DNA of 64,000 nucleotides from Octopus sinensis (lineage: Eukaryota), in assembly GCF_006345805.1 (NCBI RefSeq), contig NC_043014.1:7998001-8062000 (forward strand). The letters are read 5' to 3'. Each line of letters starts with the position of its first letter. Positions within the stretch are counted from its first letter, which is position 1. Shown one piece after another: positions 1-64,000 of this stretch. A program made the position numbers and the translations under genes. The notes under the pieces were generated by a model. That model did no database searches. It was not told the DNA's origin and saw nothing but the letters and a program-made list of their open reading frames with translations.

Positions 1-1110
1 CACTTCCAAATTTGGTGGAGGCATCGACGAAGATCCTCTATATTACCGCGAGGAGCGCGACCAGTTTGATATCGTCGGCAAATAGAAGGGTGTCGTGTTG
101 CGTGAGGTCGTCGGGCAAGTCATTTATGAAGACTAAGAACAACAAGGGCCCAAGCACTGAACCTTGAGGCACGCCACTGCTCGCACTGGAGACGTCGGAC
201 CGCGAACCATTAACTTGGACTTGGAAGGAGCGATCTGAGAGGAAGGCACCAACCCATCGTACAATATCCGGATGGAAACTATATGCCTGAAGCTTGACAA
301 GTAATAGGCGGTGGTTTACCGAGTCAAAAGCTTTGGCAAAGTCCAATAAAACGATGTCAACAGCATCACTATCATCGAGGATGCGCGTCACCAATTCTTC
401 CATTACTAGTAAGTTGGTCAAGCATGATCTCTTCGGCACGAAGCCGTGTTGGGAATCAGAGATAGAGGCTGTGTTTAGGAGGTGGAGCATCATACTTTTC
501 TTAAGGATGGTTTCGAACATCTTGCTGATTATTGATGTAAGGGAAACCGGTCGGTAGTTAAGCGGGTCTTCGCGGCTCCCTTTCTTGAAAATTGGGCAGA
601 TTATCGCTGTTCCCAGTCTGCAGGTATAACCCCCGTCGCCAATGACATATTGAATAGTCGCGTTAAGGGCTCGCAGATGACCGGAGAGCCAACGCTTTGA
701 TAACCCGTGGGTGTATGCCGTCAGGGCCGTGACCCTTGTTGACATCGAGGCCTTGAATAACACGTTTGACTTCGTCCCGCGTGATGACCAATCGAAGCAT
801 TGGAGGTACCGATCTATCAAAAAGGAGGGGGTTCACGATCATCATCTTGTTTGAAAATAGTTGAAAAAGCCTCGGCAAATAATTGACTCTGTTGATAAGG
901 GTCCTCAATCGATACGCCTGTTGAGTCTACAACGTTGCAATCTGGTTGTTCAAGCGGAATTCCGCTGGACATGGGCAAAGAAGGTTTTGGATTGCTACTG
1001 GCATTTGCCGCGATTTTGTATTCATAACTTAAGCGTTCTTTCTTTTCGATTTTCACGGCTCGGTCTCGTGTTTTGTACACCTCAAAAGCTGCAGTCGAAT
1101 CCAGATTTTT
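1..1110 (-). mobile_element. CR1/L2-type LINE ORF2 reverse transcriptase fragment, frameshifted
   Basis: Motifs spread over several frames: GPDGIHPRVIK, PIFKKGSREDPLNYRPVSLTS, QHGF..RSCLTNLL, LDFAKAFDSVNH, SGVPQGSVLGPLLFLVFINDL, LFADDIKL. Runs off the window start. Confidence 0.9.
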
Positions 1111-1326
1111 GAATTCAGCCCAAGCTATATTTAAGCAAAATAGTATACATATAAGATCCCTGTGCCTTGTGTATTTAAATAGTGTTTAAAATTGGAAAAA
1201 AGAGGAAGACCCTAAAAGAGTTTATATGCGTAAATATTCAGTGTGGATATAGGCAAATACGTAGATGGATACAGATGTATGTAAACTAATAGAAAAATCA
1301 CATAATAAGAAAGAATGAAATAAAGC

Positions 1327-1358
<32 letters not shown>

Positions 1359-1559
1359 TATATATAATAAAATATTAGAAAAAAAACCACTTTTATCAAT
1401 TCAAAATGAATAATTAAATTACACCATCTAGAAAATTACACATATATATATTTTATATATATATATTATATTGTGTGGAATTTGATTTAGTATTTCTAAA
1501 TTGAATTCTTTTTCCTTGGAAGTTTGGATTATATTCCCTCAAATAATAATTATGATAAT

Positions 1560-1566
1560 ATATAGG

Positions 1567-1632
<66 letters not shown>

Positions 1633-1665
1633 TATATATTATAATATATAATGATATATATATAT

Positions 1666-1749
<84 letters not shown>

Positions 1750-1870
1750 TATATATATGTATATATATATATTATATATATGTATGTATTAATATATATA
1801 TATAATATATATATATATAATTATATATATATATATATATATATAGATATATATATATATATATATATTG
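1560..1870. repeat. (TA)n microsatellite, one of dozens in the window
   Basis: Seen directly. Produces spurious IYIYIY ORFs. Confidence 0.95.
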
Positions 1871-2578
1871 TGCGTGTGTGTGGTTTGTGGTGGACTGTTA
1901 CTTGGGAATAAAATTGACATTTCTCAGAGAGCAATAATAAAGATATGTTATGCCGAAGATGCAGATAATTTTTGACTTCCCCTCGTTTATTTCACACAAA
2001 ATATATTGACAATATGAATTGGAAAGCTGTTGTTAATAAAAATTTTGAGATAAAATCACGTTTTGAAACGTATTAGGAACATTGATTCATGTTCAGATTT
2101 ATTTATACCTGCATAATGTTTAGGTAGAATGATTTATTAATCGGACTTATAACTTCTATAATAACTTCAATATGTTTTAAAATTGTCAAATTACGAGTCT
2201 AGTTTTTTGAGAAACAAACTGTTACTGTAAATCAATGCATTTCCTAAATAAGCTCATGGTAACGGTAACCTTGTTACTAACAAGCACGATATATTTATTT
2301 GTGTGAGAGCCATAGTCAAGTGATTGAATTAAGTAAAAGAATAAATTAATGTATTCGTATACATACACAGCAATATGTGAAGTGGTGGATTTCTAAAACT
2401 CCAACGTTTTGTGTAAGGGTAAAGAGGCTTTCTCTAATCATTAACATATTTCGAGAAAAAAAAAAATTTGTAACATTAGTTATAAACTATTAACTATTTA
2501 AACTATTCGTTATGATTTCTTTGAAGGTAATTATTTCTGTGTAGTTCACACAAACTGAGTAAGACCAAGCTGCCTTTG

Positions 2579-2620
<42 letters not shown>

Positions 2621-2779
2621 TCTCTTTCTCTCTCTCTCTCTTTCTCTCTCTCGCTCTCTCTCATCTCTCGCTCTCTGCTCTCTCTTTGCCCTCTCTCTCT
2701 TTTTTCTCTCTTTGATTCTTCTCTGTCCTTTTCTTTCTCTCTCTCGTCGTCTCGCTCTCTCTCTCTTTCTCTCTTCTTA

Positions 2780-2817
<38 letters not shown>

Positions 2818-2968
2818 GCTCTCTCTTCTCTCGCTCTCTCTCCTTTCCGCTCTCTCTTTTTTTCTCTCTTTTGCTCTCGCTCTTTTTTTCTCTCTCTCTC
2901 TTTCTCTCTCTCTCTTTCTCTCTTATCTCTCTCTCTTTCTCTCTCTCGCTCTCTCTCTCTCTCTCTCG

Positions 2969-2999
<31 letters not shown>

Positions 3000-3028
3000 G
3001 CTCTCTCTCTCTTTCTCTCTCTCTCTCG

Positions 3029-3073
<45 letters not shown>
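2579..3073. repeat. Degenerate (CT)n/(GA)n polypyrimidine tract, about 500 bp
   Basis: Seen directly. Source of the SLSLSL and ERERER ORFs. Confidence 0.95.
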
Positions 3074-3075
<2 letters not shown>

Positions 3076-3214
3076 ACACCACATATATATCATTATAATT
3101 TTACTTTACATTACATTTTACAGTATTTTTTTTTTCTTCTCCCCTTTATAAACGTGACTGTGCGCACGAAATAACACAAATACACGTAGACATGTTAACA
3201 CATGTACTTTTATT

Positions 3215-3605
3215 ATGCTTTCAAATACCTTGGTGCGTGGACACAAACTACTGAAAAAGACATCGTAGCAAAGAAAGCTCTTGCCTGGAGTGGATGCCAT
3301 AGATTGAGAAATGTCTGGAGTTCAAAGTTAGCAAGGAAATTGAAAGTGGGGTTGTTTCTGGGAGCAGTGGCTCCTGCTCTCCTATACGGGGCTGAAGTAT
3401 GGATGCTCACTAAAGCATTGAAGAAGCAGTTGGACGGTTGTTATACGAGGATGCTTAGAATGACACTCGATGTCTCCTGGAAGAGTCATACAACAAACGC
3501 CACCTTATACCAGGGACTACCAAAAGTAACATTGAAGATACAGCATAGAAGGATGAGGCTAGCTGGACACTACTTCAGACATACCGATGAAATTGCTAAT
3601 AAGCT
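3215..3605 (+). mobile_element. RTE-clade LINE 3' RT fragment
   Basis: FKYLGAW, LLYGAEVW.LTK, LDGCYTRMLR..L.VSW, RRMRLAGH. Confidence 0.8.
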
Positions 3606-4083
3606 AGAGTTTATCCTCTCGTACACCTTTCTACATACCTGAGTAATCACTCTCCACCGCTGAATTAGACACTTTCCCTCCCTCAAATAATTGTCATCCC
3701 TTTTCTCACCATCTCAGCCTCCAATAATTATATAGCTATTACTCCTAATCTTTGACATCTATTCACAAACACAGCAACAACTGATCACCCTTTAAATACA
3801 ATCATTCCCACCGCTCTCACTCATTTTCCAACTCTCCGACTCTTCTGCCACCTCCCTTAATACCCTCATGTATACCCAATGTATTACATTTAATATATTT
3901 AATTTATTCATCTGCATAATTGCCTCCATATTTCCTCAACTTGATGCTTCTTATAGTCATTCCTTATTCCACCAAATTGATTCCCTGTAAAGACATCGGA
4001 GCCTCAGTTAGAATCTTTTGAGCGCTACTAAGCGTGTTCTATATTGAGAATCTCTGAATCTCGTCTGTTGACTATATATATAT

Positions 4084-4280
4084 AAAACAATTGCAGCGTG
4101 GAAGGTGTTTATAAGCCATTTAAGAAACACACAAAAACTCCGGAGTTTTGTCAGTGAACAGTTCGCGGTCTCAAAGCGACGAAAATATTTTGACAAATTA
4201 AATTTAAATGTTGAAGTGAATCTAACGGTCTTTGTGTGTTTCTTAAGGCTTATAAACACCTTCCACGCTGCAATTGTTTT
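4084..4280. repeat. Foldback element with about 55-bp inverted arms beside a TA run
   Basis: aaaacaattgcagcgtggaaggtgtttataagcc ... ggcttataaacaccttccacgctgcaattgtttt. A related sequence lies at about 46340-46490. Confidence 0.7.
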
Positions 4281-4445
4281 TGTTCCAGCACACGATCTCA
4301 GATCAAGTCACTCGCTATGCAAGTACATCTCCGTAATATATATATACATATATACCAAGCGATCTAGCACCATACGGTGCTAGATCGTTGGGTGTTAAAG
4401 TAGTGGTATTATTAAATTAATATCTAATTTTTTCACCCTCATTTT

Positions 4446-4524
<79 letters not shown>

Positions 4525-5868
4525 CGGTGCAGGAATGGGTGTGTGGTAAGAAATTTGCTTCCGGTCTCCCAGGATTCATTTGGTTTGTTGGATTTGCAGA
4601 AGATGGACGTGTTTTTTGGCTGTGCGACATTTTTCCTCTTGTGTGATGGAGTGCGTCGAACGAGTTGTGAAGGCTTGAGTTATTTTGTTTTGAGCGTTGA
4701 AGGCTGCCCTTCCTCGGACTATATGTCGTCAGAGGAGAGGATAGGGCTTTGGAAGAAAGAAGCTATGATGCGGCGACGGAGGAGAGGTGCGAAGAAGTAA
4801 AGTTGGGAAACGTAAACAAGTATAAGGGTATGCTGAGAGTGGGTGGAACGAAGTGGAGGTGTTCCCCCAGCCAAAAGAAGTTCTGAAGGAAGTAGCAGAA
4901 AGAACGGTTATTTATAGAAGGTACCCAGTAGCAGCCAGAAAAATTGAGAATATGTCGACGGTACAAAAGGTGTTGAGACCAGTCTGGCAACAGATTTCGT
5001 GCGGTTTGGAAAGGTAACTACAGCCAGGCTGCACTCAGCAACACTACTGAAAACGAATGAAGTAGTTTTTCTACCCGTATACCTTGGGAGACGTGCTTCC
5101 AGGGTTAGGGTGGAGAAAATACCCCCCAGAAGTGGATGTAGCCTAGCTGGTGGTGACCATACAGTTAGGAATAGAAGAGAAGGCTTGAGGTTGATAGCGT
5201 CATAAAACTTGGAAAGCAGCTGCATAAGTGGCATTCCTTGCCTGATAACGTTAAATACATGCGCAAAAGTGTCGCACGAATCTAGCTCAACGTATCACCA
5301 GATGGAAAGCTGAACGTATATGAAGAGAAAACTTTCCATGGATATGTTAGTAGAAAGCTACGGGATGATGGTAACATTGATCATGAAAGAAGTCTATCAT
5401 ATAGACCAACAATCGGATTACTAACTCCCACTTTCAAGGGTATGCGTTTGCTATCCAGGAACAAGAAATATCAATCCAATACCTGATGCGCAAAAGGAAA
5501 ATCAGTAAAATGTAATAACCGATGCAAACTTAGTGGTCTTGTGTTCGGTCACGCTTTGTAACATTCTGCGGAAATAATTTTATTCAAGCCTTCAGTTAAC
5601 CAAAGTCACGTAAAAGAAACAGGGTTAGCTGAATCTCTGCGGAAGTTCGTTGGAATGTCTACAAAGGTCCAGATTACTTCCTTTATCACACTGCTAATGC
5701 CTCAGAATTACATTATGATGACAAGCGCCAGCGGAATACTCAGCTATTTACAACATCATTCAATATGAGTTAGTTAACTCCTCGAATACTCAGCAACAGA
5801 GACCAGTTTGTTTACCCACACAATAACATGTGTGGGTGTGTATGTGTATGTATGCATGTGTGTATGTA

Positions 5869-7121
5869 CAGGGTGGGGGACCAAAATTTACAATGAACGT
5901 TAAGTTGTTTTTTCTCAGCATGCACTAAGTCAGTTGTTTTGAAACCTAGCATATATTGATGTCATAATCATACCTAACACTATTATCCTTACCTTTTAAG
6001 AAACTTTTGCCCATATGAGTAATCAAGAAAGCAAACGTCAAAGAGCGTGTTATTTGCTGAATGCACTCGTCACACCAAAGGAGATTTCAAGAATAGTTGG
6101 AGTGTCCATAAAGACTGTTTATAATGTAAAGACTAGAATGACTATGAGCAAAACTATTACGAGGAAGTCTGGAAGTGGAGGAATTAACAAAAAACGTATC
6201 AAAGCTTTTATTCAAGCTCTCAAATCCAAAATCCTAAAGGATTCAACCAAATCCATGAGAAAAATGGCAATTGAACTTGAGGTAGACAACAAGACCATTA
6301 TAAATGCAGTAAAATATGATTTGAGGTTAAAATCTTACGTAAGAACACCAAAAAACTTGTTGACAACAGCTATGAAGGAAAAGAGATTGGAAAGGTGCAA
6401 GAAAATTCTTACATGGATGAAAAGATCTTCACTGTCGATGCTGTTCTGAACCGCAGAAATGATATATTTATCGCAAAATCGACAGCCAAGGTTAAGGGGA
6501 CATTCAAAATAAAACATCCTGCTCAAGTTATGGCTTTTGGTGTTATGACTTCCGATGGAAAGAAAATGCCTATAAAATCCTACAAAGCTGATGAAAAGAT
6601 CAATGTTAATACTTACTACAAGACCCTGAGATCCCACGTATTGCCAGGGCTTAAAGCAAACTACCCAGATGGTAATTATGTATGGACACAGGATGGTGCT
6701 CCATCCCCCACAGCTGGAAAAGTACATGATTTCTGCAAATCCAACTTTAGCAATATTTTGGAATCATGTTTTTGGCCGCCTTCTAGCCCAGATCTAAATC
6801 TTCTGGATTATGCTATTTGGGGCGTTTTAGAACACGCTGCCAATAAAACATCACACAGCATTGTCGACTTTCTTAAAGATACTATTATAGAAGAATGGGA
6901 GAAGTTGTCTCCCGAATATTTGAGGAACGCCTGTGCAAGTTTCAGGAACCGTGTAAAGGCAGTTATTGAGAAAGAAGGAGGACACATAGAATAAAAACAT
7001 TTTCTATTATGTAAATTTTCTTGTGGCAAATACCTTCTCATGATTTTCAATAAACTTATTGGTCATACGCTGTCTTTCAATCCCTGCCTCAAAATATTGT
7101 AAATTTTGCTTCCCCACCCTG
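5869..7121 (+). mobile_element. Tc1/mariner transposon, DD37D (maT) family, both ends intact, transposase frameshifted
   Basis: TA on both flanks. 26-bp TIRs CAGGGTGGGG(GAC/AAG)CAAAATTTACAAT with 2 mismatches. HTH region 6015-6420, then DEKIFTV...QDGAP-(37 aa)-SPDLNLLDY to 6994. Frameshift/deletion near 6415. Confidence 0.93.
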
Positions 7122-7204
7122 TATGTATGTGTGTATGTGTATGTGCGTATTTGTTTGCCTATGTCTTTAGCTTTACTCTTGTATGTGTGTGTGTGTGTGT
7201 GTGT

Positions 7205-7255
<51 letters not shown>

Positions 7256-7693
7256 TGTGCGTGTGTGTGTGTGTGTGTGAACACGAATAAGCCTAATGAA
7301 TAAGTTTTAATTCCGCGAAATATTGAATCCTGTGAATATGTTTTTAAAAAACAAAATTCTATGAAAATATTTATATTATATACATGTTTTATGTTTTTAA
7401 TATTCACATGTCAGAAATGGAGGAAATAAAGAAGCACAAAAATTTCCCACAAAAAAAAATTTTTGAAATAATAGAACTAAATAAAATGAAATATATTTTA
7501 TTGTAATATGGTGGTGTGAACAAACAAAAACATACGTTGCACTCAGCTACAATTATGCCACTATCGTCAGTCTGTCTCCAGTAAAAATGTCTACGCTTCA
7601 TAACTAAAATTTTACTTTCTAAATTGTGTTTTTTTCTTTTTGTTTCTAGTTGTTGCATGAAATCTAAGAAATATATTTTTTGCACCTTATATA

Positions 7694-7924
7694 TATTTCT
7701 TTATTACCCTCAAGGGGCTAACCACAGAGGGGACAAACAAGGACAGACAAACGGATTAAGTCGATTACAGCGACTCCAGTGAGTAACTGGTACTTAATTT
7801 ATCCACCCCGAAAGGATGAAAGGCAAAGTCGACCTCGGCAGAATTTGAACTCAGAACGTAACGGCAAACGAAATACGGCTACGCATTACGCCCGGCGTGC
7901 TAACGTTTCTGCCAGCTCGCCGCC
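7694..7924 (-). mobile_element. tRNA-derived SINE family A (head ggcggcgagctggcagaa)
   Basis: A/B-box-like head (gagttcaaatt), central gcctttcatcctttcggggt..ataaattaagtaccag, tail ccccttg.gggtaataaagaaata. Many copies in the window. Confidence 0.85.
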
Positions 7925-8039
7925 TTTTTTACACCTTATATAACCGAACATGTTTAAGCATGTATGATATTTGCATTAACGTAGATCTGTAAAGAAAGAC
8001 ACGGAATAATTTGACAATAATTTGAAGCCTAAAATATTG

Positions 8040-8647
8040 GTTTCAAATTTTGGCACAAGGTCAGATATTGTGGAGGAGGGTGTAAGTCGATTACATCGGC
8101 CCCAGTGCTCAATGGAACTTATTTTAAAGATATCGAAGGATTTAAAGCAATGTCGACCCTGGCAGGATTTGTACTCAGAATGCAAAGACGGGCGAAATGC
8201 CGCTCATTATTTTGTTCGGCGTTCTAATGATTCTGCCAGCTCACAGCATTTTCAGTATTTCAAAGCCTGAAATATTGAAAATGTTTTCGATATATTCAAA
8301 TTTCTGTATGTTAATCTCAATATATATAGATGAGTGAGTGAGTGTGTATATGTGTGTGTGCGCAAGCGTGTGTGCACGTGTGTATATCTATGCTATATAT
8401 TTTTCCAATTTATTGTGTATTTGTTTCTTTATTCTTTATTGCCCACAAGGGGCTAAACATAGAATGGACAAACAAGGACAGACAAAGGGATTGAGTCGAT
8501 TACATCGACCCCAGTGCGTAACTGGTACTTATTTAATCGACAACGAAAGGATGATAGGCAAAGTCGACATCGGTGGAATTTGAACTCAGAACGTAACGAC
8601 AGACGAAATACCGCTTACGCAATTCTCCCGGCATGCTAACGTTTCTG
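8040..8647 (-). mobile_element. Two degenerate SINE family A copies
   Basis: gtcgattacatcgaccccagtg...gaatttgaactcagaacg cores at about 8040-8240 and 8424-8647. Confidence 0.75.
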
Positions 8648-8989
8648 TGCATATATTTCTGTAATGTGCATTTATTTCTGTAATGTCTAACATTGTACTA
8701 ATGCGAATAACCAACAGGTAGTCAAATATGTACTTTCTTCTCTCTCTTAAAACAAACATACCTTCACTCCACCCGCTTTGATATTTTAACAACACCAATA
8801 TTATCATCCAGAGCTACTGTCAGTATTGTATGACGTAAAGGGACAATTAAGCTATTATGTGATAGTTCTTACCTTTAGTAGTTGCTAGGACAATACTATC
8901 TATTACCAATGGCATATGACAAATCTATCAATCACATCTAACAAATAACGGTTGTGGTTGTGTATCTATATGCACTTTTATATATGCAC

Positions 8990-9780
8990 AGGGCAGCAGC
9001 GTGTTGCAACGCAGATTGGTATGAAAGTCAATGCCTCGAAGACCAAAATCCTCACAGCCGGCTTTTCCCAACCAGACAAAACACCCATTGTCCTCAATAA
9101 TGATAAGAGGTTGAGAGTTTCAAATACCTTGGCGCCATCATTACAGCTACAGGTCAAGGTGAGGCTGACATTAAAACACGAATCGACCTCGCTCGCCAAG
9201 CCTTCAACCGACTCAGTGCGCGACTCTGGTCAAGATCTGAGATCCGACGCACCACCAAAGTACAGATCTACGAAGCACTTGTGCGAACGCTTCTCCGTTA
9301 CGGCAGCGAGTCATGGCCAATAAGGGTGGAAGATATTAAGCGACTAGAATCTTCGATTATCTCTGTCTACGCCGCATCCTTCGTGTCCGATGGCATCACC
9401 TTGTCTCCAACAATTCGGTGCGATACCAGTGCAGAATCACCTCCCTCCGACAAGTCATCCTCACGAGACGTCTGCGTTGGCTGGGTCATGCCCTCCGTCG
9501 TCAACCAGGAGAATTCATCTTCGAAGCAATTGCCCCTGCTCCCCGTCACGGTTGGCGAGAGCGATGTGGTGGACAACGAAAAACCTGGCTAATGACAATC
9601 AAGGCTGATCTGGAACCCAACCTAGGCCCCCATATCTACGGCATTCGGAGTGGTTGGAGATCACGCGTTCGTTAGCCTCAAATCGCCAGGCCTGGTCGGC
9701 GTTTGTGAGAGATGTAGCATTGAGGATGAATGAAGCCAGCTCAACCCACCCCGGGTGAATGCTGTAAGAAAAAAGAAGAA
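8990..9780 (+). mobile_element. RTE-clade LINE 3' fragment
   Basis: GMKVNASKTK, FKYLGA, LLRYGSESW, RRLRWLGHALRR, GGQRKTW across frameshifts. aaga-type tail. Confidence 0.85.
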
Positions 9781-9940
9781 GATCTATATGCACTTGGATC
9801 TTCCAAACTACCATAGTTATGCTACGAGCATAAGAACTTAAAAATAAATGAAATTTGTTTATCCTAATCTTTTCTACATACATAATATGTGTGAACACAT
9901 ACGTGTGTGAGTGTGTGCGTGTGTGTGTGTATGTGTGCGT

Positions 9941-9981
<41 letters not shown>

Positions 9982-10299
9982 CTTTAGGAGCAAGCATCGC
10001 TGTGTAAGAAGTTTACTTCTCAACCACATAATTCTGGGTTCAGCCAACTGCGTGGGACCTTCGACAAGTGTTTTTTTATTCTAGCCACTGGCCGACCAAA
10101 GAGTGAATTTGATAGACAGACGGTCAAAGAAGACTGTTATATATGCTCCCGTAACCTAGCGGTTTGGTAAATAATACTGATAGTATAAGTGCAAAGGTTT
10201 CAAAAATAAATCATGGGGTCGATTTATTCGACTAAGCTTCTTTCAAGGCGATACTTATAGCTGAGATCTAATGGCTGCAAAATTACAAATACAATTGAG

Positions 10300-10346
<47 letters not shown>

Positions 10347-11030
10347 ATTGTATTTTGTATTTATGCAGCCATTAGATCTCAGCTATGTGAGGAAAGGCTC
10401 TGCACAGACTCAATCCCACTCACTAAGCAACAGCAGCCATAATCCAAAAAGAAGAACAAGTCAACATCATCGGTAACCACTGAGCCGCAGGTTTTATGTC
10501 AGAGTTATCCCAGTTACCTGAGTCGCCTTCTCCTTGAAGGATGCCCTAACAAAGGCTAGGGGTCCTTCACTCCCAATGGATTAACCGAGCGATCGGGTAT
10601 TCAGACCGATTATTTCTATATCCCCGCGCATGATACAACCTTAAGCTGCATAAGATTGATATAAGGAGAAAAAAAATAAAATAAAAAAATAAAGAAACAT
10701 ACGATGTATATAAAAAAAACATTGACATACAAAATATACATAAAATATATGATGTGAAGTATATAAAAATTTATATAATGAGCAAGTTATAAAAATATAC
10801 AATATATAAAAATTAGTGAGAAAAAGGCAGATATACAGTAAGTATATAATTACACATTTATTGGAAGGTCGTTGATTCTCAAGAGTTCCTCTGCCCTTTG
10901 ACGGATTTTGTTTTTCATCCCGCACGGTGTCCAATAAGCACCCTCGTCACCAAGCAAACTAGGTGGGGTTGCCGGTTTAGTCGCCGACGGCCCGACCATG
11001 CAATGCCTATATACATACATATATGCACAT

Positions 11031-11067
<37 letters not shown>

Positions 11068-11951
11068 ACACACACACACACACACACACACCACACACAC
11101 CACACATATAATATATATATATAATATATATATAATATGTATATACATATATACATACATATAGTACATACTTACATATATATGTATGTATATCTATATA
11201 TATATATATTATATATATATATATATAATATATTATAGGTATATATGGGTACAGGACGTCACAAAACGTAAACAATATGAAATACGAAGGCAAACTTGGG
11301 TATGCGAACAACGAGAGAAACAAATGGAAAACAAGGCTAGTAACATAAAGAACGACCCTTCATCAGTTGTCGGTTGTTCGTCTATTCCACATTTCGAGCA
11401 ATTAACGACAATATGAGGCTTCGATAAACAGTTGCTCTCGCGATCCAAAATAAGATTTGGAATTTGCGGAGGGTCAAATTGGTAACAAAAACAGGACAGT
11501 GGAGACATGCAACAAAAATGGAGAGCCGTTAGGCAAGACGAGGTAAGGTAGCGAACACTGGAGGAATATTATCTTTGACAAGAGAATAGATAGAAGGGGA
11601 GACAGATAAGAATGCACCTGGTCTGTGCGACAAACTGAAGAAAAAAAAGATGGCCATGTGAGAAAAAGAAAGATGGGCGATGTTCACATGTGAGCAACAA
11701 GAGAGAGTAAAGGAGAAAGAGGGAGAGAGAGACACACATAGAAAACGGTGAAGAGGAGAAAAAAGAATTAGAGAAAGGAAGAGAGAGAAAACGAAAGGGG
11801 GTGAGAGAGAACAGTACAAGGTAGGGTCGCATCAAATTTATTAAGATAAACTTACTTGGAAATGGATGCGTGGCGTCCGATCATAAAAATTCTTATATGA
11901 TTGAACGCCATGCATCCATTTCCAAGTAAGTTTATCTTATTTATATATACA

Positions 11952-11981
<30 letters not shown>

Positions 11982-11982
<1 letters not shown>

Positions 11983-14900
11983 TGATTGATTGATTGATTG
12001 ATTCTAGTTTCAGCTTATGAGCTGTGGCCATGCTGGGGCACCGCCATTTGGTGTTGCTACTTGGTTTCACTTCTTGGAGGCTTTCTAGCAACTGCTATTT
12101 GGTGCATGAGAGAGTTCGATGCAGCTGCCCTCATCTGCCGTGAAGTTGGTTCATCTGGGACACCTGACAGGAAGAGATCCAGCTTCATTTTAAAGACATC
12201 TGTATCCACCCCATGCAGGTCTCTCAGGTTCTTCGGGAGGATATTGAAGAGCTGTGGGCCTCGGAACCCAGGCTATCACAGAATCTTGTCCTACATCTTG
12301 ATGGCAGGTTTGGAGTCCTAGGCACCACGCAGTGGCGCCCAGTTCTGGCATTTGCGTAACTCTCGATGCCAAAGTTCAGGACACTTCCCTCCAGGATCTT
12401 CCAGATGTATATTATGGCATATCTTTCCCGCCTACGCTCCAGAGAATATAATTTTAATCTCTTGAGTCTTTCCCAGTAGCTTACATTCTGCATAGAGGCT
12501 ATCTTCTTTGTGTAGCTTCGTTGGATCGCCTCAAGTTCTGTGATCAACTTGACACTGGATGGTGACCATAGCTGAGAGCAATAGTCAAAGTGGCTTAGGA
12601 CAAGTGTCTTCCAGAGGACCATCATGGTTTTTTGTTCTCTTGTTCTAAAGGTTCTAAGAATCCATCCAGCCAGCCGTCTACATTTCATTGTCAGTTTAGC
12701 AACATGTACATGAAAGGTCGCGTCATCACTCATGTGAATACCCAGGTCACGCACTGATTGTGCCTCTGGGATTGCAATCCCTCCGGGTCCAGTGTATTCA
12801 TTGGGTATTGCATTCAGTTTTTGCATGCTGATAGTATAAAGCTTGAAACTTTCCAGCATTGAACTGCATGCTATTCTTTTCAGCCCACTTGTATATTTCG
12901 TCCAGCTCACATTGCAGGTGTTTAGTGTCCTCAGGGTTCTGTATTGCCTGTGAAACTTTTGTATCATCTGCATAACTTGTGATCGTGGCTCTCTGCGTGG
13001 CTGAGGGCATGTCTGAGAGGGCCATTATGAACAGTAGTGGTCCCAGAACAGTGCCCTGCGGAACACCGCTCACTATTTGTGTGTTAATGGAGGTGGCCCC
13101 ATTGGCTACTACCACCTGACTTCTATCCTTCAGAAAGTCATGAAGCCATTCTCCCAGTTTTCCAACTATGTTGAGATCACGCAGTTTGTGACATATCATT
13201 CCATGATCGACTTTATCAAAGGCCTTTGCAAAGTCGAGATATATCACTTCCACATTTGAGTGGTTGAGCAGCCGTTTCAGCACCAGCACCCAGTCAGTTG
13301 TTGTAGGAGCTGAGTTAAACAGCTTCTCCCTGGTCGGAAACCATGTGGGTGTCGGGCAGCAAGTCATTCTCTTCAAGGAAGGTGATCAGCTTCCTTCTGA
13401 CTATTCGTTCCATGACCTTGCTGATGTGTGAGGTCAGAGAGATAGGTCTATAGTTCTTGGCTTCCGCTCTGCTACCTCCTTTATGAATGGGGCATATTTT
13501 ACCTTCCTTCAGTTTTCCTGGAAGTTTGCCAGCTGCAAGGAAGCTCTGAAAGAGGAACTGCAGTGGTCTTGCTAGGACTCTCTTACATGCTTTTAGGAGG
13601 ATTGCCGGGAATCCATCGGGCCAGTAGCTGAGTCTGTTTCATTTCATCTATAGCCTTGGTTACATCGTCTTCCTTTATATCGATGTAATCTATCGTCGCC
13701 GCCTCTGATTTTATATCTGCAGTGGTAAAAAAGTCAGTTGGATTGGTGATTTGGAGATGCCCAAGGGGTGGAGTGAAAACACTCTTGAATTGCTCATTCA
13801 GTATTTCACTTACCCTCATTGGTTTTCCTGTAAGTGTGCCATCCTTTTCGAGGAGTGGCCCTATTCTACAGTGCACTGTAGCTGTTTCTTTGGCATACCT
13901 GTAGAAAGCTCTGGGGTTAGATTTTATGTTTTCTATAGCCCAGGCTTCTTTGTCTGCTCTTTCTTTTTCATGGGAGAGTTGCAGACATTTTTCGATTTCC
14001 AACAGTTTTATTTTTAGGCGGGACTTTTCACTGCTTTCAATCTGTTTGTTTAGGCGATTTGAAAATTTCGTACGCCGTCTCATTAAAATTTTCCTCTCTC
14101 TCTGGGGATTTTGTTCTTGTGTACAGTGGCCTTTCTCTCTGGGACACATTTGTAGCATATGGCTTGCATTACAGACATGAATTGTTGAAGTTTCACGTCG
14201 ATGTCTGGCGAGGAGAGACATTTAGGCCAGTTTTGTTTGAGGATCTCTTTCTCAATTTGTTTCCAGTTTGCCTTATGGTAGTTCAAGCTGGAAAGATTTT
14301 GAGGGTTTCTTGTAGGCTGCATGTCCGTGCTCTCTTTTGGCCCGTACATGGTCAGCTCTATCATGTTGTGATCCGAGAGTAGTGTCGGTGTCACTTTCAC
14401 ATTATGGATGAGATCCATGTCATTTGTGAAGCAGAGATCCAGTGTGTTACCTGCCCTGGTTGGTTGGAGTATTACCTGCTCCATGTACAGGGTGTTGATG
14501 AGGTTCAGGAGGGACCTCGCCTGTCCTCGTTCACATCTTGTCATTCCTGGGAGAGAAAGGCCCTCGGGCCATCTGACATTGGGCAGATTGAAGTCTCCCA
14601 TAAGAAGCACACCTATGTGTTGTTCTAATGTGGTTAGAATTTCTTCTATTTTTATAAGGCAGTCTTCAAACTTGCCCACATGGCTTGGGCCCATCTGGAG
14701 GGCGATATGTAGCACACACAACTACATCAAGTTGCCTAATATGTACAATTAGTGTGTCACACACCGAGTTTGAGTATGACAAGAGGACCTGGGGTGTGAG
14801 GTCCTCACGGATGTCATAGCAACACCTCCATGACTCCTTTCTTTCCTGTCGGTCCGTAGTACAGCATACTGTGGTATTGTAACTCCGCATCTGCTATGTC

Positions 14901-15470
14901 CGGTTTTCAGGTGCGTTTCTGTAAGTGCTATGCATAAGGCTTGATTGCATGCAACAAGTCTCTCAGGACGGGATCTTTGTCCTGTTACTGAGTGTTTGCA
15001 GTCCTCTGATGTTTCAGTAGGAGTATCGAGGTGAGGTGTACGTTGTTTGCCGGGCGGTGTCCATTCTGTGTCTGTTTGCTGTGGTGGTCTGGTATATAGT
15101 GGGTAGTCCCACCTGGGGCTTGGGTTTGATGAAGCCAGGTCAGCTGCTGTACAATCTTTGTGCCATGCACAAAAAAGATGTTGCTCAGCAGCTGCTCTTT
15201 CGACAACATCATGTTGGCTGTTTGTGGCCGCGCACAACATCTGCGTCCCTCCGCTTTGGGGGCAGGTGTGCGTGGTCCATCCCTTTTCTTTGTGTTGATG
15301 GTTTGTCCATCTGCCTCGTGTCTCTGTGGCAGGGTTCCCCGATGTGCAAAGCGGCAGCCTGCACTTCCTTTCCATGCCAGCAGGAACCCTCAGTAGAACA
15401 TACACCCCGTGTGCGCTGTTTCGTTCCATCCTTTGCGGTTCCATCCTTTGCGGTTCCATCCTTTGCGGTT
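11982..15470 (-). mobile_element. Near full-length CR1/L2-type LINE (APE endonuclease + RT), many frameshifts
   Basis: ALTETHL, LMGDFNLP, TRAGNTLDLCFTN, SDHNMIE (APE). YLDFAKAFDKVDH, SGVPQGTVLGPLLF, YADDTK (RT). YWERLKRLKLYSLERRRERY. (AATC)n 3' tail at 11982-12002. Confidence 0.93.
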
Positions 15471-15473
15471 CCA
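15424..15473. repeat. Three copies of a 15-bp tandem repeat (ttccatcctttgcgg) at the LINE 5' edge
   Basis: Seen directly. Gives the MEPQR x3 pseudo-ORF. Confidence 0.85.
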
Positions 15474-15503
15474 TATATATATATATATTATATATATATA
15501 TAT

Positions 15504-15534
<31 letters not shown>

Positions 15535-15583
15535 GTATATATATATAAGATATATATATATATATTAATATATATATATATAG

Positions 15584-15641
<58 letters not shown>

Positions 15642-15756
15642 AGATATAAATAAATCAATTAATCTTTCAAATATACCGTAAATGGTCGTTTTACATACCA
15701 ACACTGCTCGGTCGAATTAATTAATAATTAATTAATTTTACCCCTTTTTATTGACA

Positions 15757-15802
<46 letters not shown>

Positions 15803-17509
15803 AAGTCCCCAAAATGCAGGCAAGGATATGTAAGTGCTATGGAAGGATCAGTGTTAGACTCCCAGTTCGATAATAGTATAAGTGAGGAGTCTAACACGTG
15901 TCGTGTGTGAGCGTATATATGTTAAATAAAATGAGACAACAAAGCCAAGACATTACGTAATTTCTAGGATATTTATGAAGAAAAAGTTAGTCTTATAGCT
16001 GTTTCATGGATATAAAGGATATCCCATCATCAGAGATGATATGAGAGAGTTAAATAGTAGGAAATATCAGTTCAATATAAGAACTTATTTCCGAAATAAC
16101 TTCTTATATTGAACTATGCGATTTCCGTCAATTCTATAAATGGAACTGGCATTTAATATTAAAAAGCAATGATGAGTAAATTAAGAATATTAACTGAAAA
16201 AAAACAATGGAACGTGAGCTGTAATAATAAGAGCCATCCTACAGCCGAAAGGGGTCGCCACAGAAGTTTGTTAGCAACTGAAATAAGCTCACAACATATT
16301 ATTATTCGTATTAAAAAGCAGAAAGAACGTATACACTATTAAAGATAATAAATGTGTATGAAAAGCAATGACAGTTTTTGAATAGCTTATATCAAACACA
16401 AACAGCAAATGAAGTTCTAGATTCGAACATGGAGTGTTTACCAAGAAAAATTTCAAACGAGAGGGTACTTGCGATCGCGTATGCGCATAAGCTGTAGTCC
16501 GGTCATGGACACTTCGTTGTGGCCGGAGACAGTACAAAAGAGGTTACTGTGCATGTGTTACCGGAAACCCATAATAATCGTATATTTTAAAAAATAATAT
16601 CGAGGATATTCGTGTCTCTGTATTTATGCGTGTATGTGTCTATGTACTCTGCATACGTTTACGGTCTAGGATGTTGTATATGATGTGTCCGTTGAGGTTT
16701 TATAATCTGGCAGCTCGAGAGTTAGAAATCTAGGAAAGTACAAGTGGGCAACATGTGAAGTCGATACGATCGATATGATATATAAATACAGAGTGCCAGG
16801 GTTTCCAAAATAAATCATGGGGTCGATTTATTCGACTAAGTTTCTTTCAGGGCGATACTCATAGCTGAGATCTAATGTTTGGAAAAATACAAAATACAAT
16901 TCATTTATATATATATATATAAATGCATATATAAATATATATATATATGTGTGTACAGGACACCACAAATAGACGCAGAACTCAACGAGAAACGAAAACG
17001 TAAAAACACCATGGAACGGACCGTTTTTTTAACAACGAAAAAACAGAGTACAAGACAACTACACAAGAAAAATCCCCTTCCTCAGCTGTCCCTAGTTCAA
17101 CTCAAGCGTGTTTCGAAGGATGGACAGTACACGTCTCGCTGAACTAGTCCTTCCTGCGAAAGAATCAAAATAAAATTCCTTTGCAGAGGGGTAAAAACAA
17201 GGAAAAAAAATGTGACAAAAAAAGGACGTAAAAACAATGCAATTTGTAAAAACAAATACAAAATAAGATACAATTACAAAAAATGCAGTACAAGAAGGAA
17301 TAGAAACAGGACAGGAAAACAAATAAAGAGAGCCTATAAGCCTAGACAAGGGAAAAAAAAATTTTTTTTTCACGAGCGCAGGAAAAAACATGTTTACTTC
17401 AACAAGGCAGCCGTCGAAAGGAAGTTCGTAGACCAGGCTGTGAGAGAGATGAGGAAGAGTGAGAGAGAGAGAGATATATAGAGAGGAAGGATGTATGTAT
17501 GTATGTATA

Positions 17510-17815
17510 TAAATTAAAGAAGAACCAAACTTTTATCAATTCAACAATGAAATAACAGCGATATAATTAAATTATACCATATAGAAAAAAATTAGTTATA
17601 CAATAAAAACAAATACCAAGAATTAAGTAAAGTATAAAATAATAAATAAAAAGTATATAATTGGTAAATACTTTTTATTTATTATTTTATACTTTACTTA
17701 ATTATTGGTATGTGTTTTTATTGTATATTAAATTTTTTTTCTATATGGTATAATTTAATTATATCATTGTTATTTCATTGTTGAATTGATAAAAGGTTGG
17801 TTCTTCTTTAATTTA
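17510..17815. repeat. AT-rich foldback with about 150-bp inverted arms
   Basis: aaattaaagaagaaccaaacttttatcaattcaacaatg ... cattgttgaattgataaaaggttggttcttctttaattt. Confidence 0.8.
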
Positions 17816-18003
17816 TATACATATATTATATATTGGGAACTTTGATCTAGTATTACTAAATTGAATTTTTCCCTGTGAGTTTGGAATAATATTCGCTATT
17901 ATTATTATTATTATTATTTTTATATATATATATATATATAGATAGATAGATAGATAGATAGATAGAGATAGATAGATAGATACATAGATACATATACATA
18001 TAC

Positions 18004-18049
<46 letters not shown>

Positions 18050-18051
18050 TA

Positions 18052-19092
18052 CTAGCATTAAAGACCCGTCGTTGCCGGATCATAGTGCTAATGCATGTAT
18101 ATATGTGTATATATATATGTGTACATATTACATATACATCTATATATATATACATCTACACATAAAATACAAAATACAAAGTTATATCTTGATATCGCTA
18201 GTGATAACAATACTCAAAATATATAACAGACTGGAATTGTTAGCCCGTCTCTTGTAATTTCGATCAATTGTATCTTGTCCTCCCCCTCTTGTATAGAAAG
18301 TGTGGCTACAATCCAGCCTACCTCTACTTCTGGAGGGGGGCATTTAAAATTTTTTTCTGGGTCGTTCTACATCCCAGATATAAAGGTAAAAATAGAATAT
18401 TTCCACTTTGCAAGTTCGAGTCGAGTACTCCCTTGCACGCTCCGTTGACTCGAACCTTGCTTCTATTGTGGCGAATTTACCGCCTCTGATTAGATATCTT
18501 TCATAATCGCACCAAGACACTTTTCGAAGGTGCTTTCCTCCATGTGTTCAAATCTTCTTTTTTCTCTACATTGTATACTTTTTAGACAATAGTATTTTCT
18601 TTAATTTAATTTTTTATTATCCATCTGAACTATTCCATTTCTTCACGCTAATTTTATTTTTAATTTATCCCCAGTCATGCGAAACCACTTATTCAAGTCC
18701 AAGTCATTGATGCAATTTTATATCAATTGCTATTTTTACTTTTTTTATGTTACGATTATATTATACTTTAGTTTGATTTTAATTATTACTTACTACATAT
18801 AATTCAATTGTTATTATTATTTTTATTGTTAAAGTGAAAGTATCTGACATAAAATAGAGAAATATTTTTGTTTCACTTTTAATACGTAATACTGAAATAG
18901 TGGAGAAGATATGATATTGCTATGGGTTCGCTCTAGGCAAGATGGTGAACATTTTTTTGCCCATGAAACTACATGGACCCTAAGTAAGGCATGTGTAAAA
19001 TTTGAATGAAATTGGTTGTGTAGTTCTCAAGTATTAGGGAAACAGACAGACAGAAAGATAGACAGACACACATTCTCAGTTTTATATATATT
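18052..19092 (-). mobile_element. Putative non-autonomous Helitron
   Basis: 3' CTAG with a subterminal hairpin (ctagcatta..gacccg..ccggatcatagtgcta). 5' end of the tatatataaaa+ctgtctgtc type, as in the other Helitron copies. Confidence 0.5.
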
Positions 19093-19836
19093 TTTTATTG
19101 GCTAAACTGGCAAAATGACCATTCGGAAATATAACAATATATATAAAGATATATGCATATATATCAAAGTGTTACGCAGTGGGACTGAACTCGGAAGTTT
19201 ATGGTTGGTAAGCGCAGATGCCTTTTGTACTGAAAATGTTCACACAGTTATGGCTAAATATTTTTAAATAAAATAAAGCAACAATAATAGGAGAAAGCAA
19301 AAACCAGTCTTTTTTTTACCTTATTTCGCAATAAAATCAACGAGTATTATTTACTTATTTTGAAATCATAAAAAAGGAACAATGACCTTGCAAGAGAGGA
19401 CAATGGAAAACGGAAAACGGAAATAAAGAAATGAAAAAAATGAAAAAAAAAGTAGTAGTTGTTTTTCCCTGGCCCTAGACAAAACATTAAATGCAGATAT
19501 TTTGTTTTGCTGTGCCTATAAATATAGAGTGAATTCACGATTTTATTACTTTGTTCCGGACCAGCAATACCTGTAACTGGTATTGAGCTCGAAACGTCTG
19601 CGTAAACCTTGTTCATATCTGAATATTTGCCGTATTTTCCTTCTGCAAGGTAAAAAAAACAAGTGAGGTAAGCCCTTACGGAAATATTTTGTGAGATATT
19701 CTTCTGTTGCAGTTTGCACTCTTTTGCTTTTTTTATTAGCTGCAGTCATAGAAATGCAGCCATGTTGTGAACCACATTTCGAAAATGAAGTCAGTCATAT
19801 CGAGTCCTGATAATTCTTTCAGATATCTGGTACTTA

Positions 19837-21100
<1,264 letters not shown>

Positions 21101-21373
21101 TGTGGGCAATAAAGAAATAAGAAACGTTAGCACGCGGGCGAAATGCTTAACGTATTTCGTCTGTCGTTACGTTACGTTGCCATTTATCCTTTTGGGGTCG
21201 ATAAATTAAGTACCAGTTGCGTCGATCTAATCGATCTAATCGACTGGCCCCCTCCCCAAAAATTTCGGGCCTTGTGCCTAGAGTAGAAAAGAATACTCAT
21301 TCATTATTGTATTCCGTCTCATATCGTGTTACCGATTTTCTCGGTACCTAAGCTTTTTTACGGATGATTCTAG

Positions 21374-21399
<26 letters not shown>

Positions 21400-21416
<17 letters not shown>

Positions 21417-21463
21417 GTTTGTATGTATATATATATATGTATGTATATATATATGTGTGTATG

Positions 21464-21494
<31 letters not shown>

Positions 21495-21567
21495 GTATAT
21501 ATATGTATATATATATATGTTTGTATGTATATATATATATATGTATGTATATATATATGTGTGTATG

Positions 21568-21664
<97 letters not shown>

Positions 21665-21686
21665 GTATGTGTATATATGTATGTGT

Positions 21687-21720
<34 letters not shown>

Positions 21721-21753
21721 GTATATATATGTATGTATGTATGTATATATATG

Positions 21754-21785
<32 letters not shown>

Positions 21786-21818
21786 CAGGTATATATTCAC
21801 ACTCCCGCATATACGTAT

Positions 21819-21850
<32 letters not shown>

Positions 21851-21880
21851 GTATGTATATATATATATATATATATTTAC
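21400..21880. repeat. Compound (TA)/(TATG)/(CA) microsatellite
   Basis: Seen directly. Confidence 0.95.
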
Positions 21881-21961
21881 TTTATATTAAAATTTTTTAT
21901 GTATTGATTAATTCTTTCCTTGTTTGATTTACAAAATAGTGGTTTTGTCTCTAATTAATAT

Positions 21962-21994
<33 letters not shown>

Positions 21995-22058
21995 TTGTGT
22001 GTTGTGTATATATATACACATCCACCTATCACACACCTACACTCGTACATATACAAAC

Positions 22059-22141
<83 letters not shown>

Positions 22142-22222
22142 TTATCTATTTATTTATTTATTCGTATTTATGCATGCATAGTAATATATGAAGTGATGGG
22201 TTTTCAGAAATGAAAGGTTTTG

Positions 22223-22365
22223 TATAAGGACAACTCTTCTATCTATAATCACTAACATTTTGTGAAGCAACACGTTTGCGACGTAAGTTTTGGAGTATTA
22301 TTGGATTCTTTGTGACCTCTGAAAATAAATATTTCTGTGCAGTTTACAAACACCGAAAAACCGAG
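22223..22365 (+). promoter_or_regulatory. Putative TATA/Inr promoter and non-coding exon 1 of the upstream paralog
   Basis: TATAAGG at 22223 and TCACT at 22249. The exon ends gaaaaaccgag|gtatat, parallel to gaaaaatgag|gtaagt of the downstream gene, at similar length (about 115 vs 119 nt). Confidence 0.45.
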
Positions 22366-22464
22366 GTATATATATATCTCACTTTCATCTCAGTATTTTA
22401 CTTCACACTACAATAGATTTTACAGTATACTTTTATTTATTTATGTTTTTCCCCTTTATTCCAG

Positions 22465-24454
22465 GATGTATTTTGCATTCTTATTGACTACTTTAGCCGT
22501 CTTTCTTCAGGGTAAGTATTTCTTATTCACTTAAAACTACAACTTCCTGTGTTTGACTTATATTTTTATTTTGTAATTAAAGGAGAATTCGTATATTACA
22601 GCCTACGTAAAGCATTTGATGCTGTTGTTGTAGACATACAAAATATTCGAAAAAAGATGTGTCGATTACGGTTGGAATATCTTTTGTGAAAGAATGAGGG
22701 TAGGAGATTGAATGAGAGAAAATGTATCGTTTATTAGATCAACATATTAAAATTAATTGAATTTGCATGTGTTGAAATGAATGTTCCAGAAAACTTGATT
22801 TTATAAAATTTTCAGTTTTAAAGAAATTGTAATGTTGTTTATGAAATACATATTATTATAAAATAATAATGTCTATATCTTTCTTTTTCATTCGTTCATT
22901 GCAGAGTGCCGTGGCGACCACAAGTAAGTAGATTAAGCCAATAAATTCATTTGAATGCTTTTGCGTGTGTCTATAAGAGTTACTAAACTATCAATATCAT
23001 AGAGCTAATCGTTCGTATAATGAAAATGTTTTCTAGATCCTAGAGTACAAATATACACATCCACTGTATTAAAGAAATAAAACAGCATAAATTTAGGGGA
23101 TTAAAGGTTTTCTTAAATTCAGCACTGACCTTGCAACTGTATTTCTTAAAATGTGGACTGTTCATGATTGGAACGCTTTTGTTCATACTTTTCCCACTCA
23201 TTCTCATTCAAGGAACTGAAGTATTGTTCAAAAATCTTAGAAGCATTTTGGTCTCATTTCAAAATGTATTTTTAGAGACATATCTCTTTTACTCTCTTAC
23301 TTGTTTCAATCATTTGACTGCGGCCATGCTGGAGCACCGCCTTTAGTCGAGCAAATCGACCCCGGGACTTATTCTTTGTAAGCTCAGTACTTATTCTATC
23401 GGTCTCTTTTGCCGAACCGCTAAGTGAACGGGGACGTCGTAAACACCCAACATCGGTTGTCAAGCAATGCTAGGGGGACAAACACACACAAAAACACACA
23501 CATACAATATACATATATATACATATATACGACAGGCTTCTTTCAGTTTCCATCTACCAAATCCACTCACAAGGCATTGGTCGGCTCGGGGTTATAGCAG
23601 AAGACACTTGCCCAAGATGCCACGCAGTGGGACTGAACCCGGAACCATGTGGTTGGTTAGCAAGCTACTTACCACGCAGCCACTCCTGCGCCTATGTATA
23701 CCTCTGCGTATTTAAATGCAAACATTTTTATGTATAGGTTTCTGATATGAGAATTTCAGGAAGGAAATGATATCAATACATGGCAATTATACTAATACAT
23801 GCTTTTTAGTCATTTGTCTCTTACATACAAAATTCAGGACAAGAATTTCTTGACTCTTCCACATTTAATTTAGTTAATATTCTCGTAAGCGTTCCAAAAA
23901 ATAGAGGTACTCAGAGATGTTTCTACTTGTTAATGGATTAGTCTCTTTAGCTTGTCGGTGAAGTCTGAAGATGAATGTTGTGAGCAATAACCCACGAAAA
24001 GATTGGAGAGTGTTACTCTCACTTTCAGGTCTTATGCAATAAATGTCCTCACTGCGTGTGTGTGTGTGTGTATTTATGACGTTTTCGTTTGCGTGTGTTT
24101 TAGTTTGCGCTTGTGAGTAATTAATTGATAAAGTAATTTCTTTTTTTTTTCTTTGAGAGCTACACTGAACACTTAGGTTTGCACTGTTTATTTATGTAAT
24201 TATCTAGGCAAGTATGTGGATGCAACAATATATACAATTATATGAATGTTTCATAAATATATAATTCTGATACATACACAAACCTTTCTTGTGTACTTTC
24301 TTCTCTATTTTTTAATAGTCACTGTCCTAAACCCACCCTAAATTGTCTTCTAACAATTTTCTATGGAGAAAACGGCGGGTGTAATAATATTATGACGCCA
24401 TATGCTGGCAGTCAAGACTCACCTTATGATCGATAATAACACCTTTACATCCAG
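22465..24454 (+). pseudogene. Paralogous 5' part of a peroxidase-like gene: exons 22465-22511, 22905-22923, 24319-24454, with a 1-nt frameshift near 24433
   Basis: Splices to MYFAFLLTTLAVFLQ-ECRGDH-NHCPKPTLNCLLTIFYGENGGCNNIMTPYAGSQDSPYDR*. One extra A would restore RIITPLHP and the phase-1 donor. Exon phases match the downstream gene (signal exon is 47 nt in both). No further exons found before the gap at 26248. Confidence 0.8.
23286..23692 (-). mobile_element. tRNA-derived SINE family B (head ggcgcaggagtggctg.gtggtaag)
   Basis: A/B boxes, ttgggcaagtgtcttct core, internal microsatellite, tail gactgaaacaagtaaaagag. Near-identical to copies at 38241, 58772 and 63358. Confidence 0.85.
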
Positions 24455-24526
24455 GTAAGAAAGTTTTCTGTAATTTTCCTGTACATGCATGCATACATAC
24501 ATAAATTCCATCACGGAACAGTACAC

Positions 24527-24593
<67 letters not shown>

Positions 24594-25159
24594 CAATACT
24601 TAGATATCTATATAGGGTATTACATTTTTTTACAGATTTCACTACCAGTGGCCTAGCATGCATAAACAGTCAATAGACGACATATTTTCAATATAAAATA
24701 GTGAACATTTAAACATAAAGAAATATTACTTAAATTTATTATGTGGTCTTCGGTGGTTTTGATTGTCTCCTAGCGTGTAGAAATTGCCTGTTATAGGTAA
24801 TTTCTCTTTTTGTTTAAATATACACAAGTTAATCCAAACAAGAAAACACAAAGAGAAAACACGACAACGCGAGGACGTGGAAAAAATATAGTATTATTGG
24901 ACGCTCAGAAAGGAAGGGAAGAAGGAGGGTTTAACGTTTCAAGCGGAGCTCTTCGTCGGAAACATAGGAGAAGGAAAGATCCAGAGAAGGGAAGACAGAG
25001 GAAAAAAAATCGCCAACGGTACACACGCGGTCATATATGTCATGTGGTACCCGCGCGAGCAGAAACGACCACCCGAAAAGCATCCACGGTGGTGGAGTTA
25101 GGATTTCAGGAGGACGATTGGGATCACGTGGATGAGAAAGGCACGATCCAGAGAGGAGT

Positions 25160-25403
25160 GGACATTAGGTATGATTAAAAAACATTGAGGCAAATGCATA
25201 ATCAAAATACCAGGGCTTACGAATGTATACAATATATGTATATAATAGCACTACTAGGCACCGCACATATCCTGCGTAAAGCGCTTTCAATACAGGGCAA
25301 ATAGGAGCACCACAAAAAATGACAGCACGTTCTCAAGGCACACAAAGCTGTGCTCAGTAGTGCAGTGAAAGAACGTGATAAAAATAAGATTACTGAATAA
25401 TAA
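25160..25403 (+). mobile_element. 3' end of an R4/Dong-like non-LTR element
   Basis: Translates LGMIKK...IPGL...ALLGTAHILRKALS, a C-terminus typical of restriction-like-endonuclease LINEs, followed by ataataat. Confidence 0.5.
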
Positions 25404-25404
25404 T

Positions 25405-26040
25405 GGTTTCAAATTTTGCTACAAGGGCAGCAAATTGGAGGGAGATAATTAGTCGATTACGTCAATCAGTGTGGCAAAGCAGACCTCGGTGGAATTTAAA
25501 CGAATACCACATAGCATTTTAACCCGGCGTCTTAACGATTCTGCCATCTCGCCTCCTAATAATAATAATAATAAGAAGAAGAAGAATCCTGTCTACTATA
25601 GGCACAAGGCCTGAAATATGGGGGAGTTGTTAAATCGATTACAATAACCCCAGTACTCAACTGGTATTTATTGATCGACCCCAAAAGGATGAAATGCGAA
25701 GTCGACCTCGATGAAATTTGAACGTAAGCACGTACGAAATACCGCTAGGCATTTCGCCCGGCGTGCAAACGATTCTGCCAGCTCGCCTCCTTGACCTAAT
25801 AATTATAATAGTAATAATAATAATACTTTCAACTAAGGGTACAAAGCCTGAAATTTGAGGAAGAGGTTTAGTCGATTACATCAGCCCCATTGTTTCACTG
25901 GTACTTAATTTATAGACCCCGGAAGAATGAAGGACAAGGTCGTCCTCGGCAGAATCTGAACTCAGAATAAAAGGTTAGAGAATATACCACTAAGCATTTT
26001 GCCCGCCGTACCAACGACTCTGTCAGTTCGCCGCCTAATA
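25405..26040 (-). mobile_element. Cluster of three degenerate SINE family A copies separated by (AAT)n
   Basis: Repeated gtcgattac...ctcggc.gaattt...ctcgcc.cc units. Confidence 0.7.
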
Positions 26041-26093
26041 ATAATACGAATAAGAATAAGAATAAGAATAACAAGAACAACAACAACAACAAC

Positions 26094-26168
<75 letters not shown>

Positions 26169-26247
26169 TTCTACTCTAAACACAAGGCCTTCAGAATAGT
26201 TTGGTGAAAGAGCCTGAAATTTGAGGGAGCGGTTTAGTCGATTAGAT

Positions 26248-26347
26248 NNNNNNNNNNNNNNNNNNNNNNNNNNNNNNNNNNNNNNNNNNNNNNNNNNNNN
26301 NNNNNNNNNNNNNNNNNNNNNNNNNNNNNNNNNNNNNNNNNNNNNNN
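26248..26347. other. Assembly gap (100 N)
   Basis: Run of n. It is flanked by two different truncated SINEs, so the true size is unknown. Confidence 1.
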
Positions 26348-26610
26348 GGGCAAGTGTCTTCTGCTATAGCCCCGGGCTGACCAATGCCTTGTGAGTGGAT
26401 TTGGTAGACGGAAACTGAAAGAAGCCTGTCGTATATATGTATATATATGTAAGTGTGTGTGTATATGTTTGTGTGTCTGTGTTTGTCCCCCTAGCATTGC
26501 TTGACAACCGATGCTGGTGTGTTTACGTCCCTGTCACTTAGCGGTTCGGCAAAAGAGACCGATTGAATAAGTACTGGGCTTACAAAGAATAAGTCTCGGG
26601 AGTCGATTGG
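26348..26610 (+). mobile_element. SINE family B, 5' part in the gap
   Basis: gggcaagtgtcttctgctatagcc...gcggttcggcaaaagagaccg. Confidence 0.8.
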
Positions 26611-27811
26611 AAGTATTAGCGTCAGCTAAGACTAAGCTACACTTTTAAAAAGACCTCCAAATAAGTTTTTCAGAAGAAAATATGTGGTTATATTTCGTTT
26701 CTGGATTTTGTTTGCAAGATTCTTTATGCGAGTTCGTGTGTTGAAGTATATTCTGTCGTGTCTGGAGAGAGTCATTTTCTTTTCGTGCCTTATAATTTAA
26801 CACACTCTCTGAAGTCACTGAATTAAATAAAAGCAACATAACAGCGAAGAGTCAATATATTATGCTCTAAATTCTGTAATGTTTAACGTTAATAAAGCAA
26901 AACTTGATTTTTGAATTGATGAATTATTTATCCTTCACGATATTAACATTACAACTGTTAATATCCAGAATACTTCTCTACTGAATATGTATGTATAAAC
27001 ATTCAACATTCTATATTATGGCACACATATATCGCTTGCTGATATGTTCTTATACCCGAATCTATAGAAGTAACATTTTCGTAGAATAAACCAACATATG
27101 GCCTTATACAAGGAACATGGAAAATTATGTTCCTTTGTTCCTTGTTCCCCATTTTTTCGCTCTTCTCCTCCTTAATTGATCTGTCCCTCTTTTCCTCTTT
27201 CTTCTCCTCACACGTGACTGACTGACCGATTGCTGGCCTTTCGTACTTAGCAGTCGTCGCGGCAAGACACATTTTTTTCTCTCTGCCCTAAGGCATTTTT
27301 CTAACACGCCAGCTCAAAAGATACTCGTCCTGTCGAAAGACGCCTGTCTGTGACGTCCTGTTTTTGTTATTATTATTATTGTTTTTACGTATTATTGTAT
27401 TCTTATTCGTGTAACCTCGTCCGTTTTTCCGTCCTTGTTTTGTATACATTCGAGGAATTCTTCCAAGGAATCTAATGCACTTGGCTTAGATTTTCCTTTG
27501 GGGCTGGCCAGATCGGAGCAATCTCAAGATTAATCAGCCGAAATTGCGAGGATGATCCGGTTCTTGACTGAAGATTGAAGGCTTCGAATGTCCCGTCCGT
27601 GTTTTTTGTATCGTCTTCTAAATGTTTTGCGTTCTTGTCCCAGTTTGTATTTTTTTACATATATATATACATACATACGTACATATGTATGTGTGTGTAT
27701 GTATATATACTTACAAACACACATATATACACACATATATACACACATCTGTCTATCAATCTATCGATATATGTATCATATGATACATACATACATACAT
27801 ATATATATATA

Positions 27812-27847
<36 letters not shown>

Positions 27848-27889
27848 TATTATATATATTATATATATATATATATATTAATATATATA

Positions 27890-28248
27890 TATATATAAAC
27901 GGCAGTTTGTCTGTGCGTGTCTGTGTGTCTGTTGTTGCTTGTACCCTCACCCTGACCACGGCTTTCAACCGATTCTGATGAAACTTGACACACACATAGC
28001 CCAATGTCATAATTCAAACTAACGCAGCGAAAATTTTGAAAAGTTCCCCCAGTTCTGAAAAAGTCGATAAATTCGACATGGGGTCGAGAATCAGAAACAC
28101 AAACCGTCTAGGGGACGCAACTCACCTTTTTTTTACTCTCAAAAAAAATTTACCATCATTTTTTTTCCATTTTTTGGCTATAACTCTCTAAAAATGCTTT
28201 ATAGTTATTTCCCTTACAAACCTGAGCAACGCCGGGCGATACTGCTAG
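27890..28248 (+). mobile_element. Non-autonomous Helitron-like element
   Basis: 3' cctgagcaacgccgggcgatactgCTAG|t with a hairpin. Its 3' 100 bp are shared with the copies at 43820-44208 and 53582-53886. Confidence 0.65.
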
Positions 28249-28280
<32 letters not shown>

Positions 28281-28724
28281 CATATATATATATAAAGAAC
28301 TTTTTGTAATAATTCCTACCGGTAATGGTTATATTTCCATACCGAAACTACTCGGTAATAATTTGTTCATTTTTAAAATTAATGATTATTTACCCTTATA
28401 TTATTATATAATTATGTATGTATTCATTTTAGAATGAAATATGAAAAATAATTCCTTTAATTAATAAATAACCTTTAAAAGTGCATGATTCTCCATTTTT
28501 ATGATGATGGCTTGATTACATACTGTGTGTTACATGTAATCCTACGAAGAGAACTAAGAATTTACCTATAGGGTGAAGTACCGTTTGATTGTTTACCTTA
28601 AACAATTTAAAATGTCCCCTTTCATTAAATGTGACTATCTAGATCTGGATTATATGAAAATGCCATGAAGGCACCTGCCTGGAATTCGAATTCCTATCCC
28701 TTTATATTGCTCGATCGATCGATC

Positions 28725-28812
<88 letters not shown>

Positions 28813-28851
28813 TATAGATAGATATGCGTGTATGTGAGTTTGTGCACATGT

Positions 28852-28908
<57 letters not shown>

Positions 28909-28913
28909 GGTAT

Positions 28914-30148
28914 TGTTACGGAACGGAGCGGAATCGCCCGTCGTCGCTCGTCCCGAACGGCTCGCACACTAGTTCCGCCACGGAACCCAAAGAGGCGGAG
29001 AGAGGAGATAAGATACAGATGATACAACAACAACCACAACCTCAGCAGCACAGAGATACAGAGGCACAACCCGAGATACAACCCAAAGAGGCACAGAGGC
29101 AACAGAGACACTGGCTTATATTCACAACTACTAGTTTATATGACATTACATTGCTACACATCAAATACATTTAGGCAAACAACAATCATCATACATCATA
29201 CGGTATACCACAGATCAATGCATTTAACAACATCATGTAACAATATATCAGTCCGGAGACACAACAAGTCATATACAGTATTTCAAAGGTACACGTCCGA
29301 AGACACAGTTCTCTAAAGTCTCTTTTTCTACACATCACAGATAGCGTCACATCGACAGTCCTTCTTTTTCTCTCTTCTTTTCTCTTTCTTTTCTTTTACA
29401 GTCTCTTTACCTCGTGACACATATCAATACACAATCAATACAATTAAATACCTTATTCCTAATTGAATCTGCCAGTGTCCCATTCCTCTCAATACTGCTA
29501 ATTCCTCTGTACAATATTCCCTCTGCGCCGCCAAGCTTTCTCGCATCCAGCTTGCTCCTTAAATCCCAAGATCCCTGCTGGTCTGTCCAAGATCCGTCTG
29601 TGTTCTTCCACGACCGCTCCACGACTGCCCAGATTCGTCCTTCCTGACGACCAACTCCCAACTGCCTTCTTCGAGGACCGCTCACCGACTGCCCAGAACC
29701 TCACTTCCTTGTCCTGACTTCCACTCCCTCATCTCCCTCTGTCTATATCGCTCCTACCCTTTCTAACTGCTCTCTGATTCCTTACTCTATCTATATCGCC
29801 TCAATCCCTTAGCCTCTCTATCTGTCCCTTACTGCTTATCCTTTCTATTTGCCCTCTGCTCTTACTCTATCGCTATCGCCTGCCAGACTCTTAGCCTCTC
29901 CATCCGTCCCTTACTGCTTATACTCTATCTCTATTTGCTCTCAGCCCTTAATCTGTCCCTTTTCTTTCACATTCTCCTGACCCTCTTCTCAGCCGCACGA
30001 GGTCACAGGTCATTCCAAAACCCATTAGTCCTCCATTAGACAAAAGACTGTCACATTTTCACCAGACATACTGGAACCATATCCACGATGTGGGTCACCA
30101 GAAACACTACACTAATTAAACCCGAAATGCACTTAGCCAACCGTAACA
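28914..30148. mobile_element. Solo LTR, 1235 bp, probably Gypsy-type
   Basis: TG...CA ends, 8-bp terminal inverted repeat TGTTACGG/CCGTAACA, 4-bp TSD GTAT (28910-28913 and 30149-30152), internal short direct repeats, no coding motifs. Confidence 0.8.
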
Positions 30149-30417
30149 GTATATTAACCGGTGTTGTTCAAACGATGAATAGCCTTCGCGTAAACCATGG
30201 TTCGTTTTGTTCTCTTACTTTATTATCATCTTATAATCATCTCATAATAATGACTTTTATGACTCATATTACTACATCAGTCAATCTAAATGTATATATT
30301 TGTCGTTACCTGTCATAAATAGCCTTTTTCTATTTGCAAGGTGCACTTTCGTTGATTTTTCATATTTTACCCTTACATTTCCACGTGTATTTTATATTTT
30401 CTTTTCGTAACATTTTC

Positions 30418-30467
<50 letters not shown>

Positions 30468-30877
30468 CAAAATTAGAAAATGGAGAAATATATCTAAATC
30501 AATCATCAACTATCAGATAATACCGAATCATATACTTTTAAAAAACACTACACAATAGCAATGAGATTAGACATTAATACAGTACAATATTACAAACAAT
30601 ATGGTGAGATATAACTAAATAAATATAACAAGATATAAAAATACATTTACATTATAATACCACTACCATAGTACCATCCAAGGCAAGTGGATCAAATTTT
30701 TTTTTTTTCACTTTTTTTTTTCAGAAAAGCGACGAAAAATATTTTGAAATTCATAAAATCACTAAAAACTTGCAAAGAAGTTGTAATGTGGGAAAAACTG
30801 CAACAAAGGGAAACAAAAAGAGAGGTAGAAGAAAATGCAAAACCAATTGTAGTATTAGAAGTCGTAGTAAGAGGAGA

Positions 30878-31015
30878 CGAATGAGAAAACATTTGATGTG
30901 GTGGTGGTGGTGGTGGTGGTAGTAGTAGTAGTAGAAGTAGTAGTAAGAGGAGACGAATGAGAAAACATTTGATGTGGTGGTGGTGGTGGTGGTGGTGGTG
31001 GTAGTAGTAGTAGTA

Positions 31016-31058
<43 letters not shown>

Positions 31059-31125
31059 TAGTAGTAGTAGTAGTGGTAGTTGCACAAGCTGTAGCTGCAA
31101 CACCACCACCACCACCACCACCACA
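30878..31125. repeat. (GTG)n/(GTA)n compound repeat with a short tandem duplication
   Basis: gaggagacgaatgagaaaacatttgatgtgg occurs twice. Confidence 0.85.
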
Positions 31126-31216
31126 CCATTAGGGCAACAACAAAGACATGATAATACTTCCATTGTGCCTAGGCATAGACAAAAGCTATAATCCCACAGT
31201 TCTGTGCAGCTCTGTG

Positions 31217-31251
31217 TATAAATAGAGAGAGAATTCAAGGACTTATCACTT
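31217..31251 (+). promoter_or_regulatory. Putative core promoter: TATA box (TATAAATAG, 31217) and Inr (TCACTT, A at 31248)
   Basis: 31-nt TATA-to-Inr spacing. No ATG between 31248 and the aaaATGA at 31362. Confidence 0.6.
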
Positions 31252-31361
31252 CACCCATCATCAGTGATTCCGGTTACTAGAAGTGAGCCCGTAACTCTTC
31301 AATAAGTCTTCGTTGTATCCGAATATTTGCAGCACTTTATCTTCCTGAAAGACAAAGAAAA

Positions 31362-31366
31362 ATGAG
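31362..31366 (+). CDS. Peroxidase-like gene, coding exon 1 (ATG AG|gtaagt)
   Basis: Consensus donor. Phase 2 joins the G of exon 2 to give M-R ahead of the hydrophobic signal. Confidence 0.65.
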
Positions 31367-31524
31367 GTAAGTCATTGCGATAACATTTTATATATGTTCC
31401 TGTTTGTTTTTTTTTATTGCTTTTAGTCATAGGACTGCAACCATCCTGGGACCTAGTTTACGAAAATGAAGTCGGTCATATCGACCCCTGGCAATACTTT
31501 TAGACTGCTTGTGCTTATTTCTAT

Positions 31525-31770
31525 GCTATACACCTGGACGTCGCCAAGTGGACAGTACCGCAATCAAATCTACTGCATCCTATGTCAGCAACTGTGGAAG
31601 AGTTCAGTCCAAGCTGTGAAGACGTTCCCTGGGGCAGACTGTGGATCTGACCATGAACTTCTGGTTGCCAAGATCAAGATGCGATTGTGCAACGTCAAGC
31701 GACCACCCGCTTGTTAGAAATTTGATATAAACAAGATCGGTCCATCATTTGCCGCTGAGATCAGAAAGGA
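31525..31770 (+). mobile_element. RTE/BovB-like endonuclease fragment
   Basis: LYTWTSPSGQYRNQI.CILCQQLWKSSVQAVKTFPGADCGSDHELLVAKIKMRL. Confidence 0.8.
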
Positions 31771-33355
31771 TTGCTCCGATCTGGCCAGCCCCAAAGGAAA
31801 ATCTAAGCCTTCACAAGCTTCACAAGCTGTTTTACCTGTCTCAGGTATGCTTCGTTGCCGTCCAGAGCGCGCGGGAAGTATTGTGTTGATTTCACCGTCA
31901 TCACAGCATGAAATTGTACAGTACATGTTTCTCTGCTGTTTCAACGACAATTTCCTTCACATTCTCCGACTTTGAACACAGACTTGTGTCACTGTGTGTC
32001 ATCTAAAACTTGACGTTTCGAAGGAGCAACACACGTTCCATCAGAAAGAGACTGGAAAGACATACGGACAGATATAGATTAAGTGACCAGGACAAGGGAA
32101 TTTGCGAGATACGCTTCAGTATCGAAATTCTCACACTGAAGCACTCAGTAGTTCCATTACGGGGCAAGGAACTCACCTCTTATCCAGCATATTTAAGGAG
32201 AAAATACCTGTCACGTAAAGGTAGAAAGAGTTCCACCTGCTTTTGACATCTAGTAGCTGTTGGCCTGTGTAAGTTTGTGTAGCAGTGACACACTCAGTGG
32301 AGTGAAATGGTGGGAAGAAGAGTTTTGTTTTGGAGCAACAGTGGAGATCCATCTCTAGATGAAAGCAGAAAACATAAAGAGGACTCCAGATATTATCTAC
32401 AGGCTCGAGGGCATAGAGTTGCTTATTGCAGATGAGTGCAGAAGGCCCTGTTTTCACTCGTTTGGCACAGCAGATCGCTTAGAATTTTTGCCGTCAAAGA
32501 AAAACGGGAGATAGGCTGCCATAGTATCAACTACAACAGCAGCGTACACCAGTTACTATAGCGACAGTTGAGAGAACAAAAATAGCAGCAGCAGCACCCA
32601 CAGAAATAAATAGCAACAGTAAGGCCGGTGACATCAACAACGACGCCAGTAAATACAGAATTTACAGTTCTGCGAATAGAAGTATGGTTGTGCTGCTGAA
32701 AAATGACCAGACTAAGCGGGAACGATTTTAAGAAGCTCAGTCCCATAGCTTTGTAAAATGCAGAGTTAAAGAATTTGGCCAAGATGCTAGCTAAGAGGTT
32801 GGGACTGCTGAGGAAATGTAGTGTTGTGCTTCAAAACGGGTTTATATTTTTGAATGTGATAAAGTGTAGTGTTAAATTATTATCCTGCTTCCAGCTCCAG
32901 TGTTGCTGCCAGGATTTGAAAAATAGGACAGTTTTCTCTCTTTGTTTTGTTATCTGGGGGAATTTTGAAAAACAAGGGGGTATTCGCGCGGCTTTTAGTG
33001 AACAACTTAAAAACACTTTCCGGAAGTGGTTAAAACGCGAACCGAGCAAGTTTATGTATTAATATTCTTTTTATATGATTGTTTCCTTTTATACAATATC
33101 AAAATAATTTCTGAAGCAGCACCCTTTACTAATTTTATCTACAAGCTACCTCTGATCGGCACTACTCTGAAGTAAAAACAACAGGAATAGAAATGAGCCA
33201 GAAATAATAGGACCTCAGTTCGGTACTTGGAGAAGCCCGTGAATACTGTCCGACAGAGTCGTTTGAAGAGCACAGAAATTGGCTTGCGACAGTCCCCCTG
33301 GTGGACAAGGACTGGGAACAAGGGACAAGCGTCAAGGTGGATGGTATTATCTAAA

Positions 33356-33586
33356 GGCGGCGAGCTGGCAGAAACTTTAGCACGCCGGGCGAAATGCTAA
33401 GCGGCATTTCGTCTGCAGCTACGTTCTGAGTTCAAATTCCGCCGAGGTCGACTTTGCCTTTCATCCTTTCGAGGTCGATTAAATAAGTACCAGGTGCGCA
33501 CTGAGGTCGATATAATCGACTTAATCCGTTTGTCTGTCCTTGTTTGTCCCCTCTGTGTGTAGCCCCTTGTGGGTCGTAAAGAAATA
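33356..33586 (+). mobile_element. Full-length SINE family A with a 13-bp TSD
   Basis: TSD ggtattatctaaa at 33343-33355 and 33587-33599. Confidence 0.9.
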
Positions 33587-34187
33587 GGTATTATCTAAAG
33601 ATGGGCTAAAAGGACGGTCATTTGCTCCCAACGTTCGCTGCTTGGAGGACTGGGCAAGCCGTGGATGAGGTCGTCCCGACATTGATGGTGTGAAAGTCTG
33701 GCCACCATTTGTCAGACATGCTTTTCCACAGCTCATCTCTTTAACAAAACTGCACTCCTGATTCATCCGTAGATGGAGGCAGAGTTCCTGGCATCGAAGA
33801 TTCCATCAGGCACCCTCATCCCTCTGCCAATTAGGAAACGTTCTTGCCTGACGTTCCAGCATGGATTTCACGGAGGAACATCACGGGGATGCTAGAGGGT
33901 TAGTATTAGGTAACAGCGACGACGTCCCTTGGGAAAGCTCTCGGTTTGATGAAAATCAAAGCAGCTGATTTTTCTGGAGAACTTTCGTGCCGGATCCCAT
34001 GGATAATTTTCAGAAATTCCTGATCTCCAAGCAGTAGGAGAGTTGCTGGGTCGGATAAACTCTATAGGCATGGTAGAGCCGTTTTCTGCACCTTTTCCGT
34101 ACTTCATACATTTGTATAATGCTCGAGCATTGTTGATTCGTGGTGTGTTGCCAGACAGCGACTCTCTCGTGCTGGACTCCATCATAC

Positions 34188-34942
34188 CTCTTTCTTTTCA
34201 CCTAACGGGCTAAAACCGAGGGGACAACAAGGACAGACAACGGATTAGTCGATTACATCGACCCCGTGCGTACTGGTACTTAATTTATCGACCCAAGGAT
34301 GAAAGGCAAAGTCGACCTCGGCGGAATTTGAACTCATAACGTCGGCAGACGAAATACCTATTTCTTTACTACCTACAAGGGGCTAAACACAGAGAGGACA
34401 ACAAGGACAGACAAGGGATTAAGTCGATTACATCGACCCCAGTGCGTAACTGGTACTTAATTTATCGACCCCGAAAGGATGAAAGGCAAGTCGACTGGCG
34501 GAATTTGAACTCATAACGTAGCGGCAGACGAAATACTATTCTTACACCTACAAGGGGCTAAACACAGAGAGGACAAACAAGGACAGACAAGGGATTAAGT
34601 CGATTACATCGACCCCAGTGCGTAACTGGACTTAATTATCGACCCCGAAAGGATGAAAGGCAAGTCGACCTCGGCGGAATTTGAACTCATAACGTAGCGG
34701 CAGACGAAATACCTATTCTTTACTACCTACAAGGGGCTAAACACAGAGAGGACAAACAAGGACAGACAAGGGATTAAGTCGATTACATCGACCCCAGTGC
34801 GTAACTGGTACTTAATTTATCGACCCCGAAAGGATGAAAGGCAAAGTCGACCTCGGCGGAATTTGAACTCGGAACGTAACGACAGACGAAATACGGCTAC
34901 GCATTTCGCCCGGCGCGCTAACGATTCTGCCAGCTCGCCGCC
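34188..34942 (-). mobile_element. Head-to-tail tetramer of SINE family A (one head plus three headless ~180-bp units)
   Basis: Junction gacgaaatac(c)tatt at about 34351, 34530 and 34706. Confidence 0.88.
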
Positions 34943-35545
34943 ATCATATAGATTGCCTCGATACTGTCCATTGGATGAGAAGAGATGGTAATTTTCTTTT
35001 GTGGTGAAAGCTTTTTTGTGGTGGACACTTCCCTCTTCCATCAAGTCCTCATCGACTATTTCAAATTCTGTTTGAAAAGGAAGTGTAGCGTTGATTGGGA
35101 GGAGGCCTCACAGTCATTATAAAGATGAGTGGATGTGGTGAGGATGTGATCTGAGTGAGAGGGCCTTTTTACAGCTGGCATTTGTGGGCTGACGGATATG
35201 GAAGCGAGAGGAGCACTATCTATGGTACTCCAGATGAGTAGAGTAGCTCGGAGTTTGAGGGGTTTCTTCGTCGCCCCTAGATGGGTTTTCCTCTCTATTG
35301 TGGATTTTTTGTTATTTCTCATTGTTTTTTTAAATTTTTTGCACGTGTTTTCTATTGTCCTTTACTATTGTATTATCTTAAATGTTTTTGCCACTCTCGT
35401 TGTTAATAAAAATAGCATGACAGTTATTATTTCTTTTTAGAAGTTTTATTATTATTATTATTGTTGTTGTTGTTGTTGTGTTAGTATTATTATTATTATG
35501 TTTTTTGCTTCTTTCTGCAAATTTTCTTCCGTTTCTCGCCGAGTG

Positions 35546-35564
35546 TTTTCCATACACCTAGGGC

Positions 35565-35638
<74 letters not shown>

Positions 35639-35834
35639 CATTATTATTATCGTTATTATTATTATTATTATTTTATTATTATTATTGTTATTAATATTAC
35701 CATCATATTATTATTATTATTATTATATATTATTATTATTATTATTATTATATTATTATTATTATTATTATATTATTATTATATTATTATTATATATTAT
35801 TATTATTAATAATAATAATAATATAATAATAATA

Positions 35835-35875
<41 letters not shown>

Positions 35876-35890
35876 GTAATAATAATATTA
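35546..35890. repeat. (TAT)n switching to (AAT)n
   Basis: Strand switch near 35808. Confidence 0.9.
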
Positions 35891-36570
35891 AGGTAGAGAC
35901 CTGATAGAATCGTTAGCTCGCCAGTCGAAATACTTATTGAGATTTCGTCCATCTTTACGCTCTGAGTTTAAATGCCACCGATGTTGAATTTGGATTTAAT
36001 CGTTTCGGAGTCTATAAAATAAGTACCAGCGAACGCTAGAATCGATGCAATCGACTTACCCCCCACCCAAGAAATTATTGGCTTTGTATCCAAATCTGAA
36101 ATCATTATAAAATCGGCGCGCTGACAGAATCGATAGCACGCCCGACATAGTGCTTAGCGGCATTTTCCCCGGTTTTATGTTCTGAGTTCTAATTCCAACA
36201 AGGTTGACTATGATTTTCATCCTGTCTGGGGGCCAGTAAAATCTGAACTCAGAGCGTAAAGAGCTGGAAAACAGATGCCGTAAAGCTGTTTGCCCGATGG
36301 GTTGACTATTCTGCAAGGCCACCATCATAAAACTAAGTAATATTAAGATCGTTAAATGTCGATTTTTGTCACAGTTATTCATAGTAGAAGACACACAAGG
36401 TGCCACACAGTGGGACTGAACCCGAAACTAAGTGATTAGAAAGCATTTTTTTTTAACCACACAGCCATTAGTAACATTTTTCAGTGAATGTTAGCATGAT
36501 ATATATGTTTTTACGAGGGGTATTAGCAACATCTGGAAAATCCAAATTATCTTGCAGTTTTCATTAACAC

Positions 36571-36812
36571 GTGGAGGCACGTGGCTTAGTGGTTAGGGTG
36601 TCAGCATCATGATCGTAAGATTGTGGCTTCGATTCCTGGACCGGGCGACGCGTTGTGTTCTTGAGCAAAACACTTCATTTCACGTTGCTCCAGTCCACCC
36701 AGCTGACAAAAATGAGCAACGTTGCGACGGACTGGCGTCCTATCCAGGTGGGGAACACATACGCCATAGAAACCGGGAAACCGGGCCCATGAGCCTGGCT
36801 AGGCTTTAAAGG
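36571..36812 (+). mobile_element. tRNA-derived SINE family C (head gtggaggc.cgtggcttagtggttaggg)
   Basis: A/B boxes and a ttgtgttcttgagcaaaacactt core. Inverted near-identical copy at 59525-59764. Confidence 0.8.
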
Positions 36813-36866
36813 GACGGGAAAAAAATTCATATTATATCCTTTCTCAATTCATTTTCTTTTTTCTAG

Positions 36867-36913
36867 GTTGTTTGTTGCATTGATATTGACTGGTATAGTT
36901 GCCATTATTCAAG
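36867..36913 (+). CDS. Peroxidase-like gene exon 2 (signal peptide LFVALILTGIVAIIQ)
   Basis: ttttttctag|G...CAAG|gtaagt, 47 nt, paralogous to 22465-22511. Confidence 0.85.
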
Positions 36914-37154
36914 GTAAGTAATATTCCATGCAGTAAAATTTTGCTCAGTTGTTAACTTAAATTTTTGATTCGTAACTAACTATGGTTATCCAGTTTTAAA
37001 CGCACAGAGAGTACTCGAAAACTTGGGGATTAATACTCTGTATAAGTCTTTTCAGAGAGAAGGAAATATATATGTGCATATATATGCATACATACATGTG
37101 CGCGTGTATGTATGCAGGGATGACTATATGTATTTCTGTATATGTGTATGTACG

Positions 37155-37219
<65 letters not shown>

Positions 37220-37251
37220 GTATGTATATCTATAAGTATGTAAATATATAT

Positions 37252-37295
<44 letters not shown>

Positions 37296-37452
37296 TGTGT
37301 GGATATATATATATGAATGTATATATATATATGTATATATATATTATATATATATATATATATGTATGAATGTATATATATATATATGTATGTAAATATA
37401 TATATATGTATATGTATATATATATATGTGTGTGTGTGTGTATATATATATA

Positions 37453-37484
<32 letters not shown>

Positions 37485-37866
37485 TGTGTGTGTGTGTATA
37501 CATATATGTGTGTGTGTGTGTGTATGTATACAGAGAAAGAGAATAGAGGGAGGTAGATAGAGAGACAGACAGACAGAGGTGGAGTGAGTCAAGAAATGAG
37601 ATCCAGCTATGGTCAATATAGAAAACACTTAGAAGTCCTCTAATGATTTGAACTTACATTCCAAAGTCTTTACCGATGACTAAGTCTGCTGTGTAAAGTG
37701 CAGCTATAAGAGGAATCCAGGTACGCAGACATGCAGGTCATGATGCAAATAAACAAATAAAACTGCTTTGGTTAGATATACAAAATATGCACACATGTAT
37801 ACATGTAAGTAGAGAAAAAGGAACGATTAAAAGATTTCAGACGACGAATATTCAAGTATGAATATA

Positions 37867-37898
<32 letters not shown>

Positions 37899-38240
37899 CA
37901 TATATATATATATACCAACTGAGCAAGCTTACAAAGTACAAAGACACAGAAAATTAGAGGGAAGAAGGTATGGAGTTACAGACAACTGTTTCTGGGGGCT
38001 TCATAATGTTAGCAGTTTAGTTCACAAATATAAGCAGCTAGTAGTAGAAGCATATAAATATTGGGTAGATCCGGCCTCCGTCTTCGGGGTGGAGAGATAG
38101 AACTCTTAAATTAGCTTTCTCTCTATTTTCATGTATACATGTATATTTTGTATATATATATAAACCGAGCAAATTTATTTGTTTATTTGGGTCATTATCT
38201 CTCTCTCCCATCTCTCACTCTCTCTAAATATATATATATA

Positions 38241-38405
38241 GGCGCAGGAGTGGCTGTGTGGTAAGTAGCTTGTTTACCAACCACATGGTTCCGGGTTCAG
38301 TCCCACTGCGTGGCACCTTGGGCAAGTGTCTTCTACTATAGCCTCGGGCCGACCAAAGCCTTGTGAGTGGATTTGGTAGACGGAAACTGAAAGAAGCCCG
38401 TCGTA

Positions 38406-38465
<60 letters not shown>

Positions 38466-38680
38466 TGTGTGTGTGTTTGTGTGTCTGTGTTTGTCCCCCT
38501 AGCATTGTTTGACAACCGATGCTGGTGTGTTTATGTCCCGTTAATTAGCGGTTCGGCAAAAGAGACCGATAGAATAAGTACTGGGCTTACAAAAGAATAA
38601 GTCCCGGCGTCGAGTTGCTCGATTAAAGGCGGTGCTCCAGCATGGCCGCAGTCAAATGACTGAAACAAGTAAAAGAGTAG
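38241..38680 (+). mobile_element. SINE family B, full length
   Basis: Head ggcgcaggagtggctgtgtgg through tail gaaacaagtaaaagagta. Confidence 0.88.
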
Positions 38681-38712
38681 ATAGATAGATATGGGGGGGG
38701 ACACATAGACAG

Positions 38713-38799
<87 letters not shown>

Positions 38800-38852
38800 A
38801 AGTATGCATGATTAAAGATATATGTGTGTGGTTATATATATATGTGTGTGGT

Positions 38853-38891
<39 letters not shown>

Positions 38892-39107
38892 TGTGTGTGC
38901 GTGTGTGCGTGTGTTTGTGTACACAGAGAGAGATAGAGCGAGGAAGAAAAAGAATGTAGAGAGAGGGGGTAATTTTGAGGTATATATATATTTAACGAGA
39001 GGATATAAAATCACTATTTTAGAAAATTCAACTGAATTAACTAAGTACTATTATAATGATTTGAAATGCTCTATATGTGTTTTTTATTGTACATATTTAC
39101 TTTTTAA

Positions 39108-39633
39108 CCTTTAAACGGCAGGAAAAGTTTACATGGATAAGTGTACCAAATGGGCAAAATACAAAAAATTCTTTTTTTATAATTGTAATTTCTTATACTT
39201 ATTTTCATTTTAAATACGTACAAAAACTAGGAAAATGATATTTTAACTCTCTTGGCTAATAGAATATCGACAAAATATCAATAAAATTATTTGAGCATAA
39301 GCTCATTAAAATTTTCTTCATTGTTACTGACAAATGAATGTACGAATGGAGAAAATTCGGTTCAGTTTCTCCAACCAGAGCTAGCTGAAACATCAGTTTC
39401 TTCTCTGATCTCTAGAGTATCATCAGCATCATCATCATCATCATCATTTGATGTAGGAAAAACAGAACAAAACGCTGTATAAATATTCTGCTTGCGACAA
39501 GATTTCTCTCATCGATGAGAAGAACTTACGCTTAAGCGCATTTGACGAAGTAGACATTTGGATGGCAAGTATTTACGGACGTATCCATGTAAAATTTCAA
39601 AAGCATCAGTTGATGACGTCAGCCGTTTAAGGG
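39108..39633 (-). mobile_element. Internally deleted piggyBac element
   Basis: TTAA on both flanks (39104-39107, 39634-39637). Termini CCTTTAAACGGC and GCCGTTTAAGGG. The minus strand encodes an acidic DDDDDDADDTLEIREE stretch like piggyBac transposase N-termini. Confidence 0.75.
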
Positions 39634-39723
39634 TTAAGAAACTTAAATTTTACGAAATAACAATTATATAATAACAACGCTTATATTTTTCTTTTCATTC
39701 GTTCATTTCGACTGGCATTGCAG

Positions 39724-39739
39724 ATTGCCTTGGACAAAA
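39724..39739 (+). CDS. Peroxidase-like gene exon 3 (16-nt micro-exon, DCLGQ)
   Basis: ttgcag|ATTGCCTTGGACAAAA|gtaagt, phase 1 to 2. Flanks are homologous to those of 22905-22923. Confidence 0.8.
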
Positions 39740-40563
39740 GTAAGTAGATTTATGCTAAAACTTCAATATTTATGGTTTGGCAAGTGTCCATAAGAATTCT
39801 ATAACGTGACTTAAGTGAAATGTTTTACATAAAATATTTGCTAAACCTGCGATGCCATATAGTTATACATTTGTATACCGACAATATTGTGTGGATGCTA
39901 AAGGACAAGTATGTCATCTGAATTAAATAGAATGGTCTAACGTAACAGGTTTTCTTAAAATCAGGGCTGACCTTGCACCTAAATTCCTCAAAAAGGTTAA
40001 ATCGTCTAGGTTGGAACACTTTTGCTCATATCTTTTCTGAAGCATTCTCAATCAATGCATTGAATTTTCTTTAAATATTAGAGGCAACGCTGGTAAAATT
40101 TAATCATACTTTTGAGAGACAATTGCACTGTGATAAATAATTTGCAAAATTTTTTGCTGTTTCGGTTCCTGAGCTGAGAACTTCTGATACGGAATATTCT
40201 CAATATCTGACAAGAATTCTAATACATTTCCTGTTTTCTTCTGTTTCTTCTGTATATAATTTGGAGTAACAATTTCGAGACTTTTTCATGGTTGTTTAGC
40301 ACACCTTTCATGTAGGTATCAAACAGCAGATGCATAGTGATCAAAGATGGTCCCAGTTGTTAAAGTATCATTCCCTTCAGCTGACCTGTCAGATATCAAT
40401 GTTGCGAGCGCTAAATCAACAAGATACTTCCAGAGAGTCGCCATCACTCTCGAGTCCTTCGCAGTAAATCTCAATGTGCGTGTGAATATGTAATTGGGAA
40501 TCTTTTCAATATCTGAACAGGTCAGCAGTAACAAAATCAACAACAACAACAACAACAACAACA

Positions 40564-40600
<37 letters not shown>

Positions 40601-40895
40601 ATATATGCTTGGGAGGTGAGTGTGAAACCGCGTGGCTTAGTATTTTGATTGTTGTAAGTTCGCCATTTTGGTTCTCAGATCGGCGGTGCGTTGTGTTCTT
40701 CAGCAGAACACTTCATTTCACTTCATTTAACTTGTCCCAGCCCATTCAGGCGTTAAAGGGATAAGCAAATGACGGACTGGCGTTCCATTAAGGCATAGCC
40801 TTGTGACCTGCCCACCTAACTAGCGCCGAAGCGTCATTTGAAAGCTACAACGTAAGCAAACGCTTTGGAATTATCACTGTATAACAACATCCGAT

Positions 40896-40942
<47 letters not shown>

Positions 40943-40985
40943 CAATGATAAATATCAAAGTGAGTATATACAGTAGCGGTAACAC

Positions 40986-41131
40986 ATCGTGACGTATTTT
41001 TGCCATTTCAATATGGCTAACCCCTAAGGGTGGATGCTAGCTGGAGGAGTGTGTCCTCCTGGGGCTAAAAACTACAGTAGCATCCACCCTTAGGGGTTAG
41101 CCATATTGAAATGGCAAAAATACGTCACGAT
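40986..41131. repeat. MITE-like foldback with about 55-bp perfect arms in TA context
   Basis: atcgtgacgtatttttgccatttcaatatggctaacccctaagggtggatgcta ... tagcatccacccttaggggttagccatattgaaatggcaaaaatacgtcacgat. Confidence 0.8.
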
Positions 41132-41474
41132 ATATATAATATATATATATATATATAGCCACTTCACACAGTTTTTTCTCCCCTTGTTTTTTCTGTGTCC
41201 CTTTCTGTAGAAGAGCGTAGGCTCGAAACGTAAAATTCTTTTTCTATTCCTGAGCGTTATACTAATACATCTATTTGTTTTGTACACCACCTGTCTTCGT
41301 CTTTTGTTTTTTTCGTAAATTCTCCCTATATATATGCGCATACGTATATGTTGTGGATGGGTAAAAGAAAGTGAGGGTTTGCAAGAGTGAATAATGAGTA
41401 ATTGTTTTACTGATACACACGTATATGCAGTACCTTACACGTAGATCTTTTCTACGCCGAGTACTACATTACAC

Positions 41475-41972
41475 ATGTAATGACATGCATAAGATCTGGT
41501 CATCAAATCTAAGTAGAGACTTCAAACTTGAAATATTCAAAGCCACAGTCGAACCAATTCTACTATATGGCTCAGAAACATGGACGTTATCAAAGAAGCT
41601 TGAGAGGCGGTTGGATAGAACCTACACTCGCCTCCTTATGAGAGCTCAAAATCTCTCGTGGAAGCGTCATCCAACCAAAATGCAAATATATGATAAACTA
41701 CCACCTGTGTCATCTCTTGTGAAAGGAAGGAGAGTCCAGTTTGCTGGCAATTGTTGTAGAGCTGAAAAAGAGGTAATTTCTACTCTCCTCCTCTGGAAGC
41801 CATCTACTTGCAATGCCAGAGGGCGCACACTCTCCTACCCTGATGTAATCTCCAGGGATACAGGCATCCAGCAACAGGACCTCCGTAATGCCATGATGGA
41901 CCGTGAAGTCTGGTGTAGCATGGTAAATTCCATTGTCTCGACCACGGTCGAACAATGATGATGATGATGACA
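41475..41972 (+). mobile_element. RTE-clade LINE 3' end with (TGA)n tail
   Basis: VEPILLYGSETWTLSKK, LDRTYTRLL, RRVQFAG. Near-identical copy at 62470-62762. Confidence 0.88.
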
Positions 41973-42134
41973 TTACACATATTGGCTTGCATCGCGAAGT
42001 CTGGGCATTCATTGTTAATTATATACAAAGATATCGAAAATGATATGAATGGGTAATAACTATATAAATTTATTTCGTTTTTGTATTTGGTTTGCAAGAT
42101 TCTTTATGTGAGTTCGTGTGTTGAAACATATTCT

Positions 42135-43147
42135 GTTGTGTCTGGGGAGAGTCATTTTCTTTTTGTGCCTTATAATTTAACACACTCACCAGAAAAATTT
42201 CCACATATTTCTTATTTCTTTATTTTCCACCTATTTCTTATTTTTATTTTCCTAAAATTTTCGTTGCGTCTTGCAACCTTTTCTTGACTCTGTCCGTTAT
42301 TTACACCGCGTTCTTTTTTGTTTGTTTGTGAGCAGGTGTGGGGGTCAGAGAGTGTGTGTGTGTGTGGTGCCTATGCATGTATGTACGCATGTATGTGTGT
42401 ATGTATGTATGCATGTGTATGTATATATATGTGTGTGTGCATCTGTATGTATGTATCCTGTATATCCATTTGCTTACATGTCCGTGTTTGTGTATTTTCT
42501 ATGTATGCGTGTGCTTGTATATGTATGCACCTATGTCTGCTTGTGTGTGCATGTCTGTGTGTGAGTGTGTGTGTTATGCAACTATGTACCATGTTTGTAT
42601 GCATGGATGGATGTGTATCTCTATACGGGTGGATTCGTGTCTCCATATGTGTCCTTGTGTGGAGTAAAGTGTGTGTGTGTGTATATATGATCATGTGTGC
42701 CAGTCTCCATTTGCGTATGTGTGCTTGTCTTGTATATGTATGCACAGAGGTGCATACATGTACAAACACACGCTCTCACACACACATACATAGAAAATAC
42801 ACAAATACGGACATGAAGGCACATGATTATGCAGGATACACACAGTCATACAGATGCGCACACATATATACATATATACATACATACACATGCATACATA
42901 CATACATACATATACACATACATACGTACATGCATGCATAGGCACTCACACACACATTGACTCATACACATGCGCACAAACAAAAAGGAACGCAGTGTAA
43001 ATAACGGACAGAGTCAAGACTATTGAAAAGGTTGCAAGACGCAACGAACATTTTAGGAAAATAAAAATAAGAAATAAGTGGAAATTTTACCAGTGAGTGA
43101 GTTACATTATAAGGCACGAAAAGAAAATGAATCTCCCCAGACACAAC
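42135..43147. repeat. Large imperfect inverted repeat with a microsatellite-like interior
   Basis: tgttgtgtctggggaga.tcattttct...ttgactctgtccgttatttacac is mirrored at 42985-43147. Confidence 0.75.
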
Positions 43148-43225
43148 AGTATATAAATCTAATACACACGAAACTCTTGAATTTTTTCCTGCTTTTCATT
43201 TGAATAATTATTCTCAATTTTTCAG

Positions 43226-43374
43226 TTCACCCGACTGCCCTTTTGCCCCTGCGCCAACATGTCACTCAACAGTTACCTACTATCAAGAAAATGGACAATG
43301 TAATAATATAGACAATGGGTTCGCAGGCAGCGCAAACTCGAGCTACGAACGGTTTCTGATGGCCATGAAGCCCG
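43226..43374 (+). CDS. Peroxidase-like gene exon 4
   Basis: C..C...YYQENGQCNNI.N.FAGSANSSYERFL matches the YRTxDGxCNN..WG...F.RLLP motif. ag|...|gtacgt, 149 nt. Confidence 0.9.
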
Positions 43375-43436
43375 GTACGTAAGATAATGGTTTCTATTGT
43401 ATTTATAAACATCCATAGTACATAAATACATACCTA

Positions 43437-43515
<79 letters not shown>

Positions 43516-43520
<5 letters not shown>

Positions 43521-43729
43521 GAAATGAAGAAAATGCTGACAAAATAATTTAAGTAATTTAAGTAATTTAATTAGGTGAAAGCCCTTTTTACCGGTTGCGC
43601 ATTTGTTATGCTTATCAAAAGATATATTGATAAGCATAACAAATGCGCAACCGGTAAAAAGGGCTTTCACCTAATTAAATTACTTAAATTACTTAAATTA
43701 TTTTGTCAGCATTTTCTTCATTTCCTTTT
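43516..43729. repeat. Perfect palindrome with about 103-bp arms and an 8-nt loop, in TA runs
   Basis: aaaaggaaatgaagaaaatgctg...cttatcaa|aagatata|ttgataag...cagcattttcttcatttcctttt. Confidence 0.92.
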
Positions 43730-43765
43730 TTATATATCACAACTCGTGTTCCACATCTCCTTTTT

Positions 43766-43819
<54 letters not shown>

Positions 43820-43829
<10 letters not shown>

Positions 43830-44208
43830 TCAAGTTGTGCGTCTGTCTCCTACGATTTAGATTCCTAGCTACTCCCACATTTTGCGGTGCAGTGTAACCA
43901 AAAGCGGGTATCTTATAGTCGTGATTCATATCGAGCCCTTCTGGGTATTAGCGCGTGTCTACGATGAGTCTACGATTTTAAAAATAATTTACCATCATTT
44001 TTTCCATTTTAATGCATTTTTTCGCTATTATATAAGGGAAGTAACTCTCTAAAAATGTCTACGATGAGTCAACGATTTAAAAAAAATTTACCATCTTTTT
44101 TTCCATTTTTAATGCATTTTTTTTGCTATTTTTTGGCTATAACTCTCTAAAAATGCTTATATAGTTATTTCCCTTACAAACCCGAGCAACTCCGGGCGAT
44201 AATGCTAG
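43820..44208 (+). mobile_element. Non-autonomous Helitron-like element
   Basis: 3' cccgagcaactccgggcgataatgCTAG|t, internal tandem duplication, inverted relative at 53582-53886. Confidence 0.65.
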
Positions 44209-45131
44209 TATATATATATATATATATATGGCTGTATATATTTATGCGTTTGTATCTCTGTCCCCCGCCCCTATCACTTGACAAACGATGTTGGTTTGTT
44301 ATATTCACATAACTTAGCGGCTCGGCCTATGGAACCGATAGAATAAGTATTCGGCAAACAAACACTAAGTTCTGGAGAAAGTTTATCCGTTTTTACCAGT
44401 ATGAAGGTGAAGCGAGTTATGTCGGTATTTGGTGGGGGGGGGAAGGTGATGGGAATGCAGCAGGGAATGATAGTTGTATGTGTGGTGGTGTTGGACTTAC
44501 GTTTTTTTTTATTCATTTTGCAAATGTTAAGGATGGATTGTTCCTTCCTTTGTTTGATTTCATTCACGGCCTGAATATCTTCAATAAATTCTGAAGTCAA
44601 CAGATCATCGGGTACTGTTGGTGTTTTTTGACTAAATTGATGAGTGATACATCAATTAACATACCCTGACAACTATAATCGCCGTACCGGATGAGCTGTT
44701 GACTTCAGGAGGGAATGTCTTGCTCAAGAGCACAACGCGCCATGCAGTCGAACAATGACGTCTGTCATTTCTACTACCAGCGTATGTCCTGAAATTTAGG
44801 AGGAGGAAGATACTCGATAACATCGATCTCCGTTCTCCTCTGTTACTTACTTTATCGACCCTGAAGGATGAAAAGCAAAGTCTTCCTCGGTGGTATCTGA
44901 ACTCAGAATGCATTTTCAAATTTTGGCGCAAAACTAGCAATTTCGATTGCATCAACCGCCGGTGCTCAACTGGTAATTATTTCAATAACCCCGAAAGGAT
45001 GAAAAGAAGAGTCGACTTCGGTGCAATTTGAACGTAAAGAATGACGAACTACTGCTAAGCATTTTCTCTAACGTGCTAATGCTTCTGCTAGCTCACCACC
45101 TTAATGTTAATAACAACAACAATTATTATTA

Positions 45132-45162
<31 letters not shown>

Positions 45163-45164
45163 CA

Positions 45165-45558
45165 TTTGAAATTTTTGCCACAAGGGCAGCTTGGGAGAAG
45201 TGGGGAAGAGTCGATTACATCGACCCCAGTGCGTAACTGGTACTTAATTTATCGACCCCGAAAGGATGAAAGGCAAAGTCGACTTCGGTGGAATTTGAAC
45301 TCACAACGTAACGGCAGACGAAATACCTATTTCTTTATTACCCACAAGGGGCCAAACATAGAGGGGACAAACAAGGACAGACATAGGTATTAAGTCGAAT
45401 ACATCGACCCCAGTGCGTAACTGGTACTTAATTTATCGACCCCGAAATGATGAAAGGCAAAGTCGACCTCGGCGGAATTTGAACTCACAACGTAACGGCA
45501 GACGAAATACCGCTAAGCATTTCGCCAGACGCGCTAACGATTTTGCCAGCTCGCCGCC
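45165..45558 (-). mobile_element. SINE family A dimer
   Basis: Same gacgaaatacctatttc junction at about 45320. Confidence 0.85.
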
Positions 45559-45670
45559 ATAATAATAATGATACTGATGATAATAATTAGAAAAACCTGA
45601 ACACAATGAAAGACATGGATATTTACTTTTGTCTATTTTGATAAATTTATTGTATATCACTTCCTTTTAG

Positions 45671-45850
45671 GTGGAGACGGGGCCATTCCATACAAGAATT
45701 ATTTCGGAAACATACTACCTTCTCCTAGGGAAGTAAGCAAAACCATTTTCCCTTGTGACAGTGACAATGTATCGCAGAGAACAAACCTTTTTACAATTTT
45801 CGGAACACTCCTTAAGTTTGATATGTTTCAAACTAGCCGAGAAAGTACAG
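45671..45850 (+). CDS. Peroxidase-like gene exon 5 (distal haem region)
   Basis: LPSPREVS motif. FTIFGTLLKFDMF aligns with FMQWGQxLDHDL. 180 nt, phase 1/1. Not in the ORF track. Confidence 0.9.
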
Positions 45851-45976
45851 GTAAACATCACAAAATATCATCCTTTCTTTTTTTTTAACTTCTTTCTTCC
45901 CAATTTCTTTCTCTGTTTGTCTGCTTCCTTCCTTACTTCCTTTCTTCAAATCGCTATAACCAACTTGCCCCTTTCT

Positions 45977-46012
<36 letters not shown>

Positions 46013-46068
46013 TCTCTCACTCACTCTCTTTGCACACACACGCATGCACACATACATAAATAAATATA

Positions 46069-46117
<49 letters not shown>

Positions 46118-46174
46118 AAATAACTATGAATACATACATATATATATAATATATACATATATATATATATATAC

Positions 46175-46219
<45 letters not shown>

Positions 46220-46488
46220 TATATATACCAAATAAACTGAATACATACATATATATATATATATATACTATATAATATATATATTATATATATAATATAT
46301 ATATATAATATATATATATATATAATATTATATATATATATAATTGCAGAGTGGACGTGTTTATAAGCTCTTTAAGACACACAAAACCGTTAGATATTAG
46401 ATTCACTTCAACATTTAAATTTACTTTGTGTCAAGATGCTTACGTCGCTTTTAACCTGCGACTTGTTTACAGACAAAACTTCGTACTG

Positions 46489-46519
<31 letters not shown>

Positions 46520-46589
46520 CTATATATATATATATATATATATTATACATATACATACATACATACTACATATACTATGTATATATATA

Positions 46590-46871
46590 TCACCGTGACC
46601 GACCAGGCTATCAGATGTAGTTACACATCGCTGGTCACAATGCGCTTCGCATTGTTTTAGCCTTCAAATGACGCCACCCCGCTGGCTAAGCGACCACGCC
46701 AACAGAAGAAAGAGTGAGAGAAAGTTGTGGCAAAAGAGTACAGCAGGGAGCACCGTGGAGCTTTTAGGTGTTTTCGCTCAATAAGCACTCACAACACCCG
46801 GTCTGGGAATCGAAACCGCGATCCTACTACCGCGAGTCCGCTACCCTAACCACTGGGTCATTGCGCCTCCA
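46590..46871 (-). mobile_element. tRNA-derived SINE family D (head gtggaggcgcaatg.cccagtggttaggg)
   Basis: A/B boxes. Second copy at 49745-50116. Confidence 0.75.
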
Positions 46872-46925
46872 CACACACACACACACACACACATGCATAC
46901 ATACATACATACATACATACATACA

Positions 46926-46961
<36 letters not shown>

Positions 46962-46962
46962 T

Positions 46963-46996
<34 letters not shown>

Positions 46997-48039
46997 GCAC
47001 ACACATATATATTTCTATTTATATACGTGTATGCATGTACTCTTGTATTGATCAATGCTGATGTAATTATTAATCAGTAATTTCTACCAGTACTATCAGT
47101 AATAGCTTTCCTGACAAATAAATATTATTTTCATATTAACATAGTATGATAATTACTATTTTCATGTAAATAGTTAGTGACTTGTTCTTTGCCTTGAATC
47201 ATTAGTCAAGCCAATGAAATTAATATTCGTTTCTCTGGAAATTTCCTATCTACGAAAGTGTCTCATAGAATAATTTGATGAAGAAATATTGAGTGTAAAC
47301 CAGATGGGTCTATACTTTTACTATGAGGTTTATAGTTGAGGAAAATTACTCAAACGTTTAACGAAGCTACACTTCAATGAAATCAGTTTGTTTTAAAGCA
47401 TATAATGTTTATTTTCTGATGGCAGTGTGCAAAATGAGAGCTTCTTTTCATGTTTTTGACATATTTGCACAATGTCTCATAATACACACACATGCACATA
47501 TAATGTATCTGTACTATGCACAAAGGAAATAGATGTAAAATGCAATTTCTCTTCACTTATACCTCTGTTCATATTCAGAAAGCCATAGAAATCACAATTT
47601 CCCTTCTACACCTGCTCGAAAAAAGTGTTAGATCAGTTTTCATAAAACAATATTTTAGAGATAGATGGTTGTACACAGCAAAGAGAGGGATATACTTCCA
47701 TTAAACCTATACTACGACCCAGTATCAATTATTAGTCGTTGATATTCACTTACATGACTAATGCACTTGAAAAAGGTGTGAACTCAACGTTAATTTATTG
47801 TCTTCCCGTATACATCTGAAACATATTGTAATTATCTAATATTTATTTATCAAATGATTCTAGGACCAGTCTGTTGTGTTTAACAAAGCAAACTGATATT
47901 CTAGAACATTCCTTAAAATAGTATTCCGCTCCAGAATACTTCACGTATTTTTAACATTCTTCTATCTTGTCATAAACAAATTATGGGTAACTCTCGCTTT
48001 ATAATTGGTGAGATCCTAGTATTTCTCACTTGCTTGTCA

Positions 48040-48067
48040 TCTCTCTATATATAAACGGCAAAATGTC

Positions 48068-48125
<58 letters not shown>

Positions 48126-48452
48126 GTCCTTTATACAAATCCACAATTTTTCAGTTAGAGGGCTCGCACTTTCTATGGTCATTTAAAACCATCCAAGGGT
48201 GGTCGTGCACATCTTTACATTTCCCCAGTCACCCCGCAAAGCCATTAAAAAATCAATACCAGTGACTTTTTTGTGAATTTTCTATCCAAAACCCAATCAA
48301 AATGCCCGAAACTTGATACGCCAATTGAATGCCAGCTAGCTGTATGTGATTGGTCGGAGATTTGGACAGTACTCGCGTGTATGTGCGCACGCACGTAGCT
48401 GTATATGCATGCACTAGCACTATGACCCGGTGTTGACGAGCCATAGTGCTAG
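48040..48452 (+). mobile_element. Non-autonomous Helitron
   Basis: A|TC 5' end, CTAG|T 3' end, terminal hairpin ctagcactatg...catagtgctag, no TSD. Confidence 0.78.
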
Positions 48453-49327
48453 TTCTCTTATAAAATGATACTGCATCTTATTCCCCTTGATTCTAGTACA
48501 TTGAGAGCAGTTTGAAAACCTTGTAGGCAATCCTCATCCGACTTTACATGTTGCAATCAATTTGCTATTTTATTCATCACATTCACTTTATGAATATGAC
48601 ATATGAAATAAGTTTTATAGCCTAATAATATTGCGTTTCTATTCTTACCATAGATTAAGTATAAGAAATAATAGAATTGGGCGTTTCTGTCACTCATTTT
48701 AAAGCTTTTCCTAATATTTCAATAATAGAAAGAAACAGCTGAAACGTCGGATGGTTAAGTGAATATGCTTCCAAACAACTGATAAGCTGATGATTTGTGT
48801 CACCAATTTACTATGCGATAGCGATGGTTGTGAGATGATTTAAAATGAGAAAGGCCCAGTTCATCAATTTCAAATTACTAAACACAGGGAAGAAACATTA
48901 AACGCTGTAATCTATAGTAGCACTTGAACATTATAAACTAGGTCATTACATTTTAGTACGATTTAAGCTCTTTCCTTTTTTCCTAGAAATAATAATAATA
49001 AACGTAAAGTATAATAGCCATCTCAATATGGCTAACCACAAAGGGTGGGTGTTACTGTAGCTTTTAGCCCCAGGAGATCATCGTCTCCAGTTGGCTTTAG
49101 GCACACACTATCTGTGCCCTTATGGTATTTGCAAAGGGAGGTCATCCCTCTCTCGTAAGCCTAAGTGATACGCAGTTTCGAGGTAGTTGCCTCTTGTCAA
49201 CGGGCGGTAATCACCGGTTTACGATGAAAAGGAAGACCTGTACACAAATACTTAAGTGATTTTCTAATAATAAAACTATTGCAAAACTAATTTTAAAGTG
49301 TTTATAATTTTTTCTCTTCTTTTTCAG

Positions 49328-49346
49328 ATGCTCAATGCTGCGAAAG
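49328..49346 (+). CDS. Peroxidase-like gene exon 6 (19-nt micro-exon, DAQCCE)
   Basis: Long pyrimidine tract, then cag|ATGCTCAATGCTGCGAAAG|gtaatt. Supplies the required phase 1 to 2 change and the CC typical of invertebrate peroxidases. Confidence 0.8.
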
Positions 49347-49576
49347 GTAATTAACATAGTTTTTTTTTCTTTTTCATAATTAGTAATCAATTGTGTAGAA
49401 TAAGATCAAATAAAATAGATTTCGTTCTAACAATTCAAAACCGCAAAGTGTGCACCTTAATCATCAGTCTTTTCATACTCAAAATACCCACTTACTTACC
49501 TACATACATAATATATACATATTACACACACATATGGGTACACACCGACCCAAACCCACACATACAGACACACACA

Positions 49577-49637
<61 letters not shown>

Positions 49638-49744
49638 CGTGTATATATATATGCGTGTATGTGTGCGTGTGGGTGTGTATACACACACATTTGTGTCTGT
49701 GTGTGTTTATATTTGCATACTCTTTTATTCTTTTACTTGTTTCA

Positions 49745-50116
49745 GTCAGTTACGACGACGAGAATTCCGGTTGATTCGAATCAACGGAACAGCCTGCTCG
49801 TGAAATTAACGTGTAAGTGGCTGAGCACTCCACAGACACGTGTACCCTTAACGTAGTTCTCGGGGATATTCAGCGTGACACAGAGAGTGACAAGGCCGGC
49901 CCTTTGAAATACAGGTACAACAGAAACAGGAAGTAAGAGTGAGAGAAAGTTGTGGTGAAAGAGTACAGCAGGGATCACCACCATCCCCTGCCGGAGACTC
50001 GTGGAGCTTTAGGTGTTTTCGCTCAATAAACACTCACAACGCCCGGTCTGGGAATCGAAACCACGATCCTATGACCGCGAGTCCGCTGCCCTAACCACTG
50101 GGCCATTGCGCCTCCA
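49745..50116 (-). mobile_element. SINE family D
   Basis: Head gtggaggcgcaatggcccagtggttagggcagcggac. Confidence 0.8.
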
Positions 50117-50489
50117 CGTGTACTACATCTGTACGAAGTGAAAATATAATCATATACATCTGCCAGTCAATAAATACTAAAAGAACAACAGAGATTTTTT
50201 GGTTTTGGTTCAAATATTGGCTTTGTGTAACATAGCATGAACCTTATATTTATTGTTGAGCAGAGGAAATCCGACATGACAACGTCTGTACATTTCTTAA
50301 AAGCATAGCGACGTAACTGAAGTGTAAGTTTACAGTTAGGAATCGAAGTCACGAAGTAGATTTGGTACACTAGTTGCTTACATTTTATTGAATATCTTGT
50401 TATACAGTTTTTACTGTTTTATCTTTCCATATTTATTTCTTTTCTATTTGTGTCAATAAAAACACTTTTTTATAGAAGTACATTCGTTT

Positions 50490-51095
50490 TGTTCAATATG
50501 GTTAATTGCCGGTCATTCGGAATGCTCACAGCAGCCATATTCCTACCGCTTTATTTCACCCTGGTGAGACCCATATTGGAGTACGGGATTCAAGCCTCTT
50601 CTCCTTATCTCCTCAAAGACATACATCATCTCGAAAGAGTCCAGAAGCTGGCTGGCTACCCGCATGGTACTTGGTCTCAAGCATTTGTCTTATGAAGAAA
50701 GGCTGAAGACGCTCGACCTTTATTCTCTAGGAAAACGACGACGCCGTGGTGATCTCATTCTTGCTCACAACATCATAAGCGGAAAGTGTAACCTCTCGAA
50801 AGAGCTGTTCTTCACTCCTGCTCCAGAACGTCGACAGCGGGGTCACTCTGAAAAGCTCTATCTGCGACGATTTCATCTCAATCGAAGGAGAGGGGATTTC
50901 TCCGTCCGGGTTGCGGATCCGTGGAATAAGCTGCCGGACGAGATAGTGAAGATGCCGACGACCGCTCGGTTCAAAGTCTCCCTTGACCACAAATGGTCTG
51001 AACTCTTTGCATGAACACCACCCTGTACATAACACCATGTCCCCCTACATGGCCTTTGCATTTTGCTTTTTGAGCCAAAAAATTAACTTACTTAC
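50490..51095 (+). mobile_element. CR1-type LINE 3' end
   Basis: LVRPILEYG, LERVQK, LSYEERLK.LDLYSL..RRRRGDLI, RGHSEKL, WNKLP, short tandem tail. Confidence 0.88.
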
Positions 51096-51166
51096 ATTAG
51101 ACTGATCAAAAGCATGACTTACTCTCAGGTTTTAAAAGTAAATGCAACTAGACTTTCAGATCGAGG

Positions 51167-51604
51167 GGATCTTTTCGGTTTGAACGGCAGTTTTTCTAGC
51201 GGTGTCATATGAAATTGTCACCCATAATTATGACCCTATAATCGATCTATTGCATTTCAATCTCTTTTAGGGTTGGAGTTAGTTAGGGTTAGGGTTAGAG
51301 TTAGGGGAGGGGGAAGGGTATCTTTTTTTCTTCACAAATATAAATAAACCCTATCTGTTTCTTAAACGAGGGACATATTCATACGGCACAGAATGCTTTT
51401 TAACTCAGTAGACGTCACTGATTGGTTGAAATTGCAGAAATTGAAGAAAACAAAACAACAAATATCTTACAAACTATAGAATTTTCTCAATAAAGCCAAG
51501 AGAAAAAGATGTTTTATAAACACATTCTACCAGTATACGAAGTTTAAAACTTTTTAGTTACCTAGAAATTATGTTAAAAACTGCCGTTCAAACCGAAAAG
51601 ATCC
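51167..51604. mobile_element. MITE with 29-bp TIRs and an 8-bp TSD (Merlin-like by its termini)
   Basis: TIR GGATCTTTTCGGTTTGAACGGCAGTTTTT. TSD GATCGAGG at 51159-51166 and 51605-51612. Internal TTAGGG-like run. Confidence 0.88.
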
Positions 51605-51704
51605 GATCGAGGTTCTGACCTAGCAATGTCCAAAACACATACCGCTCAAAAAATTAGTCTTAAATATTTCGAATTTTTTATAACGTTTTCTTTGAATATT
51701 TCAG

Positions 51705-51814
51705 CTGTCTAGGTATTGTTGTCAATGCGACAACTGATCCACGTATTACCAATGGCTGCAATAACTGTATGTCATACAAAAAGCCAATTCTACAATATGA
51801 TGTCAACTGCACGG
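51705..51814 (+). CDS. Peroxidase-like gene exon 7
   Basis: CLGIVV...DPRI....CMSYKKP aligns with CFPI.IP..DP....CM.F.RS. 110 nt, phase 2 to 1. Confidence 0.85.
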
Positions 51815-52309
51815 GTAATAATTTAAAAGCTTCCTTTCCTTTATTTATAAAAATTATTTCAAGTGTAATAACAAAGATAGCTGAGCATTGAATTAAATTC
51901 ATTAAAAATTACCATAGAAAACTTTGCTATGCGGTCATACGTGGGCTCATGCAAAGGTGTAGTTCTTCTGGAATAGATAAATTAGTACAAATCTTTCTAC
52001 CTGAATGCGATAACAGTTGTTCAAAATTAACCAGAATCCTGTTATCTATCGGTTTGCAAAGTTGATATTCTTTTGATAAATGACCCCGACTATAAATGCA
52101 TATGGTTTGTTTTGTGCTGGAAACAGTGCTTTGACCATCCAAGTAACCAAGTCGTTCTTTAGAAATTTAACCTCATTATAAACGTCACAATATTTTTAAT
52201 TTCTATCGATAACTGTCAAAAGCTTACTCTTTCATTATACGGAAATAATTTCGTAATGATATTTTATTGTCACATTTTCTTATTTTTCCATCGTTTCTTA
52301 TCTTTTAAG

Positions 52310-52402
52310 GCGGTAAGATTCAAGGCAATAACGACGTCACTCACGTAATTGATGCCTCTTTTATGTATTCTACACCTGATTATAGCGGCACTTTAAGTAA
52401 CG
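52310..52402 (+). CDS. Peroxidase-like gene exon 8 (Ca2+-binding loop)
   Basis: QGNNDVTHVIDASFMYS aligns with EQIN.LTSFVDAS.VYGS. 93 nt, phase 1/1. Confidence 0.9.
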
Positions 52403-52466
52403 GTAAGTAACAGCACTTTCCATTGATTACAAAGGCCCATGTAAATAAATCGATATATCTGTCTAA

Positions 52467-52687
52467 GGCGGCGAGCTGGCAGGATCGTTAGCACGCCGGG
52501 CAAAATGCTTAGCAGTATTTCGTCTGCCGCTACGTTCTGAGTTCAAATTCCGCCGAGGTCAACTTTGCCTTTCATCCTTTCGGGATCGATTAAATAAGTA
52601 CCAGTTATGCACTGGGGTCGATGTAATCAACTTAATCCGTTTGTCTGTCCCCTCTATGTTTAGCCCCTTGTGGGTAATAAAGAAACA
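52467..52687 (+). mobile_element. SINE family A with a 14-bp TSD
   Basis: TSD gatatatctgtcta on both sides. Confidence 0.88.
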
Positions 52688-52993
52688 GATATATCTGTCT
52701 ATCTAGATATCTATCTGTCTACCTATCTGTCTTTCTACCTATCTATCTTTCTATCTATCTATAAATTTCTGATTACCAAGTGTATATGTACACGAGATAT
52801 CAATGGAGATAGGTGTGATTGCTGTAATAGCAATAAAACAGACGGTCATTTCATAAGCTTGTACTACTGATTTGAAGTTTTCCACATAAATATACTCAAG
52901 GGTGACTGGATCCAAGACTTCTTCAGTTTAAATACGCACTCTGGAAATAATATATGAAAGGTGTTCACTTACTTTTCTACTTTCAAATTTCAG

Positions 52994-53050
52994 GCAAGTT
53001 TGACTTGACTGGAGGATTTCTTTCAAAAACAGACGACAAATTTTCAGGAG
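52994..53050 (+). CDS. Peroxidase-like gene exon 9
   Basis: tttcag|GKFDLTGGFLSKTDDKFSG|gtaggt, 57 nt, phase 1/1. Occupies the G.L...LLP...CF.AG region. Confidence 0.75.
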
Positions 53051-53581
53051 GTAGGTTATTCATTATTAGATTATTGTCATTGTTAAGTCTATATATGCGT
53101 ATGTGTGGGTGTGTGCGTGGGTGTGCGTGTATGTATGTGTGGATGGATGTATGTATGCATGTATGTATCTTTTATCTTTTACTTGTTTCAGGCATTAAAC
53201 TGAAACAAGTAAAAGAGCAGCGTCTGGGAGGATTTTAGTCCAGCCGATTGAGCCTGGTGTTTTTTTTTTTTTTTGTGGTACGCATTCTATCGGGCTCCTT
53301 TGCGAAACAGCTAGGTTACAGAGATGCAAACACACCAACGCTGGATGTGAAGCGATGGAGGGAGATAAACATGCAGGGACACACACATATAAAGGCATGC
53401 ACACATACACACACATACATATATGCGGTCTGATCAATAAGCATCCGAACTTTTGCTAAAGCATTCAGAGTGAAGTCGCTTGGCAAAGATTGACCTTGAT
53501 CTCTGTTCATTTTGAATATTTATCTGATGTTACTGTAGCGCATGGGTTACTCTAACGTTTTCAAAGTATCTTTATACGATA

Positions 53582-53886
53582 CCAGCAGTATCGCCCGGTG
53601 TTGCTCGAGTTTGTAAGGGAAATAACTATATAAGAATTTTTAGAGAGTTACTTCCCTTATATAACCCGAGCAAAAATCATTAAAAATGCGGAAAAATGAT
53701 GGTAATTTTTTTTAAATCGTAGACTCATCCTAGACGCGCGCTAATACCCAGAAGGGCTCGATATGAATGACGACTATAAGATACCTGCTTTTGGTTAAAC
53801 TCCATCGCAAAATGTGGGAGTAGTTAGGAATCTAAATCGGAGGAGACAGAGTCTCACACACACAACTTCAATTTTATATATAAAGA
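53582..53886 (-). mobile_element. Non-autonomous Helitron-like element
   Basis: Reverse-complement relative of 43820-44208, with 5' TC at 53886. Confidence 0.65.
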
Positions 53887-55294
53887 TATTTTCAACAATA
53901 TCTAGGATACCTTGTTATGTTCTATACTTGTTTCGTAGAATAAGCGAGATAGAGAGACAATTGATGCAAGCATATGGGGTTTGGAAAGTAGACTTTCTAC
54001 GTTCAGTTGTTAAATATAAACCCTTCTTTTGGTTAAACGCTATTCCTATACCAGTAGGAAACATGTTTATATGCTGCTGTTTTCAGCATCGTAAAAGTTT
54101 CAGGCATAGATTTTTAGATCTTTCACAGAGAAGTTACGAATCAGATCAATGTCTATTACTGCTTTAACACTACTATATAGCCTTTGGCTTTTCATAACAA
54201 AAATGGTATCGTGGATTTAGCGCCAAGAAAATAAATAGATGCACATACGGTTGCCTTGAAATATTCTCATTGAAATATTTATAACATCACACGCAACCAT
54301 TTCAGTTTCATTTACAAGAGTGAGGAATGTGGACAAAGTCTTCGTGAAACTTTCTGTGGCAGTATCTAAGACAGCAGATATTTTTGCAATCTATAGCCAT
54401 GACTGGATAAAACGCTTTTCTATAATGAAGCCACAGTTGTTCTGCGATGTTTTCTACTCCAAATATTAAAGCTTTTTTCACCAAAAGTTGTTTGGTGCAT
54501 CCTAATACACACTTCTTTTCATCATTATGTTCGTCTACTGATTTCCTGATTTTGGTGATGATCATGAAGATAGCTTGTTCGCAGTTTGCACACAATATAA
54601 GACAGGCTAGGAGCCTATTCTTCTACGTAAAACAGTGATTTCGTTCTTTATTCATTTATATTGTTTGTCTTTAAATGAGACGACACCAAGTGGCGTCTCG
54701 AAAGTGGGATTCAGTTCCAATTTATAGCCAATTTTCTTTGATTAACTTGTTAATGCTCTTGTTAATGGTATGTTTATACCATCTCTTATCAATTATCTAT
54801 TCTTTACTAAATCAATGAATTAGAACACTGTTGGTTCTGAAAGCTACACGAAGCACAATATAGTGCAAGTCATTGCAGTGGTCCCTGAAGACATAAATTG
54901 TTATGTATAGCCCAGTTTCGATTTTTCATTGTAGACATTACTTTTTTTTTGGCAATTAATACTCATCAAAATCACTATTTGTCCACAAAATTTCGACAAC
55001 TCACTATAGAACTTAATAAAAGTAGAAATAAACGTGTTTATATTCTAAATGGAACGAGAGTTATGAAGGTCAAGACAACGCTTGTTCCCTTATATTCTAC
55101 TTTCGTTCAATTACTTTCAGAACTGAATTCAAAATTTGTTAGACGAACACTTATGCATTTCACTCGTCTGTGACTGAATAAATGATGGTAATTAATATTC
55201 TAAATTTGACGTAGTAGGTTTTACTCATGCATATCGGTTCATTAAGAAAATTGATGTTGTGTTTAATAAAACATATCTCTCCTATATCTTGTAG

Positions 55295-55715
55295 TTTCAG
55301 ATCCAATCAACAAAAACCCCTTGGTGATGGCAATATATCATATTTTCCTCCGTGAACACAATAGGATAGTCGATAAAATGACTGTATTTGGTCATGATGA
55401 TCCCCTGGGAGCAGCAAAGAAGTTGATGATTGGAATATTACAGCATATTACTTACAACGAATATTTACCACTGCTGATTGGTGAAAACTTATCAGCTGGT
55501 GCTTACGATGACAAGCTCTTACCTATCATTTATAATTCATTTTCGGTTGCCTATGAATTAGCATTGGCTTCAATGTCGAGAGAAAATGTACAAACTTCTG
55601 ACGGTAAGAAAAAATTGAACGAAATGCTGAACGACGCAACACTTGTGGACACAGAACCCGAGTTGAAAGGTATCATCTCAGGAATGCTGATGGAAGCCAG
55701 TTTATATATCAACAG
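55295..55715 (+). CDS. Peroxidase-like gene exon 10 (core, proximal haem region)
   Basis: IFLREHNRI, QHITYNEYLPLLIG, YD...P.I.NSFSVA. In-frame alternative acceptor at 55301. Confidence 0.95.
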
Positions 55716-56109
55716 GTAAATCTATACTATTTCACCAACATCCAATTTTCCGAATTCAAATTCTAGCAGAGTACACCGTTCTTTTATTTCACCGTCTATT
55801 AAATAAATACCACTTTGAATTCATGTGTCTATGTATGTAGGTAAATATGTATGTGTATATGTTTTTGCGTGTGTCTCATTGATTATCTGTCAAATTGTTA
55901 TAATGTTACTGGATGACATCATGGTTCGATCACTGGTCAAAATATTTTGTTCGTTTACGCCGTTTTACGTTCTATCATAGAAAACTTTACATGTTACATT
56001 TCGTGGGGTGATAAAATAAACAGTAAACCAAGATAAATTTAATTGTTATATGTCTCCTCCAGAACGTGTGGTGTCTTACCAATCATAGAAATTATGTGTC
56101 TAATCATAG

Positions 56110-57021
56110 AAATTATAAGCCAGGGATGTTGAACCGTAAAAACATCCAGTGAGTTTTACTCATACATATCGAAACTAATCGATTTGATATAAGTATACAT
56201 TAATCTGACTATATCGCATGTGCGAAAATATATACCCAAAATCTCTCAATAATTATTAATCCACTCAACAGCACAATACTTAATTATCATTAAATCAAGG
56301 TAAGAGATAAAGGATTTACACTACACTAACAGCATATATATATATTGTTACGAATTTATTATTTTCTTTTCCGATATTTTTGTTTCTGTTTATTTTTTCC
56401 AGCGCAGTACCCTGTAGTTTTCGGGACAATTGCAAACATTCCGATATAGTGTCAGTCCTAACCCAAGACTCGCGTTTTTTGTCAATAACACCCTACATAG
56501 TTTGGATAGCATTGTTGAATGGAACTACAGTCGGCGATTTTCCAGATCTGCTCTTCCACGACAACTCGGAAATCACCAAGCTTAGCAATTTGTACAAGTG
56601 AGTGGAAATTGTTGTTTTTTACATGTTTAAACCGTTATAGTTTTTAAAAATACTAGTGAAACTGTTGTAACTTACCAGTTACAACATTTTTTTTTATATT
56701 CCCAAGAGAAAACAAATTCTGATTTCAACTACCCGTTGTGTTTAAACTATAATTAAGGAAACCTTATAATAGAGTTGAAAAATTATAAGCCAGGGATGTT
56801 GAACCGTAAAAACATCCAGTTAGTTTTACTCATACATATCGAAACTAATCGATTTGATATAAGTATACATTAATCTGACTATATCGCATGTGCGAAAATA
56901 TATACCCAAATTCTCTCAATAATTATTAATCCACTCAACAGCACAATACTTAATTATCATTAAATCAAGGTAAGAGATAGCGGATTTACACTACACTAAC
57001 AACATATATATACATATTGTT
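56110..57021. repeat. Near-identical ~240-bp direct repeats (56110-56349 and 56780-57021) bracketing exon 11
   Basis: aattataagccagggatgttgaacc...ctacactaaca.catatata occurs twice, 670 bp apart. Confidence 0.92.
56403..56597 (+). CDS. Peroxidase-like gene exon 11
   Basis: DIVSVLTQDSRFLSITPYIVW aligns with DL.ALNMQRSRDHGLPGYN.W. Also F.DL and L..LY. 195 nt, phase 2/2. Confidence 0.9.
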
Positions 57022-57443
57022 CTCAAACCGGCAGTAAATTATTTAGGCAGTATTTACATCCGGCGATTTAGCGCACCAGAATGAGGGCATTTGAATGTAA
57101 CTGTGAATCTAATCGGCTGTACCGTTCGTCTCTGTTCAACATCGTGTGAATTTTGCCGTTCGGTTCGACAAATTATATTCTGACGATTCGAAAATACTTA
57201 TGTAAGTAAAATTACATAATCTATTACCGATTAAACAATTGTATAGAGTTAATCTATTTTTTCGTTATTTTTCATTTGTCCTGCTCGCTTACATTCTTGG
57301 CGTGTTGAATTAATTCTTGAGAATAATTCTTTGGTGGCGGATCTATATCTAGTGTTAGAGCGTCCACATAGTGGACTCTCTCTTATTGTTTTGTATGTAT
57401 ATATATATATATGTATGTTTATAAGAATGTTTCAATTTTACAG

Positions 57444-57604
57444 ATACGTCTATGACATTGACTTCCTAAGCGGCGCTTTCACAGAGACCGTTGCAAATGA
57501 TAAACCAGCTGGACCAACACTATTGTTACTTTTGAGAAGTCAATTCGCTTTATTACGAAACTCTGACAGGTTTTTCTTTGAAAATCCCACTGTATTCAAA
57601 GAAA
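57444..57604 (+). CDS. Peroxidase-like gene exon 12
   Basis: DIDFLSGAFTE, GPT, QF.LLRNSDRFFFENP align with DIDLW.GG..E, GP, QF..LR.GDRFW.EN. Confidence 0.95.
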
Positions 57605-57964
57605 GTAAGTTATAAGATGATTTATCATTATTGCTTGACTTTACTTAATTTTCTGCTGCTATTTACGACATTGGGCAAATGTATACAAAACCTTTGTTAA
57701 TGAGACGTTTTGATAATCCCGTTTCGATGTGTCATCGTCTTGTCATTCTCTTTTTATATATTTTTCTTTCACGTTACACTAACATTTTCTGATACAGATG
57801 TCCAATTTTGAAATATAATTATAAAATTCCACGAAAGAAGGCGTCGTTGATACTATAGTTGGCATTATATTATTAGTCTTTTGTGACTGATTCCATGAAG
57901 ATAACAGATAAATCACAGATTCCCGATAGAAATTGAACTGAAAAGATCATAATAAATAACTATA

Positions 57965-58512
57965 TATTTATTTATTACCCAACGAGGGCTAGACATAGGG
58001 GGGGGAAACAAGGACAGACAAAGAGATTGAGTCGAGTATATCGACCCCAGTGCGTAACTGGTACTTATTTAATCGACCCCGACAGGATGAAAGGCAAATT
58101 TGATCTCGGCGGAATATGAACTCAGAACACATCGGCAGACGAAATACCTATTTCTTTATTACCCACAAGGGGCTAAACACAGAGGGGACAAACAAGGACA
58201 GACATAGGTATTAAGTCGAGTACATCGACCCCAGTGCGTAACTGGTACTTAATTTATCGACCCCGAAAGGATGAAAGGCAAAGTCGACCTCGGCGGAATT
58301 TGAACCCAGAACGTAACGGCAGACGAAATACGGCTACGCATTTCGCCGGCGTTTTAACGTTTCTGCCAGCTCGCCGCCTTTCTGCCAGCTCGCCGCCTTT
58401 CTGCCAGCTCGCCGCCTTTCTGCCAGCTCGCCGCCTTATCCGCCTTATCGGCAGACGAAATACCGCAACGCATTTCGTTCGCCGTGCTAACGATTCTGCC
58501 AGTTCGCCGCCC
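57965..58512 (-). mobile_element. SINE family A dimer plus four 19-bp tandem copies of the SINE 5' end
   Basis: Junction at 58141. (ttctgccagctcgccgcct)x4 at 58361-58437. Confidence 0.85.
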
Positions 58513-58771
58513 TGTAACTGATGGAATGTTGCAGGTCATTTAGTCTGACTCTCTGCAGTCTCGTTGCTCATGTAAACGTTGAAATGAAAAAAGATTTCCA
58601 CAATTTTTACTGAAAAGAAGTAAATATATTTAGGTTTCATATAAACAACTTAATATCACACTATTATATTTTTTTACCTTCCTTAAACATGAAATAGTCT
58701 CATGATGTGTATGGATGCCATACAGTTATATTCATCTCCTACAAAAGATCTTGTGATTGTAAAAATTAATA

Positions 58772-58933
58772 GGCGCAGCGTCGCTGTGTGGTAAAAAGCT
58801 TGCTTCCCAACCACATGGTTCCGGGTTCAGTCCCACTGCGTGGCACCTTGGGCAAGTGTCTTCTGCTATAGCCTCGGGCCGACCAAAGCCTTGTGAGTGG
58901 ATTTGGTAGACGGAAACTGAAAGAGCCCGTTGC

Positions 58934-58972
<39 letters not shown>

Positions 58973-59150
58973 TCCACCCACCCACCATCGCTTGACAACC
59001 GATGTTGGTGTGTTTAGATCCGTAACTTAGCGGTCCGGCAAAAGAGCCTGATAGAATAAGTACTAGACTTTCAAAGAATGAGTCCTGGGATCGATTTGTT
59101 CGACTAAAGGCGGTGCTCCAGCTGTCAAATGACTGAAAACTAAGCGAATA
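58772..59150 (+). mobile_element. SINE family B
   Basis: Same structure as the 38241 copy. Confidence 0.85.
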
Positions 59151-59524
59151 AATGTATGACACGAATACTGAACCAATGTTGAGTCAATTCAACGAACCAT
59201 CCCTAACGTGATTACAGATCTGTTAGAAATAGCAGCAATATTTCGCTTCATTCAAACTACTCCAACTTAAACGACACAAATCGTTGTTTACGATGGCTAA
59301 CGAAATAGCTGCGATGGTCATTACTAGACTGACTATATTTCTTTTGCCTTTCATCCTTTCAGATCGATTAAATATGTACCAGTTACGCACTGAGGTCGAG
59401 GAAATCGACATAATCCCTTTGTCTGTCCTTGTTTGTCCCGTGTATGTTTAGCCCCCTATGGGAAATAAAGAAATAAATACCTCAATTTCGATACTCTAAA
59501 GACTTTACAAATAAATAAATAAAT

Positions 59525-59764
59525 GCGCCCCTTTTAAAGCCTAGCCAGGCTCATGGGCCCGGTTTCTATGGCGTATGTGTTCTCCAGCTGGACGGGACGC
59601 CAGTCCATCGCAGCGTTACTCATTTTTGCTAGCTAAGTGGACTGGAGCAACGTGAAATAAAGTGTTTTGCTCAAGAACACAACGTGGCGCCCAGTCCAGG
59701 AATCGAAACCACAATCTTACGATCATGGTGCTGACACCCTAACCACTAAGCCACGCGCCTCCAC
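59525..59764 (-). mobile_element. SINE family C
   Basis: Reverse-complement match to 36571-36812. Confidence 0.8.
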
Positions 59765-60320
59765 TCCTCTAAAGACTTTGCCAATCCACTATTCTAACAC
59801 CAATAAGAATATGAATAATCCTTTCTACTACTGTGGCGAGTATTATGACAGCCACTGCGAGAATAGACTTGACTGAACGACTATAAACAGTAGCGGTCTG
59901 AGTGAGAGATACAGGGAGTAGGCGTGAATTGCCGGAAGTCGTTAGTTGTCGTTTCTGTAGTTTGTCGGAATACCACTTGTTGGCTTGTGTATAGTACGTG
60001 GAGAGTTTGTTGGATTGCTAGGTTATTGTTATCCTGTTTCATATGTTTTATTGTTACTACAAGGTGAGAGTGTAGACAAGTATCGTCATTAATAGTTGGC
60101 GACGACTAACTACGTTACAATATCTACTATATGCACAAAGCCTCAATTTGCGGGTAGAGGGTAAGTCAATTATACCCAGTGTTCAATTGGTACTTATTTT
60201 ATTGACCCCGAAAGGATAAAAGGTGAAGCTGACTTAGGCGAAATTTGAATTAAGTCTAATGTCTTGTCCGTTCGAATAAGAAAGCCCCACAAATTATTAT
60301 TATTATTAGTAGTAGTAGTA

Positions 60321-60379
<59 letters not shown>

Positions 60380-60380
60380 A

Positions 60381-60785
60381 GGCGGCGAGCTGGCAGAAAC
60401 GTTGGCACGCCGGGCGAAATGCGTTGCGGTATTTCGTCTGCCGTTACGTTGTGAGTTCAAATTCCGCCGAGGTCGACTTTGCCTTTCATCCTTTCGGGAT
60501 CGATAAATTAAGTACCAGTTATGCACTGGGGTCGATGTAATCGACTTAATCCGTTTGTCAGTCATTGTTTGTCTTCTCTGTGTTTAGCCCCTTGTGGGTA
60601 GAAAAGAAATAGTTTTTTTCTTCTGCCGCTACTTTCTGAGTTCAGATTCTGCCGAGGTCGACTTTACTTTGCCTTTGAACATTTCGGGATCGATTAAATA
60701 AGTACCAGTTGAACACTGGGGTCGATATAATCGATTCATCCCCTCCCCCCAAAATTGCTGCCCTTGTGGCAAAATTTGAAGTCAT
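60381..60785 (+). mobile_element. SINE family A dimer after a (TAG)n run
   Basis: Full head at 60381. A second, headless unit starts after the gaaatag tail at about 60612. Confidence 0.82.
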
Positions 60786-61511
60786 TATTATTGTTGTTGT
60801 TGTATATTGTAGTTTACTTGGTGGTATGTCCTCCTTGTAAAGATACTTCAACGTTGGAAAGATTCGATGCGGGCGGGAAGGAAGCATGCTTTCGCGTGTA
60901 TCCATGTATTTGCTTGTGTTTGGAAGAGTAAGAGAGAGGGAGAGAAATAGTGAACAAGTTATGATGAATATTTTCCTGGGAGATGAGTTTTTGTTGTTGT
61001 AGTTATTATTGATGCTGTTATTAATGTTGCTACTGCTTTTGGTCGGTGCTTCTATTGTTATTTTTTTTTCCTTCTCTACTGTTGCTATTACTGTTGTACG
61101 CTACTGTTATTGCTCGAGCTATGGTGTTGGGAGACATAGGGTCAACTTTCTCTTGTTTTTGGGGGTTTTTTTTTCGTTTTTGATGAGGACATATATCTGA
61201 AATGACCTGTACCACACAAGTGGAATCTTGCCTTTCTACCATCAGCAACAGTGCGCAAATCCACTCAACTGAGCCCGAAGATAACTTTTGGAATCTTTTC
61301 CCCATCTCCGGTCTGATCTGGATGAGGATCTTCCCCGTGTTCTTATGCTAACACACTCTATCCGTTCATATCATTTCGAGAAGAATGACATTGCCGGAAC
61401 CTCGGTGGATCTCTTTCTATCTTAACGGGACAGCACATTGGTGTGATGAAGTACTTCAGCTCAGCGTGAGGGGTTTCTCTTGAAGCTAACGTCCAGAATT
61501 TCTTTGCCCTG

Positions 61512-61886
61512 GCCTTATGATCTATATGTGTCCATATTTCTTTCATGGCACTTTTTAGTGACGGGCAAAAGCGGTGATACGCGCCTAAGGACGGGTTTTA
61601 GCTGACATAGAGCAATACACTATTGTCTTCCTGGAAGTCGCCGCCAAAACCTCGACTGAGATGTTCTATTCTCTTATTCACCATCAGAAGCCCTTTCGCC
61701 TTATGATCTATATGTGTCCATATTTCTTTCATGGCACTTTTTAGTGACGGGCAAAAGCGGTGACACGCGCCTAAGGACGGGTTTTAGCTGACATAGAGCA
61801 ATACACAATTGTCTTCCTGGAAGTCGCCGCCAAAACCTCGACTGAGATGTTCTATTCTCTTATTCACCATCACAAGCCCTTTCGCC
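61512..61886. repeat. 186-bp tandem duplication (two copies)
   Basis: gccttatgatctatatgtgtcc... starts at 61512 and 61698, with only a few mismatches. Confidence 0.92.
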
Positions 61887-62469
61887 TGCGTTATGTGTGC
61901 CACGTTTTCGTTTAAGAGATAGGGAAGCATAGTGAGGATTTCACAGCTATCACAGCAAAAGATTGCTTGCTTTTACAGTCACTCTCTACTTTATCGTTAT
62001 TCTTTTTTGTTGCTGCTGTTACTGTTGACGTTGATGTTGTCGCTGTCGTCGTAATTGATACTGCTGTTGTCGTCACGTTTGCTGTTATTGCTACGGGTGT
62101 CTTTGCTACTTGTGTTTAGAGGAGTTGTCATTACAATTGCTATTCTTGCTGATGTTGTTCCCTTGTAAATCTAAAGCTTGTAGTGTGAAAACATTTTGAT
62201 GTTCCCTTTTCAAGGATAGTGGGTCTTGTTGTCGCCGCGATTCCAGGCACACGAAAAACATCCGAAAGCAAATAAATACTATAAAAAATGTGTTTTTTAG
62301 GGCAGAATTTGGCAGTCTCACTCTTTACCTAGCGATATAGGATTCTCTTTTTAAAATGTTAAGAAAGATTTGCAACAGTAAACAAATTATATCCAACAAA
62401 ATTTACATATCTGCTGAACGTCCAACACAAATGCTGTTGGTGCTGCTACTGCTACAACTACTGCTACAA

Positions 62470-62762
62470 CCAAAATGCAAATATATGGGAAACTACCACC
62501 TGTGTCATCTCTTGTGAAAGGTAGGAGAATCCAGTTTGCTGGACATTGTTGTAGAGCTGAAAAAGAGGTAATTTCTACTCTCCTCCTCTGGAAGCCATCT
62601 ACCCGCAATACCAAAGGGCGCACACTCTCCTACCCTGATGTAATCTCCAGGGATACAGGCATCCAGCAACAGGACCTCCGTAATGCCATGATGGACCGTG
62701 AAGTCTGGCGTAGCATGGTAAATTCCATTGTCTCGACCACGGTCGTACAATGATGATGATGA
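62470..62762 (+). mobile_element. RTE-clade LINE 3' end, 5'-truncated
   Basis: Near-identical to 41670-41972, with a (TGA)n tail. Confidence 0.88.
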
Positions 62763-63357
62763 CAACTACTACCACTACTAGTATCTTTATGGTCTAGGTT
62801 CATAATCCACCATGGTCTACTTTGCCTCTCTTTCTTTAAGAGTTGATAAAAGAAGTTCCTGTCAAGTACTGGGATCAAAGTAATCGACTATCCTGCCTCC
62901 CAAAGTGCTAAGTCTTGTGTCTACAGTTGAAAGAATTATTAACTGCTATTTAAACATTTCCAGGGTTTCAGTAAAAAGATAAGGTGACATATTTACAGAG
63001 ACGGGATTTGTAGTTGAATGAACTGATCTTCATACGTGCATTCAATTCTCTTTTTTTTTTAGAGGATAGATGGAATAATGGATTCAGGCACGACTTAATT
63101 CCAGAACGTAAGAGAAAGTAACATAAACATTAGATATTGCTGCTATTATAATGAATATAAATGATCTTGTTTGATTAAATAAAATAGAAAGAGTTTTAAT
63201 ACTGCTAAATTAGTGTCATCATTGTTTTGTTTGAAATTGCAGGAACTGGGGTGAAAAAGAATTTGCCACTTGTCTTTCTAAGTTTTCTTTTTGGTCTCTA
63301 TTTCATTTTTGTATGTAATATTTGTGTATTCTGTAATGATATGAATTATACTCTCTC

Positions 63358-63575
63358 TCTTTTACTCTTTTACTTGTTTCAGTCATTTGACTGCGGCCAT
63401 GCTGGAGCACCGCCTTTAATCGAGCAACTCGACCCCGGGACTTATTCTTTGTAAGCCCAGTACTTATTCTATCGGTCTCTTAGGCCGAACCACTAAGTGA
63501 AGGGGACATAAACACACCAGCATCGGTTGTCAAGCAATGCTAGGGGACAAACACAGACACACAAACATACATGCT

Positions 63576-63623
<48 letters not shown>

Positions 63624-63784
63624 TACGACGGGCTTCTTTCAGTTTCTGTCTACCAAATCCACTCACAAGGCTTTGGTCGGCCCGAGGCTATAGTAGAAGA
63701 CACTTGCCCAAGGTGCCACGCAGTGGGACTGAACCCGGAACCATGTGGTTGGTAGACAAGCTACTTACCACACGGCCACTCCTG
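63358..63784 (-). mobile_element. SINE family B
   Basis: Same structure as the 23286 copy. Confidence 0.85.
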
Positions 63785-63855
63785 TAGTTTTTTTTTTTCT
63801 TTGTAATTCGATGTTCTACAATTTCTTTTCACCTTTATTTCATTTCATATTTCAG

Positions 63856-63955
63856 AGCAACTTCAAGAGATAAAAAAAGTGACTATGGCTAATCTCTTGT
63901 GTCGTAACATAGATAGCTTAGGTACAGTGAAAACAAATGCTTTTGATATGAATTC
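63856..63955 (+). CDS. Peroxidase-like gene exon 13 (gene continues past the window)
   Basis: QLQEIKKVTMANLLCRN...V..NAF aligns with QL.EIRK.SLAR.ICDN...VQ..AF. ttcag|...|gtaagt, no stop codon yet. Confidence 0.92.
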
Positions 63956-64000
63956 GTAAGTATTCACTTCATCATTATAAGCAATAATGATTATTTTTAA

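Follow-up and report, generated by a model that had tools for sequence, protein, structure and literature searches.

An octopus arm-skin mucus protein with a peroxidase scaffold that has likely lost haem binding

What does an animal peroxidase do once the residues that hold and use haem are gone? The question is raised by a gene in our window, a stretch of 64,000 nucleotides of the Octopus sinensis genome; positions below are window coordinates on the forward strand, and catalytic residues follow myeloperoxidase numbering. The gene had been predicted as 13 GT-AG exons, and a check of the borders and of the translation agreed, with the exons joining in phase into 1553 nt, or 517 codons with 0 stops. 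The features are as follows.

19663..24454, + strand: 5' exons of paralogue E, upstream of the window gene (gene A)
26248..26347, no strand: 100-N assembly gap between the paralogue E 5' exons and gene A
31362..31366, + strand: exon 1, coding from its ATG; O. vulgaris P0038 starts likewise
36867..36913, + strand: exon 2, encoding the hydrophobic core of the putative signal peptide; 3' end matched by an X5 loose end
39724..39739, + strand: exon 3, a 16-nt micro-exon; matching residues in paralogue P0040
43226..43374, + strand: exon 4, start of the PF03098 domain, C27/C35/C48; PF03098 scan, joints
45671..45850, + strand: exon 5, distal-side residues and one mucus peptide; PF03098 scan, joints, proteome, profile alignment
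49328..49346, + strand: exon 6, a 19-nt micro-exon, C136/C137; splice borders, joints
51705..51814, + strand: exon 7, C140/C157/C160; splice borders, joints
52310..52402, + strand: exon 8, kept Ca2+ ligands T186/D190/S192 at 52339-52359; joints, alignment
52994..53050, + strand: exon 9, second mucus peptide; joints, proteome
55295..55715, + strand: exon 10, R239>P, E242>K, R333>L and proximal H336>A; PF03098, joints, alignment
56403..56597, + strand: exon 11, clade-specific C370/C376, N421>L and R424>D; joints, alignment
57444..57604, + strand: exon 12; PF03098 scan, joints
63856..63955, + strand: exon 13, end of the PF03098 domain, then a GT donor; P0038 agreement, PF03098 scan

Transcripts follow the same model. 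The X2 and X5 contigs run through exons 4-5-6-7-8-9-10-11-12 with every joint at a predicted GT..AG site (8/8 joints), X1 contigs carry 6/8 of these joints among the matches listed, and the joint-bearing contigs of X1, X2 and X5 have depths of 62-834; that these runs are transcripts is read from the splice joints and not from the run records. At 88% likeness, none of the exon 4-12 joints was found in X9 contigs. Joints 1-2, 3-4 and 12-13 have indirect support from relatives (P0038 for exons 1, 2 and 13, paralogue P0040 for exon 3), and the loose end of an X5 contig at 39722 corresponds to the end of exon 2. Both NCBI models skip exon 3 (39724..39739). The gene corresponds to the "peroxidase-like" locus XP_036366834 of O. 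sinensis, the label anticipated for automatic pipelines. It had also been described as intact; the frame is indeed open, but the window ends before the gene does (GT donor at 63956). Its O. vulgaris orthologue, P0038, is ∼110 residues longer than the window product, and the exons past 63955 are known from this orthologue only.

The fold itself appears to be retained. Translations of six of the eight exons scanned match PF03098 in the right order, the best being exon 10 (E 7.8e-15) and two being weak (E 0.015 and 0.09); exons 10 and 12 lie above the cut-off, and exons 7 and 8, scanned as single-exon translations, gave no PF03098 match. P0038 scores 232.8 bits over profile positions 3-530, above the gathering score. 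Its ESM Atlas model (pTM 0.83) resembles peroxidase clusters at TM 0.70-0.80, both sides being predicted structures, with a mollusc peroxidase cluster as the top match (TM 0.80). The Ca2+-binding motif of families 1-3 is present (D123, encoded at 45820-2 in exon 5, T186, D190 and S192), which the original prediction had missed, and the cysteines are kept. The six N-glycosylation sequons claimed for the window protein were counted again, and its signal peptide stands as a prediction from hydropathy, the hydrophobic N-terminus being the sole segment with a 19-residue hydropathy >1.6. In P0038, PF03098 is the sole domain found and no hydrophobic segment follows the N-terminus. Past the window, the gene continues into a weakly TSP1-like tail: Pfam does not detect PF00090 (TSP_1) in P0038, hhalign aligns its tail to tails that match TSP_1 below the cut-off (P0083: 18 of 21.6 bits), and the Atlas TM-scores to TSP_1 proteins are 0.39-0.45, against a threshold of TM over 0.5. 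No RGD or KGD motif occurs in the window protein, P0038 or P0039.

Set into this scaffold are the replaced residues. The earlier hand alignment, which placed T118, K121, F122 (45817-45819), P229, K232, A317 (55567-55569), L385 and D388 at the key positions, holds, and the changes of distal His to Phe, distal Arg to Pro, proximal His to Ala and Asn to Leu hold in profile alignments. With hhalign, the octopus and canonical profiles fall in identical register (prob 100). Exon 5 encodes Q91>T (45805-7), D94>K (45814-6) and distal H95>F (45817-9); exon 10 encodes R239>P (55303-5), E242>K (55312-4), R333>L (55558-60) and proximal H336>A (55567-9); exon 11 encodes N421>L (56458-60) and R424>D (56467-9). 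The whole clade shares R333>L and R424>D, and R333>L is the one that had been overlooked. The available text of PMC4420034 describes the signature and the roles of its Q, D, H, R and E residues, the proximal His/Asn and the Ca2+ Asp. From the G-Q-x-x-D-H-D motif with the distal His, only the final Asp is retained; R-x-x-E with the distal Arg is replaced (P229; K232, which is Glu in the orthologue), as is the proximal His hydrogen-bonded to Asn (A317, L385). A proximal His was sought in both alignment registers and is absent from each, and the window protein lacks His throughout the stretch between residues 276 and 378; H378 is a Tyr in the O. vulgaris orthologue.

Among the comparison peroxidases, His95 is found in 122/134, Arg239 in 132/134, Arg333 in 121/134, His336 in 117/134, Asn421 in 104/134 and Arg424 in 123/134, and the window protein has replaced all six. 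Two other changes cited earlier as loss, at D94 and E242, are weak evidence, since these residues occur in only 60/134 and 53/134 of the same peroxidases; moreover, E242>K is present in the window protein but is not general, as the O. vulgaris orthologue keeps Glu. The sequence thus suggests that haem binding has likely been lost, since the proximal His is gone together with the Asn it pairs with and the Arg at 333 and 424, and Asp now stands at 424, which we take to be the site of the propionate-binding Arg. Rescue by A-to-I recoding can be eliminated because A>G changes cannot turn TTT, CCA or GCT into a codon for His or Arg. X1 and X2 have three differences in exon 5, all outside 45805-45819.

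The gene is one of a tandem clade that we found only in Octopus and Argonauta, a placement taken from a quick tree. The cluster is graded, from canonical, through paralogue D, P0204, which lacks the arginines (333/424) and keeps His/Arg/His, to A, B, C and E, which are fully stripped; judged by their residues, no more than one of the five paralogues in O. sinensis/O. vulgaris can be a classical peroxidase. Hydrophobic swaps recur across the paralogues (F95 in 6/8 covered rows, L333 in 12/13, and L/V/I/A at 421 in 13/13), and D388, C370 and C376 are invariant new residues in the clade. A mollusc peroxidase+TSP1 gene may have lost its arginines 333 and 424 in the ancestor of the octopod clade before duplicating in tandem, D keeping His/Arg/His and the other copies losing them. 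Paralogue E is represented by an exon-1-like end at 19667 and exons at 22465-22511, 22905-22923 and 24319-24454; it has GTG where gene A has ATG, and its frame breaks near the end of 24319-24454; it probably represents a pseudogene or an assembly error.

Decay of gene A itself, without transcripts and with dN/dS near 1, had been named as the alternative to selection on a non-enzymatic protein. Spliced transcripts exist, the frame is open in three species, and the gene shows no frame disruption and has both transcript and protein. Against P0039, 21/127 scaffold-conserved sites differ vs 151/307 others (p 1e-10); between the window protein and P0038, conserved sites are not significantly spared (7/140 vs 28/355, p 0.33). 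Residue differences between O. sinensis and O. vulgaris number 35/512 here vs 20/1188 in paralogues B, C and D (p 2e-7), a fourfold divergence, and residues 249-264 (exon 10) form a fast-changing patch. In exons 4, 5, 10 and 11, at least 29 of the 32 nucleotide differences between X5, a sister-species transcript, and the window are non-synonymous, provided that X5 encodes the residues of P0038. The resulting omega of about 3 (2.8-3.9, p 0.009-0.047, or 0.01-0.05 when rounded) is marginal, coming from a short branch and depending on the same assumption. Exons also diverge more than introns in X5 (32/944 vs 2/557, p 4e-5); the same test in X1 is not significant (8/1105 vs 0/408, p 0.12). X9, which we infer from the pattern to be linked to P0039, has introns that align at 6.9% difference (222/3212), most of its exons do not align at 88%, and its contigs end 30 nt into exons 7 and 10; X9 exons are apparently more divergent than X9 introns, although the 88% filter pre-selects intron pieces and so underestimates neutral divergence, and the ratio of 3.7 would drop to 1.6 at a neutral divergence of 15%. 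Near-neutral change would fit as well, since paralogue E, probably broken, shows equally fast divergence (12/148). The gene appears not to be decaying, its scaffold conserved and the remainder apparently changing faster than neutral. The predicted selection is supported but is not simply purifying.

Skin had been proposed as a possible site, and the protein was detected there by mass spectrometry: the O. vulgaris arm-mucus proteome contains two unique peptides of the window gene's protein, located in exon 5 and exon 9 (PMC10138644 Table S1). The 6 PSMs and 2 peptides are assigned to one accession and are present in each raw file F6-F8 of arm-skin scrapings (PMC10138644), a modest count among the ∼2,900 rows examined of that table. 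Scraped mucus also contains cytoskeletal and ribosomal proteins; from these and the low count, the main expression site may be elsewhere. The same table lists a canonical-type peroxidase and paralogue D. In the part of the ink proteome supplement covered, five accessions and four motifs gave 0 matches; the salivary-gland supplement PMC7693380 gave 0 matches even for "peroxidase" and is hence uninformative, and the accessible main text of the Argonaut eggcase preprint has general mentions only. In O. maya, the oviducal chorion peroxidase comes from a different gene (its primer has 0 window matches at 3 mismatches and reads canonical), and we found no tie between the P. digueti salivary "peroxidase-like" transcript and the window gene.

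Taken together, the missing proximal His, the spliced transcripts and the mucus protein support the predicted non-enzymatic reading. With the scaffold and Ca2+ ligands kept and the haem-ligating and catalytic residues gone, the protein is likely haem-free. Our tentative preference, at slightly short of an even chance, is for a haem-free, non-enzymatic protein that acts at the skin surface by binding microbes, microbial glycans or inhibitors that microbes secrete. The protein would be secreted via its N-terminal hydrophobic segment, its fold would be held by Ca2+ and disulfides, including the new C370-C376 pair, and the TSP1-like tail may be a module for docking or adhesion. Non-core positions would be under positive selection exerted by some external partner, most simply microbes, a role drawn from skin location plus evolutionary rate. 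Adhesion and immune roles have a precedent in the peroxinectins, which share this fold.

It is possible, if unlikely, that the protein is instead a structural or adhesive, non-enzymatic part of the sucker cuticle or the mucus gel that co-secreted active peroxidases cross-link. Its sequons, cysteine richness, TSP1-like tail and the 27 Tyr of P0038 would suit such a part, as would the presence of a canonical-type peroxidase and of paralogue D among the same mucus proteins; however, the spectral count is low for a bulk structural protein, repeats and low-complexity tracts are lacking, P0039 has 0 sequons, and faster-than-neutral change would be unexpected. We regard as distinctly unlikely that the emptied haem pocket carries a lipophilic skin cue for self, species or mate recognition by suckers. 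The polar-to-hydrophobic pocket changes retained across paralogues, the arm-skin location, the fast divergence between species and a skin chemical that reportedly prevents sucker attachment (Nesher, 2014) agree with this, but the pocket may be collapsed, and simple core packing would produce hydrophobic swaps as well. Its extension to an octopod peroxidase-derived family of skin proteins carrying or reading such a cue, tuned by paralogue and species through positive selection, is equally a long shot.

A reproductive protein (spermatophore, oviducal cement or egg coat) under sexual selection, incidentally present in mucus, is very unlikely. The rate pattern is typical of reproductive proteins and the gene appears in only some runs of a species, which we do not take as tissue evidence, but the protein is in 3/3 arm-scraping raw files examined and the O. 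maya oviducal gene is the canonical-looking one without a window match. Very doubtful too is haem or another cofactor held by an atypical ligand with new or residual chemistry, or a dead subunit regulating D or an active peroxidase: the intact fold and Ca2+ site, the invariant D388, C370 and C376, and a mucus-sharing paralogue D with His/Arg/His allow it, against a proximal helix without His, Asp at the propionate-Arg position and an H378 that is Tyr in the orthologue. Finally, an expressed gene drifting into a pseudogene under relaxed selection, suggested by the broken-looking, similarly diverging neighbour E and the marginal omega test, is highly improbable given the open frames, high-depth spliced contigs, detected protein, scaffold sites strongly spared vs P0039, and exons that outpace introns in X5 and apparently X9.

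An apparently positively selected, probably secreted protein of arm mucus is a candidate for a part in skin immunity or in touch-taste recognition of the octopus; the cue-pocket reading, if true, would give a molecular handle on self or species recognition between skin and sucker. Databases and proteomic papers count the cluster genes as peroxidases ("peroxidase-like", "mlt-7-like", "chorion peroxidase-like"). In the literature searched, with most subscription papers outside its reach, we found no paper describing a family of inactive octopus peroxidases. The graded cluster lets one study the role that the animal peroxidase fold can play when haem is missing, a question that DUOX also raises, and the window protein would be easy to express and test.

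Pseudo-peroxidase domains are already known from DUOX, and the PXDNL and DBLOX domains are further animal peroxidase domains with the proximal His replaced. The available text of PMC4420034 describes the DUOX peroxidase-homology domain (family 7) as lacking the proximal His, inactive and obscure in function, and the peroxinectins (family 3) as an invertebrate use of the fold with adhesion and immune roles. The octopus protein shares the missing His with DUOX; DUOX, however, is a membrane NADPH oxidase, whereas the octopus protein is stand-alone, predicted to be secreted and without a TM segment, and P0038 has no TM segment, EF hands or NADPH-oxidase domain. Its match to DUOX (E 2e-9, vs 3e-37 for LPO) points to a separate loss. 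Peroxinectins are active and carry KGD, whereas the octopus protein lacks both catalytic residues and RGD/KGD. Also close are mollusc "chorion peroxidase-like" or peroxinectin-type proteins with a C-terminal TSP1 (P0083 from Sinanodonta, P0044 from Ylistrum), which share the PF03098 fold, cysteines and Ca2+ site and whose C-terminal W..W/RxR/Cys module aligns with that of the octopus protein; at ∼25-28% identity, they keep His95, Arg239, Arg333, His336, Asn421 and Arg424. The proximal His is missing in 16/134 comparison rows, six of them cluster mates of P0064/P0078 and some maybe misaligned, and it is replaced, as in the octopus protein, in the sawfly P0046 and the Logan proteins P0064, P0078 and P0215. 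Most other His-less domains keep the distal His and Arg, whereas the octopod clade has lost both sides together and is tandemly expanded.

Cutting the 13 predicted intervals of the peroxidase-like gene (gene A, 31362..63955, forward strand) from the window gives AG/GT borders at every one and joined exons of 1553 nt, or 517 codons, free of stops, which bears out the in-phase model of the original prediction; the encoded protein has the six sequons it had counted and 14 Cys. A GT donor lies directly after 63955, so the gene extends beyond the window end. Six of eight exon translations match PF03098, in the correct order. The contigs of four coded sequencing runs (X1, X2, X5, and X9), which are only presumed to be RNA, were compared with the window over 39600-57700. 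Of the predicted junctions, those joining exons 4-12 are present at 8/8 introns in X2 and X5 and, among the matches listed, at 6/8 in X1, but at 0/8 in X9; splicing would excise eight GT..AG introns with just this precision. The loose end of an X5 contig at 39722 corresponds to the end of exon 2. The window also holds repeats:

38-832, 12224-14721, 9107-9592, 41398-41958, 6320-6994: fragments like LINE reverse transcriptase/endonuclease and Tc1/mariner-type transposase (by eye)
34207-34894, 57965-58331: tandem stretches of a SINE-like repeat of ~180-230 nt, present in many copies

A search with exon 10 returned an O. vulgaris protein at 88%, whose cluster includes O. sinensis XP_036366834.1 (P0037) and O. 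vulgaris CAI9737356.1 (P0038, 625 aa). P0037 and the window protein agree over 96.5% of 487 columns, with a core in which every residue agrees by eye and differing ends, which makes O. sinensis the most likely source of the window and the 5′ part of the originally predicted model better than NCBI's. Both NCBI models of gene A omit the 16-nt exon 3. P0038 has ~110 extra residues, which complete the peroxidase fold and add a cysteine/Trp/Arg module as well as helices. The module is aligned by hhalign with mollusc peroxidase tails that match TSP_1 weakly, and Atlas TM-scores of the tail to TSP_1 proteins are 0.39-0.45; it is here termed putatively TSP1-like.

The signature residues and their roles were taken from passages of PMC4420034, with the myeloperoxidase (MPO) numbers of the original prediction, and were surveyed in a 150-row alignment in which 134 fetched proteins of 450-1000 aa served for comparison.

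Table. Active-site residues (MPO numbering), their replacements in the window protein, and comparison proteins with the canonical residue
Q91: T118, 112/134
D94: K121, 60/134
H95: F122, 122/134
R239: P229, 132/134
E242: K232, 53/134
R333: L314, 121/134
H336: A317, 117/134
N421: L385, 104/134
R424: D388, 123/134

A profile-profile alignment agrees in register, and the predicted losses (Q>T, D>K, H>F, R>P, E>K, proximal H>A, N>L, R>D) hold in both. A HMMER alignment to LPO offsets the proximal helix by one; neither register places a His at the proximal position. All four Ca2+ ligands are retained, and the Atlas model of P0038 has a pTM of 0.83 and a TM of 0.80 to a mollusc peroxidase cluster. 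The gene A protein very probably binds no haem.

The searches run gave close relatives in four species and no others: O. sinensis, O. vulgaris, O. bimaculoides, and Argonauta hians. Within each species they share a single large contig, the sole exception being an unplaced fragment, and the O. vulgaris cluster accessions are consecutive (CAI9737353-57). A quick tree unites 15/38 rows in one clade (SH-aLRT 100) and places P0039 of O. bimaculoides as sister to the window gene plus P0038 (support 100). Two new cysteines (370, 376) are present in 13/13 clade rows, and the proximal His survives in only one of the 13 scored, P0060 (paralogue D). R333 and R424, which we take to contact the haem propionates, are replaced clade-wide, by Leu/Met (13/13) and Asp (12/12 covered rows); the propionate contacts were thus likely lost first, at the base of the octopod clade. 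The Logan proteins P0064, P0078, and P0215 combine peroxidase and TSP1-like parts, lack the proximal His, and keep the distal pair; P0078 joins the clade by a long branch, and the family may thus extend past octopods.

Paralogue D (P0060/P0204; O. sinensis XP_036366591, XP_029647656) retains both the distal and the proximal His as well as the distal Arg and Glu, lacks Q91, D94, R333, N421, and R424, and may be an atypical enzyme; in Argonauta, the counterpart P0062 carries Tyr in place of the proximal His. The O. vulgaris model P0002 (CAI9737357.1) merges paralogue D with its neighbour C. Of paralogue E, the window contains exons 1-4 (19663-24454), with GTG replacing ATG and the frame broken in exon 4; after them comes a 100-N gap (26248-26347) that may hide the remainder. 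The O. vulgaris model CAI9737354 takes these exons in a different frame, and the O. sinensis 3′ part (P0061) is on an unplaced 13.5-kb scaffold.

Gene A differs from P0038 at 35/512 residues, against a pooled 20/1188 for B (8/486), C (2/254), and D (10/448) between the same two species, mis-modelled stretches excluded (p 2e-7); the probably broken E differs at 12/148. Seven changes cluster in the 16 residues 249-264 (p 0.007). X5, read as a sister-species transcript, differs from the window at 2, 4, 22, and 4 nucleotides in exons 4, 5, 10, and 11, where P0038 residues require at least 2, 4, 19, and 4. On the assumption that X5 codes for them, 29/32 or more of the differences are non-synonymous and omega is 2.8-3.9 (p 0.047-0.009, kappa 1-4). 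The synonymous rate of 1.4% is consistent with the 2.5-Myr split and 1.22% heterozygosity given in PMC10700109, and in two X5 intron pieces of low depth 2/557 sites differ. At codon 108 (45775-45777) the window reads Gln, X1/X2 Met, and X5 and P0038 Lys, three states in all. X9 gives six mostly intronic pieces differing at 222/3212 (4.6-11.1%), three of whose ends reach exactly 30 nt into exons, splice-branch-like; at 88% likeness exons 4, 5, 11, 12, and most of exon 10 are without deep cover, an argument weak alone, with X9 tied to P0039 by pattern only. For P0039 the minimum is 0.225 changes per non-synonymous site, a ratio of 3.7 to the X9 neutral change; with neutral divergence at 15% the ratio would drop to 1.6. 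Against P0039 scaffold sites are spared (16.5% vs 49% differing, p 1e-10), though against P0038 not significantly (p 0.33). Overall, gene A combines a constrained fold with a surface whose change is probably faster than neutral.

PMC10138644 sampled mucus scraped from O. vulgaris arm skin. In about the first half of the 5,937 PSMs of its Table S1, so that counts are lower bounds, at least six PSMs from two peptides are assigned to A0A7E6FGH2 (P0037) alone, both peptides being present in each of raw files F6, F7, and F8; paralogue D is represented by at least one PSM (one peptide), and a canonical-type peroxidase by several peptides of its own. The main text, as far as covered, names peroxidases once, as an enzyme class. 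Gene A is spliced and translated, and its product is a peroxidase homologue that occurs in mucus and lacks both the haem ligand and the catalytic pair.

Such a protein would act through binding. Given its place at the surface of the animal and its fast change, a microbial partner is the leading candidate, a tentative choice that falls a little short of probable. A structural role is unlikely, and service as carrier of a lipophilic cue more so; a reproductive role is quite improbable, an atypical cofactor or a place as a dead subunit slightly more doubtful still, and decay highly improbable.

The peroxidase domains of PXDNL and DBLOX likewise lack the proximal His, which is absent in 16/134 comparison rows. 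PMC4420034 already describes this for the DUOX domain. Across the largely open-access literature covered, no stand-alone, tandemly expanded, secreted octopod family losing both sides of the site was found. Lack of the proximal His was thus known before; the stand-alone, tandemly expanded, secreted octopod family is apparently new.
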